Translations under genes and position numbers: made by a program
The notes under the pieces: generated by a model
The model's input: only the letters and a program-made list of their open reading frames with translations
Databases searched by the model: none
Told to the model about the DNA's origin: nothing
Source: Gemmatimonadaceae bacterium
GTDB taxonomy: Bacteria > Gemmatimonadota > Gemmatimonadetes > Gemmatimonadales > Gemmatimonadaceae
Direction of reading: 5' to 3'
Length of the DNA stretch: 64,000 nucleotides
Assembly (NCBI GenBank): GCA_051859245.1
Contig: JBHYGA010000005.1
Coordinates: forward strand, 384,001-448,000
Shown here: positions 1 to 64,000 of the stretch, piece by piece
How positions within the stretch are numbered: the first letter of the stretch is position 1
How the letters are laid out: each line of letters starts with the position of its first letter

Positions 1-40
1 TTCGTCCGGCGCACTGCCGCGACGACCAGCGAATGACTGC

Positions 41-1735
41 ATGCAAGTAGCGCAACCTCGCACGACATACGATGTCGCCATTGTTGGTTCCGGTGCCGGC
101 GGCGCGACCGCGGCGTACATGCTGACCAAAGCCGGCGCGAACGTGATCGTGCTCGAAGCAGGACCGTGGTGGGACAACACCAAGGATTCTGCGATGCTCA
201 AAATGCCGTACGATTCGCCGCGTCGCGGACGCGCCACCACGGAGCGGCCGTTCGGCGAATGGGACGCGTGTCTCGGCGGCTGGGAAGTGGATGGTGAACC
301 GTACACTGTGGCGCAGGGATCGCAGTTCCGCTGGTGGCGCGCGCGCATGCTTGGAGGCCGCACGAATCACTGGGGACGCATTTCGCTGCGATTTGGTCCG
401 GATGACTTCAAGCGCAAATCGATTGACGGGCTCGGCGACGACTGGCCCATCAGCTACAACGATCTGGCGCCGTGGTACGACGAAGTCGACAAGTTGATTG
501 GCATCTTCGGGAGTCGTGAAGGATTGCCCAATCATCCGGATGGAATTTTTCACGACGCACCCGCACCGCGGTGTTACGAGCGTAAGGTGATGGAGGCGTC
601 GAAGAAACAGGGTGTCACCTGCATTCCGGCGCGTCTGTCGATCATTACCAAGCCGCTCAATGATCGCGCGCCGTGCCACTACTGCGGTCAGTGTAATCGT
701 GGCTGCATGACGAACTCCAATTTCTCGGCGCCAAACGTGTTGCTCTTTCCGGCGCAGAAAACCGGCCGGCTTGACATCATTACCAACGCGATGGCGCGCG
801 CGGTCAGTGTTGGTGACGATGGACTCGCGAATGGCGTGAGCTACATCAACAAGGCTACCGGCCTCGATGAGCATGTGAGCGCAAAGATCGTGGTGCTCGC
901 CGCATCAAGCTGCGAGAGCTCGCGCATTTTGCTGAACTCAAAGTCATCGCATCATCCGCAGGGCATCGCCAACCAGAGTGGTGTGGTGGGCAAGTATCTG
1001 ACCGATACCACGGGCACCGATGTGGCGGGTTTTGTGCCGTCCATGGCAAATGCGCCGTCGCACAACTGCGATGGTGTTGGTGGTGGACACATCTACATGC
1101 CGTGGTGGCTCGACAACAAGAAGCTGGACTTCCCACGCGGATATCACATTGAAGTGTGGGGCGGGCGGGGCACGCCAAGCTACGGATTCATGGGTGGCAT
1201 TCAATCGTATCCCGACGGTGGTGGCTATGGTGCGGCGCTCAAGGACAGCTACCGCAAGTACTGGGGCACCACGATTGGTTTCTCGGGACGTGGCGAGATG
1301 GTGCCCAACGCCGATTCGTACTGCGAGCTTGATCCGACCGTCACGGACCAGTACGGAATTCCCGTGTTGCGTTTCAACTTCAAGTGGACGGACTACGAGT
1401 ACAATCAGGTCAAGCACATGCAGGAAACGTTCCGGTCGTTGATTGCCGAAATGGGTGGTGAAGTGTTTTCTCGAATGCCCACGCGTGAACAGGGATACGG
1501 CATTGCGACCGGTGGCGCGATCATTCACGAACTCGGCACCGTGCGCATGGGGTCAAGCGCGAGCAACTCTGCACTCAACTCGCAGTGTCAGGCGTGGGAT
1601 TGCAAAAACGTGTTTGTGGCGGACGGCGGCCCGTTTGTGAGTCAGGCCGACAAGAATCCCACGTGGACGATCATGGCGCTCGCCATGCGAACCAGTCAGT
1701 ACATCATGGATCAACGCAAAGCGGGGGCGCTCTGA
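41..1735 (+). CDS. GMC-family FAD oxidoreductase (glycoside 3-/gluconate 2-dehydrogenase large subunit-like)
   Basis: GSGAGG FAD motif, RMLGGRTNHWG, CxxCxxC cluster motif, C-terminal HELG...NPTWT. Confidence 0.9.
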   Translation: MQVAQPRTTYDVAIVGSGAGGATAAYMLTKAGANVIVLEAGPWWDNTKDSAMLKMPYDSPRRGRATTERPFGEWDACLGGWEVDGEPYTVAQGSQFRWWRARMLGGRTNHWGRISLRFGPDDFKRKSIDGLGDDWPISYNDLAPWYDEVDKLIGIFGSREGLPNHPDGIFHDAPAPRCYERKVMEASKKQGVTCIPARLSIITKPLNDRAPCHYCGQCNRGCMTNSNFSAPNVLLFPAQKTGRLDIITNAMARAVSVGDDGLANGVSYINKATGLDEHVSAKIVVLAASSCESSRILLNSKSSHHPQGIANQSGVVGKYLTDTTGTDVAGFVPSMANAPSHNCDGVGGGHIYMPWWLDNKKLDFPRGYHIEVWGGRGTPSYGFMGGIQSYPDGGGYGAALKDSYRKYWGTTIGFSGRGEMVPNADSYCELDPTVTDQYGIPVLRFNFKWTDYEYNQVKHMQETFRSLIAEMGGEVFSRMPTREQGYGIATGGAIIHELGTVRMGSSASNSALNSQCQAWDCKNVFVADGGPFVSQADKNPTWTIMALAMRTSQYIMDQRKAGAL

Positions 1736-2322
1736 TGGAACGGCGCGATATGCTCAAGCTGATGGCCACGTTACCACTGAGTACGTGGTCACTCGCATCC
1801 GATGATGTCAGCGCGGCTGCTGATCGAACGGCCGAGATTTTTCTGGCGGATCAACCGGAACCGTTCAAGCCCGCGTTCTTTAACGCGCTTGAGTGGCGCA
1901 CCGTGCGAACGCTCGTGGACATTGTGATTCCACGCGATGATCGATCGGGCAGTGCAACCGACGCCGGCGTACCGGAGTTCATGGATTTCATCATGGTGGA
2001 GTACACCGGCAATCGCGCGCGCATGCGCAGCGGACTGGGCTGGTTGAACGCCGAATCCCGCGCGCGCCACGGCAAGCCGTTTCCTGACATCACAACGGCA
2101 GAACAAACGGCCATTGTTGAAGACATTGCGTGGCCACGTCGTGCAAAGCCGGAACACGCCGCGGGTGTGCAGTTCTTTAACGCATTCCGCGATCTCACCG
2201 CCACGGGATTCTTCACGAGCCTTGTTGGTATTCGCGATCTTGGATATCAGGGCAACATGCCGCTCGGCGCGTGGACGGGCTGCCCACCGGAAGTGCTGGC
2301 CCACATTGGAGTGAACCCATGA
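1735..2322 (+). CDS. Gluconate 2-dehydrogenase subunit 3 family protein (Tat-like leader)
   Basis: ATG overlaps upstream TGA; MERRDMLK leader; IIP...SATDAGVPEFMD and FF..FRDLT..GFFTS..G..DLGY motifs. Confidence 0.85.
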   Translation: MERRDMLKLMATLPLSTWSLASDDVSAAADRTAEIFLADQPEPFKPAFFNALEWRTVRTLVDIVIPRDDRSGSATDAGVPEFMDFIMVEYTGNRARMRSGLGWLNAESRARHGKPFPDITTAEQTAIVEDIAWPRRAKPEHAAGVQFFNAFRDLTATGFFTSLVGIRDLGYQGNMPLGAWTGCPPEVLAHIGVNP

Positions 2323-3551
2323 GTGATCGGCTCGGCATTGGCTTTATCGGATCGGGATTCAACACGCGATTCCACATGCAGGCATTCCGCGGCGTGCGCG
2401 ATGCCGATGTGTTGGGTGTCTGGAGTCCGAACCCAAAGAACGCTGCGTCAGCTGCGAAGTTTGCCCGCGAGCTGGATGTTGGCGAGTGCCGCGCGTACAA
2501 GAGTATCACGGCGATGGTGGCCGATCCCGCGATTGACGCCATCTGGCTGAACGGCCCGAACCACGCGCGTATCGAGAACGTCGCCGAAATCGTGGAGGCA
2601 GTGCGCAGCGGGAAGGGCACGCTTCGCGGGATCGCGTGTGAAAAGCCACTCGGTCGTACCGTGGCCGAAGCCAAACAGTTGCTCAAGATGGTGGAGTCGG
2701 TTGGCATCAAACATGGTTATCTCGAGAATCAACTGTTTGCGCCGCAGGTGGTTCGTGGACATGAACTGCTGTGGAAGCGGGGGGCCGCCACCACGGGCCG
2801 TCCGTATCTTGCGCGCGCGGCCGAAGAACACAGCGGTCCGCACATGCCGTGGTTCTGGAACGGAGCGATGCAGGGCGGCGGCGTACTGAATGACATGATG
2901 TGTCACTCGGTGTTGGTGGTGCGTCATCTGCTCACGGCGCCGGGTGAGCCGTTGGCCACGCTCGTACCGCGTCGCATTACCGGGCACATTGCGTCGCTCA
3001 AGTGGACGCGGCCGGCGTACGCGAAAGAGCTCAAGAAAACGATGGGCGTGGATTACACCAAAACGCCGTCGGAAGACTTCGCGAGTGTCATGATTGAGTT
3101 TGAAGGACCGGATGGTCGCACCGTGATTGGTGAAGCGACCACGAGCTGGAGTTTTGTTGGACCAGGTTTGCGTCTGTCAGCTGAGCTGCTTGGACCCGAG
3201 TACTCCATGCGTTGGAACTCACTGGAGTCGGGGCTCGATCTGTTTTTCTCTCGCGCGGTGTCAGGCAAGGCCGGCGAAGATCTGGTCGAAAAGCAGAACG
3301 CAGAAGTCGGGCAGATGCCCGTCGTGGCGGACGAAGCGGTGGCCTACGGTTACGAGGCCGAAGACCGACACTTCGTGCGCGCGTTCCTTGGCAAGGAAGC
3401 GCCCAAGCTCACGTGGCACGACGGCCTTGAAGTGGTGCGACTGCTGATGGTCGCGTACCAAAGCGCCGAACAGGGAAAGACACTCACGTTCCCTTCGCGC
3501 GGGCTCGACAGTTTCGTGCCGGCCGTCGCGCGAGGGACGTGGAAGCCGTAG
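2319..3551 (+). CDS. Gfo/Idh/MocA family oxidoreductase
   Basis: GFIGSG Rossmann motif, CEKP, GGGVLNDMMCH; start overlaps the upstream stop. Confidence 0.9.
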   Translation: MSDRLGIGFIGSGFNTRFHMQAFRGVRDADVLGVWSPNPKNAASAAKFARELDVGECRAYKSITAMVADPAIDAIWLNGPNHARIENVAEIVEAVRSGKGTLRGIACEKPLGRTVAEAKQLLKMVESVGIKHGYLENQLFAPQVVRGHELLWKRGAATTGRPYLARAAEEHSGPHMPWFWNGAMQGGGVLNDMMCHSVLVVRHLLTAPGEPLATLVPRRITGHIASLKWTRPAYAKELKKTMGVDYTKTPSEDFASVMIEFEGPDGRTVIGEATTSWSFVGPGLRLSAELLGPEYSMRWNSLESGLDLFFSRAVSGKAGEDLVEKQNAEVGQMPVVADEAVAYGYEAEDRHFVRAFLGKEAPKLTWHDGLEVVRLLMVAYQSAEQGKTLTFPSRGLDSFVPAVARGTWKP

Positions 3552-3560
3552 CGGCGAGCG

Positions 3561-3767
3561 TTAGCGTTTGGGCACCGGGCACGTGTTGATACCAAGCAAC
3601 GAATACAGCGGACACGTGCCCGCAAGTCCCGTGAGCAGCGGCACTATGCCGAGCAGCCCCCACATGGTTTTCGGTCCTGTGAAGTAGAGCGAAAGAAGAC
3701 CGATACCCAGCGCAACACGCACCACGCGCTCAATGGGGTGCTCGTTCATGCCGAAAAAGTTTGCCAT
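3561..3767 (-). CDS. DUF2892 / YgaP-like small membrane protein
   Basis: ERVVRVALG...GLAGTCPLYSLLGINTC signature; start at MANFFG. Confidence 0.85.
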   Translation of the reverse strand: MANFFGMNEHPIERVVRVALGIGLLSLYFTGPKTMWGLLGIVPLLTGLAGTCPLYSLLGINTCPVPKR

Positions 3768-3838
3768 GGTCGGGTCCCTTGGAGGAGTGAGTCTGTTTCG
3801 CCTGCTGCCCAACGGATGCACGGAGCAGGCGAAAGGAT

Positions 3839-4123
3839 TCACCCGTGTTTGGGATCGGTGGCAATCGCGCCGGCCACGCGCGCACGAAGTTGCGCTAGGG
3901 CGTCGTCTCCCAGCGGTGGAGTGGTTGCGGCGTGACCCTCGCGCAGCGCCGTCAGCACGGTCGCCACGTCTGCACCAAAGCGGGCGCACGTTTCACATTC
4001 GGCCAGATGCGCTTTCACCGCGTTCACACGCGCGTCGGACAGCAGACCGTCGAGAAAATCAGAAAGGTCCGCGAGCACATCTCGGCAACGTAGCCCGGCG
4101 ATCACACGATCCAGATCAGGCAT
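3839..4123 (-). CDS. Anti-sigma factor with zf-HC2 domain
   Basis: LSDFLDG...HLAECETC (HxxxCxxC); overlaps the ECF sigma stop. Confidence 0.8.
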   Translation of the reverse strand: MPDLDRVIAGLRCRDVLADLSDFLDGLLSDARVNAVKAHLAECETCARFGADVATVLTALREGHAATTPPLGDDALAQLRARVAGAIATDPKHG

Positions 4124-4724
4124 ACAGGCGCTCCTTTGCCGACGGCGGCGGTGTATCCCGTTCCAGTTCACGTACTGCCGCGGCAAGGCGAAGTCGTGCG
4201 CGATGCAGTCTGCTTTTCATGGCGGGCAGTGTCAGATTGAGTGCCAGCGCGGTTTGTTCGCCGGAGAGCTCTTCGATTTCACGCAGCAACAGGATTTCGC
4301 GATCTTCCGAAGTGAGCATCGCCAGCGCCCGCGTGACCAATTCGTGCGCGTCCGCAGCGGCTCCTCCATCCGTTCGTCCCCATCCGGCACGGTCGGCAAT
4401 GCTTTCCATCGACTCTGCAGATTCGAGCGGTGCCCAATGCGATTGTTCACCCACAGCGCGTCGTTGTGATTGACGCACCGCGTTGCGCACAATGGTGAGC
4501 AACCACGACCTCACGCTGCCATCGCCGCGATAGTTCGCTGCCGCCCGCCACGCCGACACAAACGACTCTTGCAACACATCATCGAGTTCCGCACCGCGCA
4601 TTCCCAGCGACAGCGCAAAGCGGTGCAGGGCCTCGGCGTGCGCGGTTACGAGGCGGTCGAACGCGGTGGTGTCGCCCGCAGCTGCGGCAGCAAGTAGTTG
4701 CTGATCAGCGTCCTGGGACGTCAT
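4116..4724 (-). CDS. ECF-family RNA polymerase sigma factor
   Basis: DDVLQESF, SWLLTIVRN region 2; REILLLREIEELS...KSRLHRAR region 4. Confidence 0.9.
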   Translation of the reverse strand: MTSQDADQQLLAAAAAGDTTAFDRLVTAHAEALHRFALSLGMRGAELDDVLQESFVSAWRAAANYRGDGSVRSWLLTIVRNAVRQSQRRAVGEQSHWAPLESAESMESIADRAGWGRTDGGAAADAHELVTRALAMLTSEDREILLLREIEELSGEQTALALNLTLPAMKSRLHRARLRLAAAVRELERDTPPPSAKERLYA

Positions 4725-6408
4725 CAAGCGGCCTTGCATTGACACCCAACGCGGCCAGCCGCCGCATATGCACTACGAGTCGCGAGCGAAAGTCTGTGAA
4801 GTTCTTGAGCGACGCTGGTGTCCACACCACTTCAGCAAGTGCGGAGAGTCGCGGGAACGCCATGTATTCCACGTGACGCGGCGTCTTCATGTATTCTGTC
4901 CACAGTTGCCCCTGCGCGCCAAGAATATGTTTGGCTTCGGCTGCATTCAGCGACGCCGGAACGGGCTCGTACGCGTACACCGTATCGAGCGGAAGAAAGC
5001 CACCAAATGCGCGCGGCTCTTTTTTCAGATCGCGCGACTGGTAGTAGTCGAGATACGTGTGCGAGGTTGGTGCCATGACCACATCGTGCCCTTCGCGCGC
5101 CGCAGCAATGCCACCCGCGGTGCCACGCCATGACATGACGGTGGCATTCGGTGCGAGTCCGCCCTCGAGAATTTCATCCCATCCGATAAGGCGGCGGCCT
5201 TTTGACGTGAGGAACGTATCCATGCGCCGAATGAACCAGCTCTGCAACTCGTGTTCGTTCGCTACGCCAAGTTCGCGCATGCGCGCCTGAACGCGCGCGC
5301 TGGCCTTCCACTGCGTTTTGGACGCTTCATCGCCGCCCACGTGAATGAACGGTCCGGGAAAGAGGCCCATGACCTCGGTTAGCACATCCTGCATGAAGAG
5401 AATGGTGCTCTCTTCCACGTTCAGAATGACATCGCTCACGCCCCATACCTGATGCGGTGCAAACGTGCTGTCGGGGTACACGCCAAGTTCCGGATACGCC
5501 GCGATGGCGGCTTGCGCGTGCCCGGGCATCTCGATTTCCGGAACGATCGTGATGTGCCGCTCCGCAGCGTACGCCACCACTTCACGAATATCCTGCTGTG
5601 TGTAGTGACCGCAGTGACGGATGCCGTCAAACACCTGTTTTTCGGGATCGGTGTAGTACGCGCCGTGCATCGTTTGCTCGCGGCATCCGCCCACCTGCGT
5701 CAGCTTCGGATACTTGAGAATCTCAATGCGCCAGCCCTGATCTTCCGTGAGGTGCCAGTGAAAGGTGTTGAGCTTGTGCAGCGCCATCAGATCAAGGTGA
5801 CGCTTCACATAGTCGACCGGCATGAAGTGTCGCCCAACATCAAGATGCGAACCGCGCCACACAAAGCGCGGCCGATCAACAATGCGCACCGCCGGAGCCG
5901 TCCATGCAACACCCGCCACCTTGGCCGATCGCAAGATTTCCGGCGGCAACAACTGCTTGAGCGTTTGCGTGCCGTAGAACAGTCCTGTACCGGTTGACGC
6001 GCGAACCATCACGCGCTCGCGCGACGCCTCAAGCGTGTAGCCTTCGCGGCCAAGTGAATCGAGTGAGGCGTCACGAATGAGCGCGATCACGGAGCGTGCA
6101 CCGGTGCGCGGCGCGCCAACGCGCACCGTCAGCGCGTAGCCGGTGGCCGGTGTCAGCGATCGCGCAAACGCGTGCGCGATCATGGAGTCGTTCGCGCTGA
6201 CCGCGATCTCCGTGGCCGGGCTGAGTGTGAACTCGCCCGTTCGTGGCTCCAACAGCACAGGACGCGGAATGATTGTGTACCGCGCGCTCGTGTCCTGCGC
6301 CGCGAGCGGCATCGACACCAGTCCGAACACGGTGCACAGCAGGCGAATAATTGGCAGTGCGCGGCGGTCAGTCACAGCGAGTCGATCCAGCCTTGGTAAG
6401 CGAATCAT
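4705..6408 (-). CDS. Beta-N-acetylhexosaminidase (GH20)
   Basis: LDVGRHF, HWHLTEDQGWR, PEIEMPGH, catalytic HVGGDE; signal peptide. Confidence 0.95.
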   Translation of the reverse strand: MIRLPRLDRLAVTDRRALPIIRLLCTVFGLVSMPLAAQDTSARYTIIPRPVLLEPRTGEFTLSPATEIAVSANDSMIAHAFARSLTPATGYALTVRVGAPRTGARSVIALIRDASLDSLGREGYTLEASRERVMVRASTGTGLFYGTQTLKQLLPPEILRSAKVAGVAWTAPAVRIVDRPRFVWRGSHLDVGRHFMPVDYVKRHLDLMALHKLNTFHWHLTEDQGWRIEILKYPKLTQVGGCREQTMHGAYYTDPEKQVFDGIRHCGHYTQQDIREVVAYAAERHITIVPEIEMPGHAQAAIAAYPELGVYPDSTFAPHQVWGVSDVILNVEESTILFMQDVLTEVMGLFPGPFIHVGGDEASKTQWKASARVQARMRELGVANEHELQSWFIRRMDTFLTSKGRRLIGWDEILEGGLAPNATVMSWRGTAGGIAAAREGHDVVMAPTSHTYLDYYQSRDLKKEPRAFGGFLPLDTVYAYEPVPASLNAAEAKHILGAQGQLWTEYMKTPRHVEYMAFPRLSALAEVVWTPASLKNFTDFRSRLVVHMRRLAALGVNARPLDDVPGR

Positions 6409-7094
6409 TGATGCACCGGTGATGTTGAGATGCGCGCATCGGCCCAGCCTTGGAGCGCCGCGGCAGTTCGCGCAAAATCTTCCGGATCGGTGGCGCGCGC
6501 ATGCACTGCACGAAGCGGCGCGGCATCGAGCAACGCTCCCACGTTGTGCGAGCGAATGCCGCCACCCGCCATGATGGTTAACTGCGATCCGGCACGTTCT
6601 TGCAAGCGTGATAGCATGCCTGCGCCCTCAAGCGCAGACTTTTGGCCGCCCGACGTGAGCACGACCTGTACACCGAGTGACATGAGGGCGTCTATCGCGC
6701 GCAGTTGATCACGCACCTGGTCGAACGCCCGATGAAACACCACCGGAGTGCTGCCTGCCACCTCGATGAACGCGCGTGTGGTTTGGATGTCAATGTCACC
6801 CGCGTCCGTGAGCGGTCCGATCACAATCGCGTCCGCTCCTGCGCCAACTGCAAGCTGAATATCACGCCGCATGATGGCACGCCATGCGTGGTCGACTACA
6901 AAATGCTCGGTCTGCGCACGAATCATCACGTGTACCGGTACGTGCACTGCGGCCTTGCACGCCTCAAGTAGTCCGAGGCTTGGTGTAGTGCCTCCGTCGC
7001 CGGGACCGCAAAGCTCCACGCGATCCGCGCCCGCCGCGACGGCCGCGCACGCTTGCGCAACCGTCGCAACACACGCTTCAAGCTGTGGTCGCAC
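6405..7094 (-). CDS. cutC: CutC family protein
   Basis: LEACV...GADRVELC...GGTTPS, HVMIR, FHRAFD, LTSGG, MAGGG; start inferred at GTG 7094. Confidence 0.9.
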
Positions 7095-8301
7095 TGGCCG
7101 CACGCGGTCTGAACAACAACAGGAAGAGCACCAGCACAACCGCTGCCATGGCTGCCGGTACCTGCCAGATCGCCGTCCAGTCGTGACCCTCACCAACCCG
7201 ATTCGCCTCCACAATCTGGCCGGCGCTGAACGAGCCAATGAAGTTACCCAGACCAAACGTGACAAACGCGAGAAAGCCCTGCGCCGACGCACGGATCGCC
7301 AGCGGCGCTTGCTGATCCACGTAAATCTGTCCCGTCACGAAGAAGAAGTCGTAGCACACGCCGTGCAGGAGAATGCCAATGTACAGCAGCGCCATGCCCG
7401 ATCCCGCATCGCCGTACGCAAAGGCGAGATATCGAAGCGCCCACGCGGCCATACCGATCAGCAGAATCTTCTTCACACCAAAACGCGAGAGGAAAAACGG
7501 CAGGGCGAGCAGGAACGCCATTTCCGACATTTGCCCCAGCGTTTGCATGGCCGCCGGCTTCGCCACGCCCAATTCGTTCAGGAACGGATTGGTAAACGCA
7601 TAATAGAACTGCAGTGGAATGCAGAGCAGAAATGAGCCCACCACAAACATCAGAAACGATCGGTCGCGCAGCATGGCGAGCGCGTCGAGGCCAAGGACAT
7701 CACGCGCGGTCACTGCCTTGCCAACCGAATGTGGTGGTGTGTGCGGCAGCATGAAACAGAACAGCCCCAGCACGAGTGACGCCGCCGCCGCAATCTGCAT
7801 GGGCTGCGCGGTGCTCTCCACGCCGAGCCATCCAACGAGCAGTCCGGCCACAATCCAGCCCACGGTGCCGAGTACACGTACGCGCGGAAAGTCTCGCGCG
7901 GCGTCGGGCAAATGGTCAAAGCTGATCGAGTTGCTCAGCGCCAGCGTGGGCATGAAACACAACGCATACGCGAGTAGCAGCGCGTAGAACGAACCAAACG
8001 TGGTTTGTGTGGACGCGAACCAGAGCAGGGTGCCGCCGAGTAAATGCAACACCGCCAACACACGCTGCGTGGGGAAAAACCGGTCGGCCACCATACCCAC
8101 AAAAAATGGTGAGACAATAGCCGCCACCGCGTTGGCGCCGTACGCGAGTCCGATCTGACCGCCGTCAAACTTGAGCTCGGTGCCGAGCCATGTGCCCATC
8201 GTGACCGCCCATGCGCCCCACACGAAGTACTGCAGGAACATGAGCACCGACAATTTCACTCGGGTTCCGGAATCCGCCGCGCGCGCGACTGCGGCGCTCA
8301 T
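7078..8301 (-). CDS. MFS nucleoside:H+ symporter family permease (NupG/YegT-like)
   Basis: [45 protein letters not shown]. Confidence 0.9.
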
Positions 8302-8625
8302 GTGAGCACCACCACGCGTGACTGTGTCCACGCACCAAGCAGCTGGTGACGACCGTTGGAGAACGGGTGCCGCGGCAGGCCGCCCGTTCCGCGGGGGGAC
8401 AAGCGCGAACACGGGCGCAACGTGGTGAGAAGGCGCGATTTCATCGAGGAGGGCGCAGGTGGGAGGGAAGGTGCCAGCGCGAACGTACCGCACCGCGCAC
8501 GTTGACTCAAGCGGCGATGCGCGCCAATTCGTCCCGGACGCCCTGCCGCCGCTGCCGACAGGCTAATTTGCTGTGCACAGTGGCACGAAGGTCTCTGCCG
8601 TCCCTCCCTCAAGCGGTGTGAAGCG

Positions 8626-9030
8626 ATGGATCACTCACCAGGTTTTCTTGCGCACGTCGAGTCGCGACGTGATCGCGTGGTTGAACGCACAGTGCCCGAG
8701 GCGCGTGAGCTCATCGCGCACACTCCCGGCGCGCGCTTGATCGATGTGCGCGAAGACAACGAGTGGGCGGCAGGACACGCCGCTGGTGCTGAACACCTCG
8801 CGCGCGGCGTGCTCGAGCGCGATATCGAACGCATGGTGCCCGACCCGGCCACACCGCTGTTTTTGTATTGTGGCGGAGGCTATCGCTCCATTCTTGCGGC
8901 CGCGACGCTTCGCGAAATGGGCTACACCAACGTGACGTCAATCGCGGGCGGATGGCGCGCCTGGGAAGAATCCGGAGCGCCGGTTGATCGCATGGCGGTG
9001 GCGGGCGAGGCGCAAGCGGATGGCCAGTAG
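8626..9030 (+). CDS. Rhodanese-like sulfurtransferase
   Basis: IDVRE..EW..GH, active-site loop YCGGGYRS, GGWRAW. Confidence 0.9.
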   Translation: MDHSPGFLAHVESRRDRVVERTVPEARELIAHTPGARLIDVREDNEWAAGHAAGAEHLARGVLERDIERMVPDPATPLFLYCGGGYRSILAAATLREMGYTNVTSIAGGWRAWEESGAPVDRMAVAGEAQADGQ

Positions 9031-9418
9031 TTCCGCTGGAGACAAGGCCGCACCCGTCACGGCAACGCCCACGACCGCCTCACCGCGCCGACGCGCGTTG
9101 CTCACCACCGGCATGCTCATGCTGCTTGGCGTGATGCCAGGCATGGGAATTTCGGGCGGACTCATGCTCGGTATTGCAGATCGATTTTTCATCGCCTTCA
9201 ATGGCGGCACGGCGCTTCGGGCTATCGGTGAAACGGCGTGGCCGCTCTCGCTCATTGTGACCGTGTTGCTTCCGCTACCGCTGCTGCCGGTCTTGAGCTG
9301 GGTGTCGCGCTGGAAGGCGGGTGGTGTTGGCACTCGACTGTTCGCGGTGCTCGGCGTGTTGTTCCTGTGGGGATTGCTGCTCGCGGTTGTCGGACTGGCA
9401 ATTGCGATTCGTCGCTAA
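9020..9418 (+). CDS. Hypothetical membrane protein
   Basis: Three hydrophobic segments; overlaps the upstream stop, operon-like spacing. Confidence 0.6.
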   Translation: MASSSAGDKAAPVTATPTTASPRRRALLTTGMLMLLGVMPGMGISGGLMLGIADRFFIAFNGGTALRAIGETAWPLSLIVTVLLPLPLLPVLSWVSRWKAGGVGTRLFAVLGVLFLWGLLLAVVGLAIAIRR

Positions 9419-9455
9419 CGCGCGTTCACGCACGATGCTTCTGCGGAGGTTTCGA

Positions 9456-9971
9456 ATGTTGATGCCTGGTTTTGGATGTGTTGTACGACGTGCGCTTGCG
9501 ATCGCGCTACTCGCGCTCGGGAGTGCATTGCCCGCCACCGCACAGGGATTGTTGAACTCAGACGATCCCCGTCACGCCGAAATACTTTCTGTGGTGACAC
9601 GGTTGTTCGACGGCATGCGCATGAGCGATACCGCCATGGCGCGTACGCTGTTTCATCCGGATGCGCAGCTGCTCACCACCACCATGCGTGAAGGACAGCC
9701 GTCAGTCTCCCGCGACTCGGTTGCTGCGTTCCTGCGCAGCATTGGAACGGTGCGTGCAGAAAAGCTCGATGAGCGCATCAAGAATCCACGCGTGTTGCTC
9801 GACGGTACGCTTGCGGTCGTGTGGGTGGACTACGATCTGTTTGTCGGCTCACGATTCATTCATTGTGGCGTGGACGCGTTTCAGATTGCGAAGGTCGGCG
9901 CCCGCTGGCAGATCGTCTCGCTGGCCGACACGCGGCGTCGCGACGGCTGTTCACCACCGCCCGCCAACTGA
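9456..9971 (+). CDS. Secreted NTF2-like / lumazine-binding-2-like protein
   Basis: Signal peptide; LFDGMR...HCGVDAF...WQIVSLADTRR; start approximate. Confidence 0.75.
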   Translation: MLMPGFGCVVRRALAIALLALGSALPATAQGLLNSDDPRHAEILSVVTRLFDGMRMSDTAMARTLFHPDAQLLTTTMREGQPSVSRDSVAAFLRSIGTVRAEKLDERIKNPRVLLDGTLAVVWVDYDLFVGSRFIHCGVDAFQIAKVGARWQIVSLADTRRRDGCSPPPAN

Positions 9972-9982
9972 ACGTGGACGCG

Positions 9983-10600
9983 ATGATCAGTGCGGAATCG
10001 CTGATCGCATTGGCAGTGGGACTCGGTCTCGCGGCGGCCGCGGGAATGCGTGTCTTTCTTCCGCTGTTCGTGCTCGGCGTGTCGGGCGCCACTGGTGTGG
10101 TGCCCTTGGCCGACGGATGGTCGTGGGTGTCGTCGCCCGCAGCGCTGATCGGACTCGGCACGGCGATGGCACTGGAGATCGGAGCGTATTACATCCCGTG
10201 GCTCGACAATGCCCTTGATGTGATCGCGACTCCTGCGGCACTGATCGCCGGCATGATCGCGACCGCGTCTGTGCTGATCGATGTGCCACCCATGCTGAAG
10301 TGGGCGATTGTGATCATCGGCGGTGGTGGCATGGCCGGATTAACACAGGGGGCAAGTGTGCTGGCGCGTGCAAAATCGAGCGCGCTTACCGGTGGGCTCG
10401 CCAATCCAGCGGTGTCGACGGTGGAGTGGATGGGCGCACTCGTCATTGCCTTGCTCGCCGTGCTGGTCCCGATCGTGGCGCTACTCCTGGTCGTTGCGCT
10501 GATCGTGTTTGTTGTTCGACGCACCGGCCGATTGCTCTTTGGCAAACGAGCGCGTCCACGTACGCCGGTCACTGTTTCTTCCGATACATCGTCTCGTTAA
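9983..10600 (+). CDS. DUF4126 family membrane protein
   Basis: GLGLAAAAGMRVFLPL, EIGAYYIPWLDNALD, TGGLANPAVST. Confidence 0.85.
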   Translation: MISAESLIALAVGLGLAAAAGMRVFLPLFVLGVSGATGVVPLADGWSWVSSPAALIGLGTAMALEIGAYYIPWLDNALDVIATPAALIAGMIATASVLIDVPPMLKWAIVIIGGGGMAGLTQGASVLARAKSSALTGGLANPAVSTVEWMGALVIALLAVLVPIVALLLVVALIVFVVRRTGRLLFGKRARPRTPVTVSSDTSSR

Positions 10601-10620
10601 CTCTTGCTTCGTTCATCGCC

Positions 10621-11148
10621 ATGAGCACCGATTCACGCTATCCCATTGGCAAGTTTTCCCGACCGCCGCACGTGTCAGCAGAGGAGCGACGCGCGCTCGT
10701 GCAGCGCATGCAGGCGCTTCCGGCGCGGTTGCGCAGTGCGGTGAACGGGCTCAGTGCCGAGCAGCTCGAGACACCGTACCGCGACGGAGGATGGACGATT
10801 CGGCAGGTCGTGCATCATATCGGCGACAGTCACGCGAACTGTCTGATGCGTTTCAAGCTCGGGCTCACAGAGCAGCGTCCGACGATTCGGCCGTACGAAG
10901 AGAACGACTGGGTGCGCACGCCAGACGCGCAGTCACTCACGCTGGATGACCTGCTGCAGTTTGTGGATGTCTTGCATGTCCGACTGCACGCGATTGTCTC
11001 TTCACTCGACGAGCACACCGGTGCGCGCACAATTGTGCATCCGGACAGCGGTGAGCAAACGCTTGATCAGCTGCTCGCGCTGTACGCATGGCATGGTGAT
11101 CACCACGTGGCGCACATCGCGAACGCGCGCACGCACCACGGATGGTGA
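10621..11148 (+). CDS. bstA: YfiT/BstA-type DinB-family bacillithiol transferase
   Basis: RYPIGKF, TPYRDGGWTIRQVVHH, YAWHGDHH. Confidence 0.85.
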   Translation: MSTDSRYPIGKFSRPPHVSAEERRALVQRMQALPARLRSAVNGLSAEQLETPYRDGGWTIRQVVHHIGDSHANCLMRFKLGLTEQRPTIRPYEENDWVRTPDAQSLTLDDLLQFVDVLHVRLHAIVSSLDEHTGARTIVHPDSGEQTLDQLLALYAWHGDHHVAHIANARTHHGW

Positions 11149-11193
11149 CTGGGCGGGCGATGTTCGTTCGCTCAACGCGCGCTGCCAGACGCG

Positions 11194-13224
11194 TTACGGC
11201 GTACCGGTTACGAACGTCGCCCGATTTCCTACCGCAGTGACACTGCCGGTGCGCGACACGCCGCCGGTCACGCCGAACAGATACGCCATGGTACCCGACT
11301 CGATCGTGCGCCAGCGATCGCCGTCGTAGCGCAACACGGTTCCGCTGTCGCCTACGGCGTAGACTTCGGTTGGACTGCGGCCCCAGATACCACGCAAATC
11401 ACGTGTGGTGGGAGACGGCATGGACGTCGCGCGTTGCCCATCCCATCGCAGCAACACACCACGATCTCCAATGACGAACACATCGTTTGCCGACGAGCCC
11501 CACACGCCGCGCAGAATCACCGATGTTGATGTGGGCTCAGGCTTCCATCGCTCACCGTCGTAACGCAGCAGGAGTCCGGTGTCGCCAACGGCGAAAACAT
11601 TGGAGCCGTCGGCACCCCACACCGCACGAAGGAAGCGTTGCGTACCACTGGGTTGCTGCAACCAGCCGTTACCAGACGAGCGTAGAATGCGACCGCCTTG
11701 TCCAACAATGACATGGTCGTTTTCGCCGAGCGTCCACACACTGCGCAACAGGATTGGCACGCGCTCACCTTCCACTCGCCACGAGGTGCCGTTGTAGCGC
11801 AAAATCGCACCCGTATCACCAACGGCCACGATGTCTGTTGGACCACTGCCGCTAATGCCGTACAGGTCGTTCACCTCCGGTACTTCGAGCCATTCAAAAC
11901 CGCTCGCTGTTTGGTGACCGACCGAACCACCGAGTCCAACAACAAACAGGGAACCGTTCGCAAATGCGGGTTGCCACGCGGACACCAGCACCGCGTCGAG
12001 CAGCTCCACGACCGGACGCGAACCGGCACGGTAGCTGAGCAGCGCATTGTACCAGCCCGCCATGCGAACGCCGCCCGGCTCTACGCTTGACGGTCCGACC
12101 GCGCGCAAGTTCTGACCTGATCCAATACCAATCGACTGCCACGTCGCGCCATCAAACTTCCAGAAGGCGCCGGCATTACCCGCGGCGTACACTTCGGTGC
12201 CCGAGCGTCCCCACACCGCGAACAGATTCGAACGATTCGGGGTGTTCATGGGGCGCCAGTCATCGCCGTCCCAGCGAATCACCGTTCCTTGTGTGCCCAC
12301 CGCAAATGCATCGGTGGGCGACGCGGACCAGACGCCGAGCAAGAGTTGTTGCGTGGGTGATTCGAAACGCTCCCAGAGCGTGCCGCGATTGCGCAGAATC
12401 ACGCCGTTGTTGCCCACAGCCCACAAGTCTGTGCGACTCGTGCCGTGCACCGACCAGATCTCTTCATTGGTTGGCGTGGCCTGCACGCTCCACAGTTGTC
12501 CATCCCAGCGCGCAAGAAATCCGCCGTCGCCGCTGGCGTACACTTCATTCGCCGAGAGACCCCATACACTCAGCAAGGTGCGTGGCATGATGGGGTCGAC
12601 CAGCTCCCACGTGGTGCCGTTGCCGCGCATGAGCAACCCACCAGAGCCGACCGCCCAGATTTCGGTGGGGCTCGCACCCCAGATGCTGACGATGATTTCT
12701 TCGGTCGGCACGGGCACGATCGTCCAGGCACCACCACCCACCGATTTCAGCATGGTACCGGCCGTACCGGCGGCCCAGGCGGTGCCGGCGCCGTCATCCC
12801 AGAGCGCGAGCAGCGAGGCGTCCGCGTTGCCTTGCCGGATCACTTCCCAGCGAGCGGCGCCGGGTGCGAGCGCGGTCACGCCTACGGTCATGGCTACGCG
12901 AATCCCATTTACCTCCACCGCAATGCGCGCAGCACCCTCAGCGATCGCGACCACTTCGCCACGCGCGTTCACCGTGGCCACAGCCGGTGCATCGCTTGAC
13001 CACTCGGGGCTGATCGTGCCGACTACCGGTGCGCCCGTGCTATCACGCACGTCAAGGGTGAGCTGGCGTGTTTGACCTGGCTGCAGGAATGTGGAGGCCG
13101 GCACGATGGCAACACTGGCCACCACTGGCGCGTCGGGCGGCGCCACCGGTGGAGCTTCATCGCACGAAATCAAAACCAGCATGGCCAGCGCGAGCGCGCC
13201 CGACCGAAGAAACGCAGACGTCAT
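11194..13224 (-). CDS. Lipoprotein with Ig-like domain and repeated beta-propeller blades
   Basis: Lipobox LISC; WSSDAPAVATV Ig motif; many ~40-aa repeats of VWG.S..DV.AVG..G.ILR.DG..W. Confidence 0.8.
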   Translation of the reverse strand: MTSAFLRSGALALAMLVLISCDEAPPVAPPDAPVVASVAIVPASTFLQPGQTRQLTLDVRDSTGAPVVGTISPEWSSDAPAVATVNARGEVVAIAEGAARIAVEVNGIRVAMTVGVTALAPGAARWEVIRQGNADASLLALWDDGAGTAWAAGTAGTMLKSVGGGAWTIVPVPTEEIIVSIWGASPTEIWAVGSGGLLMRGNGTTWELVDPIMPRTLLSVWGLSANEVYASGDGGFLARWDGQLWSVQATPTNEEIWSVHGTSRTDLWAVGNNGVILRNRGTLWERFESPTQQLLLGVWSASPTDAFAVGTQGTVIRWDGDDWRPMNTPNRSNLFAVWGRSGTEVYAAGNAGAFWKFDGATWQSIGIGSGQNLRAVGPSSVEPGGVRMAGWYNALLSYRAGSRPVVELLDAVLVSAWQPAFANGSLFVVGLGGSVGHQTASGFEWLEVPEVNDLYGISGSGPTDIVAVGDTGAILRYNGTSWRVEGERVPILLRSVWTLGENDHVIVGQGGRILRSSGNGWLQQPSGTQRFLRAVWGADGSNVFAVGDTGLLLRYDGERWKPEPTSTSVILRGVWGSSANDVFVIGDRGVLLRWDGQRATSMPSPTTRDLRGIWGRSPTEVYAVGDSGTVLRYDGDRWRTIESGTMAYLFGVTGGVSRTGSVTAVGNRATFVTGTP

Positions 13225-13383
13225 GCGTAGAGCCTATGGGGAGGACACGCGACAGGCAACCGCTTGCCGCTGGACACGTTGTTTCCTTAGTTACGCGCAC
13301 GACGACTGCCGCCGGTTTGCGCGCGCGGCACACGTTCTGATGGCAACGCTCGCCACCGCACTCACCTCGCCGGACCACGCGCC

Positions 13384-15384
13384 ATGCCTGTAATACCCTA
13401 CGAACGCTCGCTGTACTTCAGACTCGCCTCATCACGCGTTGTGCGAAATGTCACAGGCGCGTTCGCGGCCGTCATCGCTGTTGCGGGATCGTTGCTTTCG
13501 GCTCCCGTCGCGAACGCGCAAGCGGCGCGGCAGCCGGCGCCGCAAGCCGACGTGTTCCTCGTCTCGCTCACACGTTCGGCTGAGCGCTGGCGTGTTGGCG
13601 TGCCCGCCAACGTGACGCGGTACGCGGGTTACGACAATCAACCGTCGTTTGCGCCCGATGGACGGTCGCTTTTTTACACGCGTGCCGACGCGCAGGGGCG
13701 CAGCGATATCTGGCGCGCGGACTTTAATACGGGCCGGATCGCGCCGGTTCGCGAAACACCGGAGAGTGAGTACTCGGCGTTGCCCACAGCGAATGGCGAT
13801 GCGCTGACCGTTGTGCGTGTTGAACTGGACTCGGCGCAACGCTTGTGGCGCGTGCCGCTTGATGGCAGCGCCGCAACGGTGTTGGTGCCCGATGTGAAGC
13901 CGGTTGGGTACTTCGCGTTCCCCACCGACAGCACCATCGCCATGTTCGTGCTCGGTTCACCGGCCACACTGCAAACGGCCACGATTGGCGTGCCCGGTAC
14001 ACGTACGCACGCGCGCAACATCGGGCGTTCGCTGCACCGCATTCCCGGTACGCGCCACATCAGCTTTGTACAGAAAGGCGGCGAGCGCTGGTACATCATG
14101 CGTCTCGATCCTGAACGCGGCACACAGGATACCATCGTGGCAACGCGACCGCGCCGCGAAGACTACGCCTGGCTCGATTCCACAACACTCGTGATGGGCG
14201 ACGGGTCCGCGCTCTTCACGTACACGCTTGGTACGGCAGACTGGGTACCGCTTGGCGATTTCTCGTTCGCCAATATCTCGGACATCTCTCGACTGGCGGT
14301 TGCGCGGCCCGCGAACTCGCCGGCGGGTACGAGCGCCAATGCGCGTGCGCCGCAATGGTTGGCGGTCACGGCCGTGCAGCGTGTGCCCGCCGCGAACGCT
14401 GCCAGCGCTTCGGCCGCGCGGGAGCGTGTGGTGAGCGCGGCCGATATCAAGCGCGATATCTTCATCCTCGCTGCAGACTCCATGGAAGGGCGTGGTACCG
14501 GCACACCCGGCGGAGATCGCGCCGCGCGCTGGCTCGCCAATGAGTTTCAGCGTGCGGGTCTGCAACCGGCTGGTGATTCCGGGTCGTTCCTGCAGCGTGT
14601 GCCGCTCATGCGGGCGCCTGTGCTCACTCCCGGTGCGCCGGCGCGGTTACGACCTGTTGCGTCATGGGCGGCGTGGGATACACTCGCAGCCGATCAGCGG
14701 CTTTCGGCCGCCAATGTGGTTGGTGTGATTCCCGGCAGTGATCCGGCACGACGTGATGAAGTTGTGCTCGTGACCGCGCACTACGATCACACGGGCATCG
14801 GTCGCCCCGTGAATGGTGACTCCATCAACAACGGTGCCGACGATGATGCATCGGGCACGATCGGATTGCTTGAACTGGCGCGACACATGGCGCGCGGCGC
14901 CAAGCCTGCGCGTACGATTGTATTTGCCGCGGTGACCGGCGAAGAAGTTGGGTTGATTGGTACGCGCTGGTACGTGAACAACCCAGTCCGTCCCTTGGAC
15001 AAGACCATTGCCAATCTCAATCTCGAAATGATCGGACGCCCCGACTCGCTGACTGGTGGCGTGGGCACAGCGTGGCTTACTGGCTATGAACGCAGCACGT
15101 TTGGTGATCTGCTTGCGGCGGCGGGTGTGCCAATCGTACCCGATCCGCGTCCGGCGCAACGGTTCTTTGAGCGCAGTGACAACATCGATTTTGCGCGACG
15201 TGGCATTCCGGCGCATACCCTGTCCACGTTCAACTTGCACACCGACTACCACACAGTGAATGACAGCCCGGATCGCATTGATACCGAACACATGGCGCGC
15301 GTGATTGACGCGGCGCTTATTGCGCTGCGAACGCTGGCGAATCAGCCGGGCATCCCCACGTGGCATCCGGGTGGGCGCCCCTGA
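13384..15384 (+). CDS. M28 aminopeptidase fused to an N-terminal TolB/PD40-like propeller
   Basis: YDNQPSFAPDG at the N-terminus; AHYDH, GADDDASG, GEE, RSD and YH motifs at the C-terminus. Confidence 0.85.
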   Translation: MPVIPYERSLYFRLASSRVVRNVTGAFAAVIAVAGSLLSAPVANAQAARQPAPQADVFLVSLTRSAERWRVGVPANVTRYAGYDNQPSFAPDGRSLFYTRADAQGRSDIWRADFNTGRIAPVRETPESEYSALPTANGDALTVVRVELDSAQRLWRVPLDGSAATVLVPDVKPVGYFAFPTDSTIAMFVLGSPATLQTATIGVPGTRTHARNIGRSLHRIPGTRHISFVQKGGERWYIMRLDPERGTQDTIVATRPRREDYAWLDSTTLVMGDGSALFTYTLGTADWVPLGDFSFANISDISRLAVARPANSPAGTSANARAPQWLAVTAVQRVPAANAASASAARERVVSAADIKRDIFILAADSMEGRGTGTPGGDRAARWLANEFQRAGLQPAGDSGSFLQRVPLMRAPVLTPGAPARLRPVASWAAWDTLAADQRLSAANVVGVIPGSDPARRDEVVLVTAHYDHTGIGRPVNGDSINNGADDDASGTIGLLELARHMARGAKPARTIVFAAVTGEEVGLIGTRWYVNNPVRPLDKTIANLNLEMIGRPDSLTGGVGTAWLTGYERSTFGDLLAAAGVPIVPDPRPAQRFFERSDNIDFARRGIPAHTLSTFNLHTDYHTVNDSPDRIDTEHMARVIDAALIALRTLANQPGIPTWHPGGRP

Positions 15385-15424
15385 TCCGTTCGTGTTCGCG
15401 TGTGTGCTCATTTGAGAACGCGGC

Positions 15425-15466
15425 AAAAAAAGCGAGGCGCCATGACGGATTGTCATGGCGCCTCGT
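15425..15466 (-). terminator. Intrinsic terminator between convergent genes
   Basis: GCGAGGCGCCATGAC/GTCATGGCGCCTCGT stem with an A7 run, read as a U-tract on the minus strand. Confidence 0.8.
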
Positions 15467-15486
15467 TCACATCTGTGCGGCAAGGA

Positions 15487-16248
15487 TTACGGCTTGACGA
15501 GCGCCTTCACGGCCGGCGGCAGGGCAAACGCTTCATCCTTCACGGCGTTGAACGTGATGTCGCTGAAGGTCATCGTGATGTCGTTACCCGCCTGTGACTG
15601 CGCCATCTTGGTGGGCATCTTCACCGGACCGAACTGCTTGTAGTCCGACATGACCGCGTTGATTTCGATTTCACCCATTGGAGACACGGCGGTGCTCTGC
15701 GTGCCAATGCGGAAACCGTTCGCCACGGAGAAATACTCAAAGCTCGGACGACCAACCTTCCGCACCATCTTCACTTTGTACGCGTCTTCACCGGCGAACT
15801 GCGTTTTCTCAACCACTTCGATGCTGGTGAAGTTTGCGGCGTCGAACACGCCGAATGATTCACCAAAGCCCGACTGCGCCTTGCGTGTGGCGAGTTCTTC
15901 GCCTTCTGCCAAACGCGGACCCTGCATTGGGTTGTTCTCCCAGCCAATCTCACCGTTGAAGCCCTGCTGGATTTCGCCAAGGCCCGGAATCGTCATGGTC
16001 ATGGCCATCTTGTTCGGACGTGCCAGTGACAGCGACAGCTCCGCGGAGATGCCCATGGCCGCCAGTTCAAGCTGGCCCTTCTGCTGCACGGACGTGAGCG
16101 CCGAAATCGCGGCCGCTCCGCCGATGGCCTGCACGTGACGATCGATCACTTCTTTGGCTGACGGGAGCGCCTGCGCGCCGACCGCCGCAGGAAGCGTGAT
16201 CGAGGTCACCGTAAATGCGGCGACAAGTGCGCGCGTGAGTTGCTTCAT
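15487..16248 (-). CDS. Secreted LolA-like / lipoprotein-sorting-fold hypothetical protein
   Basis: Signal peptide MKQLTRAL; AIGG...DYKQFGPVKMP...F.LP C-terminus. Confidence 0.7.
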   Translation of the reverse strand: MKQLTRALVAAFTVTSITLPAAVGAQALPSAKEVIDRHVQAIGGAAAISALTSVQQKGQLELAAMGISAELSLSLARPNKMAMTMTIPGLGEIQQGFNGEIGWENNPMQGPRLAEGEELATRKAQSGFGESFGVFDAANFTSIEVVEKTQFAGEDAYKVKMVRKVGRPSFEYFSVANGFRIGTQSTAVSPMGEIEINAVMSDYKQFGPVKMPTKMAQSQAGNDITMTFSDITFNAVKDEAFALPPAVKALVKP

Positions 16249-16348
16249 GAATGCTGCTCCTGGAGAATGGTCGACGCGCCAGCTGAATCGCTGACGCGCG
16301 TGAACGGTGTGCCGGTCGTGCCACACCGAATTCGTGAACATATCTACA

Positions 16349-17761
16349 CTACGGCGTGATGCGTGGTCCGGTTACACGCGGCGGTTTCGGTGCCGTCGCG
16401 GCCCAGCGAAGCGCCGCGTCAAGCGCCGGATCGCCGCCACGCAGAAACGCATCGCGGGTGAGACTGATACTCTCGTCGGGCGTCACACCGCCGCCTTCCG
16501 CGCGTCCGCCACCCGGTGAGAGAAAATCGGCGATGGCGTGATACAGGATGTCGCCGTTCGGCAATCGCTCAGCCACGGCCGGCAACGCCTGCCCAGCCGT
16601 TCGGCTGCCAACGATTCGTGCGCGGCCAAGTGACTGCAGGCCGCCCGCGAAAATTTCACTCGTGCTCACCGAGAGCTCGTCAACCACGATGGCCATCGGT
16701 CCATCAAAGGGCGAGACGCGCTCGTTCGCCGTGTTCACACGACGCGGATTGATCGCAAACTTCACGTCTTGTGCACGTGTTTTCATGATGCCAACAGGGA
16801 TCACCGTATCAACGAAGTGGCCGGCAAAGCCCATCGACATGCCCGCAACGCCGCCAAAGTTGCCGCGGATATCGAGAATGATGGCATCGCTGCTGCGCAA
16901 CGAATCCATGGCCACATCAAACTCACGCGCGAGCACGGGCATCCAGATATTGAAGCGAATGATGCCGATAGTTTTGCCGCTTTCGGTGCGACGCTCCCAA
17001 TCCAGGTTCGACATCATGGCGGGAAGATTCCCGAACTTCACACTCGTGCCCGGCACCGCAACGCGCGTCATGCTGAGTGTCTGTTCACGCTGCGCACCGT
17101 CTACAAACGTTGCGGATGCCGCAGTGCCCGGCGCACCGCGCAACGCACCATCCGCCTGACTGAAGGCAGCGAGGGCAACTCGTCGCGGATCGAGGTCGAG
17201 CGGAACGCGGCGGAATCGCGCTTCAATGGAGTCACTCCCGATCCGGCGAATCAACCAACCCGGTCGCACACCGGCCGCGAACGCCGGACCGCTGCTGTCA
17301 ACGTGTGTGACCACAAGCTGAGAGTTCAACCAGCGTACGGTGAGACCAACGTGTCCTTCGCGCGATGATTGCGCATTCGTTGACGCGCTCTCGACCACGT
17401 CACTGACTTCCTGCGGAATAATTGAAAAGTGCGATTGTTTGAGTGCGCCCACCATTTGCTGCAGCACACTGCGGAGTTCCGCACGCGTCTTCGCAGCCTC
17501 CGCACGCGGGCGGAGCGAATCGCGCAGCGCGCGCCAGTTCACGCCGTTGTAGGTGGTGTCCCAATGCGTCCGGGCAATGATCGTCCAGGCCGAATCAAAG
17601 GTCGGAAGCGCCAGCGTCGCCGGTGGCTCGGGCGCGCTGGGCGGAACGTTTTCGCGAGCCGGCTCTGGCCGCGTTTCCGGGGCCGGGGTTGACCGGCAGG
17701 CCGAGAACGTGGCAGCGGCACAGAGAAACGTCAGAACGGCGCGGGATGGCAGCAGGGTCAC
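16349..17761 (-). CDS. S41 family (tail-specific) peptidase with PDZ domain, lipoprotein
   Basis: Lipobox FSAC; DIRGNFGG, SVSTSEIFAG, GGGVTPD. Confidence 0.85.
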   Translation of the reverse strand: MTLLPSRAVLTFLCAAATFSACRSTPAPETRPEPARENVPPSAPEPPATLALPTFDSAWTIIARTHWDTTYNGVNWRALRDSLRPRAEAAKTRAELRSVLQQMVGALKQSHFSIIPQEVSDVVESASTNAQSSREGHVGLTVRWLNSQLVVTHVDSSGPAFAAGVRPGWLIRRIGSDSIEARFRRVPLDLDPRRVALAAFSQADGALRGAPGTAASATFVDGAQREQTLSMTRVAVPGTSVKFGNLPAMMSNLDWERRTESGKTIGIIRFNIWMPVLAREFDVAMDSLRSSDAIILDIRGNFGGVAGMSMGFAGHFVDTVIPVGIMKTRAQDVKFAINPRRVNTANERVSPFDGPMAIVVDELSVSTSEIFAGGLQSLGRARIVGSRTAGQALPAVAERLPNGDILYHAIADFLSPGGGRAEGGGVTPDESISLTRDAFLRGGDPALDAALRWAATAPKPPRVTGPRITP

Positions 17762-18024
17762 GGGCGGCGGGGTTGGGACGGCAATCGTTCGGCGGGCGTG
17801 CGCGGTTCAGCGGCCGGTCGCAGACGGGTCACAGCCGGGCGAAGCCCTCGCGACCGGTCGCGGCGGTACATTACCATGCATCAGGACGACGGAGGTCACC
17901 CGGAGGTTCCATCAGTCGGGCAGATTTTGCCCCGACGGAACGTACGGCTGGCTGGTTCACAATAGTTCCCCTGACGCGACGCGACTGGCGCGGCGCGACG
18001 ATTCATAGCAGACACGCCCCTCTC

Positions 18025-19164
18025 ATGACCACTCGTTTGCACGCGTTACGTGACGCTGGCACCGCGCCCTGGCTCGACTACATCGAGCGTTCCATGCTGT
18101 CCTCTGGTGAGTTGGCGCGACGGATTCGCGACGACGCCCTCATGGGCATGACGTCAAATCCGACCATTTTTGAGAAGGCGCTCGCTGATGGGTCGGTGTA
18201 CGACGCCGAGCTCGCGTCGTTTCCGGCGGACTGGACGGACCGCGCCTGTTTTGAACAGCTCGCCACAACCGACGTGCAAGCCGCCTGCGACGCATTCGAA
18301 GGCGTGTATACGTACACCAACGGCGGCGACGGGTACGTCTCGCTGGAGGTTGGTCCGGACCTGGCGCACGACGCGGCGGGAACCGTGGCGGAAGCGCATC
18401 GCCTCTGGAAGGCGGTGAATCGCCCGAATCTCATGATCAAGGTGCCGGGCACCGAGGCCGGCGCGGAAGCAGTGAAAACGTTGATTGCCGATGGTCTCAA
18501 TGTGAACGTGACGCTGCTCTTCAGCACGGCCGCTCATGCGCGCGTGATTGACGCGTATCTGGATGGGCTTGAGGCGCGACATGCGGCTGGACACAGCATC
18601 GATCGCATCGCCTCGGTGGCCAGCTTTTTTGTGAGCCGCGTGGATGCCGCCATCGATGCAACGCTCGCGAAGCGAGCCGCCGCCGCAGAGCCGTCGCAGC
18701 GCGCCGCGATTGAAGCGTTGCTGGGCAAAGCGGCGATCGCCAACGCCAAGCAGGCGTATCGGCTGTTTGCGGAGCGTTTTAGCGGCGCGCGTTGGGAAGC
18801 GCTCGCAGCCAACGGCGCGCGCGTGCAGCGTCCGCTGTGGGCGAGCACGAGCACAAAAAATCCGGCCTATCGTGATGTGCTGTATGTGGAAGCGCTGATT
18901 GGTCCGGACTCAGTGAACACGCTGCCGCCGGCCACGCTCGAGGCATTTCGTGATCACGGCGAAACGGCTCGTACCGTCGACACGGGGCTTGACGAGGCCG
19001 ACGCGCAGATCGCGGCGCTTTCGGCCATGGGTGTCGATCTGACCGCCGTGACGGATCAACTGCTGGCCGAAGGGCTCGCGTCGTTTGCCAAGTCGTTTGA
19101 AACGTTGCTGGCGGGGCTCGCGCAGAAGCGAGCCGCACTCTCCGCGTCGGGGGCAACCGTATGA
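18025..19164 (+). CDS. tal: Transaldolase
   Basis: GMTSNPTIF, NLMIKVP, SVASFFVSRVD, RPLWASTSTKNP. Confidence 0.95.
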   Translation: MTTRLHALRDAGTAPWLDYIERSMLSSGELARRIRDDALMGMTSNPTIFEKALADGSVYDAELASFPADWTDRACFEQLATTDVQAACDAFEGVYTYTNGGDGYVSLEVGPDLAHDAAGTVAEAHRLWKAVNRPNLMIKVPGTEAGAEAVKTLIADGLNVNVTLLFSTAAHARVIDAYLDGLEARHAAGHSIDRIASVASFFVSRVDAAIDATLAKRAAAAEPSQRAAIEALLGKAAIANAKQAYRLFAERFSGARWEALAANGARVQRPLWASTSTKNPAYRDVLYVEALIGPDSVNTLPPATLEAFRDHGETARTVDTGLDEADAQIAALSAMGVDLTAVTDQLLAEGLASFAKSFETLLAGLAQKRAALSASGATV

Positions 19165-20663
19165 TGGACGACGTGATCAACATTGAACGCACGGGGCCGG
19201 AAACGGCCACGCGTGCCGCCGCTGACACCACCACGAGGTCGGTGTCGAACAAGCGCCGGATTTTTCCGCGCACCAAGATTGTGTGCACGCTCGGCCCGAG
19301 CAGCAATACGCCGGACAGGATTCGTGAACTGATTCAGTCCGGGCTCGATGTGGCGCGCATCAACTTCTCGCATGGTACGCACGAAGCGCACGCTCGCACG
19401 ATCAGCGACGTGCGTCGTGTGGCGGCGGAACTTGGTCGTGCGGTGGCGATTCTTGGCGATCTGCAGGGACCACGCATTCGCATTGGTGTGCTGCCGGAAC
19501 CGATCGAGTTGATTGAAGATGAAATGATCGTGCTGGCGCCAGACACGCACGCAGCAGCCGGACAAATTCCCGTCACGTACCACCTGCTCGCGCAGGACGT
19601 GTCGCCCGGCAAGCGCATTCTCATCAACGACGGCCTGATCGAAGTGGCCGTCACGGCTATTGATGGCGACGCCGTGCACTGTCGTGTGTTGCACGGCGGA
19701 CGGCTGAGCAGCAACAAGGGCATGAACTTGCCCGGTGTGCACGTCTCGGCGCCTTCGCTCACGGAAAAGGATCGCGCCGATCTGGTGTTTGCGGTGGAGC
19801 ATGATCTTGACGCGGTCGCGCTCAGTTTTGTGCGCGTTGCGGCAGATATTCAGGAGCTGCGTGCGCTTGTGCCCGCGCACATGATGCTCGTCGCAAAAAT
19901 TGAAAAAGACGTCGCGCTGCAGAACATTGAAGAGATTCTCGCCGCATCTGACGCCGTCATGGTGGCGCGCGGAGATCTCGGTGTGGAGCTGCCGTTTGAG
20001 GAAGTGCCGATCGCGCAAAAGCGCATCATTGCGTTGGCCAATCGCATGGGTCGGCCCGTGATCACGGCAACGCAGATGTTGGAGTCCATGATCACGCATC
20101 CGCGCCCCACACGCGCCGAAGCAAGTGACGTGGCCAACGCGATTCTCGATGGGACGGATGCGGTCATGTTGTCGGCGGAAACAGCAGCCGGTCAGTATCC
20201 ACGGCTCGCGGTTGAAGCGATGCGTCGCATTATTCTGGAAATTGAGTCCAGCCCGCGTCCGCCGTACGCGCAGCGCATTGAGCATCGATCGGAGGGTGCG
20301 GTGAACACCGAGGCCGCGATTGCTGCGGCGACCACCGCGGCGGTGCGCATGTTGCAGGCACCTTTGGTGGTGGTGTTTACGAAGAGTGGATTCAGCGCGC
20401 GTATTGTGTCGTCGCATCGTCCGTCGGTGCCGATTCTTGCGCTGACCGATGAACCGCGTGTGTGTCGTCAGTTGTCGCTGGTGTGGGGCGTGATCCCGCG
20501 CCTCGTGCCAACGGCGCGTGGCTACGATCACATGGTGGCCATGGCGATGCGCGACGCGACCGACTTGAATCTTGTCATTCCTGGCGACCGAGTGGTGGTC
20601 ACCGCCGGTGCGCCTTTCGACGTGCCAGGTACGACCAACTTGCTCAAGGTCGAGGTGGTGTGA
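19161..20663 (+). CDS. pyk: Pyruvate kinase
   Basis: TKIVCTLGP, ARINFSHG, AKIE, MVARGDLGVE, ATQMLESM. Confidence 0.97.
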   Translation: MMDDVINIERTGPETATRAAADTTTRSVSNKRRIFPRTKIVCTLGPSSNTPDRIRELIQSGLDVARINFSHGTHEAHARTISDVRRVAAELGRAVAILGDLQGPRIRIGVLPEPIELIEDEMIVLAPDTHAAAGQIPVTYHLLAQDVSPGKRILINDGLIEVAVTAIDGDAVHCRVLHGGRLSSNKGMNLPGVHVSAPSLTEKDRADLVFAVEHDLDAVALSFVRVAADIQELRALVPAHMMLVAKIEKDVALQNIEEILAASDAVMVARGDLGVELPFEEVPIAQKRIIALANRMGRPVITATQMLESMITHPRPTRAEASDVANAILDGTDAVMLSAETAAGQYPRLAVEAMRRIILEIESSPRPPYAQRIEHRSEGAVNTEAAIAAATTAAVRMLQAPLVVVFTKSGFSARIVSSHRPSVPILALTDEPRVCRQLSLVWGVIPRLVPTARGYDHMVAMAMRDATDLNLVIPGDRVVVTAGAPFDVPGTTNLLKVEVV

Positions 20664-20676
20664 TCGCGAGGCGGGC

Positions 20677-21459
20677 GTGATTGTCACGCTCCTTGGTACC
20701 GGTACGAGTTTTGGCGTGCCGCAAATTGGGTGCACATGTCGCGTGTGTCGCAGTACCGATGCACGCGACAAGCGCACACGGTGCGCGGCATTTGTACAAA
20801 CGTCTCGCGGTACGCGACTGCTGATCGATACGCCGCCTGAACTGCGCTTGCAGCTCGTGGCGGCGGAAATCGATGGTGCCGACGCGGTGCTCTATACGCA
20901 TGAGCACGCCGACCATATTCATGGTATCGATGACCTGCGCGCGCTCAGCGTGCGGCATCGCGGCGCGCTTCCGCTCTACGGGTCGGCGGACACACTGCAG
21001 ACCATTGCGGCGCGATTCCCGTACGTGGTGGATCCAAGTATGCGACCGCTGCCGGGAACAACCAAGCCGGAAGGCACGCTGCACGAAGTCACGCCCGGCG
21101 TGGAGTTCTCCGTGGGTGATGCGCGAGTGCTGCCGCTCGCCGTTCCGCACGGCCGCTCCACCGTGCTGGCGTATCGGATCGGGCGTTTCGGGTACGTGAC
21201 TGATGCAAAAACCGTATCGGACGACGTCATCGATGCGTTGCGTGGTGTGAATGTGCTGGTGTTGAACGCGCTGTTTCGCACGCCACACCCTACGCATCTC
21301 TCGATCCCTGAAGCCATCGACGTGGCACGACGCGTCGGCGCGCCGCGCACGTTGTTCACGCATTTGACGCACGATCATCTGCACGCCGAGTTGTTGGCGG
21401 AACTGCCAGAAGGCATTGCGCCCGCGTACGACGGGCTCACGCTCACCATACCCGATTAA
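20677..21459 (+). CDS. MBL-fold metallo-hydrolase (PhnP-like)
   Basis: LGTGTSFGVP..GCxCxxC, THEHADHIHG, AYDG. Confidence 0.9.
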   Translation: MIVTLLGTGTSFGVPQIGCTCRVCRSTDARDKRTRCAAFVQTSRGTRLLIDTPPELRLQLVAAEIDGADAVLYTHEHADHIHGIDDLRALSVRHRGALPLYGSADTLQTIAARFPYVVDPSMRPLPGTTKPEGTLHEVTPGVEFSVGDARVLPLAVPHGRSTVLAYRIGRFGYVTDAKTVSDDVIDALRGVNVLVLNALFRTPHPTHLSIPEAIDVARRVGAPRTLFTHLTHDHLHAELLAELPEGIAPAYDGLTLTIPD

Positions 21460-21485
21460 GTCTCACGCTTTTTCCGTATCCCGCC

Positions 21486-22880
21486 ATGACGCTTTCGATC
21501 GACTTCACGAATATGATGGCTGGCGCGCTGCCTGATGGCGTCGGCATCACGCCAGAGCAGTGGGCCGAAGGCGTCGCGCGCTTTCAGACGGCGCACGCAC
21601 GGGTGCAGGCGCGCTACGCTGCCGGAACGCTCGGATTCATTGATCTGCCAGCCGACGCGAAAGCGACGGAAGCAACGTTGGCCATGGCGCGTCGATTTGA
21701 CGGCGTGATTGACGATGTGTTGCTGCTTGGCATTGGTGGATCGGCGCTGGGCCCGATCGCGCTCCGCAGCGCTCTGCGCGCTCCACACTGGAACGAGCTG
21801 TCGTCTGAGGCGCGCGGTGGAAAGCCACGCCTGCATGTGCTCGACAATGTGGATCCGGTCACGATCACGGCCACGCTCGCGCGACTCGATCTCGCGCGCA
21901 CACTGGTGCTGGTGATCTCGAAATCAGGCGGCACCGTAGAGACCATGGCGCAGTATCTGATCGTGCGAGAGGCGCTGGAGCGGGCGCTCGGCGAGAGCGG
22001 CGCGCGGGAACACATCGTGTTCATCACTGATCCCGAAGTCGGTGCGCTCCGCGCCGTCGCTCAGGAAGAGGGCATCGCCACACTCGAAATTCCGTCCAAC
22101 GTTGGCGGACGATTCAGTGTGCTGTCACCCGTTGGCATGCTGCCGGCCGCACTGATTGGCGTCGATATTCGCGGCATCATGAACGGTGCTGCGGCGTTGG
22201 CGTCGCGTTGCAGTAGCGCGGATCTTGCCAGCAACCCGGCCGGCATTTTTGCCGTGTTGCAGTGGCTCGGCGATACGCAGCACGGCGCGCGTGTGCAGGT
22301 GCTCATGCCGTACGCCGACTCGCTGCGGGAAATCGCGCTCTGGTTTGTGCAGCTTTGGGCCGAAAGTCTTGGCAAGATTCGCGCTGATGGCGTGAGCGTT
22401 GGTCCAACGCCGCTGCCGGCGGTCGGCGCCACAGATCAGCACGCGCAGGTGCAGCTGTTCATGGAAGGACCGCGAGACAAAACGGTCACGTTCATTCGCG
22501 TGGCCGGTCGAGAGCAGTTGGGCACCATCCCATCGCGACACGCTGGTCGGCCTGAACTCGGGTATCTTGGTGGGCAGACGCTTGGACGACTGCTCGAGAT
22601 TGAACGACAGGCCACCGCCGGAGCGCTCGCCGCTCGAGGTCGCCTCAATTGCACGATTACTGTGCCGGATGTCACGCCGGAAACGGTGGGCGCGCTGCTC
22701 TATCTCTTCGAAATGGCGACCGCCTACGCTGGCGAGCTTTATGAAGTGAACGCCTTCGACCAACCTGGTGTAGAGTTGGGGAAGCAGTTCGCATACGCCA
22801 TGCTTGGTCGTGCCGGCAGCGAGGACGCGCGGCAGGAGTGGGACGCCCTTCCTCGTCCCGACCCCCGCTGGCAGATCTAG
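21486..22880 (+). CDS. pgi: Glucose-6-phosphate isomerase
   Basis: GIGGSALG, ISKSGGT, VGGRFS, QLWAESLGK, FDQPGVELGK. Confidence 0.95.
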   Translation: MTLSIDFTNMMAGALPDGVGITPEQWAEGVARFQTAHARVQARYAAGTLGFIDLPADAKATEATLAMARRFDGVIDDVLLLGIGGSALGPIALRSALRAPHWNELSSEARGGKPRLHVLDNVDPVTITATLARLDLARTLVLVISKSGGTVETMAQYLIVREALERALGESGAREHIVFITDPEVGALRAVAQEEGIATLEIPSNVGGRFSVLSPVGMLPAALIGVDIRGIMNGAAALASRCSSADLASNPAGIFAVLQWLGDTQHGARVQVLMPYADSLREIALWFVQLWAESLGKIRADGVSVGPTPLPAVGATDQHAQVQLFMEGPRDKTVTFIRVAGREQLGTIPSRHAGRPELGYLGGQTLGRLLEIERQATAGALAARGRLNCTITVPDVTPETVGALLYLFEMATAYAGELYEVNAFDQPGVELGKQFAYAMLGRAGSEDARQEWDALPRPDPRWQI

Positions 22881-23030
22881 GCCGGACTGCGGCGCCGGAC
22901 TTCCCCTCGGCGCCCATTCTGTTGAACTTGCACGTCTGACTACTCACTCCGGCGCGGTGCCGGATCGCTCCACCATGGCCGGTGCTCACCGGCGACAATC
23001 GGCTGCGTTGCGCAGCACCTGAGGAATTTG

Positions 23031-24452
23031 ATGACGCAGCAGACCCTTCCATCCACGCAGCTTTTCGGCGGCGCTGTTTCTGTTGTCGACGGCGTGGTGC
23101 ACGTGCATGACGCAAGCGCGCTCGCCAGTGCCGACATGGATCAGCTGGTGCACGCCGCCGTGTTCGGTGAGCCAGTGGATCGCGAGCAGGCGCGGTGGTT
23201 GATCTGGGAGATTGGTCAGGCGGTGGGCGTACGTCCTGCGTCAATCCATGACTTGTACATCGCGCGCGGACGCGGCGAGTGCGGTGGATTCACCGTGCCC
23301 GCGATCAACGTGCGCGGTGCGTCATACGACACGGCGCGCGCAATTTTTCGCCAGGCCAACGCGCTCGATGCCGGTGCGTTTTTGCTGGAGATCGCGCGTT
23401 CGGAAATCGCGTATACCGATCAGCGCCCGGCGGAATACGTCACCGTGATGCTTGCCGCCGCGATGCGCGAAGGATTCCGCGGACCGGTGTTCATTCAGGG
23501 TGATCACTTTCAGGTGAACGCCAAAAAGTTCGCCACCAATCCCGAAGGCGAAGTGGATGCGGTGCTGCAGCTGGTCCGCGAGGCGGTGTCGGCCGGTTTC
23601 TACAACATTGATGTTGATACGTCGACGCTTGTCGATCTCTCGCAGCCGAACCTCGACGAGCAGCAGCGACGCAACTATGAGCGCTGCGTGGAAATCGCGC
23701 TGGTTGTACGCAAGGAAGAACCCAAAGGCGTCACGATTTCCATTGGTGGAGAGATTGGCGAAGTTGGCACAGAAAACTCCACGCCCGAAGAGCTCGAAGC
23801 GTTTATGGACGGCTTCAACCGCACGCTCGAAGCCAAGGCACCGGGCACGGTTGGACTCTCCAAAATCAGTGTGCAGTCCGGCACATCGCACGGTGGCATT
23901 GTATTGCCCGACGGATCCATTGCCGATGTGAAGCTGGATCTGGATACGCTGGCAACGCTCTCGCGCATGGCGCGTGACAAGTACGGCATGGCGGGCGCCG
24001 TGCAACACGGTGCGTCCACGCTCACCGATGCGGCGTTCTCCAACTTTCCGAGCACGGAAACGGCAGAAATTCATCTCGCGACGAATTTCCAGAACATGCT
24101 GTTTGATTATTTGCCGGCCGAGTTGCGGGCGGAGATTTACGAGTGGTTGCTCGAGAATGCGAAGGACGAGCGCAAGGCAACGGATTCCGACGAGCAGTTT
24201 TTCTACAAGACCCGCAAGAAGGCTCTCGGGCCGTTCAAGCGGCAGCTGTGGGCGTTGTCTCCAGAGGTGAAGACAGCGCTTGGAAAGGCGTACGACGAGA
24301 AGTTCGCCTTTCTGTTCCGGCAGCTTGGCATTGCAGGGACGCGTGAGATTGTCTCGCGCTTCGTCACACCGACGGCCCTGCGCCGCAAGATGCCCGTGGA
24401 CGGCGTGCCCTCCGTGGCCGCCGCTCCCGACGATGCGGACCTTAGTGATTGA
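23031..24452 (+). CDS. Class II fructose-bisphosphate aldolase family protein
   Basis: QGDH, GGEIGEVG, GTSHGG, VQHGAS; located in the glycolytic cluster. Confidence 0.85.
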   Translation: MTQQTLPSTQLFGGAVSVVDGVVHVHDASALASADMDQLVHAAVFGEPVDREQARWLIWEIGQAVGVRPASIHDLYIARGRGECGGFTVPAINVRGASYDTARAIFRQANALDAGAFLLEIARSEIAYTDQRPAEYVTVMLAAAMREGFRGPVFIQGDHFQVNAKKFATNPEGEVDAVLQLVREAVSAGFYNIDVDTSTLVDLSQPNLDEQQRRNYERCVEIALVVRKEEPKGVTISIGGEIGEVGTENSTPEELEAFMDGFNRTLEAKAPGTVGLSKISVQSGTSHGGIVLPDGSIADVKLDLDTLATLSRMARDKYGMAGAVQHGASTLTDAAFSNFPSTETAEIHLATNFQNMLFDYLPAELRAEIYEWLLENAKDERKATDSDEQFFYKTRKKALGPFKRQLWALSPEVKTALGKAYDEKFAFLFRQLGIAGTREIVSRFVTPTALRRKMPVDGVPSVAAAPDDADLSD

Positions 24453-24464
24453 ACAGGAGACAGC

Positions 24465-24956
24465 ATGGGACGATACGACGACTACGATGACGATGATCGC
24501 GTGGTGATTGTCGAGCGCGATAGCGGTGGAGGCAGCGGATTGGGTGCGCTTCTGCTCGGTATGGCGATCGGTGCCGGCGCGGCTCTCCTGCTGGCGCCGG
24601 AATCTGGCGAGGCCATGCGCGCTCGCATCCGACGCGAAGCCAAGCGCGCCAGCTCACGCGCGCGCGAGTTTGTGGACGAAGTGTCAGAAGAAGTTTCTGA
24701 GACGGTCGGGCGCACGCGCGAAACCGTGGGTCGCAAAGTGGGCGAAGCTCGCGGTGCTGTAGAAACGCGCGCGCGGGCGGTTGGGGACGCGGTAGATGCC
24801 GGCCGCGTCGCGGCGCGACAGGCCAAGGTGGAGTTGGAGCGCGCGGTGCAGGAGACCAAGCGTGCGTACGAAGATGCGCGTCGGACGACGCGTGTTGCCG
24901 ACGACATTGAACCGGTTGCTGACCACGACGCCGCCGAGAATCCAGGCACCGCCTGA
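24465..24956 (+). CDS. YtxH domain protein
   Basis: LLGMAIGAGAALLLAPESG followed by an amphipathic helical region. Confidence 0.8.
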   Translation: MGRYDDYDDDDRVVIVERDSGGGSGLGALLLGMAIGAGAALLLAPESGEAMRARIRREAKRASSRAREFVDEVSEEVSETVGRTRETVGRKVGEARGAVETRARAVGDAVDAGRVAARQAKVELERAVQETKRAYEDARRTTRVADDIEPVADHDAAENPGTA

Positions 24957-24993
24957 CGTCGACGGGTGGCGCACGTTTTTCGTGCGCCCCCGT

Positions 24994-25896
24994 GTGGCAA
25001 TATTCGCGGACTACGCGCGACGTGTATACAACGGGCTGGCCAACGACAACGCATTCTTCCTTGCGGGCGGCGTTGCGTTCAGCCTGTTGCTTGCGCTCGT
25101 GCCTTTTGTATTGTTGCTCGTGGTCGGACTCACCTTTGCCTTTGGTCGCAGCCCGGAAGACGCCGCGGCCACCGTGGTCGATCTGGCCACGCGATTCCTG
25201 CCTCGCGACGCGTTTGAGTTCGGTGCAGTTCTTCGCACCATCGTAGACGACGTACTCCGCACGCGCGGCGCGGTGGGCATTGGCGCCGCGCTTGGTTTTG
25301 TCTGGACGAGCACCCGTCTGTTCGGTTCGTTGCGCGCGGTCCTGTCGATTGTGATGGATCGCAATGAGCGCGGCATCGTGGCCGGCAAACTCTTTGACGT
25401 ATTCGCGGCGGCGGCCGCCACGCTGCTCGTGGTCGTGTGGGTGATCATTTCCACCTATCTCTCGATCGCCACAGACACCGGAACGTCGCTGCTCGCCGAC
25501 CTTGGTGTTCGCATGGAGACGCTCGGTACGCTGACGTACATACTCGGCCGCGTGATCGGCTTTTCGCTGATCGTCTTTACGTTTTATGCGATGTATCATG
25601 GGCTGCCGCGCAACCGACATTCGCGCGCCGCCGCATTTACAGGGGCCGTTGTCGCAAGCATCCTGTTTGAAATCGCCCGCTATCTGTTTGCGTTGCTCGT
25701 GGTGCGCTTCGCACCCGGCTCGCTCTATACGGGAACGATCGCGGTGATTGTGTCTGTGGTGTTCTGGGTGTACTACGCGGCGCTCTTGTTTCTGGTGGGC
25801 GCCGAGGTGGCGCAAGCCCATGAGCAACGTCGCGACGAACAACGCGCCGCGGTCAAAATGACGCGCGCTCCCGCCAAGTCAACGAGAAAATCCTGA
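24994..25896 (+). CDS. YihY/BrkB family membrane protein
   Basis: LAGGVAFSLLLALVP...YTG...WVYYAALLFLVGAE; start approximate. Confidence 0.85.
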   Translation: MAIFADYARRVYNGLANDNAFFLAGGVAFSLLLALVPFVLLLVVGLTFAFGRSPEDAAATVVDLATRFLPRDAFEFGAVLRTIVDDVLRTRGAVGIGAALGFVWTSTRLFGSLRAVLSIVMDRNERGIVAGKLFDVFAAAAATLLVVVWVIISTYLSIATDTGTSLLADLGVRMETLGTLTYILGRVIGFSLIVFTFYAMYHGLPRNRHSRAAAFTGAVVASILFEIARYLFALLVVRFAPGSLYTGTIAVIVSVVFWVYYAALLFLVGAEVAQAHEQRRDEQRAAVKMTRAPAKSTRKS

Positions 25897-26954
25897 TGGT
25901 TTCCAGCAGTGCGTCCGTGCTTGATTTGCGCAGTGATACGGTCACGCAGCCTAGTGCGGCCATGCGTGCGGCCATGATGACGGCGATGGTCGGTGACGAT
26001 GTGCTCGACGGCGATCCAACCACACGCGCGTTGGAAGAAGATGTCGCAACGCGACTGGGGAAAGAGGCCGCGCTCTTTTTTCCGAGTGGGACGATGGCCA
26101 ATCAGGCGGCGATCTGGGTGCACACCGAGCCTGGTACCGAAATCCTGGTGGATGCGGACTCGCACATTGTGCATTGGGAACTCGCCGGTGCGGCGGCACT
26201 CGCGGGTGTACAGCCCCGCATGGTGCGCGGCGACGCGCCGGTGATGACGGCACAGGATCTGGAGCGCGCTGTGCGTCCACCGTCGTACGACGCGCCGGAA
26301 GCATCGCTCGTGTGCGTGGAAAACACGCACAACGGCGCCGGTGGGCTGATCACGCCACTGCACGAGCTGCGCGCCATGTACGCGATTGCACAATCGCTCG
26401 GCGTTCCGCTGCACATGGATGGCGCACGACTGTGGAATGCACACATCGCGTCTGGAGTCAGTCTGGCGGAGTTGGCGTCGTGTGCGGATTCTGTCATGGT
26501 GTCGTTTTCAAAAGGACTCGGTGCACCCGTGGGGGCCGCGCTCGTTGGTACGCATGAGGTAATCACGCGCGCGCGTCGGGCCCGCAAACGGTTTGGTGGC
26601 GGCATGCGGCAGTCGGGCATTCTCGCCGCGGCCGCGTTACACGGACTGCAGCATCATCTGGCCGACCTGGCGCATGATCATGCCAACGCGCGCACGCTTG
26701 CGATGGCGCTGGATGGCGTGGAGGGCGCGCGCGTGGTGCCACCCGATACCAACATTGTGATGCTGGATCTGCCGCTGCCGTGTGCTGCCGCGATTGTGAA
26801 CGACGCCAAAGCACACGGCATCCGCGTCTCGGCGTGGTCGCCAACGCGTATTCGCGCCGTCGCGCACCGGGACGCCGCAGGCAGCCGCATTACCGAAGCC
26901 GCCCCGATGCTCGCCGAAGTGGTGGCTCGGGTCATCCGAAGCGCGCGTCCGTAG
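25896..26954 (+). CDS. ltaE: Low-specificity L-threonine aldolase
   Basis: DLRSDTVT, SGTMAN, ENTHN, HMDGAR, SFSKGLGAP. Confidence 0.9.
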   Translation: MVSSSASVLDLRSDTVTQPSAAMRAAMMTAMVGDDVLDGDPTTRALEEDVATRLGKEAALFFPSGTMANQAAIWVHTEPGTEILVDADSHIVHWELAGAAALAGVQPRMVRGDAPVMTAQDLERAVRPPSYDAPEASLVCVENTHNGAGGLITPLHELRAMYAIAQSLGVPLHMDGARLWNAHIASGVSLAELASCADSVMVSFSKGLGAPVGAALVGTHEVITRARRARKRFGGGMRQSGILAAAALHGLQHHLADLAHDHANARTLAMALDGVEGARVVPPDTNIVMLDLPLPCAAAIVNDAKAHGIRVSAWSPTRIRAVAHRDAAGSRITEAAPMLAEVVARVIRSARP

Positions 26955-26964
26955 TCAAGCCCGC

Positions 26965-26993
26965 TTGTCTGCGCGCGCGGCAGTGCCTATCCT
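26965..26993 (+). promoter_or_regulatory. Sigma70-type promoter for SRP RNA
   Basis: TTGTCT-N17-TATCCT immediately 5' of the SRP RNA stem. Confidence 0.6.
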
Positions 26994-26996
26994 TCA

Positions 26997-27100
26997 GGTG
27001 TCCCGGGTCCCGAAGGGCGCGAGCCCGCCAACTCCGCCAGGACCCCGAAGGTAGCAACGGTACGTGGTGTCTAACGTCGCTTCGTAAGACCCGGGGCATT
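26997..27100 (+). ncRNA. ffs: Small bacterial SRP RNA (4.5S)
   Basis: Terminal helix GGTGTCCCGGGTC/GACCCGGGGCATT; helix-8 motif CAGG-A-CC...GG-T-AGCA; typical position upstream of dnaX. Confidence 0.85.
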
Positions 27101-27160
27101 GCGCCGGTGCAGCTTAGCCCTCCCTCGTGGAGCGGAGAGCGCACCGGCGTTGTAGTTTTC
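27101..27160 (+). terminator. Hairpin / likely terminator downstream of ffs
   Basis: GCGCCGGTGC...GCACCGGCGT stem followed by TGTAGTTTT. Confidence 0.45.
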
Positions 27161-27260
27161 GCGAACCTGCCGCGCGTCTTCATGCGGCACGCCGAGCTCC
27201 GACGAGGCGCCGCAAGGCGACCTCGCAGCCGTTTCCCCCGCGCCGACTCCTCTCGCGTCT

Positions 27261-29033
27261 ATGTCGCTCGCTCTCGCGCGAAAATATCGCCCCACAAACT
27301 TCGCGTCGGTTGCGGTGCAGTCGCACGTGGCCAACACACTGAAGGGCGCGATCGCGCGTGATCGGGTCGCGCACGGCTACTTGCTGTGCGGTCCGCGCGG
27401 AACGGGGAAAACCACGCTGGCCCGCGTGCTCGCGATGGCGCTGAACTGCGAAACGCTGAGTGCACAGCGGCGTGCCGGCGAAGCAAACGATGGTGAGCCC
27501 TGTGGGCACTGCACGAGCTGCTCGCGGATCTGGAGTGGCAGCGCGTCGCTCGACGTGGTAGAGATCGACGCCGCGTCCAATCGTGGTGTAGACGACGCGC
27601 GTGAACTGCGCGAGCGCGCCATGTACGCACCATCAGCGGACGATCGGTACAAGGTGTACATCGTTGACGAAGCGCACATGCTCACCAAGGAAGCGTGGAA
27701 TGCGCTGCTGAAAGTGCTCGAAGAACCACCACCGCGTGTGGTGTTCGTGTTCGCGACCACCGATCCGCAAAAAATCGCGCAAGCGGCCGCGCCGGTGCTC
27801 AGTCGCCTGCAGCGCTTTGATCTCAAGCGCATCGGGCCGGGTGAAATTCGTGAGCGACTGGCGCATGTGCTGCGCGCCGAAGGCGTGTCGTTCGACGAAG
27901 ACGCGCTCGGAATGATCGCGCGCGCCGCCGACGGTGGATTGCGCGACGCGCTGTCGCTCACCGATCAAGTGTTGTCGCTCGGGGATACCAGCGAAGTCAC
28001 GGCCGACCGCGTGCGCACCGCACTCGGACTCGTGCCGGAAGAAGAGTTCATTGCACTGCTCGACGTGATCGCTGACCGCCGCGCGGGTGATGTGTTTACG
28101 CGCGTGCAAGCGTTGGCTGACGGTGGCGTAGACTTTGCACAAGTGCTGTCTGGATTGGCCGATGTACTGCGCGCCACACTGGCGCTGGTCCTCGGCGGAA
28201 CGCCACCGGAAATTTCGGAGACGCTGCGACAGGCGCTGGACAGTCGCATCGGGCGTTTTACCGCGCCTGATGTCCTGCGCATGTTGCACGCGCTGCTCGA
28301 AATTGAACCACAGTTTCGCAAGAGCGGGCAGCCGCAGTTGTTGCTGGAATCACTGCTCGTGCGATTCGCACTGTTGGATCGCACGGTGGACCTCGAGGAA
28401 GTGCTGCGCGGGTTTGATACCGGTGAAGATCCGCCGGCTCGTCGCACGGCGCGTGCGCCGGAACCCAAGGGTGCGTCGGCGTACAGTGTTGCGCCCGCGG
28501 CTGCGGCGGCGCTGACGCGTGCGGTGGCGCCAGTGCCATCAGCGCCATCAGCGCCATCAGCGCCGTTGGTGACGTCGCCCACAGTTCCGGCACCATTGCC
28601 TCGCGCAACGCACGCTGCAGCTGCGAAGCCAACGCCCACACTCGACGCGGTGCGAGCGCAGTGGAACGCGGTGGCAGATGCGGTGCGTTCCGCTGGTCGG
28701 GGCATGCTCGCCGAGTCGGTGCGTCGCGTGCGACCAACTGCGCTTGATGACACCGGCATGCTCACGCTCAATCACGATCCGGGTGACGATACGTTTTCTA
28801 CCTCGGTGGAAAACGGACGTGAGATGTTGCTCGGTGTGATTGCACAACTGATCGGTCCGGTGCGTGCGCTGCGATTGCAGAGTGATGGTAATGGCGCGTC
28901 CGTGTCGAGTGCGTCGGCTGGCCGGCGTATTACCACCCAGGACGTGAAGACGGAAACGCTTGATCGCCTCGCGCAGCGTGATCCCTTGCTCGCCGCGGCG
29001 GTAAAGGCACTCGATCTCGAATTGCTCGACTGA
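27261..29033 (+). CDS. dnaX: DNA polymerase III subunit gamma/tau
   Basis: LARKYRP, GPRGTGKTT, EIDAASNRGVDD, IVDEAHML. Confidence 0.97.
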   Translation: MSLALARKYRPTNFASVAVQSHVANTLKGAIARDRVAHGYLLCGPRGTGKTTLARVLAMALNCETLSAQRRAGEANDGEPCGHCTSCSRIWSGSASLDVVEIDAASNRGVDDARELRERAMYAPSADDRYKVYIVDEAHMLTKEAWNALLKVLEEPPPRVVFVFATTDPQKIAQAAAPVLSRLQRFDLKRIGPGEIRERLAHVLRAEGVSFDEDALGMIARAADGGLRDALSLTDQVLSLGDTSEVTADRVRTALGLVPEEEFIALLDVIADRRAGDVFTRVQALADGGVDFAQVLSGLADVLRATLALVLGGTPPEISETLRQALDSRIGRFTAPDVLRMLHALLEIEPQFRKSGQPQLLLESLLVRFALLDRTVDLEEVLRGFDTGEDPPARRTARAPEPKGASAYSVAPAAAAALTRAVAPVPSAPSAPSAPLVTSPTVPAPLPRATHAAAAKPTPTLDAVRAQWNAVADAVRSAGRGMLAESVRRVRPTALDDTGMLTLNHDPGDDTFSTSVENGREMLLGVIAQLIGPVRALRLQSDGNGASVSSASAGRRITTQDVKTETLDRLAQRDPLLAAAVKALDLELLD

Positions 29034-29059
29034 CGCTCACCTTTCGGCTACCATTCATC

Positions 29060-29377
29060 ATGGCCAACATGTTCAACTTCATGCAGCAAGCCCAGCAGAT
29101 GCAGGGCAAGCTGGAGCAGCTGCAGCAGGATCTTGCGCGTCGCACGGTGAGTGCATCGGCGGGCGCAGGTATGGTGACGGTGGAGTGCGACGGCAAAGGA
29201 CAGCTGCGTCGCGTCAAGATCGATCCGAGCATGTTCACCGCGGGTGACGTGGAAATGCTTGAAGATCTGATCGTGGTGGCTGCGGCCGAGGCGCAGAAAA
29301 AGGCGGCCGAAGCGGCGCAGGAAGAAATGGGCAAGCTCACCGGCGGGATTGATCTGCCGTTCAAGCTGCCGTTCTGA
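29060..29377 (+). CDS. ybaB: YbaB/EbfC nucleoid-associated protein
   Basis: QAQQMQ...AGAGMVTV...EMLEDLIV; lies between dnaX and recR. Confidence 0.95.
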   Translation: MANMFNFMQQAQQMQGKLEQLQQDLARRTVSASAGAGMVTVECDGKGQLRRVKIDPSMFTAGDVEMLEDLIVVAAAEAQKKAAEAAQEEMGKLTGGIDLPFKLPF

Positions 29378-29392
29378 TTCTGCGAAGCGCGC

Positions 29393-29980
29393 GTGTCTGC
29401 GATTGACGATCTCACGACCGAGTTCGCCCGACTTCCTGGTGTCGGTCGGAAAACGGCGCAACGTCTCACGTATCATTTGCTCAAGCAATCGGCCGAGCAA
29501 AGTCGCAGACTCGCGCAGGCGCTGATCACGCTCGTTGAGACGGTGCGACCGTGTTCGCGCTGTTACAACCTCACCGAAGCCGTACTCTGTTCGCTGTGCA
29601 CCGACTCGCGTCGTGATCCGACGTTGGTGTGTGTGGTTGAAGATGCGTCCGACATTGCCTCGATTGAACGTGCGGGTGAGTTTCGAGGGCGCTACCACGT
29701 ACTCGGCGGTCGTCTTTCACCGCTCGACGGTGTTGGTCCCGATGATCTCACGATCGCCCGTCTGCTAGCGCGCGTGCCCGAAGACGAGATCCAGGAAGTG
29801 ATCATGGCCACCAATCCTTCGCTCGAGGGCGAGGCCACCGCGCTGTACATCCAACGCCTGCTCGCGCCGCTGGGTGTTCGTGTCACGCGCATCGCGCGCG
29901 GGCTGCCAGTGGGCGGGGATCTTGAGTACGCCGACGGCGTCACAATCGCGCAGGCGTTGCAGGCGCGGCGGGAGATGTAG
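29393..29980 (+). CDS. recR: Recombination mediator RecR
   Basis: LPGVGRKTAQR, C4 zinc finger, Toprim domain, ARGLPVGGDLEYAD. Confidence 0.97.
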   Translation: MSAIDDLTTEFARLPGVGRKTAQRLTYHLLKQSAEQSRRLAQALITLVETVRPCSRCYNLTEAVLCSLCTDSRRDPTLVCVVEDASDIASIERAGEFRGRYHVLGGRLSPLDGVGPDDLTIARLLARVPEDEIQEVIMATNPSLEGEATALYIQRLLAPLGVRVTRIARGLPVGGDLEYADGVTIAQALQARREM

Positions 29981-29986
29981 GCGGGC

Positions 29987-30179
29987 GTGCTCCTAATGCG
30001 GGGGGAACTGCGGCGGGAAGGACACGAAAGCACGAAGGAAACAAAGAAGAGCAACGGCAACGGATTTTGGGGAAACAGCAAAAAACGCTGCGGCTGCAAT
30101 TTTTCAAATGCTTTGCTGTTTTCGTGTCCTTCGTGCTTTCGTGTCCTTCCCGCCGCAGTTCCCCCCGCATTAGGCGCAC
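29987..30179. repeat. Long inverted repeat (repeat family A, face-to-face) next to a GxxExxY gene
   Basis: 29987-30038 is the reverse complement of 30128-30179 except for one mismatch; arms carry periodic CACGAA units. Confidence 0.9.
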
Positions 30180-30186
30180 CTCGCCT

Positions 30187-30615
30187 TCAACGCTCCTCAG
30201 CCGGATACCCGTTCACAACGCGCCGCACGACTTCACGAAATGTCGGTGCGCCAAAGTTGAGAAGCAGCCCAATCCTCAGGTTCATCAGGCGCGCGTACGT
30301 GAGCGTTTGTTTGATGTGAGCCGCCGCGGTCTGATCGGCGACCTTCACCTCAACGATCAGTATGCCATCGACTACGAGATCGGCGCGAAATCCGCCCTCG
30401 AACAACTGGCCTTCGAAGTAAAAGTCCACCGGAAGCTGTCGCTCCACCCGACAGCCTCGCCGCTCCAGGGCATGCGCGAGCGCGCGCTCGTAGACGGACT
30501 CAAGCATGCCCGGGCCGAGGGCGCGGTAGAGGTGGTAGGCGGCGTCCACCACGAGAGCGGCGAGGACCTCTGGGTTCGGGGCAGACGGGGCAGGGCGAGC
30601 GGGCACGGGCGTCAC
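30187..30615 (-). CDS. GxxExxY protein (PD-(D/E)XK-like nuclease)
   Basis: LGPGMLESVY, FRADLVVD..LIVEVK, QTLTY, GLLLNFG. Confidence 0.9.
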   Translation of the reverse strand: MTPVPARPAPSAPNPEVLAALVVDAAYHLYRALGPGMLESVYERALAHALERRGCRVERQLPVDFYFEGQLFEGGFRADLVVDGILIVEVKVADQTAAAHIKQTLTYARLMNLRIGLLLNFGAPTFREVVRRVVNGYPAEER

Positions 30616-30723
30616 TCCACGGGAAATGGGGCCCAGAGAACAGGGGCGCCGGTTTACATTACGACGGCCCCGTCGTCAGGTCGTCATCACCCCGAATGAA
30701 TCCGTCCCTTTTGCCGTCGTTCG

Positions 30724-31002
30724 ATGCGTCGTAGTCGGTCCCCGATCTTTCTGCTGTCCGCCGGGCTCGCGCTTGGCTTTCTCGTTGGAGCCGGGGCCTG
30801 GAGCGCCCAGCTCAGCCGCAGCCGCAAGGCACTGTTTCACGCGCGGCCCACGCGCCGGATGGCCGCAATCAGTTACCTTCGGGCTCGGCCAAGCGTTGAT
30901 AGTGTGCGGCTGCTACGTGACTATATCGCGTGGGAAGCACATCCCATGCTGCGCCGTCGAGGGCAGCGGGCGCTTCTGCGTGTGGAGCGCGCGCTGCACT
31001 AA
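30724..31002 (+). CDS. Small hypothetical membrane-anchored protein
   Basis: N-terminal TM helix; co-oriented directly upstream of mglB. Confidence 0.6.
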   Translation: MRRSRSPIFLLSAGLALGFLVGAGAWSAQLSRSRKALFHARPTRRMAAISYLRARPSVDSVRLLRDYIAWEAHPMLRRRGQRALLRVERALH

Positions 31003-31043
31003 GCGTTTTTTGTTCTGAGACTCGGACTTTTCGGAGCCACAGT

Positions 31044-31532
31044 ATGCCCGTTGGCGCGTCGACCTGGTCGTTCACTGAAGACGACTTCGGGGCTATTACC
31101 AAGATTCTGCAGAGCTTTTTGTACGACGCCAAGGCGCGCTGTGCTCTGCTTGTGGACCGCTCCGGTCAGCTCGTGGCCACCGTTGGTGAGCCACCCAACT
31201 TTGACGCGACCGCCTTCGCCACACTTACGGCTGCGGATTTCAGCGCCAATGATCAGCTGGCGCGCCTAATTGGTGAAAGCGATTTCAAAGTGCTGTTTCA
31301 CCAGGGCGAACGCGAATCCATGTATCTCGCCGACGTCGCCAAGCGTGTGATCCTTGTCGTGCTGTTCGACAATCGCACAACGCTTGGTCTGGTCCGTCTC
31401 AAAATGAAAAGTGTGGTCGACGAGCTCTCGCGCACCTTCGAGTTGGTGTTCGCGCGTGGCACCGGCAGTCAGATCGCGCCGCCGGGGCTGCTCGCTGGCG
31501 CCGAAGACGAGATCGATCGCTTGTTTTCGTAA
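31044..31532 (+). CDS. mglB: Roadblock/LC7 protein, MglB-like GAP
   Basis: ALLVDRSGQ, LFHQGE, VLFDNRTTLGLVRL, EDEIDRLF; upstream of mglA. Confidence 0.9.
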   Translation: MPVGASTWSFTEDDFGAITKILQSFLYDAKARCALLVDRSGQLVATVGEPPNFDATAFATLTAADFSANDQLARLIGESDFKVLFHQGERESMYLADVAKRVILVVLFDNRTTLGLVRLKMKSVVDELSRTFELVFARGTGSQIAPPGLLAGAEDEIDRLFS

Positions 31533-31544
31533 GAGGGACACGCG

Positions 31545-32222
31545 ATGTCGATGATCAACTACGCGTCCCGCGAAATCAATTGCAAAATTGTGTACTACGG
31601 CCCGGGACTCGGTGGCAAGACCACCAATCTCGAGTTCATTTACGGCAAAGTGTCGCCGAGTACGCGCGGCAAACTGATTTCGCTCGCAACGGAAACAGAA
31701 CGCACGCTGTTCTTTGATTTCTTGCCGGTTGACCTTGGTACGATTCGCGGTTTTCGCACGCGATTCCATTTGTACACCGTGCCGGGCCAGGTGTACTACA
31801 ACGCCAGCCGCAAGCTCATTCTCAAGGGCGTCGATGGCGTGGTGTTTGTGGCCGATTCGCAGAGCGACCGCATGGAAGCGAATCTGGAGAGCATGCAGAA
31901 TCTGTACGACAACATGTCGGCGTACGGCTATGATCTCACGCGCATGCCGTTTGTGATTCAGTACAACAAGCGTGATCTCCCGAATGCGTCGCCACTCGGT
32001 TCGCTGAAGGAGATGCTGAATCCGGGCTGGGAAGTGCTCGAGTCGTCGCGTCAGCGTCCCCTGGCCAATCCGTTCGCGCCGGGTGACATGCTCGTGTCGC
32101 AACTGCCCACCGGAGAGTGGGTGGAGAAGGCGCCGGAGTTCGAGGCGGTGGCCGTCACGGGCGACGGTGTGTTTGATACGCTCAAAGCTGTCTCGAAACT
32201 CGTGCTCAAGACGCTCGCCTGA
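31545..32222 (+). CDS. mglA: MglA small GTPase
   Basis: [46 protein letters not shown]. Confidence 0.95.
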
Positions 32223-32301
32223 TTCAGGGCGTGGGGTGTAGATTACCCCACGCTCGTGCGGCCGCGCCGGTCGCTCTGTCGGTGCCCTCCGCGAGGCGTC
32301 T

Positions 32302-32982
32302 GTGAATCTCCCCAATGCGATCACTGTCGGCCGAATTGCGCTGACCCCTTTGATCGCCTGGCTGCCCTTTTCCACCTCGTGGACGGCGCGCCTGGTGGGC
32401 TTCACGCTGTTTCTGATCGCCGCCATCACTGACTGGTGGGATGGCCACATCGCCCGCACGCAGAATCTTGTCACGGATCTGGGCCGACTGCTCGATCCGC
32501 TCGCCGATAAACTGCTGCTCGTGGCCACGCTGGTCCCGATGTATTTGCTGCAATCGCATTACACGTTCATCGCGCCACTCACCGGCGTATTGCCCGAGCC
32601 GTCGGCGTTCTTGTTCGTCACACCGATTGGTCGGGTGTCATTGCCGGGTTGGATTGTCGCGGTGGTGATCGGACGCGAAGTGTTCATGACGCTCTTCCGT
32701 TCACTCGCCGCGAGACGCGGCATCGTGATCAGTTCGATCGGTCCCGCCAAGTGGAAAACAGGTTTCCAGAGTGTGTGGACGGGCGCGGCGTTCTTCTGGT
32801 TTTTCGCGCGCACCCTCGCCGGCGCTGAAGGCTGGCTCGAGGAAACGTGGTGGGCTTACTTCGCGCACTTCAATGGACTCACGGGGTTGGTGACCATGAC
32901 CGCCGCCGTCGGGCTTACGCTCTGGTCATTGGCGCTCTATTTAATGCGGTACGGGCCGGCGTTTCTGAAGGCGCGAGGCTAG
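32302..32982 (+). CDS. pgsA: CDP-alcohol phosphatidyltransferase (PgsA-like)
   Basis: MNLPNAIT..R, TDWWDGHIAR...GRLLDPLADKLL; synteny with cinA. Confidence 0.85.
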   Translation: MNLPNAITVGRIALTPLIAWLPFSTSWTARLVGFTLFLIAAITDWWDGHIARTQNLVTDLGRLLDPLADKLLLVATLVPMYLLQSHYTFIAPLTGVLPEPSAFLFVTPIGRVSLPGWIVAVVIGREVFMTLFRSLAARRGIVISSIGPAKWKTGFQSVWTGAAFFWFFARTLAGAEGWLEETWWAYFAHFNGLTGLVTMTAAVGLTLWSLALYLMRYGPAFLKARG

Positions 32983-33384
32983 CCGCGACTCGGCGCTGAA
33001 GTACGATGCGCGTCGGTTGATCAGGCGCGCGGTTCCGTTCTTTATCAGCGGCACGTGAAAATTCAAGAGCAGTCCGAGCGGACTATCGCTCAGTCGCAAG
33101 TAGGAGAGCAGCTGCGCCAGATGCAGCGGCTGCATGCGAGATACCGCCTTGAGCTCGACGATTACGAGCGATTCGACGCGCATGTCGATACGGTAACCAA
33201 TATCAAGCACGATGCCATGTTACCGAAGCCCAAGCTGAATGTTCTCTTCCACTACCAATCCGCGCTTGCGAAGCTCGTGGCTGAGGCAAGCCTGATAGGC
33301 GCTCTCGAGGAGCCCGGGGCCGAGCGCGGTGTGCACTCTCAGTGCCGCGTCTACGATCTGACCAGAGATGTCATTCAGCTTCAT
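32941..33384 (-). pseudogene. GxxExxY protein gene with an in-frame TAA
   Basis: LGPGLLESAY in the 5' part and YRID...VELK...QLLSY...GLLLNF in the 3' part, same frame; TAA at 33220-33222 in the context LGLR*HG. Confidence 0.85.
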
Positions 33385-33495
33385 TTTGAAGTTCCTGAGT
33401 TTGCGTGATGTGAAACTCGCCAACTCAAAACTCTCAAACACCGTCATCTCATCGTCTGATAACCAATCAGAAAAAATTCAGCGAGGCCATTCGCC

Positions 33496-33662
33496 TTCCT
33501 GCCTCCTGCGGGTTGTCTCTGCGTCTCTGCGTCTCTGCGTTCAAAGTAGTTCACGCAGCCGGCGATTCCGCGAACTCGCAGCGAAGACGAGCACCGCAAA
33601 CTGCTTTGAACGCAGAGACGCAGAGACGCAGAGACGCAGAGACTGCATGCAATTGGCAGGAA
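33496..33662. repeat. Inverted repeat with 8-nt periodic arms (repeat family B) upstream of the GxxExxY pseudogene
   Basis: (GTCTCTGC)3-GTTCAAAG versus CTTTGAAC-(GCAGAGAC)4; outer TTCCTGCC/GGCAGGAA. Confidence 0.9.
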
Positions 33663-33731
33663 ACGAAACTGATGGTCGGCTAGCGTCGGGGTTGAGTCGC
33701 CTGCTGAACCGCGCTCCGTTATTTTTTGTCA

Positions 33732-35036
33732 ATGGACATCGAACTCCTCACCATTGGCGACGAACTCCTCCTCGGATTCACCGTCGACACGAACTCCGCG
33801 CACATCGCACGCGTCCTCGCTGACTTCGGGGTGCGCGTAGTCCGACGCACAACGGTTGGCGACGAGCCGGACCACATTGTCAGTGCGCTCAACGACGCGC
33901 TTGATCGCACGGGCGCCGTGATCACCACTGGTGGGCTCGGTCCAACCACCGATGACCGCACACACGAAAGCATTGCACGCGCATATGATCGTGAGCTGGT
34001 GCTCGACGAAACGGGGCTGGCCGCACTGAGTCATCGCTGGGAAAAGCGCTTCGGCAAACCCATGCCCGAAAGCAACCGCCGACAGTTCCTGCTGCCCGCG
34101 AACGCCCACGTGCTGCGCAACTCCCAGGGCTCAGCACCCGGCACGTGGACCGAAGATGCACACGGTCGTTGGGTTGCCACGATGCCCGGTGTGCCACGCG
34201 AAATGCGCGCCATGCTCGCGGAGTCCATCGTGCCGCGCATCAAGGAACGATTGCAGCGCGATGGCCGTGAGGAACACACGCGCACGGTGATCCGATCGCG
34301 CACGCTCCGCACCACCGGCATTTCTGAATCGGCGGTGGCCGATCATCTCGCCGAGTTGCGTCGCGCGGTACACGACATTCCGCTGGCCTACTTGCCAGGA
34401 CTCGACGGCGTCGATCTGCGACTTACGGTAAGCGAACTCAACTCCGCAAACGCGGATGAAGCACTCGCGCGCGCCGCCAACACGATTCGTGAACGCGTCG
34501 GGCGCTGGATTTACGGTGAAAACGACGACGATCTTGCGGCGCTGGTGCTGAATGACCTCGGCGAACACGCACACAAAATTGCGGTCGCGGAAAGCTGCAC
34601 AGGTGGCTTGCTCGGCGCGCGACTCACGGCCGTACCGGGATCAAGTGCACACGTGCTCGGCGGCGTGATTGCGTACGATAATCGCATCAAGACCGAACAA
34701 CTCGGCGTGCCATCGGAGTTGATCGCCGAGCATGGCGCGGTCAGCGAAGCCGTCGCGCGTGCCATGGCTATCGGGGTGCGCGAACGTTTTGGCGCCGATG
34801 TTGGCGTGGGGATTACCGGCGTGGCCGGACCGTCTGGCGGCTCACCGGAAAAGCCTGTCGGTACCGTGTGGATTGCCGTTGACCTGCGCGGCGACGTCCA
34901 CGCCGTGAAGCCCGTGCTGCCGGGGGATCGCAACGAAATACGCCATCGCGCCACGCAGATAGCTCTTGAGCGCGTCCGGCGGGTATATGCAGGAGAGGCC
35001 AGCCTTCCAGGATGGACGGTGTCGGCCGATCGGTAG
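33732..35036 (+). CDS. cinA: CinA (NMN deamidase / competence-damage protein A)
   Basis: IGDELLLG..VDTNS, GGLGPTTDD, AESCTGG, GITGVAGP. Confidence 0.95.
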   Translation: MDIELLTIGDELLLGFTVDTNSAHIARVLADFGVRVVRRTTVGDEPDHIVSALNDALDRTGAVITTGGLGPTTDDRTHESIARAYDRELVLDETGLAALSHRWEKRFGKPMPESNRRQFLLPANAHVLRNSQGSAPGTWTEDAHGRWVATMPGVPREMRAMLAESIVPRIKERLQRDGREEHTRTVIRSRTLRTTGISESAVADHLAELRRAVHDIPLAYLPGLDGVDLRLTVSELNSANADEALARAANTIRERVGRWIYGENDDDLAALVLNDLGEHAHKIAVAESCTGGLLGARLTAVPGSSAHVLGGVIAYDNRIKTEQLGVPSELIAEHGAVSEAVARAMAIGVRERFGADVGVGITGVAGPSGGSPEKPVGTVWIAVDLRGDVHAVKPVLPGDRNEIRHRATQIALERVRRVYAGEASLPGWTVSADR

Positions 35037-35057
35037 GCAAATACCCGCGAGGTTCCC

Positions 35058-35552
35058 GTGCGCAAAACAGTGCAGTTCATGATGATCGGTTTGTTGGCGC
35101 TGGTGAGCGCATGCGGAGACGACGGGGGGACGGCACCGGGCATTCGAGAGCACCAGGAAGCCCAGCAGAAGTTCAATGCGCTTGGGCTCGTGTACTACAC
35201 GGTCGAGGCGCGGCAAATGTGCTTCTGTCCGGCTGGGTACGGCCTCTGGCATGAGATTACCGTGGCGAACAACGTGGTGATCGCGTCGCGACTGCTCGAA
35301 CCGCATCCACAGGGCGCCGAATTGCCGCCCGGCGCGCACCGAACCGTCCAGCAGACGTTCGAATTCGTGGCCGACTTTTTTTCGGATGGGTCCCGCGCAC
35401 GTCGCGGTGAACGACTCGAGGCCACCTACGACGCCGAGACCGGACTGCCACTCACGGTGGCGTACACCGCGGCCCCGGGCGTAGCCGATGGCGACGTGAC
35501 GTTCCAGTATCGGGCGCTCAAGCCGGGCCTCACGCAGCGCGTGCAGCGGTGA
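35058..35552 (+). CDS. Lipoprotein, DUF6174-like
   Basis: Lipobox VSAC; Y......CFC, YD..TGLP. Confidence 0.65.
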   Translation: MRKTVQFMMIGLLALVSACGDDGGTAPGIREHQEAQQKFNALGLVYYTVEARQMCFCPAGYGLWHEITVANNVVIASRLLEPHPQGAELPPGAHRTVQQTFEFVADFFSDGSRARRGERLEATYDAETGLPLTVAYTAAPGVADGDVTFQYRALKPGLTQRVQR

Positions 35553-36031
35553 GCGAAAGCGCCTGGGGAAGGCGTATGGTGAGCACGGCCGTGATCGCTG
35601 CGGTGGTTGCACTGCTCGCCTGCAGCGAAGGCGCGTTGGAGCCCGCGCCGATCACGGCGGTGAACGATGCGAACGCGCGCTGGCAGGCACTCGCGCTGAC
35701 GTCGTATCGAGTGGACGTCCGCCAGGAATGCTTCTGCTCACCTGACGACCAGAAATGGTACGAGGTGAGGGTCGTCAACAACTCGGTCAGGGAAGTGTGG
35801 CCTCTCGAACCCATCAATCCGGAAATATCGAGGCGACCACATTTCCCCACGATCAGCGAGGTGTACGGCCTGCTGGCCGCCGCGCCGCAACCGCCGACCA
35901 CGTTGTTTCGCGGCGAGTTTGACCCGCGAACGGGGCTGCCACTGCGCGTTTGGCTTGGGTACCCGTCGGCGAATGACAGCGGTGTGTACTACGAGTTCCG
36001 CAACCTGCGTGCTGGAACATCACAGCAGTGA
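35549..36031 (+). CDS. Lipoprotein, DUF6174-like (paralogue of the upstream gene)
   Basis: Lipobox LLAC; ARW....LTSY....QECFC, FDPRTGLP. Confidence 0.65.
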   Translation: MSESAWGRRMVSTAVIAAVVALLACSEGALEPAPITAVNDANARWQALALTSYRVDVRQECFCSPDDQKWYEVRVVNNSVREVWPLEPINPEISRRPHFPTISEVYGLLAAAPQPPTTLFRGEFDPRTGLPLRVWLGYPSANDSGVYYEFRNLRAGTSQQ

Positions 36032-36123
36032 CGAGCTGAGCCGCGTAGATTGGGCCTAGAGACTGCATTCGGGCATCGGCTTCGGCCGAGTGTCCGCTGG
36101 TACTCCTCCTTGCCCCCGCCCCA

Positions 36124-37221
36124 ATGTCCGCCCCATCCGTATTCTTCGCGCGCCTGACGTCCGCAGCCCTGTTCGGCGCGCTCGTCACGGCTCCTGTGCA
36201 GGCGCAGGCCGCTGCCGGTGCACCGCAGCGCGCTCGTCAGGTGGTCCCGATGGATTCCGCGCGCGCCGCCGCGCTGTACGTGAGCAACCGTCACGAAGAT
36301 CATCCGGTTTCGAACTACGAATCCGCAATCGCCGGTAAGAAGGTGACGGATTCGATCTTTGCCGCGCGCAGCGTGGGCAAAATGACGTACAGCAAAATCA
36401 AGTACAAATCGCGTCCGGACGGGCTCGAAATTCCGGCCTACGTGTTTGGCCCGCTTACGCCGCGCGGCCCCGCCGCCCATGCCGCCATGGTGTGGGTGCA
36501 CGGCGGCGTACACGGCAACTGGGATCAGAACTACCTGCCGTTCATCATCGAGGCCGTCAAACGCGGCTATGTGATCATCGCACCCGATTACCGCGGCAGC
36601 ACCGGGTACGGAAAAGAGTTTCACAATCTGATCGACTACGGCGGCTACGAAGTCGACGACGTGCTGAGCGCCTACGACTATCTCAAAACGGTGCCGCACG
36701 TGGACACCACACGCGTTGCTGTGATGGGCTGGAGCCACGGCGGCTTTATCACTGCGCATCTGCAGTTCAGAAGCCAGACGCCGTTCAAGGCGGGCGTGGC
36801 CATGGTGCCGGTCACCAATCTCTTTTTCCGCTTGTCGTACAAGGGGCCGAGCTACCAGCGCTCGTTCTCCACGCAGTCACGCCTGCAGGGGTTGCCCTTC
36901 GAGCAGCGTGAGGAGTACAAGCGTCGGTCGCCGTACTACCACGTGGACAGCCTCAATACGCCGCTCCTGGTGCACGTGGCTACGAACGATACGGACGTGA
37001 ACTTTGAAGAAGCCGAGCCCTTGATCGACGCGCTCCGGGCCCGCAAGCCGCATCTCGCGGAGACCAAGATTTACGTGGACCCCACGCCCGGCCCGGCTAG
37101 CGTTGGCCATACGTTCAACCGCAACGTGAACCGGCAGACCCTCGAGCTGAATGATTCGCCCGAGCAGACGGACAGCTGGAATCTGACGTGGGCGTTTCTC
37201 GAGAAATGGCTCAAGCCGTGA
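36124..37221 (+). CDS. S9 family secreted peptidase (alpha/beta hydrolase)
   Basis: VHGG, DYRGSTGYG, nucleophile motif GWSHGG. Confidence 0.9.
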   Translation: MSAPSVFFARLTSAALFGALVTAPVQAQAAAGAPQRARQVVPMDSARAAALYVSNRHEDHPVSNYESAIAGKKVTDSIFAARSVGKMTYSKIKYKSRPDGLEIPAYVFGPLTPRGPAAHAAMVWVHGGVHGNWDQNYLPFIIEAVKRGYVIIAPDYRGSTGYGKEFHNLIDYGGYEVDDVLSAYDYLKTVPHVDTTRVAVMGWSHGGFITAHLQFRSQTPFKAGVAMVPVTNLFFRLSYKGPSYQRSFSTQSRLQGLPFEQREEYKRRSPYYHVDSLNTPLLVHVATNDTDVNFEEAEPLIDALRARKPHLAETKIYVDPTPGPASVGHTFNRNVNRQTLELNDSPEQTDSWNLTWAFLEKWLKP

Positions 37222-37331
37222 TTGTTGGCTGGCCGGTTGTGCCGCGGGTCGTGCAGTGAAAACTTTGTGGATGCGTCCGGCGTACGGCCCTCACGGGGCC
37301 GTCGCCCCCGCGTCACCCGAAACAACTGCTC

Positions 37332-37889
37332 ATGACTGACCCGACCTCTCCGGACACTCCCGCGTCGCAGGCCGTAGACGCCTCGGCTGCTGATACGACG
37401 CCCGACATCACCACTGAAATCGTCACTGGCGACGAGGCGCTGCGCCGCGAAGTTGAAGAAACACGCGACCGCATGCTTCGCGTGGCCGCCGAGTTTGACA
37501 ACTTCCGCAAGCGTGCAGTTCGTGAGCGTCAGGAAGCCGGCTGGCGCGCGCAGGGAGAACTTGTGCGCGGTCTGCTGGATGCGCTCGACGACTTGTCACG
37601 CTTTGGATCGGTGGATCCGAGCACGATGGATTCCAAGAGTGTGATCGACGGCGTCTCCATGGTCGAAAAAAAGATCATGAAGTCGCTGGCCGGTCATGGA
37701 TTTGAATCCATCAATCCCATCGATCATCCGTTCGATCCGAATCTGCACGAAGCGCTCGGCACCGCGCCGGCGGAATCGGAAGAGCAGGATGGATTGGTGG
37801 CCTCGGTTTATCAGGTGGGCTACGTGATCAACGGACATCTGTTGCGACCGGCGCGCGTGTTGGTGCGCCAGTGGAGTAGCGGCAACTAG
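37332..37889 (+). CDS. grpE: Nucleotide exchange factor GrpE
   Basis: AEFDNFRKR, FDPNLHEA, GY....LLRPARV. Confidence 0.95.
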   Translation: MTDPTSPDTPASQAVDASAADTTPDITTEIVTGDEALRREVEETRDRMLRVAAEFDNFRKRAVRERQEAGWRAQGELVRGLLDALDDLSRFGSVDPSTMDSKSVIDGVSMVEKKIMKSLAGHGFESINPIDHPFDPNLHEALGTAPAESEEQDGLVASVYQVGYVINGHLLRPARVLVRQWSSGN

Positions 37890-37890
37890 A

Positions 37891-39030
37891 ATGGCCCAAG
37901 GCAAGGACTTTTACGCGATACTCGGTGTGGCGGCATCGGCGTCTGCCGATGAGATCAAGAAGCAGTACCGTCGCCTTGCCAAGCAGTATCATCCCGACAG
38001 CAACGCGGGCGATCCCAAAGCATCCGAACGCTTCAAGGAAATTTCTGAAGCGTACGGAACGCTTGGTGATGCCGAGAAGCGCAAGCAATACGACGAACTG
38101 CGCAGACTTGGCGCGTTCGGCGGGTTTGGTACGCATCGCAGCAGCACGTCACGACCCGGTGCATCGAGTGGTATGGGTGCACGTCCCGGTGGTGCGCGTC
38201 CCGGTGCCAGCAGCTCCACGTTTGATTTTGACGTGGGCGGCATTGGTGGACTCGGTGATTTGTTCAGCACCATGTTTGGCGCTGGCGGAAAACGTTCGCG
38301 TGGTCCGGAGCAGGGGCAAACAATTGAGCGCACCGTCGACGTGCCGTTTCGTGTGGCCGTGACGGGTGGCAAAGTACCGGTTGAGCTCGAAGTGCAGGAA
38401 GAGTGTGCGACATGTCGCGGCAGTGGTGGTGCACCAGGCGCCACCGTCAAAACCTGCGAAGAGTGCAGCGGGCGTGGTGTGATTTCATTTGGACAGGGCG
38501 GCTTTGCCGTGAATCGTCCGTGTCCGGCGTGCATGGGCCGTGGACAGATTCCGAGTGAGCGTTGTCCAACGTGTACCGGTGTTGGCAGTGTGCGCGCGCG
38601 TCGCAAAGTGTTGATCACCGTGCCAGCGGGTGCTGAGAGCGGACTCAAGCTGAGTTTGCGCGGGCAGGGTGGACGCGGTGCAGCCGGCGGTCAGCCCGGT
38701 GATCTGGTCGTCACGTTTCAGGTGCAACCTGATCGTTTTTACACACGCGATGGACTGGACCTCATTGCGACCGTGCCAATCAATGTGGCGCAAGCAACGC
38801 TCGGTTCACGTGTGAGTGTCAAGACGATTACCGGCAAGAAAGTGACCGTGCGCATTCCCGCAGGAACACCTTCCGGCAAACGTTTTCGTGTGCCGGGGCA
38901 AGGCGTTGAGAAAGACGGCAAGACGGGCGATCTGTTGGTCGAAGTGGCGATCACGGTGCCGGAAACGCTGAACGAGGCGCAAGAGAAAGCGATGCGCGAC
39001 TTTGCGGAGGCGAGTGGGCTCAAGTATTGA
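37891..39030 (+). CDS. dnaJ: Chaperone DnaJ
   Basis: J domain with HPD, G/F-rich region, four CxxCxGxG repeats. Confidence 0.95.
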   Translation: MAQGKDFYAILGVAASASADEIKKQYRRLAKQYHPDSNAGDPKASERFKEISEAYGTLGDAEKRKQYDELRRLGAFGGFGTHRSSTSRPGASSGMGARPGGARPGASSSTFDFDVGGIGGLGDLFSTMFGAGGKRSRGPEQGQTIERTVDVPFRVAVTGGKVPVELEVQEECATCRGSGGAPGATVKTCEECSGRGVISFGQGGFAVNRPCPACMGRGQIPSERCPTCTGVGSVRARRKVLITVPAGAESGLKLSLRGQGGRGAAGGQPGDLVVTFQVQPDRFYTRDGLDLIATVPINVAQATLGSRVSVKTITGKKVTVRIPAGTPSGKRFRVPGQGVEKDGKTGDLLVEVAITVPETLNEAQEKAMRDFAEASGLKY

Positions 39031-39049
39031 GCGCGGGCGTGGACCGCGT

Positions 39050-39607
39050 GTGCGTCGACCGCGTGTGCGTTGCGCGCGTGCGCTGGCAACGTTGCTGGGC
39101 ACCGCGTTGTTGAGCGGAGTTAGCGCACTCTCGCCCGCGATGTTGTCGGCGCAACAGTCGCCCTCTCCGCGCGGTATTCTGAGCGGCGCTGTGGATGACG
39201 CGGACGACACACGCTGGCGCGCAGCGCGTTGTTTGCTCGGCGTTTCGTACGGCGCCCCGCTGCGTTTGTACGTCGCCGCAGCGGCAGGTGTGCGTCGCGC
39301 ATATGAATCGCGCACGGTATGCGCCTACGGCGCCGCACACGTTGGACTCGGCGGCGCGCGCGGATCACTCGGCACTGCGGTTACGCTCGGTCGCTACGGC
39401 AGCGCACTCGGCGTGAGTGGTGGACTGCTGCGCACATTCGGAAATCCCGGAGGGGACGCCGATCCACGTCGCAATTACGTGGGCGGTAGTGTGCATGTGT
39501 GGCCGGCGCTCGCCGTGCATACGGAGTTTGGTGCGTACACGCGTTTATCGCGCGCGGGTGAGGCGGCGCAGCGCTTTCTCGTTTGGAGTGTTGGGTTCGG
39601 GTACTGA
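39050..39607 (+). CDS. Hypothetical secreted / outer-membrane beta-barrel-like protein
   Basis: Signal peptide; alternating strands ending WSVGFGY; start uncertain. Confidence 0.55.
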   Translation: MRRPRVRCARALATLLGTALLSGVSALSPAMLSAQQSPSPRGILSGAVDDADDTRWRAARCLLGVSYGAPLRLYVAAAAGVRRAYESRTVCAYGAAHVGLGGARGSLGTAVTLGRYGSALGVSGGLLRTFGNPGGDADPRRNYVGGSVHVWPALAVHTEFGAYTRLSRAGEAAQRFLVWSVGFGY

Positions 39608-39828
39608 CGCGAATTCACATGTACGCCGTTGTGCTCTCCGAGGCGCCCTCTCATTGTGCGATTTTCACGCCTACCCGCGCACGTGCAACTGAAACCGATG
39701 AGTTCGCCATGCGCTGTTGCCCTGCAAGATCGTTACGCTTGAGGATGCGCGAGGGCGTCGGTTTTGTATTGACGGCATAAATCCGGCGCGGTATGCTGAA
39801 TCCATGAGTGCAACATCTGAGCTAGATC

Positions 39829-39881
39829 GCGCAACGGCGCAACGGCGCAACGGCGCAACGGCGCAACGGCGCAAGGGCGCA
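39829..39881. repeat. 8-nt tandem repeat (GCGCAACG)5 plus one degenerate unit
   Basis: Read directly from the sequence; ends 16 nt before the island lipoprotein gene. Confidence 0.9.
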
Positions 39882-39897
39882 GCGCTGGAGCGCAGTG

Positions 39898-41409
39898 ATG
39901 CGCTACGCGACATGGGGCGTTTTACTGCTTCTGGTGCTGGGTTGCGACGCGAGCGCACCCACGCGCGACCAGTCTGAGACGAGGACGGCGCGAGCGGTTA
40001 GCGCTCCTGACACGCTTACTGCGCGCGCGTCTGTCACCGAGTGCAGCGATCCGGCATGTGAACCACCGCCACCAAGGCCCTGGTCGTGGTCCGTGATCGT
40101 GGGGCGCGGAACGGACGCAGCTGCGCGAGACAGCTCAGCAGAGGTGCTCAGTTTTCCTTCGCGTACGAGAGTCCGAATACGAGCTAGCGGCAGCATTGCC
40201 CGTTCATACAACCCTGCCATTGCTACGACGTTTCCCCAGTATACGGGCTATTTCCCTCCCATTGATGCCGACGGCGAGTGGTTAGGGTCTGACAAATCTG
40301 CCTTCCTCTTCACGAACTTCACAGGCACAGGTGTGCTTGGCTTAACGCTGCTTCGAACTCCGACATGGGGGAGCGGAAACAGTCAGCACGATGCCACTGC
40401 AGCTGAGTATGAGGTCTCTGGGGTCGTACGTGGCACTGGGCGGATTGTCAGGCAGGGGTTTCTCCAGCCTATGAATCCCGGCCCGCCCGCCTGCAATGGC
40501 GTGACCGGAATACCATGCGTTCTAGCAGCCGGCGGCCAACATACCGTGGTTGTCGAGATTATCGCGCAGCAGCTCTCGCTAACAGCCTCACCCGATAGCA
40601 TCACTGTTGGCGATAGCGTGACCTTCACTGCGACGGCGACGTCGTCGCTTGCGGTGCTTGAGTGGAAATGGCAGCCAAGTTTGTCTGCTGCGACGCATAC
40701 GCCGGTGAATCTCTGTTCTGCGGGGCAGTCCACCTGCAGGATCCCCGTGTTCGAACCAGGCACGATGTACGTGCTTGCGACCGTCGGTACCGGTAGCTCC
40801 GCGACGCGTGAAGTCGCAGGGGACAGCGTCGCAGCAGCTGACCCGGTGTATCCGCCGGTGACGTGTCCAACGGGTGAACCGCTGCTCGACCTTGGCGCTT
40901 CGCGTGAGATTCTGCGCGAAGTGATGAAGCGTACCGACAGCATTACACCCAAGGTCGAATGGGCGGGGTACGTATACCAACTGCCCGGTGGTCAATATCG
41001 GTTTAAGGTGGACACGCTGGCGGCGAATGACTGTTCCAGCTCATCCGCGAGCGCCGCCGCGCCTCCGGGCTGGACTCAGGTGCTGCTTGTACACTCGCAT
41101 CCGGCGGCGCCGGGGCGTGGAATCTGTGGAATGGGAGAACGAGCCCGACGCGGACCTCATGGCGGCCTTTTCTCACCAGGCGACTGGGACTTGGCTGATC
41201 CCACATATCACAATCCCGCCGTTGCGATCGCAGTGATTGATCCCTCAAGTATTGCCTTGGGAAAACCGGCTGCCTGGGAGAACACCGTTAGGGTGAGGAA
41301 TCGAAGAGACACAAGCGTCTTTTATAATCGAAAAGTGCCCAGCAAATCACAGTTCGACCAACACTACGCCGAGTTCAAGAGAAAGGAGGGGGCATGCAAC
41401 CGACCATAA
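39898..41409 (+). CDS. Lipoprotein with Ig-like region and C-terminal JAB/MPN-like (DUF4329-like) domain; putative toxin/effector
   Basis: Lipobox VLGC; Ig-like LSLTASPDSITVGDSVTFTA; EWAG...VHSHP...FSPGD. Confidence 0.65.
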   Translation: MRYATWGVLLLLVLGCDASAPTRDQSETRTARAVSAPDTLTARASVTECSDPACEPPPPRPWSWSVIVGRGTDAAARDSSAEVLSFPSRTRVRIRASGSIARSYNPAIATTFPQYTGYFPPIDADGEWLGSDKSAFLFTNFTGTGVLGLTLLRTPTWGSGNSQHDATAAEYEVSGVVRGTGRIVRQGFLQPMNPGPPACNGVTGIPCVLAAGGQHTVVVEIIAQQLSLTASPDSITVGDSVTFTATATSSLAVLEWKWQPSLSAATHTPVNLCSAGQSTCRIPVFEPGTMYVLATVGTGSSATREVAGDSVAAADPVYPPVTCPTGEPLLDLGASREILREVMKRTDSITPKVEWAGYVYQLPGGQYRFKVDTLAANDCSSSSASAAAPPGWTQVLLVHSHPAAPGRGICGMGERARRGPHGGLFSPGDWDLADPTYHNPAVAIAVIDPSSIALGKPAAWENTVRVRNRRDTSVFYNRKVPSKSQFDQHYAEFKRKEGACNRP

Positions 41410-41891
41410 CGAAAACGACAGTCGGTCAGATTGTAACGGCTCTCGTGGCCACGTTGTTTATCGTTGGCGCGTGGGTAAATCCACCTTCCGGTTTTCGCGA
41501 ACTATCCGCGAATCCATGCGTCGGCAGTCCAGACGCAAACACTCTTATGATTCGAGATGTCGCGAGAAGTTTTGTCACTCGCTCAGACTCAACAGATGTG
41601 GAGTGGAGAACAGAGTTCGGAGTGCAAACTTGGACTGCGGACAGTGTGGTGGCGACTGTCGATTCCGTCGTCTGCACACGCATTGACTCGTTGATCACGA
41701 GTTGGCTATTGTCGCCAGCTGGGGTTTCCTCAGGGGCGACTAAAGCTCCGTACTGGGGGCCACTGGTCGTGGTCCGCCTGAACCCAGGCAAGTACTACGC
41801 GTGGCCTTCATTTGTCGACAATGGCTGGGAGTACAATTTCATAGTCGATTCCGTCGGTGGTGACGTGCGATTCTTTAAGTCGCCCTGGTAG
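41394..41891 (+). CDS. Secreted/membrane-anchored hypothetical protein; putative immunity partner
   Basis: Overlaps the upstream gene; N-terminal hydrophobic helix; SANPC...DSVVC...VRFFKSPW. Confidence 0.65.
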   Translation: MQPTITKTTVGQIVTALVATLFIVGAWVNPPSGFRELSANPCVGSPDANTLMIRDVARSFVTRSDSTDVEWRTEFGVQTWTADSVVATVDSVVCTRIDSLITSWLLSPAGVSSGATKAPYWGPLVVVRLNPGKYYAWPSFVDNGWEYNFIVDSVGGDVRFFKSPW

Positions 41892-41919
41892 CAGCGCCGA
41901 TACACCAAGGTGTTTGTTC

Positions 41920-42217
41920 ATGACCAGAATTCGGCTGTTGTTGACGCTCGGCTTTGCCATGCTGATTGGATCGCTCTCACTGAGCAGTAGCTGGTCGGCG
42001 TACGAAAGTTCGGCAAACCCATGCGCGGGACTTCTGAACGGGAACTTTGAGCTGGCGACTTCCCGATCGCAGAGCTTAGCAGTCGATCCGGATTCTGGTT
42101 ATGCAGATATGCGAACTCGGTACAACTTGTTGTAGTGGCCCGAAGTCGGCCGTCACCGCCACGCGGGACTCGGTAGTGTGCAGCGGAAACGTACGTTTTT
42201 TACGAACGCCCGGTTAG
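41920..42217 (+). pseudogene. Decayed paralogue of 41394..41891
   Basis: Signal peptide and SANPC; TAG at 42133; after a +1 frameshift reads AVTATRDSVVC-SGNVRFLRTPG*, matching the paralogue with an internal deletion. Confidence 0.7.
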
Positions 42218-42302
42218 CGAGATCGACTTGACTGCGCCAATCGGTCGGATGAGTTAAAAGTCACGCTCGCGTCCGGCGACCCAAAGCGCTATCGTGGTCG
42301 GT

Positions 42303-43595
42303 ATGAACACCCGCGCCACTCTCGCGCAAACGCTCGTACGAACGATCGGTTTGGCGGCCCTGATTCTCATGCCGGCGACAGCTTCCTCGCAGCCTGTCGC
42401 GGACGTACGCCTGCGCGTCTTTCTCGACTGCCCGAGCGGTGGCTGCGATCGCAACTTTATCGTCAACGAACATCCGTACGCGATCTGGACGCAGGATCGC
42501 CTCGATGCCGACATTCACTTGCTCATCACGCGCCTCACCACTGGTGCGGGCGGCAACGCATACACGCTGCAGTTCATCGCCCAGCGCCGATTGTCGGCCG
42601 ATGTTGATACGCTTGAAGTCAGCGTTCCGCCGAACGTGAGCGATGACATGGAGCGTCGCGCGCTCGCGCGCACGATCAACATAGGCCTCGCGGCAAACGC
42701 AGCACGATTTGTTGGCGCAGACCAGTTCACCGTCGCGTACGCACCGCCGGAATCCGCGGAAGCCGAGGCCTCTGCGGAACTGTCAGACAAGTGGAATTTG
42801 TGGGTCTATCGGTTTCGGCTCAGTGGCGACGGCAACGCCGAAAGTCGCGCCAGCGAATACGAACTCTCCGGCGAGTTCAGCGCCACGCGCGTGACGGAAG
42901 ACTGGAAGTTGACGTTCGACGGAGAAAACGAATACGAAGCCGAGCAGTTCACGCTGCGTGATGGCACCGAACGTGAGTTTGTGTTGCGCAGCGCCGATGT
43001 AAACGCGCGCGCGGTGAAGAGCCTCACACAACACTGGTCCGTAGGCACACAACTCGGCGGTGGCTTGTCGGAGTTCAACAATCAGGATGCGTCGGCCAAG
43101 TTTGATGTGTCGGCCGAGTACAACGTGTTCCCGTGGTCGGAAGCCACAAGCCGACAGTTGATTGCGCTTGTCGCACTCGGCGGTCGCTACTACGACTACC
43201 GCGAGATCACACTGTTCGATCGGACAAGCGAGCTTCGTCCGGTGGCGCAGGCCGTTGTGGCCGGTGAGTCGCGTCTCGCCTGGGGCACCGTTGATGGATC
43301 GCTGCGCTACACGCAGTTCCTGCACGACCTTGAGCGCTACAATCTGTCGTTTTACGCGCGCAGTGAGTTTCGCCTGACACGCGGTTTGTCACTCGATATC
43401 AGCGCGGAAGCGGCCAAGGTGCAGGATCAGTTGTATCTGCCGCGCGGCGAAGCGAGCAACGATGAAGTGCTCACGCGCCAGCGGGCACTTGCCACGGCGT
43501 ATCGACTCAGCGCATCAGTTGGCGTGAGCTTCACCTTTGGCTCGATCTACAACACGATTGTCAATCCGCGATTGAACGAGCTGGGGAATAACTGA
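42303..43595 (+). CDS. Hypothetical outer-membrane beta-barrel protein
   Basis: Signal peptide; VFLDC...CD; amphipathic strands; FGSIYNTIVNPR end. Confidence 0.75.
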   Translation: MNTRATLAQTLVRTIGLAALILMPATASSQPVADVRLRVFLDCPSGGCDRNFIVNEHPYAIWTQDRLDADIHLLITRLTTGAGGNAYTLQFIAQRRLSADVDTLEVSVPPNVSDDMERRALARTINIGLAANAARFVGADQFTVAYAPPESAEAEASAELSDKWNLWVYRFRLSGDGNAESRASEYELSGEFSATRVTEDWKLTFDGENEYEAEQFTLRDGTEREFVLRSADVNARAVKSLTQHWSVGTQLGGGLSEFNNQDASAKFDVSAEYNVFPWSEATSRQLIALVALGGRYYDYREITLFDRTSELRPVAQAVVAGESRLAWGTVDGSLRYTQFLHDLERYNLSFYARSEFRLTRGLSLDISAEAAKVQDQLYLPRGEASNDEVLTRQRALATAYRLSASVGVSFTFGSIYNTIVNPRLNELGNN

Positions 43596-43767
43596 CAGCA
43601 GGCGCGAAAGTTTGCGCCATCGCCCTTATGTCGTAATGGTCGGTTTGCGCTTCGCAACCTATTGATTCCGCGCGACACATTCCGGTGCTCGTCGCAGGCA
43701 GCAGCGAGCCCATCATTCCCCTGAGAATCACCGAGGTGGCGCGTGGGGGAACGTCCACACGAAAGGA

Positions 43768-43796
43768 TTGACATTTGTATGGACAAATGCGAGAAT
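43768..43796 (+). promoter_or_regulatory. Promoter with embedded palindromic operator of the TA module
   Basis: TTGACA-N17-GAGAAT; CATTTGT-ATGG-ACAAATG palindrome at 43772-43789. Confidence 0.7.
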
Positions 43797-43898
43797 GAGT
43801 ATAGGCGCGTTTTCATTCGTCCGATCAGCGCCCGTTACATGCATCAACGAGAGGTAGATGCGTATACCACGCAAAAAGATCCCGACGTTCAAGACTGA
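43795..43898 (+). pseudogene. BrnT-type toxin remnant (mostly deleted)
   Basis: 43815-43898 translates IRPISARYMHQREVDAY...*, a typical BrnT C-terminus, overlapping the antitoxin start. Confidence 0.7.
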
Positions 43899-44136
43899 TC
43901 GTGATGCTGAAGATTTCGTCGCCTCGGCCGACCTCTCCGAGTTCGATCTGTCGGGCTTTCGGCCGGTTCGTTTTGAGTACGAGGCGAAGGGCGCGAAAGT
44001 GAACATGAGGTTGCCCGAATCACTGCTTGCTGCGGTCAAACACCGGGCAACGCTGCTCGGCATCCCGTATCAGCGATTTATTCGAGATGTACTGGAGCGC
44101 GCGGTTACTTCGACACCACCCACCAAGCAGCGCTAA
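43858..44136 (+). CDS. BrnA/CopG-like ribbon-helix-helix antitoxin
   Basis: PTFKTD..AEDF...DLSEFD; VNMRLP..LL..VK..A...GIPYQRFIR..LE. Confidence 0.85.
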   Translation: MRIPRKKIPTFKTDRDAEDFVASADLSEFDLSGFRPVRFEYEAKGAKVNMRLPESLLAAVKHRATLLGIPYQRFIRDVLERAVTSTPPTKQR

Positions 44137-44150
44137 GCACAGACTGACGT

Positions 44151-45338
44151 CTACGCTTGCTCCACAATCCGGTCAATCAGGAAGCGCGACTGCTCAAGCG
44201 CCTCACCGGTAAACTCGCCAAAGTACGCGCGCACGTCCTCGAACACCGCGTCAAACTTCGCCTGATCGCCCTCGGCGAGAATGCGCGTGAGATCTTCCGT
44301 CGCAGACTGAAACGCCGCCGTCACGTCTGCCGTGCGCGGGTTCAGCATTTCGATCGGACCGTACAGCACCGACGACTGCGCGAAGTGCCGAGCGGCTACG
44401 TACAACTCTAGTAAATACGCGGGCGAGGTGTACGGACGTGTCTCCGCGATCGGAATGCCGAGGCGCGCGAGCGTGAGACCGAACACCTGTGTCTGAAAGT
44501 GCGTGAGTACCTGCACCACACTCATCGCGGTGTCGTGCTGCTCGGCCGTTGCCTCGGCCACGATCAAACCACGCGACGCAAACGCGTGTTGCACCCAGTC
44601 GTACCACGCGTCGCCACGACCGCGGCACAGCACCACACGTTGACCCTGTAGTGTGTGCACGCCAGGCCCAAACATCGGGTGCGTGCCTACAACGCTCGCG
44701 CGCGTGTGCGCCAGCATGGCCGCAACCGGTGCACTCTTGATGCTGGTCACGTCCATCAGCAATGCATCATCGTGCATATGCGGACCGATCTCGGCAATCA
44801 CCTGTTCGGTCACACCGATTGGCACGCAGATAATCACGACGTCGGACATCTGCGCTGCCGCCGTGGCAGTGAGCGTGGTGTCTAGGTCCACCGCCAACAC
44901 GTTGTGTCCCAGGTCGCCGAATAAACGCACCAGCAACTGACCAAACTCGCCGCGCGCACCAATCACTGACACCGTGCGTACGACCTGATCGACAGGGACT
45001 TCGGCACGCAGTGCGGACTGATGATCGCGACTGGCGCGCAGCAATACGCGAAAAATGGATTCGATCTCGTCGCGCGGCAGCCCGAGTCGGTGCGCACGTT
45101 CCGCGCGATCGGCCAGTACCGATTGTTCGCGCGTTGCATCGCGCACCTTGAGCCCGTGCAGTCGCTTGTACGCCGCCACTTCACTCACGAGTGACATGCG
45201 GCGGCTGAGGAGCTGCAACAGTTCGCGGTCCAGCGCGTCGATCATCGCGCGTACAACGGGGAGCGGACGCGGTGGTGCGTCGCCCGTGAGATCGCTCGTG
45301 TCGGGTGAGGACGTGCTTGCCGAGTCGTGAGTACTCAC
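44151..45338 (-). CDS. tyrA: Bifunctional chorismate mutase / prephenate dehydrogenase
   Basis: R..ID..D..LL.LL..R CM domain; IGARG, DVTSIK, HPMFGP, HD..M..VQ.LTH. Confidence 0.9.
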   Translation of the reverse strand: MSTHDSASTSSPDTSDLTGDAPPRPLPVVRAMIDALDRELLQLLSRRMSLVSEVAAYKRLHGLKVRDATREQSVLADRAERAHRLGLPRDEIESIFRVLLRASRDHQSALRAEVPVDQVVRTVSVIGARGEFGQLLVRLFGDLGHNVLAVDLDTTLTATAAAQMSDVVIICVPIGVTEQVIAEIGPHMHDDALLMDVTSIKSAPVAAMLAHTRASVVGTHPMFGPGVHTLQGQRVVLCRGRGDAWYDWVQHAFASRGLIVAEATAEQHDTAMSVVQVLTHFQTQVFGLTLARLGIPIAETRPYTSPAYLLELYVAARHFAQSSVLYGPIEMLNPRTADVTAAFQSATEDLTRILAEGDQAKFDAVFEDVRAYFGEFTGEALEQSRFLIDRIVEQA

Positions 45339-46438
45339 GCCGCCATCACAGGCAACGCACCACGACCCGCGCGTGTGATCACGCCGCCGCCGAGCACGAC
45401 GTCGCCGTCGTAGAGCACCAACGACTGGCCGGGTGCAACGCCTTGCACGGACTCAGACAGCACCACTTCAATCGACTCATTGTCCGCGCGCAGCACAGTG
45501 CTCGGCACAATCGCGCCGCGATGCCGCACCTGCACCTGCACCAACGCACCTTCCGCTGGCTGCGGGGCAAGCCAGTTGATCTGATGCGCAGACACACGAT
45601 TCCGCGCCAACGACGAACGCGGGCCTACCACCACCTCACGCGTCGCAGCGCGAATCTCGGTGACAAACCACGGTTCACTCACGCCACCAGGTAAACCTTT
45701 GCGCTGTCCGATGGTGAAGCGCGCAAAGCCCTGATGCTCACCCAGTACACGACCATCTTCGGTGACAATGCGTCCCGGAGAGAGCGCTGCTGCATCGGGT
45801 GGCAGATGCTGCTTGAGAATCTCAATGTGATCACCCTGCGGCACAAAACAGATGTCCATGCTCTCGGGCTTGTTCGCCGTGCGCAATCCAAAGCGCCGCG
45901 CGGCTGCACGCGTTTCATCCTTGGTCCAGTCACCAACTGGCAACAGCAATCGACTCAGCACCGGCTGCGGCATGCCCCACAAGAAATAACTCTGGTCTTT
46001 GGCGGCATCGCGACCGCGCAGCAACACGCGACCGTGCGGCGTGTCTGCCAATCGTCCGTAATGACCGGTGGCAATCCACTGCGCATCAATGGCATCGGCC
46101 TTCACCACGAGATCGCGGAACTTGGTGAAGGTGTTGCAGCGCACGCACGGGATTGGTGTGCGACCCGCGGCGTACTCGCTCACAAAATCGTTGAACACAT
46201 CGCGCGTGAACACGTCAACGAGATTCAGCACGTAGTGCGGCACACCCAACTGCTCGCACACTCGGCGTGCATCGCTCGTGGCATCGAGCGAGCAGCACGG
46301 CTTGTCGGGCAACTCGGCGCCGTCTTCGTGCAGCTTCATGGTCACGCCAACCACGTCGTACCCCTGCTCGAGGAGCACGGCGGCCGCCACTGAAGAATCC
46401 ACGCCGCCTGACATCGCGACCACGACACGCTCACGCAT
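45335..46438 (-). CDS. mnmA: tRNA 2-thiouridylase MnmA
   Basis: AMSGGVDSS, TP.PC..CN, ATGHY, KDQSYFL, TIGQRKG, PGQ. Confidence 0.95.
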   Translation of the reverse strand: MRERVVVAMSGGVDSSVAAAVLLEQGYDVVGVTMKLHEDGAELPDKPCCSLDATSDARRVCEQLGVPHYVLNLVDVFTRDVFNDFVSEYAAGRTPIPCVRCNTFTKFRDLVVKADAIDAQWIATGHYGRLADTPHGRVLLRGRDAAKDQSYFLWGMPQPVLSRLLLPVGDWTKDETRAAARRFGLRTANKPESMDICFVPQGDHIEILKQHLPPDAAALSPGRIVTEDGRVLGEHQGFARFTIGQRKGLPGGVSEPWFVTEIRAATREVVVGPRSSLARNRVSAHQINWLAPQPAEGALVQVQVRHRGAIVPSTVLRADNESIEVVLSESVQGVAPGQSLVLYDGDVVLGGGVITRAGRGALPVMAA

Positions 46439-46440
46439 CA

Positions 46441-47601
46441 CTAAACCGTGGCGAACCCGCGCGACTTGCGCGCCAGCGTGATGAGTACGTCGGCGGCGCG
46501 ATCCACGTTCTCTTCGGTGCTGAGCGCGCCAAATGAGAGGCGCAGTGCGCCGCTTGCGACTTCTGGTGCCACGTGCATGGCCTGCAACACGTGCGACATG
46601 CCCACGCTGCCGCTCTGACATGCGGAACCACCAGACGCCTGAATGCCGCGTAGGTCGAGTGCCATGAGCAACGTTTCTGCGTCGGTGCCGGGAATGCTCA
46701 GGTTCGTCACGTGTGGTGCACGCGGCGCATTGGCGCCCTGAATTACCACATCGGGGAGCGCGTCACGTACGCGTGCTTCCAGTCGCTCGCGCAACGCGAG
46801 CAAATGCGCCACGTCGGCTTCGCGCTCTTTCACCGCCAGCTCGCACGCCACGGCGAGGCCAATGGCGTACGGTACATTCTCGGTTCCGGCACGACGTCCG
46901 CGATCCTGACTACCGCCGTGCAACATGGGTTCGAGCTGCACGCCGCGACGAATGAACAGCGCACCAATGCCCTTAGGCGCGCCAATCTTGTGTCCGCTGA
47001 GCGTGAGCAGATCCACTGGCAACGAGCGCATGTCAAAGGCAATCTTGCCAAACGCCTGAACGGCATCGGTGTGCATCAGCGCGCCAGCGGCTTTGGCGAC
47101 GTTGGTGAGCGCGGGAATGTCCTGCACCACGCCGATCTCGTTGTTCACCCACATCACGCTGGCCACGGCGAGCGATGCATCGCAGGACCGCGTGAACGCT
47201 TCCATGTCGACGATGCCGTCGCGCGACACCGAGGCAAAGCGTTCTTCACCGCCTTCGCGCACGACCTGATGACAGGCGGCCAGGACGGCCTTGTGCTCAA
47301 TGGGCGTGGAGAGCACGGCGTTGCGGCCAGACGCGCGCGCGGCACGCCACGCGCCGATAACGGCAAAGTTGTCGCCCTCGGTGCCACACGAGGTAAAACA
47401 GACCTCGTCGGGGTGCGCACCCAGAGTGGCGGCGACGCGCTCGCGCGCTTCATCGAGTGCCACGCGCGCTTCCCGCCCCAGCCGGTGCACGCTGGACGGA
47501 TTGCCAAAGCGCGTCGAGAACCACGGCATCATGGCGTCGAGCACTTCGCTTCGCACGGGCGTCGTAGCCGCGTGGTCGAGATACACGGGGGAGTGGCTCA
47601 T
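46441..47601 (-). CDS. iscS: Cysteine desulfurase (IscS/NifS type)
   Basis: YLDHAATTP, NPSS.H, HTDAVQ, SGHKIGAPKG, GSAC. Confidence 0.92.
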   Translation of the reverse strand: MSHSPVYLDHAATTPVRSEVLDAMMPWFSTRFGNPSSVHRLGREARVALDEARERVAATLGAHPDEVCFTSCGTEGDNFAVIGAWRAARASGRNAVLSTPIEHKAVLAACHQVVREGGEERFASVSRDGIVDMEAFTRSCDASLAVASVMWVNNEIGVVQDIPALTNVAKAAGALMHTDAVQAFGKIAFDMRSLPVDLLTLSGHKIGAPKGIGALFIRRGVQLEPMLHGGSQDRGRRAGTENVPYAIGLAVACELAVKEREADVAHLLALRERLEARVRDALPDVVIQGANAPRAPHVTNLSIPGTDAETLLMALDLRGIQASGGSACQSGSVGMSHVLQAMHVAPEVASGALRLSFGALSTEENVDRAADVLITLARKSRGFATV

Positions 47602-47728
47602 CCTGATTAAATTATCCGGTGTCGGGGCGTGTGCCTACCTCGGGCGGCAGGTTCCTCCTCCGATTCTGCGCATGAGTGGGCCCGCAGCCGTCATCGCTGG
47701 TCCAGCGCTGTCTCCCTCCGACTTTTGC

Positions 47729-48835
47729 ATGTTCACCACCTGCTACGTCTGCGCCGCACTGCTGGAGCGCAATCAGGTCCTCGAGGAGATGCCGGTGGGG
47801 CGCCGTCTGGCGTTCAACCAGCGCACGGGGCGCCTGTGGGTGGTCTGCCGTCAGTGTGAGCGGTGGAACCTGTCGCCGCTCGAAGAACGCTGGGAGGCGA
47901 TTGAGGCCTGCGAACGCCTGTTTCGTGATACGCGGCTGCGTGTGAGCACGGACAACATTGGTCTGGCGCGCGTGCGCGGCGGGCTGGATCTGGTGCGCAT
48001 TGGGGAACCGCAGCGTCCGGAGTTTGCGGGGTGGCGGTATGGCGATCAGTTCGGGCGGCGGCGCAAGCGGAACGCAGTGGTCGCGGGCGCGGCGGTTGGT
48101 GCCACTGGACTGGCATTTGTGGGCGGAGCAGCCGTTGGCCTCTTTACCGTGGGCACCACATTTCAGCTGTATCTGCACCGTCAGCGGCTTACCGACTATC
48201 TGATGTTTGGTTCGTCAACCGCGATTGTTGCACGATTCACGGACGCCGAGGGGAAGCTGCGTTTTGTAGAGCGAGGTCAGGCGCGTTCTGCAGCGCTTGT
48301 GCGTGCGAGCAGCGAATCAGACGCATTCAGTTTGCACGTACCGCACACACGAGGCATTGCGATTGTGGAAGGCGCAGACGCCGTTCGGCTCGCCCACACG
48401 ATTCTTCCAGTGGTGAACAAGTTTGGTGGCACTGCGGCCGTGGTGCAGGACGCTGTGCGCGTTGTAGAGGACGCGGGCAGCGCCGACGAAGCGCTGCGCT
48501 ACATCGCACGATCACGAGGACGTTCGCGAGAACAGCGTGAGCAAAAGTTTGCCGCGATTGTCGAGAAAGACATGGGGCAATCGCCACCATTCGCACTGCG
48601 CGGACTGCCGGTAGCGATTCGCCTCGCCCTCGAAATGTCGCTGCACGAAGACGCTGAACGGCGCGCAATGGACGGTGAGCTGGCGCAACTCGAAGCCGCC
48701 TGGCGCAACGCGGAGGAACTTGCGGGCATTGCGGATTCGCTGGTGGAACCCGAACAGCTGCAGTCACGTATCGAGACACTGCGACGCGCGACTTCGCATA
48801 ATGCAGCAATGAACACATCGGGCGACACAGCATGA
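47729..48835 (+). CDS. Hypothetical protein with N-terminal CxxC...CxxC zinc ribbon and TM segment
   Basis: MFTTCYVC...RLWVVCRQCERWNL; paralogue of the next gene. Confidence 0.8.
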   Translation: MFTTCYVCAALLERNQVLEEMPVGRRLAFNQRTGRLWVVCRQCERWNLSPLEERWEAIEACERLFRDTRLRVSTDNIGLARVRGGLDLVRIGEPQRPEFAGWRYGDQFGRRRKRNAVVAGAAVGATGLAFVGGAAVGLFTVGTTFQLYLHRQRLTDYLMFGSSTAIVARFTDAEGKLRFVERGQARSAALVRASSESDAFSLHVPHTRGIAIVEGADAVRLAHTILPVVNKFGGTAAVVQDAVRVVEDAGSADEALRYIARSRGRSREQREQKFAAIVEKDMGQSPPFALRGLPVAIRLALEMSLHEDAERRAMDGELAQLEAAWRNAEELAGIADSLVEPEQLQSRIETLRRATSHNAAMNTSGDTA

Positions 48836-49935
48836 CGGTACCGGCACACACAGACTCCATGTACACGCACTGTGTGCATTGCAACGCGTCACTCGGCAAG
48901 AACGACGTGCTCGAAGCGTTTCCCGTGGGCGAACGCGTGGCGTTTGACGAGAACAAAGGCCGGTTGTGGGTGGTGTGTCGCAAGTGCGAACGCTGGAACC
49001 TCGCGCCGTTCGAATCGCGATGGGAAGCGATTGAGCAGGCCGAGCGCGCGTATCGCAGCACCAACGTTCGCATGGCCACGGACAACATCGGGCTCGCCAA
49101 ATGGCGTGATGGCACCACACTCGTGCGTGTTGGGCGCCCACTGCGTCCGGAGTTTGCCGCGTGGCGGTACGGTGATCAGTTCGGGCGACGTCGCCGGCGC
49201 ACAGTGATCGGCGCCTCCGTGCTCGCGGCCGGTGGAGTGGCCGTAGTGAGCGGCGCGGTGGCCTCAGGCGTTGGCCTGGTAGCACTGCTGCCAATCGTGC
49301 ACGCGGTGAACATGGTGACGCTGCTTCGCAACCAACGCGCGGGCTTCACGCCACTCGCGCACCCCGACGGTGATTATTTCCTGCCGTTTGGCGTACCGAA
49401 GTTGATTGCCGGAACGCGCGGTGCGAATGACTGGGCGATCGAGATCGGATGGGTGCGCCGCATGCAGGAGCCACGCATGACCCTCAAGTCGTGGTTTGGC
49501 AACGGTCAGAACTCCGAACAGGGACGCGTGGTGCTTACGGACGCGCTGGCGCGTGATGCGTTGTCAAAGTTGCTGCTGCGCGTGAACTCGGGCGGTGCTT
49601 CAAGTGCACGCGTGCAAGACGCCGTCAGCATGATTGAAAACGCGGGTGGCCCCGACCAGATGATGTCGTGGGCCGTCACCCAGCGTAATGTGTGGGGCGC
49701 CAAACAATACTTCGGCGACACGGGCGATCTGCAATACATCCCAACCGAAGCGCGTCTCGCGATTGAAATGTCGGTGCATGAAGAACGCGAGCGGCTCGCG
49801 CTCCTCGGCGAACTCGCCGAACTCGAACGCGCGTGGATGGACGCCGAGCGTATCGCCAACATTTCCGACAACCTGCTGGTCGATCCCATCACTCAAAACA
49901 CGTTCGAAACAATGCGAGACCAGCACCGCGACTAA
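48832..49935 (+). CDS. Hypothetical protein with zinc ribbon and TM segment (tandem paralogue)
   Basis: MYTHCVHC...RLWVVCRKCERWNL; shared WRYGDQFGRRR and RLA.EMS.HE. Confidence 0.8.
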   Translation: MTVPAHTDSMYTHCVHCNASLGKNDVLEAFPVGERVAFDENKGRLWVVCRKCERWNLAPFESRWEAIEQAERAYRSTNVRMATDNIGLAKWRDGTTLVRVGRPLRPEFAAWRYGDQFGRRRRRTVIGASVLAAGGVAVVSGAVASGVGLVALLPIVHAVNMVTLLRNQRAGFTPLAHPDGDYFLPFGVPKLIAGTRGANDWAIEIGWVRRMQEPRMTLKSWFGNGQNSEQGRVVLTDALARDALSKLLLRVNSGGASSARVQDAVSMIENAGGPDQMMSWAVTQRNVWGAKQYFGDTGDLQYIPTEARLAIEMSVHEERERLALLGELAELERAWMDAERIANISDNLLVDPITQNTFETMRDQHRD

Positions 49936-49938
49936 TCA

Positions 49939-50086
49939 GTTTTCGTGTCCTTCGTGCTTTCGTGTCCTTCCCGCCGCAGTTCCCCCAGCATTAGGCGCAT
50001 CTAGCGTTGAAGCATTCATGCTCCGGCCGGCAAGGGAACTGCGGCGGGAAGGACACGAAAGCACGAAGGACACGAAGAAGGGCAAC
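49939..50086. repeat. Orphan copy of repeat family A, arms back-to-back
   Basis: 49939-49999 matches 30118-30178 with one mismatch; 50034-50086 closely matches 30003-30055. Confidence 0.9.
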
Positions 50087-50095
50087 TGCGAAAAA

Positions 50096-50806
50096 CTAGG
50101 TAACTACGCGTAGGAGCGCGCGCACCGGCGCCGCATCGATTCCCTGAATGAGCATGGGGAGTGCGCGCAGTTCGTAGGCGCCGGGCGCGACGTCGCGCAG
50201 GTCGAGATTTTCGAGCACCCACGCGCCGTGATCGAAGCAGGCGGAGTGAGTGGAGAGTGTTTTGGCTTCACGGGCGTCAACGCTTGGCGCGTCGGTGCCG
50301 AGCAGTCGAAGGCCGCGGAGCACGCACTCGCGTGCCGCGTCTGCGTCAAGCCAGGACCAGGCCGTGGGAAACTTGCCTTCGGCCACACACGCGCCCGTGC
50401 GCAGAAAAATTCGCAGCGGATCTTCTACGCGCAGACGGTCACGCAGCTGCTCCAGCGTGATGGCTTCTTTCAGGTCGCGCACATCAACAATGTGCACCAG
50501 TCCATTGAATGGCAGCACTGGCAGGGAATCACTGGAGCGACCGGTGTCACTCACATGCAACGGCGCATCGGCATGCGTGCCGTTGTGTGGGCTGAACGTG
50601 ACCGATGACAGGTTCACACTATCGCCACGATCACGTTTCATGGTCCAGCCGCACGACATGTTCACATCGCCGGGCCAGCCGGGAGTGCGCGGGTCGAACG
50701 GCACGGTGGCGTCGAACCAGCCGTCGTCGCGGGGAATGGCGTTCCGCCACTCCGTTTCGAGTCGCTGCTGCGCACGCATGGCGGCTTCGCGAAGCGCCTC
50801 ACTCAT
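50096..50806 (-). CDS. kynB: Cyclase family / kynurenine formamidase
   Basis: WPGD, HNGTHADAPLH, GTDAPSVD, LENL, DAAPVRA; adjacent to kynA. Confidence 0.85.
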   Translation of the reverse strand: MSEALREAAMRAQQRLETEWRNAIPRDDGWFDATVPFDPRTPGWPGDVNMSCGWTMKRDRGDSVNLSSVTFSPHNGTHADAPLHVSDTGRSSDSLPVLPFNGLVHIVDVRDLKEAITLEQLRDRLRVEDPLRIFLRTGACVAEGKFPTAWSWLDADAARECVLRGLRLLGTDAPSVDAREAKTLSTHSACFDHGAWVLENLDLRDVAPGAYELRALPMLIQGIDAAPVRALLRVVT

Positions 50807-50836
50807 GACGCATTCCTTGACCGCCCGTTGCGCTGC

Positions 50837-51589
50837 TCACCGTGCTGCTCCGTAGAACTTTGATCGAACCGCCCACAAATGCGGGAAGAAACGATGACTG
50901 ATTGTGCGCTGCAGGTACTTGGCACCGAGTGTGCCGCCGGTACCGCCGGTACCGGGTCCGATAATGCGTTCCACCAACTGCACGTGCAAAAACCGCCACC
51001 GCGAAAAATTCTGTTCGTACTCCAGCAATCCTTCCGCAATCAGAAACAGCGCCGTTGGTGCCGGACCCACGTACAAGTCTTCGAGCGTGGTGTTTTCGTG
51101 CGCGACCAACTGATCGAATAAATCCTGCAACGTGGGTTGCGCCAGCGCGTGTTGCACAATGGCCGGTGGCTCGCCGTGATCGCTGATGGCCGCCATGAAA
51201 TGCGGATCGCGCAAACCCGACAACGCTTCAATGGCACGAAACTGATCACTCTGTGAGCCGCTGGACTGACCGAGATAACCGCGGAACTGCGCGAAGCGCT
51301 GCGGTGGCAGTGTTTCCAGGGCGGCAAGCTGCGACGCCACAATTTCCATGAGCGCGTTTACACGCCGAATGCTCAGTGCCGCACCGATCGAATCGAACGC
51401 ACCGAGTCGCGCAATCAGTCCGTGCAACTCATGCAACAGTACCTTGAACCAAAGCTCGCTGGCCTGGTGCACAATGATGAAGAGCAGCTCATCCGGATGC
51501 TCCGGTTCGGAGCGCGGATGCTGCAGTGCCAGCAGCTGATCAAGCGCGAGATACGAACCGTAGTCTACAGTGTCACTGTCGTGGGCCAC
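50837..51589 (-). CDS. kynA: Tryptophan 2,3-dioxygenase
   Basis: Y.SYL.L..LL, DELLFIIVHQASELWFK, SGSQS, GTGGT.G..YL. Confidence 0.92.
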   Translation of the reverse strand: MAHDSDTVDYGSYLALDQLLALQHPRSEPEHPDELLFIIVHQASELWFKVLLHELHGLIARLGAFDSIGAALSIRRVNALMEIVASQLAALETLPPQRFAQFRGYLGQSSGSQSDQFRAIEALSGLRDPHFMAAISDHGEPPAIVQHALAQPTLQDLFDQLVAHENTTLEDLYVGPAPTALFLIAEGLLEYEQNFSRWRFLHVQLVERIIGPGTGGTGGTLGAKYLQRTISHRFFPHLWAVRSKFYGAAR

Positions 51590-51603
51590 GCGAAAATCCG
51601 GGG

Positions 51604-52323
51604 TCAGAAGGTCGAAACGTCGAGTGACATGACATCACTCACGCGCATGGTCTCGTCGGTGACAAACGGCTCGCCGTAGCGGCATCGAATGAGCGAACCA
51701 TAGTGCGCCGCCTGATGCGTCACGATATCGTACAGCGGCTCCCCGTTGGGAAACACTTCGCCGGCCTGAATCGTGTCATCAAACTGCGAGCCATAACACT
51801 TGATGGCCTCCATCTTTCGATCGAACTGCGCGGAAATGTCCACGACAAACGTGGGCTTTTCGGCGTCTTCACGGTACGTCTGCACAAAGAGCACCTTGAA
51901 CGGCCGGTGCCTGGGTGAACCCGGCGCGTAGCGTGCCAGTCCAGACAGGAAACACGCGTCTCGCGCCAACTCCGACGCGAGTCGGTGATCGGGATGACGC
52001 CCCACGCGCGCGGGAATAATCACCGTGCGCGGCTGCAGCTGTCGCAACATCGTGACAAGCCGCTCCCGCGTTTCCCGCGTATTCTCGATGCCCGCGTCCG
52101 GCAGGCCGAGATTCTCGCGCACGCTCAGCCCCATCACATGCGCGGCGGCTTCTGCTTCCTGCGCGCGCAGCGTCGCCGAACCGCGCGTTCCCATCTCACC
52201 TTGCGTGAGATCGAGCACGCCAACGCGATAGCCATCGTCAACCGCTTTGATGAGCGTACCGCCGCAGGTGAGCTCCGCGTCGTCGCGGTGCGGGGCAATG
52301 CAAAGAAGATCGACCGTGTTCAT
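51604..52323 (-). CDS. bshB1: Bacillithiol biosynthesis deacetylase BshB1 (PIG-L family)
   Basis: APHRDDAE..CGGT, DLTQGEMGTRG, RHPDH. Confidence 0.8.
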   Translation of the reverse strand: MNTVDLLCIAPHRDDAELTCGGTLIKAVDDGYRVGVLDLTQGEMGTRGSATLRAQEAEAAAHVMGLSVRENLGLPDAGIENTRETRERLVTMLRQLQPRTVIIPARVGRHPDHRLASELARDACFLSGLARYAPGSPRHRPFKVLFVQTYREDAEKPTFVVDISAQFDRKMEAIKCYGSQFDDTIQAGEVFPNGEPLYDIVTHQAAHYGSLIRCRYGEPFVTDETMRVSDVMSLDVSTF

Positions 52324-52376
52324 AGCGAAGGGTAACGTGCCTTCGCGGGGCGGCGCTATGGTGGAGCGTCTCTGAA

Positions 52377-53873
52377 CTAACCCTTGTGTGCCAGATAGGC
52401 GGCCACTTTTTGCGCCGCTTCCTGACCACTGGCGATGCAGTCACCAACCGAGACGCCGTTTCGGAAGTTGCCGGTGACATACAGACCGGGATTGGCCGCT
52501 TCTGTGGCGTCGGCAGCGTCCTTCACCGCCTCGTATCCCACCGAGTACTGCGGAATCCCGCGTGGCCAGTACACATGTTTGGCGAACACCGGCTCGCCGC
52601 GCACGCCCAGCAGATCGCGCAGATCGGTACGGACCAACCGCACGAGTTCGTCCGTGCCGCGACGAGCCAGCTGCGGATCACGACCGCCGCCCATGAACAC
52701 CGTGATCGCCACGTGCCCCTCGGGCGCGCGATCGGGGAACAAGGTCGACGAGAACAGCGCGCCCAGAAGCTGCCGCTTTTCCGCGGCCGGTACCAACACA
52801 CCAAACCCATCGAGCGGATGCGCCACATCTTCGCGCCGAAAGCCGAGCGTGATGCAGGAAACGGGTGGATACTCCACCTGTTCGATGGGTTGCGAATGGC
52901 GACGAATTTCCGCTGGCAGTTCCATCGCCGTGAGTGCATGCGCGGGCGCGGCGAGCACGATCGCGTCAACCGCGCGCGCACGCACCGCGCCGTCGTGCCC
53001 CGACTCGATGACCCAGCGATCTTCTGCACGGTGCAGCAAGCGTGCCGGTGTGGACAGCTTGAGCGTGGATCCCAGCGCCGCCGCCAGTGCGTCTGGCAGC
53101 GTTTGCAGGCCATCACGGAACGAAATAAGGCGTGGCTGTACCGGCGGGAGTTCCGCCGCCTCAGACGCGCTTTCTGACGCATCGGCGGGCCCTGCGGCCG
53201 CGGCCGCACGAGCCGCGGCGCGGCGCGCGTTGAACGCATCGCGGCGCGACTGCATGAGACCGCGCGATAACGAACCGTACTCACGTTCCAGCGCGAACAC
53301 ACGCGGAAACGCGTGCGCCATGCTGAGCTCTTCCGGATCGCCGGCGAAGATGCCGGCGATAAACGGATTCACGGCGTAGGCCAGCACTTCGGGGCCCAAT
53401 CGTCGGCGTACGAACGACGCAATGCTTTCGTCGGCGTTGTCCGCGCGTTTGCTCACCAGCGGCTCAAGTAATACGCGCAGCTTGGCGCGCAGCGAGAGCA
53501 GCGGTGTGGTGAGCATCGCGATCGGTGTCATGGGGAACGGCACCAGCTTGCCGTTTCGCACGATGTATCGACGGTTGGCGACGGCGTTGGATTCCACCAC
53601 GTCGTCTTCCAGCGCGAGGCGTTCAATGAGCAGCTCAACCGGCGCACTGGTCACGAACGAGTTGGGTCCGTGTTCTGCCAGAAATCCATCGGCCAACGAC
53701 GTGCCGATGGCGCCACCCGCCTGACCACTCGCTTCGAACAGGGTGACCGTCACGCCGAGTCGCTTCAGTTCATACGCTGCGACCAGTCCGGTAATGCCCG
53801 CACCGATCACAACCACCGATCGTGGTTCCCCACGCTCGATTTCAACTGGCGGCAGTGCGCCTCGGCGGTCCAC
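52377..53873 (-). CDS. hemG: Protoporphyrinogen oxidase (HemY/HemG FAD type)
   Basis: GAGITGL, EHGPNS, GIFAGD, GFGVLVP, IPQY..G; start approximate. Confidence 0.9.
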   Translation of the reverse strand: MDRRGALPPVEIERGEPRSVVVIGAGITGLVAAYELKRLGVTVTLFEASGQAGGAIGTSLADGFLAEHGPNSFVTSAPVELLIERLALEDDVVESNAVANRRYIVRNGKLVPFPMTPIAMLTTPLLSLRAKLRVLLEPLVSKRADNADESIASFVRRRLGPEVLAYAVNPFIAGIFAGDPEELSMAHAFPRVFALEREYGSLSRGLMQSRRDAFNARRAAARAAAAAGPADASESASEAAELPPVQPRLISFRDGLQTLPDALAAALGSTLKLSTPARLLHRAEDRWVIESGHDGAVRARAVDAIVLAAPAHALTAMELPAEIRRHSQPIEQVEYPPVSCITLGFRREDVAHPLDGFGVLVPAAEKRQLLGALFSSTLFPDRAPEGHVAITVFMGGGRDPQLARRGTDELVRLVRTDLRDLLGVRGEPVFAKHVYWPRGIPQYSVGYEAVKDAADATEAANPGLYVTGNFRNGVSVGDCIASGQEAAQKVAAYLAHKG

Positions 53874-53887
53874 TGATGCGCCCACTG

Positions 53888-54892
53888 TCAGGCAGGGCCG
53901 TGTCCGTCCGTCACCCACACCTGTGGGCGCAGCATATCCAGCAACTGGGCTTCGAAGGAGCCACTCTCAAAACGAGGCGAGTACTTCCACGACGCGAGTG
54001 GAGGCAGGCTCATGAGCACGCTTTCAATACGCGCGTTCGTTTGCAATCCAAAATGCGTGCCGCGATCGTGGACCAGATTGAACTCCACATAGCGTCCGCG
54101 ACGCCAGAGCTGAAAATCGCGCTCGCGCTCGCCGAACGCCTGATCGCGACGACGGTCCACCAGCGGACCGTACGCATCGCGCAGCACCCGACCAATGTCG
54201 GACACAAACGCTTGCAGCGCGTCCACGTGCAAGCCGTGATCGTCGTCGTCTGGGCGGATGTGATCGAAGAACACACCACCTGCGCCACGCGCTTCATTCT
54301 CGCGATGCACGTTCACAAAGTATTCGTCGCACCACGTTTTGAAGCGCGGATAGAACGAGGCATGATGACGATCACAGGCCGCTTTCAGCGTCTCGTGAAA
54401 GTGCACCACATCTTCGCGAAACGGATAGGTTGGTGTCAGATCGGTGCCGCCACCAAACCAGGCATCGGTGATGTTGCCATCGGAATCCATGAGTTCGAAG
54501 TAGCGCACGTTCAAGTGCACCGTGGGAATCATGGGGCTGTGCGGATGCACGACCAGGCTCACACCCGTGACAAAAAAGTCAGTGCCGCCGCTCGCCGCAC
54601 CGTGGCCACCGAGGCGACGTGCGGCCAACTCTGGCAACACGCCCATCACGGTGGAACGATTGATGCCCGCCTTTTCGAACGTGGTGCCTTCGACCAGCAC
54701 GCGACTCACACCGCCGCCGCCACCGGGCCGTTCCCACCGATCTTCAATGAACGTGCCGCCGCGATCGAGCCGACCAAACAGCGCCGTCAGCTCGTCATGC
54801 AAGCCGGCAATCCAGCGCGTGGCTTCCGCGCGCCGCGATACACGCGCCGAAGCACCCGAGGCCGTCGTGGAGGACACCGACGGAGACGTCAT
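53888..54892 (-). CDS. hemF: Oxygen-dependent coproporphyrinogen III oxidase
   Basis: FEKAG.N, SLVVHP, WFGGGTDLTP, RRGRYVEFNL..DRGT.FGL. Confidence 0.95.
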   Translation of the reverse strand: MTSPSVSSTTASGASARVSRRAEATRWIAGLHDELTALFGRLDRGGTFIEDRWERPGGGGGVSRVLVEGTTFEKAGINRSTVMGVLPELAARRLGGHGAASGGTDFFVTGVSLVVHPHSPMIPTVHLNVRYFELMDSDGNITDAWFGGGTDLTPTYPFREDVVHFHETLKAACDRHHASFYPRFKTWCDEYFVNVHRENEARGAGGVFFDHIRPDDDDHGLHVDALQAFVSDIGRVLRDAYGPLVDRRRDQAFGERERDFQLWRRGRYVEFNLVHDRGTHFGLQTNARIESVLMSLPPLASWKYSPRFESGSFEAQLLDMLRPQVWVTDGHGPA

Positions 54893-55995
54893 GCCGCGCC
54901 AACCGTGTCGGTTGCGGCAGCGATCATTTCCGATTCCGACACCGTGGGCCACTCATGCTGCTGCACCGCGCGCACAAACGCTTTGGCGTGGGCGGGCGAA
55001 ATGTCAGGCAGAATGCCGTGCCCGAGATTGGCAATGTGTCCGATCGGGCCGAACTCGTCGAGCATGGCGTGCGTGCGACGTTCGATTTCCGCAATCGGTG
55101 CGTACAACGTGCACGGATCAAGATTGCCTTGCACGGCGACGGCACGATTGCCGAGTTTCTTGCGCGCCTGCGCGGGGGCAATGTGCCAATCCACACCAAT
55201 GGCGTCGGCTTGTGTCGCGTCGGCGATTTCGTCGAGCGCCCACGTGGCGCCGGGTGCAAACACAATCACCGGTGCACCAGCCGACTTGGCAATCTTGGCC
55301 GCCTTTGCGAGATACGGCAGCGCAAACTCGCGGAACTCATTCGGACCGAGTGCACCAGCCCACGAATCAAACAGCTGAATGGCCTGCGCACCCGCACTCA
55401 CCTGCGCCACGCAATATTCGCCCACCGCATTGGCGAGACGATCCAGCAGATCATGCGCGACAGCCGGTTGTTCGAACAACATCTTTTTGGCAATCGCGAA
55501 CTGTTTGGTGCCTTTGCCTTCCACCATGTAGGACGCCAGCGTCCACGGTGCGCCCGCGAATCCGATCAGCGGAACACGACCGTTCAACTCGCGCTTCACC
55601 AGCTTGAGCGCGTCGAGCACATAGCCGAGATCTGTGTACGGATCGATCGTCCGCAAATTCTTTACGGCCGCGGCGGAACGAATGGGCGTGGGAAACTGCG
55701 GCCCCACGCCTTCGTCGAGCGTGAGAAAACAGCCCATCGCTTCCGGCACCACGAGGATATCGGAAAAGATGATCGCGGCATCAACACCAATCAGGTCGAT
55801 CGGCTGCAGCGTGACTTCCGCCGCGAGTGCCGGCGTGCGGCACATGGTGAGAAAGTCGGAGCCCGATCGTACGGCGCGATATTCGGGGAGGTAGCGTCCG
55901 GCCTGTCGCATCATCCAGACGGGCGTGCGCTCAACGGGTTCGCGGCGGAGGGCACGGAGAAACAGATCGTTTACAAGCGGCACAGCGTCAGACAT
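54889..55995 (-). CDS. hemE: Uroporphyrinogen decarboxylase
   Basis: PVWMMRQAGRYLPEY, FSDIL, IGFAGAPWT, NLGHGI. Confidence 0.97.
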   Translation of the reverse strand: MSDAVPLVNDLFLRALRREPVERTPVWMMRQAGRYLPEYRAVRSGSDFLTMCRTPALAAEVTLQPIDLIGVDAAIIFSDILVVPEAMGCFLTLDEGVGPQFPTPIRSAAAVKNLRTIDPYTDLGYVLDALKLVKRELNGRVPLIGFAGAPWTLASYMVEGKGTKQFAIAKKMLFEQPAVAHDLLDRLANAVGEYCVAQVSAGAQAIQLFDSWAGALGPNEFREFALPYLAKAAKIAKSAGAPVIVFAPGATWALDEIADATQADAIGVDWHIAPAQARKKLGNRAVAVQGNLDPCTLYAPIAEIERRTHAMLDEFGPIGHIANLGHGILPDISPAHAKAFVRAVQQHEWPTVSESEMIAAATDTVGAA

Positions 55996-56055
55996 GGAGA
56001 CTCGTAAAGACGGGCAGCGCGGCATCAGCACGCGGCCCGCAGCAGGTGGGAAAGG

Positions 56056-57465
56056 TCAGCGTTCTGCGGATACCGTAACGTATCGCGTGTCGCGCACCGA
56101 TGCGGAAGGGACGGTGGCGGCGGCCGCAGCCCGTTCAGCGCGGGCATTAATGGTGTCCCGCTTGGACGCCCTCGGGATGGACGCCTTGGCGGGCGCACGA
56201 ACGCCTGTGGGGCGGGTCGGGGCGAACATTTCAAGCAGCATCATGGTGTGCCCGTCGAGCGGCTCACCGCGCTGTACCGCGCGACGCAGCGCGGCCATGG
56301 GGCCGGCCAGCAGCTTGGCCACAATGCGCGTGGCCGTGCGTTCGGCCACGGCCGAATCGCCCGAGGCAAACGCCACTTCCCGGCGCGCGACTTCGGTAAG
56401 CGCGTCAGCCAGCGGGCGAATGGCATCACGCGCCGGACGCGCCGCGGCCCACTCCAGAAAGTCGTCCACTTCTTCATTGCAGACGCGTTCCGCGGCGGGC
56501 ACGGCATTCCGGCGCTGCTCTTCAGCGGCCAGGATCGGCGTGTGCAGCGTATCGAGATCCACCAGTGCCACGCCCGGCAACTCGAGCACGCCCGGGTCAA
56601 TGTTGCGCGGCAGGCTGAGGTCCATGAGCAGCAGCGAATACGCCGACGTGCCGCACGCTTCACGCGTACGACGCAGCGTGTCTGCCAGCACAATCGGCGT
56701 TTCCGAGGCCGTGGCCACGATCACCACGTCGGCCATGGCGGCCTCGACGTGCAATGTGTCCATGGCCGCCGCACGACCGCCAAGAATCGCGGCCAACTCT
56801 TCGGCGCGACCAAGCGTGCGATTCATGAGCACCACATCACGCGCGCCCAGCTTGACCAGCTGACGCGCCGTGCGCTCACCCGTTTTGCCACAGCCAACAA
56901 CCAGACAGCGCGCGTTCGTGAGCGAACCAAAGCGCTGGTGCGCAATCGACGCCGCTTCCGCGCCAATCGAGTTGCGACCCGCGAGCAGTGACGTTTCCGT
57001 TTGCACGCGCTTGCCAGCCCGCAGCGCCGTTTCAAACAACCGATGCAGCAGCGGACCCGTGGCACCACTGTGTGCGGCGCGCTTGTAGGCCGCGCGCAAC
57101 TGACCGAGAATCTGTCCGTCGCCGAGCACCTGCGACTCCAGTCCCGCCGCCACACGAATCACATGGCGCGCGGCATCGGCGCCGTAACGACGCGTGGCCG
57201 TGCGCAACAACTGATCACCGTTCACACGCGTGCGCATCCAGCGGCGCGCCAGTGTTTGAATGGCCTTGTCGACTTCGTCGATATCTTCGCTCTCAACCCA
57301 CGCGTACAACTCGGTACGGTTGCAGGTCGCGATGAGCGCCGCTTCCGTAACAACCTCACTGCGGGCTGTGCGATAGAGCTGCGTAAGCCGCTCCTCGGAC
57401 AGATGAAACTGCTCCCGGGTAGCGACGTCGGCACGGCGGAAGTCGACTGCGATCGAAATGAGCAT
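56056..57465 (-). CDS. hemA: Glutamyl-tRNA reductase
   Basis: TCNRTELY, AGLES.VLG..QILGQ, NRT, DLSLPRNID. Confidence 0.92.
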   Translation of the reverse strand: MLISIAVDFRRADVATREQFHLSEERLTQLYRTARSEVVTEAALIATCNRTELYAWVESEDIDEVDKAIQTLARRWMRTRVNGDQLLRTATRRYGADAARHVIRVAAGLESQVLGDGQILGQLRAAYKRAAHSGATGPLLHRLFETALRAGKRVQTETSLLAGRNSIGAEAASIAHQRFGSLTNARCLVVGCGKTGERTARQLVKLGARDVVLMNRTLGRAEELAAILGGRAAAMDTLHVEAAMADVVIVATASETPIVLADTLRRTREACGTSAYSLLLMDLSLPRNIDPGVLELPGVALVDLDTLHTPILAAEEQRRNAVPAAERVCNEEVDDFLEWAAARPARDAIRPLADALTEVARREVAFASGDSAVAERTATRIVAKLLAGPMAALRRAVQRGEPLDGHTMMLLEMFAPTRPTGVRAPAKASIPRASKRDTINARAERAAAAATVPSASVRDTRYVTVSAER

Positions 57466-57497
57466 GCGATGCTATGGTGGCGGGGGGTCGGTAACGA

Positions 57498-58685
57498 TCA
57501 GGCCGGAGCCAAGCCAGTCAGATGCGCCAGATTCTTGAAAAAGATTCTGACGTGTGAAAGCGGCTTCGCTTTCACCAGACGCTTGTTCATGTAGCCGTCA
57601 AACGTGAGTTCCTGCACATCGCGATCTTCGCAGATGGCGACGAATCGTTCCCGACGATTGTCATTGCTGTACCAGAAGCGCTGCATGATGCCCAACACAC
57701 GGAACACCTGACCGTGATCACTCATGAAACGACGACGCGCGGTGCGCAGCCACAGCGGGTTGCCGGTGAGCAGCGCAACACCAACCGCCTGCGCCACATA
57801 CCGACCACTCGTCATGGCGTAATAAATTCCTTCACCGGAAGCCGGTGCGACCGTTCCAGCCGCGTCGCCACCCACAATCACATCACGGCCGTTGTCCCAA
57901 CGCTTGAGCGGCTCGAGCGGAATCGGCGCGCCCTCGCGGCGCAGCGTTTCGGCACCCGTAAGACCGGTGCTTTCGCGCAGAGCCGCCACAGCGCTCCGCA
58001 GCTTGAAGCCCTGCTGCAGTGAGCCCGTGCCGATGCTCGTGGTTTTGCCGTGCGGAAAGATCCACGCGTAAAAATCAGGCGACAGCGGGCCCTGGTAGTA
58101 CACATCGCAGCGATTCTTGCCGAACGTTTCGCTGTCGACCGTGGGCGACTCCACAATCTCGTGATACGCGAACACATGCTTCATGCGATCGGCGCCGGGA
58201 ATCGCAGCGCGCGCAACCGCTGACAGCGCGCCATCGCATCCGATCACCATCTTCGCCTTGATCTGCATGGTCTCGCCGCTGCGTGAGCGACCATCGGTGT
58301 ACGTCACCACCTGCACACCGTCGTCGTCGCGCTGCATGCTCGTAAACGAACCGGTGCGACGCTCGGCGCCCGCCGAGACCGCACGCGCGCGCAGCCATTC
58401 GTCGAACACATCACGGTCCACCATGCCGACAAATCCCTGACCCACGGGGATGTCGACCTTCTTGGACTTGGGCGAGATCATGCGCGCCGTATCAATGCGG
58501 GCGACCAACAGCTCTTCCGGCACATCAAAGTCTTTCAACAACTGCGGCGGCACCGCACCACCGCACGGCTTGATGCGACCCGCCTTGTCGAGCAACAGCA
58601 CTTTGCGTCCCGTTTGCGCCAACTCATGCGCCGCTGTTGCGCCAGCTGGCCCGCCACCCACCACCACCACGTCAAACAGTTCCAT
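57498..58685 (-). CDS. bchP: Geranylgeranyl reductase
   Basis: GGGPAG, RIKPCGGAVPP, SPDFYAWIFPHG, SGEGIYYAM. Confidence 0.95.
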   Translation of the reverse strand: MELFDVVVVGGGPAGATAAHELAQTGRKVLLLDKAGRIKPCGGAVPPQLLKDFDVPEELLVARIDTARMISPKSKKVDIPVGQGFVGMVDRDVFDEWLRARAVSAGAERRTGSFTSMQRDDDGVQVVTYTDGRSRSGETMQIKAKMVIGCDGALSAVARAAIPGADRMKHVFAYHEIVESPTVDSETFGKNRCDVYYQGPLSPDFYAWIFPHGKTTSIGTGSLQQGFKLRSAVAALRESTGLTGAETLRREGAPIPLEPLKRWDNGRDVIVGGDAAGTVAPASGEGIYYAMTSGRYVAQAVGVALLTGNPLWLRTARRRFMSDHGQVFRVLGIMQRFWYSNDNRRERFVAICEDRDVQELTFDGYMNKRLVKAKPLSHVRIFFKNLAHLTGLAPA

Positions 58686-58758
58686 CAGCTTGCACTCCCG
58701 TCGGTCTTGCGATCCGTCGCCACGGTAGGCGTTCCATCTGATTTGCGTACGACCTGCA

Positions 58759-60081
58759 TTAGTTGTTCACCACAGCCGACAACATCTCACCACGGGTGCG
58801 CACCACATCACCGGCGCGATCGGCCGATGCACTGTGATACGCCAGCACCGCCGATACGGCGAACAGTGCGCCCTCTACGGCGAACACGGCGGCGTAACCA
58901 CGCAGCGGTGAACCCAGCACCGCTTGCGCGACATCCACACCCAGTCCGCCGAGCGACACACCAAGTCCATACGCCACCGCCTGCGCGGCGCCAAACACAC
59001 CAAGTCGCAATCCAGCGCGACCATCTTTTGCATCGCCAGTGAGCGCCATCATGGAACCGATCGCGCCAATCGCAAAGACGCCGTTTGACAGGCCGAGCAG
59101 AAACACGATCACGCGAAACGCTTCCACGCTCGCGAGTGCCGGGCTCACCACGAGTGCCACGAACATTGCGGCCGATGCGGCACAGCCTGCGGCCGCCCAC
59201 ACGCGCAACGAGCCAACACGCGAGCCAATGATCGCGGTGAGGATCATGCCCATGAGCACGCCACCGTGCTGCATGCCCGCGAGTTTGGTGGTCTCACCAG
59301 CGGTCAGTCCAAACGCGATGCCACCGAAGGGCTCAAGAATGAGATCCTGCGCGCTGTACGCGAGCATCGCCACAAACACAAAGATCGAGAAAGTGCGCGC
59401 GACGGGCTCATTCCACACCGACCTGGCCGCATCAAGGAACGCCGTGCCGCGATCGGCGCCAGCAATCGGCTCGGGTGCAATGCGCGGACCAAGCGCGCCT
59501 TCAAGCTTGAACAGCGTGAGCGATGTAATCACAATCGCCGCCGCGCCAACCGCGGCGGTGATCACGAGCAAACGCTGAAAGCCAAACGGATCAAGCAACG
59601 AGCCGGTGGTCGCCGTGGTCACAATGAATCCGACGATCATCAGAATCCAGGTGATCGCGGCGGCGCCCGCACGCTGCGAAGGACGCGCGTGCTCAGAAAT
59701 CATGGCGAGCAGCGGCGTGCCGGCCGCGCTGACACCAGCACCCAGCACGACAAACGCCAGCGCGGCGCACGCAATACCAAGCACCGGGGACGTGCTCATG
59801 AGTGCCACCGACAACGCCACACCAAGTCCACCGGCGGCGAGCGTGGCCATGCCACCAATAATCCACGGGGTGCGAGCGCCAGCCGCATCAGATCCATGAC
59901 CAAGACGCGGACGCAGATACAACTGCACCGCGAAGTGCAACGCGACCAGCAATCCAGGCACGGTGGCCGGCAGTGCAAGCTCGACCACCATCACGCGATT
60001 CATCGTGGCCGTCATAAGCACGACCACTGCGCCAATGCACGCTTGCACCAGACCGAGTCGCACAATCTGCAGCCAGCTCAT
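58759..60081 (-). CDS. pucC: PucC / BCD-family MFS transporter
   Basis: SWLQIVRLGLVQ, NRVMVVELALP, QDLILEPFGG. Confidence 0.9.
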   Translation of the reverse strand: MSWLQIVRLGLVQACIGAVVVLMTATMNRVMVVELALPATVPGLLVALHFAVQLYLRPRLGHGSDAAGARTPWIIGGMATLAAGGLGVALSVALMSTSPVLGIACAALAFVVLGAGVSAAGTPLLAMISEHARPSQRAGAAAITWILMIVGFIVTTATTGSLLDPFGFQRLLVITAAVGAAAIVITSLTLFKLEGALGPRIAPEPIAGADRGTAFLDAARSVWNEPVARTFSIFVFVAMLAYSAQDLILEPFGGIAFGLTAGETTKLAGMQHGGVLMGMILTAIIGSRVGSLRVWAAAGCAASAAMFVALVVSPALASVEAFRVIVFLLGLSNGVFAIGAIGSMMALTGDAKDGRAGLRLGVFGAAQAVAYGLGVSLGGLGVDVAQAVLGSPLRGYAAVFAVEGALFAVSAVLAYHSASADRAGDVVRTRGEMLSAVVNN

Positions 60082-60995
60082 GGTGCGCCTCCAATCACGG
60101 CGCGCATGGCAAACGCGCTGATCATCATGCCGCTCACATAGAAGGGCACACCAAACGCACTGAGATACAACGCGCGCTTGATCGGCTCCTGCAGGAACCA
60201 GCGCATGATGCCCATCTGCACAACGGTAAGCACGGCCACTGCGATCGCATGATACGGACGATCCCACGATGCGAGCAGTGAAATCACCACGGTCTGCGGC
60301 ACAATCATGACCACCGATGCAACCCACGCCGCTTTGTTTGCACCGAGACGCACCGGCAACGAACCCACACCCATGCGACGATCACCTTCAATCGCCTTGA
60401 AATCATTCAGCGTGAGAATGCCGTGCGCTCCAATCGAATAGAGCGCCGCGATCGCGATGATCTGCCACGGCAATGACGCCTGTCCAAACATCAACGCGGC
60501 GCCGGTAATCCACGCCAGTCCTTCGTAGGTAAAACCAACGGCTGCGTTACCAATCCAGCCGTTGAGTTTGAATCGGAATGGTGGGGCGCTGTAGCCCCAC
60601 GAAAACACCAGCGCGAGTGCTACGGCCGTCATGCCCAGTGTGCCAAGCGGAATCGCGGCGAGGAACGACAACACCGTCCACACAATCGCGATCGCGAGTC
60701 CCCACTGTCCAGGAATGCGTCCTGACGGAATGGGGCGGTTGGGTTCGTTGATCGCATCGACATCGCGATCAAACCAGTCATTCACAGCCTGACTGGATGC
60801 GCAGACAAGTGGGCCGGTGATACAGATGCCGAGCGCCAGCAGCGGCCAGCGGCCGGTCATTGGCAGACCGGTGCTGACAACGCCGCACGAGAACGCCCAC
60901 ATGGGAGGAAACCATGTGACCGGCTTGAGCAGCGTGAGCACAGCTCGGGGATCAGGCCGCGTGGCGACCTGCTGTATGGAATTGCTTACACCCAT
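60078..60995 (-). CDS. bchG: Bacteriochlorophyll synthase
   Basis: LLKPVTWFPPMWAF, NDWFDRDVDAINEP.RPIPSGR, NDFKAIEGD; true start may be GTG 60962. Confidence 0.95.
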   Translation of the reverse strand: MGVSNSIQQVATRPDPRAVLTLLKPVTWFPPMWAFSCGVVSTGLPMTGRWPLLALGICITGPLVCASSQAVNDWFDRDVDAINEPNRPIPSGRIPGQWGLAIAIVWTVLSFLAAIPLGTLGMTAVALALVFSWGYSAPPFRFKLNGWIGNAAVGFTYEGLAWITGAALMFGQASLPWQIIAIAALYSIGAHGILTLNDFKAIEGDRRMGVGSLPVRLGANKAAWVASVVMIVPQTVVISLLASWDRPYHAIAVAVLTVVQMGIMRWFLQEPIKRALYLSAFGVPFYVSGMMISAFAMRAVIGGAP

Positions 60996-61016
60996 GGGTG
61001 TCTAGTTTAATTGACA
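60973..61016. promoter_or_regulatory. Tandem PpsR/CrtJ boxes upstream of bchG
   Basis: Two perfect TGT-N12-ACA sites (60973-60990 and 60999-61016), 8 bp apart. Confidence 0.9.
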
Positions 61017-61087
61017 GTCCCGTTTTGCGCGAGTGTTTTTTTTCGATTTTTCGTGATTTTTGGGCAAACGGGGTGAGGCGGCGCGAG

Positions 61088-62518
61088 TTAGTCGGCCGCC
61101 TCCCCATCTCGTTCGGCCAGCGGAGCCGCCAGGCGATGCCGGCGAAGCTTCACGTAGAGGCTCTGGCGGCTCACGCCGAGCACTTCGGCGGCCGAGGTCC
61201 GGTTGTCATTCGTGAGCTCCAGAGCGGCTTCTATAAAGTGCCGTTCCACGAGGTCGATGGTATCCCGGACGAGATCGCGCAGCGTAACGCGACCCACCAG
61301 CGAGGTGAGGTCTTCCACCGCGCGGGTCAGGTCACGGGCCCCCTGCGGTCCGTTGGCCAGACGTCGACCGATGTCGCGCATGGTAAAGCCAATGCACGGC
61401 TCCTCGGCGTCGGGCACCCACACCGCCGACACCTCGACCTCGGTGTTCGCCCCGTGAGACCCACGAGCCGCCGTGGCCACCAGTCGAACTGCCCCATGTT
61501 TTTTGAGCATGGTGAGGAAGACTGGGAAGTCCGCCCCGGGGCGTCCGATGAAGGTGGAGATCAGCTCACCGCGCGCCTGCTCCAGCGAGGCCAGTTCGGC
61601 CACGTCGAGGAAGGACCGGTTGGCCTCCAGAATGTGGCCGTCCAGATCGGTGACCACAAACGCGTCGGGCGAACGCTCGATCAGTCCGCGAATGCGTGAC
61701 TGGGCGCCAGTCTCCAACAGCGTCGCTTCGGGGTTGTCCGCCGCGGAGAAGCGCACGAGCAACAACGTGGCCGATTCCTGACGGAAGCACGAGGCGGACA
61801 CATGCCACGGACGGTCCGAGTCGATCAACGAAATGGTGACGTCGCCGGCGCGGCCTGAGCCACGGGCGGACGTGACCAGGTCTTCGAGCGCCCGCGCAGC
61901 TTTCACATCCACACCGAACGGAAACGTGCGTCCGACCAGTCGGTCGCTCACATCGCCAAACACCTGTCCGGCGGCCGTGTTCGCGTCCAGCACCTTCATG
62001 GTACCGGAATCGATGACCAGAATGCCGTCGCTGGCCAGCTGGAAGAGCAGGCGATACCGCGTTTCCACATGGCGCAGGCGCCAGTAGTCGCGCTCCATGG
62101 CCTGCTGCGCTTCAACGAGCCGCTGCTGCAATGATGACAGGTGTCGCATGTCGCGACCCACCGCCACCACGCTGCCATCACGGCCCACACGCATCGCGGT
62201 GTACGCGATCGGCAGGTCGGCGCCCGTGGAAGTGGTATGGTTGACCTGCCGGCGCTTGGAGACGCCTTTGGTGGCGACCTCGCGCAGCAGCGTCTCGATC
62301 TTTAGCCGGGTATCCGAGGTGGCCGTGTCGGGCCACGGACGTCCCACCCACGAGCGGTGCAGATCGACCGCCACATCGGACGGACCGACGGAGACGTCGC
62401 GCACGACGCCATTGGGGTCGACGAGTACGGCAATATCGCCCGCCGCAGCGAGCAGGCTCGCCGCCGCATTGGCGTCGAGCATCGAATAGGCAGGATCACT
62501 GGCGTCGAACAGTTTCAC
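61088..62518 (-). CDS. ppsR: Photosynthesis repressor PpsR
   Basis: PAS domains, QQRLVEAQQAMERDYW Q-linker, Fis-type HTH NRTSAAEVLGVSRQSLYVKL. Confidence 0.95.
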   Translation of the reverse strand: MKLFDASDPAYSMLDANAAASLLAAAGDIAVLVDPNGVVRDVSVGPSDVAVDLHRSWVGRPWPDTATSDTRLKIETLLREVATKGVSKRRQVNHTTSTGADLPIAYTAMRVGRDGSVVAVGRDMRHLSSLQQRLVEAQQAMERDYWRLRHVETRYRLLFQLASDGILVIDSGTMKVLDANTAAGQVFGDVSDRLVGRTFPFGVDVKAARALEDLVTSARGSGRAGDVTISLIDSDRPWHVSASCFRQESATLLLVRFSAADNPEATLLETGAQSRIRGLIERSPDAFVVTDLDGHILEANRSFLDVAELASLEQARGELISTFIGRPGADFPVFLTMLKKHGAVRLVATAARGSHGANTEVEVSAVWVPDAEEPCIGFTMRDIGRRLANGPQGARDLTRAVEDLTSLVGRVTLRDLVRDTIDLVERHFIEAALELTNDNRTSAAEVLGVSRQSLYVKLRRHRLAAPLAERDGEAAD

Positions 62519-63458
62519 GCGCGGGGCCGTCGTCTACAAAGGAGGCGCTACTGGGGATACTACTGTCTAATGAAGACGACACTAAAGCGCCAGCGTCTAG
62601 CATTTTGCGGATTACGACAGGGGCTTCTTTGGCGTTCGGGGCCCACGCGTCTGCACCAACGCGAGTTACCAGTTCATGTTCGAGCGAGAACACCTGACCA
62701 CCCACGAGAATCCGAACGTCAGGATTCCGCGAGGCCTTCCGGATGCGCGCGATCTCGCGCTTGAGCGTGGACAGCTTGCTGTCGCACCCTGCCGAGAATC
62801 CGATCACATCGAACCACTCGGTGCGCACCTGATCGAGCAGGTCTTCTTCGGACCACGGCGAGCCCACCAGGACCCGGAAGCCGTCGCGCATGAGGAATTC
62901 GGCGACCAGAATCAGGCCCAGCGTGTGCTGTTCACCGGGCAGACAGGTGAGCAGGACGTGCCCCTCGCTGTCGGGCATCGTGACCGCCTCAGACTGAAAG
63001 AGCTGACTCAGATCGCGCAGGACGCGCTGCAGTCGGCCCAGGGCCACGGTCACATCCACGAAGCTGCATTCGTCGTCTTCCCAGCGAATGCCCAGTTCAC
63101 GGGCGGTCGGGGCCAGCAGGTCGAGATAGATCCCCTCCACGCCGACGCCTTGATCGAGCAGCCGTCGCACAAACGCCGGCGCGGCACCGTCGTCCGTTCC
63201 CACAACGCTGTCAATGAATGCCGTGAGCTCGTCGTCTGTCACTTGGCGAGCAGTCGCGGGCGATGCGCTCGGCGGGACCGAGCCAATACGGTGGGCCATC
63301 AACAACCTCGGCACGAGTTCAGTCTCGATGGTGCGCTGCAGGGCGCGATCGAGCACGTGGGCTGAGTGGAGCTCCGTCGCCTGCGCGGGCGACGGCTGGG
63401 CGGGGTCACGGCGCGGTCCGACTTCCGGCGTCTGCGGGACGCTTGAATGACCGATCAT
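62496..63458 (-). CDS. ppaA: Cobalamin-binding antirepressor PpaA/AerR
   Basis: YLDLLAP.AR.LG..WEDD...F.DVT, GEQHTLG; upstream of ppsR. Confidence 0.9.
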   Translation of the reverse strand: MIGHSSVPQTPEVGPRRDPAQPSPAQATELHSAHVLDRALQRTIETELVPRLLMAHRIGSVPPSASPATARQVTDDELTAFIDSVVGTDDGAAPAFVRRLLDQGVGVEGIYLDLLAPTARELGIRWEDDECSFVDVTVALGRLQRVLRDLSQLFQSEAVTMPDSEGHVLLTCLPGEQHTLGLILVAEFLMRDGFRVLVGSPWSEEDLLDQVRTEWFDVIGFSAGCDSKLSTLKREIARIRKASRNPDVRILVGGQVFSLEHELVTRVGADAWAPNAKEAPVVIRKMLDAGALVSSSLDSSIPSSASFVDDGPARETVRRQ

Positions 63459-63538
63459 CGGACAGTGCCTCCGGCTGAAAAGAGCTCAACGCGCTACATC
63501 TGATATGATTGCGTGATCAGTATGCGAACGTCGGCGGG

Positions 63539-63599
63539 AGTTGTCAAGCAAACTTGACGTAAACTTTGCTTGACAACTTGGGTCCCCGCTTCTTATCAT
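63539..63599 (+). promoter_or_regulatory. bchF promoter with overlapping PpsR-like boxes
   Basis: TGT-N12-ACG (63542-63559) and CGT-N12-ACA (63558-63575); TTGACA-N18-TATCAT. Confidence 0.75.
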
Positions 63600-63638
63600 C
63601 TGGCTGCCTGGGTAGCGAACCCCCGGAAGAGGCGGCAG

Positions 63639-64000
63639 ATGACAGTTGTAGAGACTCCACCAGCGTCACATCCCAGCCGGGATGGCGCTTCGGCGGCGCG
63701 TCGGCAGTCCACGCGCACGCCATTATATACGCCCGAGCAGAAGCTCCGGCGTGACAACACGCGCTGGACGCTGGTGCAGGGCATTCTCGCCCCGCTGCAG
63801 CTGCTGGCCATGTTGGTGTCCGTGGTGCTCGTACTTCGGTACCTGAGCAGCGGCGAGGGTCTGTTCGCGGCCAATGTGTCGGTCGTGGTCAAGACCATCT
63901 TCCTCTATGTGATCATGTGGACCGGCGCGATCTGGGAAAAGGTCGTGTTTGGCCAGTATCTCTTCCACGAAAAGTTTTTCTGGGAAGACGTGGTCAGCAT
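63639..64000 (+). CDS. bchF: 2-vinyl bacteriochlorophyllide hydratase (partial, runs off the window)
   Basis: Manual translation: LYTPEQKLRRDNTRWTLVQGILAPLQ...TGAIWEKVVFGQYLF..FFWEDVVS. Confidence 0.95.
   Translation, partial: MTVVETPPASHPSRDGASAARRQSTRTPLYTPEQKLRRDNTRWTLVQGILAPLQLLAMLVSVVLVLRYLSSGEGLFAANVSVVVKTIFLYVIMWTGAIWEKVVFGQYLFHEKFFWEDVVS

Follow-up and report, generated by a model that had tools for sequence, protein, structure and literature searches.

GxxExxY nuclease genes and dispersed periodic hairpins in a Gemmatimonadaceae genome: a possible parallel to REPIN/RAYT systems

Introduction

In a 64,000-nt stretch of a Gemmatimonadaceae genome (the whole stretch analysed, called the window below) two small GxxExxY genes lie within a run of housekeeping genes, each next to a long inverted repeat built from short periodic units. 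The locus raises the question of whether such a gene has anything to do with the repeat at its side. In REPIN/RAYT systems a gene that is present once per genome and mostly inherited vertically has hairpin repeats on its flanks, and many gene-less copies are scattered over the genome; REPIN families are lineage-specific and the hairpin consists of two inverted units. These systems served as a comparison for the elements described here (compare PMC3116915, PMC3337134 and PMC5581495).

Results

Genes and hairpins of the window

The features under study are as follows.

29981-30192, no strand: family-1 hairpin IR1, between the stop codons of recR and gene 1, one of the 21 loci of its family
30187-30615, minus strand: GxxExxY / PD-(D/E)XK gene 1, intact, 142 aa, found by profile search
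32941-33447, minus strand: GxxExxY gene 2, broken by one in-frame TAA at 33220-33222; likely start ATG 33384
33496-33662, no strand: family-2 hairpin IR2, units ACGCAGAG; one of 17 family-2 loci
49939-50089, no strand: gene-less family-1 hairpin, filling the gap between two convergent genes

The first-pass annotation of the window had placed GxxExxY proteins in the PD-(D/E)XK fold, and the profile and fold matches of gene 1 agree with this. The gene matches PF13366 (E = 3.3e-33) and TIGR04256 (E = 3.6e-33) and lies above the curated cut-offs of TIGR04256/PF13366, with scores of 115 bits against a cut-off of 22 and 114.4 bits against one of 35. It retains the motif residues G34, E39 and Y42 and the catalytic residues D79, E89 and K91, all six of which are invariant across 58 aligned sequences, gene 1 among them. 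The AlphaFold2 model of the protein (pLDDT 91.8) has only PD-(D/E)XK nucleases as its best fold matches in Foldseek and VIA-align, the top Foldseek match being archaeal Hjc (E 4.3e-3) and the VIA-align Z scores reaching at most 7.6; these matches are generic for the fold, and no subfamily can be assigned from them. Solved structures searched with a 13-sequence profile gave no match at E <= 1. The homodimer prediction for gene 1 scored 0.00 and was counted neither for nor against.

Two GxxExxY genes had been annotated in the window; gene 1 is intact and gene 2 is interrupted. In the profile search gene 2 is matched in two pieces, of 60.4 and 48.5 bits, which retain the GxxExxY and D...E.K residues, while the TAA falls between the motif and the catalytic core, where it replaces a near-invariant Tyr of the relatives. 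When sequencing runs were searched for the stretch, one match was obtained, probably the source run, and no RNA run; a second assembly of that run has the same TAA letters. The 3' end of gene 2 overlaps the pgsA end.

Short units rich in purines make up the arms of all three hairpins; they are ACACGAAG-like and ACGCAGAG. IR1 consists of a purine-rich arm (29987-30058), a loop of about 60 nt and a pyrimidine-rich arm (30118-30190), with 59-nt arms at 29987-30045 and 30121-30179 that are 95% complementary. IR2 is ordered as pyrimidine-rich arm, 47 nt and purine-rich arm, with 37-nt arms at 33515-33551 and 33599-33635 (97% complementary) and an outer pair of 45 nt at 33496-33540 and 33618-33662 (84% complementary). 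The third hairpin has 43-nt arms at 49942-49984 and 50034-50076 that are 100% complementary. It had been described as a near-identical gene-less copy of the first repeat 20 kb away; it is a real family-1 hairpin, but its arms are swapped relative to IR1, the pyrimidine-rich arm coming first. Folded as single-stranded DNA, IR1, IR2 and the third hairpin reach -88.5, -67.1 and -67.9 kcal/mol, with z-scores of -13.4, -9.6 and -14.6, and for each of them none of 200 shuffles folds as well. The measured arms and folds thus bear out the description of a long, purine-rich periodic inverted repeat abutting each gene. Rfam at gathering scores gave no match on the hairpins, SRP RNA being the sole match in the window. 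Mismatches between arms are too few for their G:U bias to tell an action in RNA from one in DNA.

Neither gene of the window is enclosed by hairpin arms, and both adjoin hairpins. IR1 adjoins gene 1 on its 3' side, and its outer extension runs over the final codons of the gene, stop codon included. IR2 lies 5' of gene 2, which is faced by the inner end of the IR2 left arm at a distance of 112 nt from ATG 33384; a downstream arm is absent. The build with an ORF enclosed by arms is therefore only half present in the window, with one arm at gene 2 and gene 1 outside its hairpin.

Hairpin families in the genome

A genome-wide count of arms, as the first-pass annotation had proposed, gave 21 family-1 and 17 family-2 loci, so the repeats extend well beyond this locus, and the gene-less copies that it had postulated do exist: the genome contains only two GxxExxY genes (PF13366 matches), and each adjoins a different dispersed hairpin family. 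By rough arithmetic on the counts, the odds of both genes touching a hairpin by chance are about 1e-3 to 1e-4. The arms share a common polarity and an outer motif, AACTGC or TCACGC-like. Two arms are present at 17-18 of the family-1 loci, in purine-first order in 10-11 pairs and pyrimidine-first in 7. Family-1 arms from the same locus are more alike (0.955) than arms from different loci (0.935), a value of 0.955 being reached in 2 of 5000 permutations, and family-2 arms are up to 100% alike. Of 48 hairpins, 23 occupy gaps between convergent genes, against a background of 22% (crude gene caller).

A third family has 34 loci. The only gene of the genome for a four-helix-bundle '23S rRNA IVS protein' (PF05635) is enclosed by family-3 arms of 84 nt, and in the genus 15 of 23 PF05635-type genes are enclosed by inverted repeats. 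Since this gene does not encode a nuclease, the hairpin architecture does not need a GxxExxY nuclease; in build it matches the intervening sequences published for rRNA, and it is not confined to the nuclease. Families 1, 2 and 3 have exactly one gene-bearing copy each (gene 1, broken gene 2 and the IVS-type gene), and most family-1 and family-2 hairpins are empty despite an intact gene 1.

Apart from the three small genes, the only large insert between arm pairs of these families is an IS3-family element, which lies in a family-2 loop and has an IS30-like element nested in it. We considered whether family-2 arms are the ends of this element (C5:214146-217026) and rejected it: the element is single-copy, and it ends in terminal repeats of its own that lie 85 and 12 nt inward of the arms. 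Among arm pairs with large inserts in the genome no transposase with hairpin termini was found, and PF01797 (RAYT/Y1 transposase) gave no match at E <= 0.01 in this genome, which is 99.87% complete, while control genomes do match. A RAYT or insertion sequence with these termini, named beforehand as what would speak against the proposal, was thus not encountered among these arm pairs or in the PF01797 search.

The hairpins also shape the assembly. Family-3 hairpins form 14 of the 22 ends of the 11 contigs, and in the second assembly contigs break at hairpins and the IR1-IR2 joints are graph links between repeats.

Genes and hairpins within the genus

Both genes interrupt the run recR...mglBA-pgsA...cinA, as had been noted from the window, and the same junctions are empty in same-genus genomes, with gaps of 24-61 nt at pgsA-cinA and 163-189 nt at recR-mglB; the gene sites are bare where the GxxExxY gene is absent. 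The genes of the genus form two clades, one per site, with units of the CGAAG type going with clade 1 and those of the GCAGAG/GCGGAG type with clade 2. In the genus the GxxExxY genes are long-established single-copy genes at two fixed sites.

When flanks were read, periodic arms or hairpins were found beside 14 of the 15 complete genes of the genus; a strict blastn setting found them at 8 of 18 loci. Genes enclosed by inverted arms with tandem repeats include those of genomes G011, G012 and G124, and the hairpin beside the single GxxExxY gene of G005 has about 14 other loci in that genome. Site 1 of G012 carries a hairpin of another family and no GxxExxY gene, which makes site 1 a hot spot. 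Arrays are plentiful in genomes G002 (95% complete) and G008 (88% complete), which have no GxxExxY match; their assemblies miss the mglB-to-cinA block, where relatives carry the genes, so they are not a clear exception. G002 has the hairpin of 49939-50089 at its orthologous site. Of the orthologous sites compared in G002, two have the hairpin and a third falls where the contig ends early; among these sites there was no empty/filled pair close enough for a target-site duplication or the exact ends of the element to be read at the junction.

The gene-repeat link across phyla

We sampled 80 GxxExxY loci from many phyla; in 74 of them the flanks reach 400 nt or more. The gene stands between inverted arms made of 8-base tandem units in 35 of these 74 loci, as against none of 531 shifted control positions, and compact hairpins lie beside it in 15 of 74 loci versus 13 of 531 controls. 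Inverted-repeat pairs number 67 in 92.9 kb near the gene versus 13 in 358.7 kb further away. The arms are 8-nt periodic and have an outer end in common. Mapped on the protein tree, the unit type changes 18 times versus a mean of 26.3 when shuffled, none of 200 shuffles being as low. An enrichment of repeats near the gene across taxa, as predicted from the window, is thus borne out far beyond chance, and the unit type clusters on the protein tree.

For dependence on the gene we used 121 genomes of the phylum that are at least 90% complete, and counted a two-unit pattern, derived from the arms next to GxxExxY genes, against its reversed control, with an excess of at least 30 as the threshold. 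The excess is found in 18 of 42 genomes with a GxxExxY gene versus none of 79 without (Fisher 2.8e-10, shared ancestry ignored), the largest value without the gene being +26. Several genomes with one or two GxxExxY genes have 86 to 479 pattern matches, and 24 of the 42 gene-bearing genomes stay below 30.

Discussion

We read the genes and hairpins of the window as members of a widespread kind of small-gene cassette bounded by arms, and we see an even chance that this is so and that the nuclease sustains or spreads the gene-less copies. Hairpins lie beside both genes and are abundant only in relatives with the gene, which makes a role of the nuclease in sustaining or spreading them likely. Mechanistically, the GxxExxY protein would bind to the arrays of units and make its cut in or close to the hairpin in its folded or extruded form, and host repair or replication may then do the copying; the outcome would be one vertically inherited gene with many non-autonomous hairpins, a pair of the REPIN/RAYT type. 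PD-(D/E)XK enzymes hydrolyse DNA and are not known for strand transfer or joining, so the insertion step is without a candidate. Further points against this reading are the 17 loci of family 2 despite its broken gene, the position of both window genes outside the arms, the 24 gene-bearing genomes below the array threshold, and the uptake of another family's hairpin at site 1 of G012. Of the original proposal that each GxxExxY variant recognises or spreads a cognate family, the pairing of gene and family, the clustering on the tree and the array excess confined to gene-bearing genomes speak in favour; the same pattern around the non-nuclease PF05635 gene complicates it.

The elements share with REPIN/RAYT systems a single-copy gene beside a hairpin, lineage-specific families, many gene-less two-arm copies and, in family 1, co-variation of the arms of one locus. 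They differ in that the genome has no Y1/HUH transposase and the enzyme has a PD-(D/E)XK fold, and in that 8-nt units in arrays make up the arms, in place of REPs of 20-40 nt. In E. coli BIMEs the orientation of the repeat arms alternates and the spacers are of two kinds. Family 1, too, has purine-first and pyrimidine-first pairs; however, the sequences are unrelated and the genome is without a RAYT. The outer ends of the hairpins, AACTGC or TCACGC-like, are also unlike the GTAG or CGTC tag at the end of REPs (compare PMC3733652). As short, non-autonomous inverted-repeat elements in intergenic DNA the hairpins resemble MITEs, and the IS3-family element in a hairpin loop resembles ISPpu9 in REPs (on MITEs and REP-targeting insertion sequences, PMC10969869, PMC12288879). 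Unlike with MITEs, no transposase with the hairpin termini was found among the arm pairs with large inserts, the insertion sequence in the family-2 hairpin having terminal repeats of its own.

The alternative that survives best, which we nevertheless hold to be unlikely, is that the hairpins multiply in some other way, for instance through a host function or slippage of replication at palindromes, and that the GxxExxY and four-helix-bundle genes are selfish passengers; in a homing variant the nuclease would cut gene-less hairpins and be copied in by repair with the arms as homology. Free-standing homing endonuclease genes, small PD-(D/E)XK ones included, place a nuclease gene in the middle of a palindrome, with empty copies elsewhere. 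An enzyme that only cuts suits homing, and small homing endonucleases of the PD-(D/E)XK kind are known; one architecture is shared by two unrelated families of small genes in the same genome and genus, hairpin loops accept other inserts such as the IS3-family element with its nested IS30-like element, and gene 2 is decaying, as in a homing life cycle. On this account, though, independent hairpins would be expected without the gene, yet none of the 79 gene-less genomes has an excess of at least 30. Most hairpins of families 1 and 2 have stayed empty despite an intact gene 1, the genes occupy two fixed sites in the genus and not varying hairpins, and, unlike homing endonuclease genes, whole cassettes lie at sites without a hairpin in relatives.

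We find it less probable still that the arms act mainly in transcripts, with the stem cut by RNase III, or ending or stabilising transcripts, so that the insert does no harm to the genes around it, and that the nuclease has another job and has only history in common with the hairpins. The 23S rRNA intervening sequence of Coxiella has a cassette-like build: its ends pair in a 28-bp stem, 7-nt tandem repeats precede a small ORF, and RNase III excises it (PMC4990558). In Coxiella and Leptospira the sequences with an S23p/four-helix-bundle ORF are patchy in presence and the ORF tends to decay (PMC4990558). The 35 of 74 cross-phylum loci resemble this description in having a small ORF between stem-forming terminal inverted repeats with short tandem repeats; family 3 holds an IVS-type gene, and the preference for convergent-gene gaps (23/48 versus 22%, crude gene caller) points in the same direction. 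In contrast to the rRNA sequences, the elements of the window lie between protein genes, the cargo is a PD-(D/E)XK nuclease, and gene-less copies number in the tens in each genome. An action in RNA leaves unexplained why arm sequence and outer motif are kept across phyla with this gene and why, in 121 genomes, the array excess occurs only with it. It gives no answer to how hairpins multiply, and is compatible with multiplication driven by the nuclease as well as with passenger genes or homing.

That REP-like hairpins and small foreign genes merely pile up in permissive gaps with no functional tie, as the other-family hairpin at site 1 of G012 and the preference for 3'/3' gaps might suggest, is very improbable, and is strongly disfavoured by the enclosure (35/74 versus 0/531) and array-excess (18/42 versus 0/79) tests; the pairing of each gene with its own family and the clustering of unit types on the protein tree also speak against it.

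Returning to a nuclease that sustains its hairpins, we suggest, more tentatively than for the window itself, that GxxExxY proteins may be the enzymes of a cross-phylum class of mobile DNA, a second, independent invention of the REPIN/RAYT arrangement and sister to the ORF-bearing intervening sequences of 23S rRNA. The autonomous form would be a cassette of 460-500 bp in which arms of tandem 8-base units flank the nuclease gene, and it would drive the gene-less hairpins, which number from tens to hundreds in a genome. Full-text literature searches gave no description of a link between GxxExxY and repeats, and the GxxExxY passages of 10.1101/2021.01.26.428298 are not about repeats.

The hairpins break short-read assemblies and reshape adjacent genes at their ends. 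Should the nuclease sustain a hairpin family of its own, this would give a role to GxxExxY/PDDEXK_3, a very large protein family, explain the source of REP-like repeats in RAYT-free genomes, and tie such repeats to the long-puzzling rRNA intervening sequences.

Genes and hairpins in the window

The three hairpins lie where the first-pass annotation had placed them, and of the two GxxExxY genes that it called, one is intact and the other carries an in-frame stop codon:

30187-30615, minus strand: gene 1, intact member of PF13366/TIGR04256
32941-33447, minus strand: gene 2, frame broken by one in-frame TAA
29981-30192: IR1, family-1 hairpin near gene 1
33496-33662: IR2, family-2 hairpin near gene 2
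49939-50089: third hairpin, gene-less family-1 copy

The TAA of gene 2 (33220-33222) stands in place of a nearly invariant tyrosine, and a contig from the sequencing run that probably gave rise to this genome has identical letters there. No downstream arm is present for gene 2, whose end overlaps the end of pgsA. Gene 1 is modelled with confidence (pLDDT 91.8). Every fold match is to a PD-(D/E)XK nuclease (Hjc, Cas4, restriction enzymes), though the matches are weak. The catalytic D, E, and K do not vary among 58 sequences. The window covers C5:384001-448000 of a genome of 11 contigs (99.87% complete), which contains only these two PF13366 genes and gave no match to Y1/RAYT.

All three hairpins fold far better than shuffled sequences, with z values of -13.4 (IR1), -9.6 (IR2), and -14.6 (third hairpin). 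Each arm has a polarity: an outer AACTGC or TCACGC-like motif is followed by at least three units of 8-9 nt and then by the inner end. Neither gene in the window lies between its arms. IR1 forms a full unit with no gene in it, its outer ends pointing outward, and its outer extension overlaps the last codons and stop of gene 1. In IR2 the arrangement is reversed: the outer ends point at each other and are separated by 47 nt. The left arm of IR2 turns its inner end toward gene 2, 112 nt away from ATG 33384, where complete cassettes elsewhere have their upstream arm.

A small ORF (30724-31002) between gene 1 and mglB is conserved at the DNA level across the genus, and thus site 1 is located between the end of recR and this ORF rather than directly before mglB. 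Its start appears membrane-anchored by eye, no predictor being used, and Pfam gave no family for a longer overlapping ORF (30626-31018). Elsewhere in the window we observed a bacterial small SRP RNA upstream of dnaX (27002-27098; Rfam RF00169, 40.6 bits) and an 80-nt direct repeat of 80% identity (47990-48069 and 49120-49199, 1130 nt apart). The repeat copies fall within adjacent ORFs (47291-48835 and 48832-49935) that look like tandem paralogues; Pfam gave no family for the second.

Hairpin families in the genome

The IR1 arm occurs at 21 loci, with the purine-rich arm first at 10-11, the pyrimidine-rich arm first at 7 (the third hairpin among them), and single arms at 3. The likeness of family-1 arms is 0.955 within a locus vs 0.935 between loci, matched by 2 out of 5000 permutations, which indicates that arm pairs were copied as units. 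The IR2 arm occurs at 17 loci, two of which are the halves of one hairpin (C5:214146-217026) split by a single-copy IS3-family element with its own terminal repeats, so hairpin loops accept insertion sequences. An IS30-like element, with ends of 22 nt that are 91% complementary, interrupts this IS3-family element in turn. Family 3 consists of palindromes of about 240 nt with units like GGCCGAAW at 34 loci, of which 14 are located at contig ends. When genes were called with a crude caller, 23 of 48 hairpins lay in gaps between convergent genes vs a background of 22%.

Arm outer ends are found in tandem at C4:359685-359775 (5 copies), C4:1057554-1057640 (2 copies), and upstream of a gene in the related genome G001 (4-5 copies), and the last ~20 nt of recR are duplicated at the empty site of G007; these may be traces of element copying or excision. 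A further repeat, the fourth, is very GC-rich, measures about 50-70 nt, and is present in both orientations and at several contig ends (for example C6:272795-284254, C8:1-55, and C9:76351-77029).

GxxExxY genes and hairpins in relatives

The number of GxxExxY genes per genome ranges from 0 to 3 across fifteen members of the genus, and almost every gene lies between recR and mglB or between pgsA and cinA. The proteins fall into two clades that correspond to these two sites; within a site they are about 50-60% identical, vs 82-90% for RecR, which marks them as old, fast-evolving residents. When flanks were read, periodic arms or hairpins were seen by 14 of 15 complete genes, with canonical enclosing arms at some (G011, G012, and G009 at site 2) and full hairpins on both sides at others (G007, and another site of G009); the flanks of the G013 gene showed neither. 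A strict automatic setting detected hairpins at 8 of 18 genus loci. Gene-free sites are bare, except site 1 of G012, which holds a hairpin of another family. Units are of the CGAAG type in clade 1 and of the GCAGAG/GCGGAG type in clade 2; apart from a single clade-2 gene located at a third site, clade and site are confounded. G005 has a hairpin by its single gene and at ~14 other loci.

Across the phylum we counted a two-unit pattern, learned from arms adjoining these genes, against its reversed control in 121 genomes at least 90% complete. An excess of at least 30 was found in 18 of 42 gene carriers vs 0 of 79 non-carriers (Fisher 2.8e-10, kinship not corrected), the largest excess in a non-carrier being +26; the other 24 carriers stay below 30. 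The array-rich carriers represent 18 genera in 4 families, and 12 of 42 still reach 30 if 6 hits are allowed per gene copy (our arithmetic). Two spot checks agree: G124 has 479 hits and enclosing arms of 50 nt, and G095 has 207 hits and one gene between two small hairpins of CACAGAG units. Two genomes of the genus, G002 and G008, are rich in arrays, and no gene was found in them; both assemblies are without the block that carries the genes.

Among 80 loci from many phyla, retrieved with an alignment of the genus proteins, 74 had at least 400 nt of flank. The gene sits between inverted arms at 35 of these and has compact hairpins alongside at 15, with either present at 45; 531 shifted controls gave 0 enclosing arms and 13 compact hairpins. 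Close to the gene there are 67 inverted-repeat pairs in 92.9 kb, vs 13 in 358.7 kb farther off. The arms are 8-nt periodic (best autocorrelation at least 0.7 in 18 of 47 vs 0.8% of control segments) and have in common a (G)TTCACGC-like outer end, with RRAG-RCGC units after it. The purine-rich arm is upstream at ~34 loci and the order is reversed at 6, including our reading of 8 ambiguous rows. Unit type changes 18 times on the protein tree vs a shuffled mean of 26.3 (0 of 200 shuffles that low), and differs between subclades of sphingomonads. This clustering shows co-inheritance, not specificity, because related genomes share labels.

In the window, a tandem array of ~8 copies of the octamer GCGCAACG (39821-39892), with no inverted partner, stands directly at the beginning of ORF 39895-41409; the octamer is similar to arm units by GxxExxY genes at two Geobacter loci (L059 and L086).

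A second gene family between hairpin arms

The sole PF05635 gene of the genome (C1:950750-951144), a four-helix-bundle '23S rRNA IVS protein', lies between 84-nt family-3 arms, with its stop codon inside the downstream arm and a full palindrome of ~235 nt on each side (C1:950460-951378). In the genus, 15 of 23 PF05635 genes are between inverted repeats. The hairpin-plus-small-gene architecture is therefore common to two unrelated protein families. The published Coxiella 23S rRNA IVS is built in the same way: its terminal stem is 28 bp long, tandem heptamers precede the ORF, and RNase III excises it (PMC4990558). The nearest described system is the ORF-bearing rRNA IVS. A full-text literature search found no paper connecting GxxExxY proteins with repeats.

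Possible relationship between nuclease and hairpins

Conserved arm sequences that accompany the gene across phyla, an array excess only with the gene, and one gene per family point to a REPIN/RAYT-like dependence, to which we give an even chance. A homing or cargo model, which we hold to be unlikely, accounts for both cargo types and fits a cut-only chemistry, but it leads one to expect hairpins without genes, which were not seen. A role of the stems at the RNA level, compatible with either model, seems less probable still, and that genes and hairpins adjoin by coincidence is very unlikely. Under a REPIN/RAYT-like dependence, the hairpins would rely on the GxxExxY nuclease for their spread or survival.
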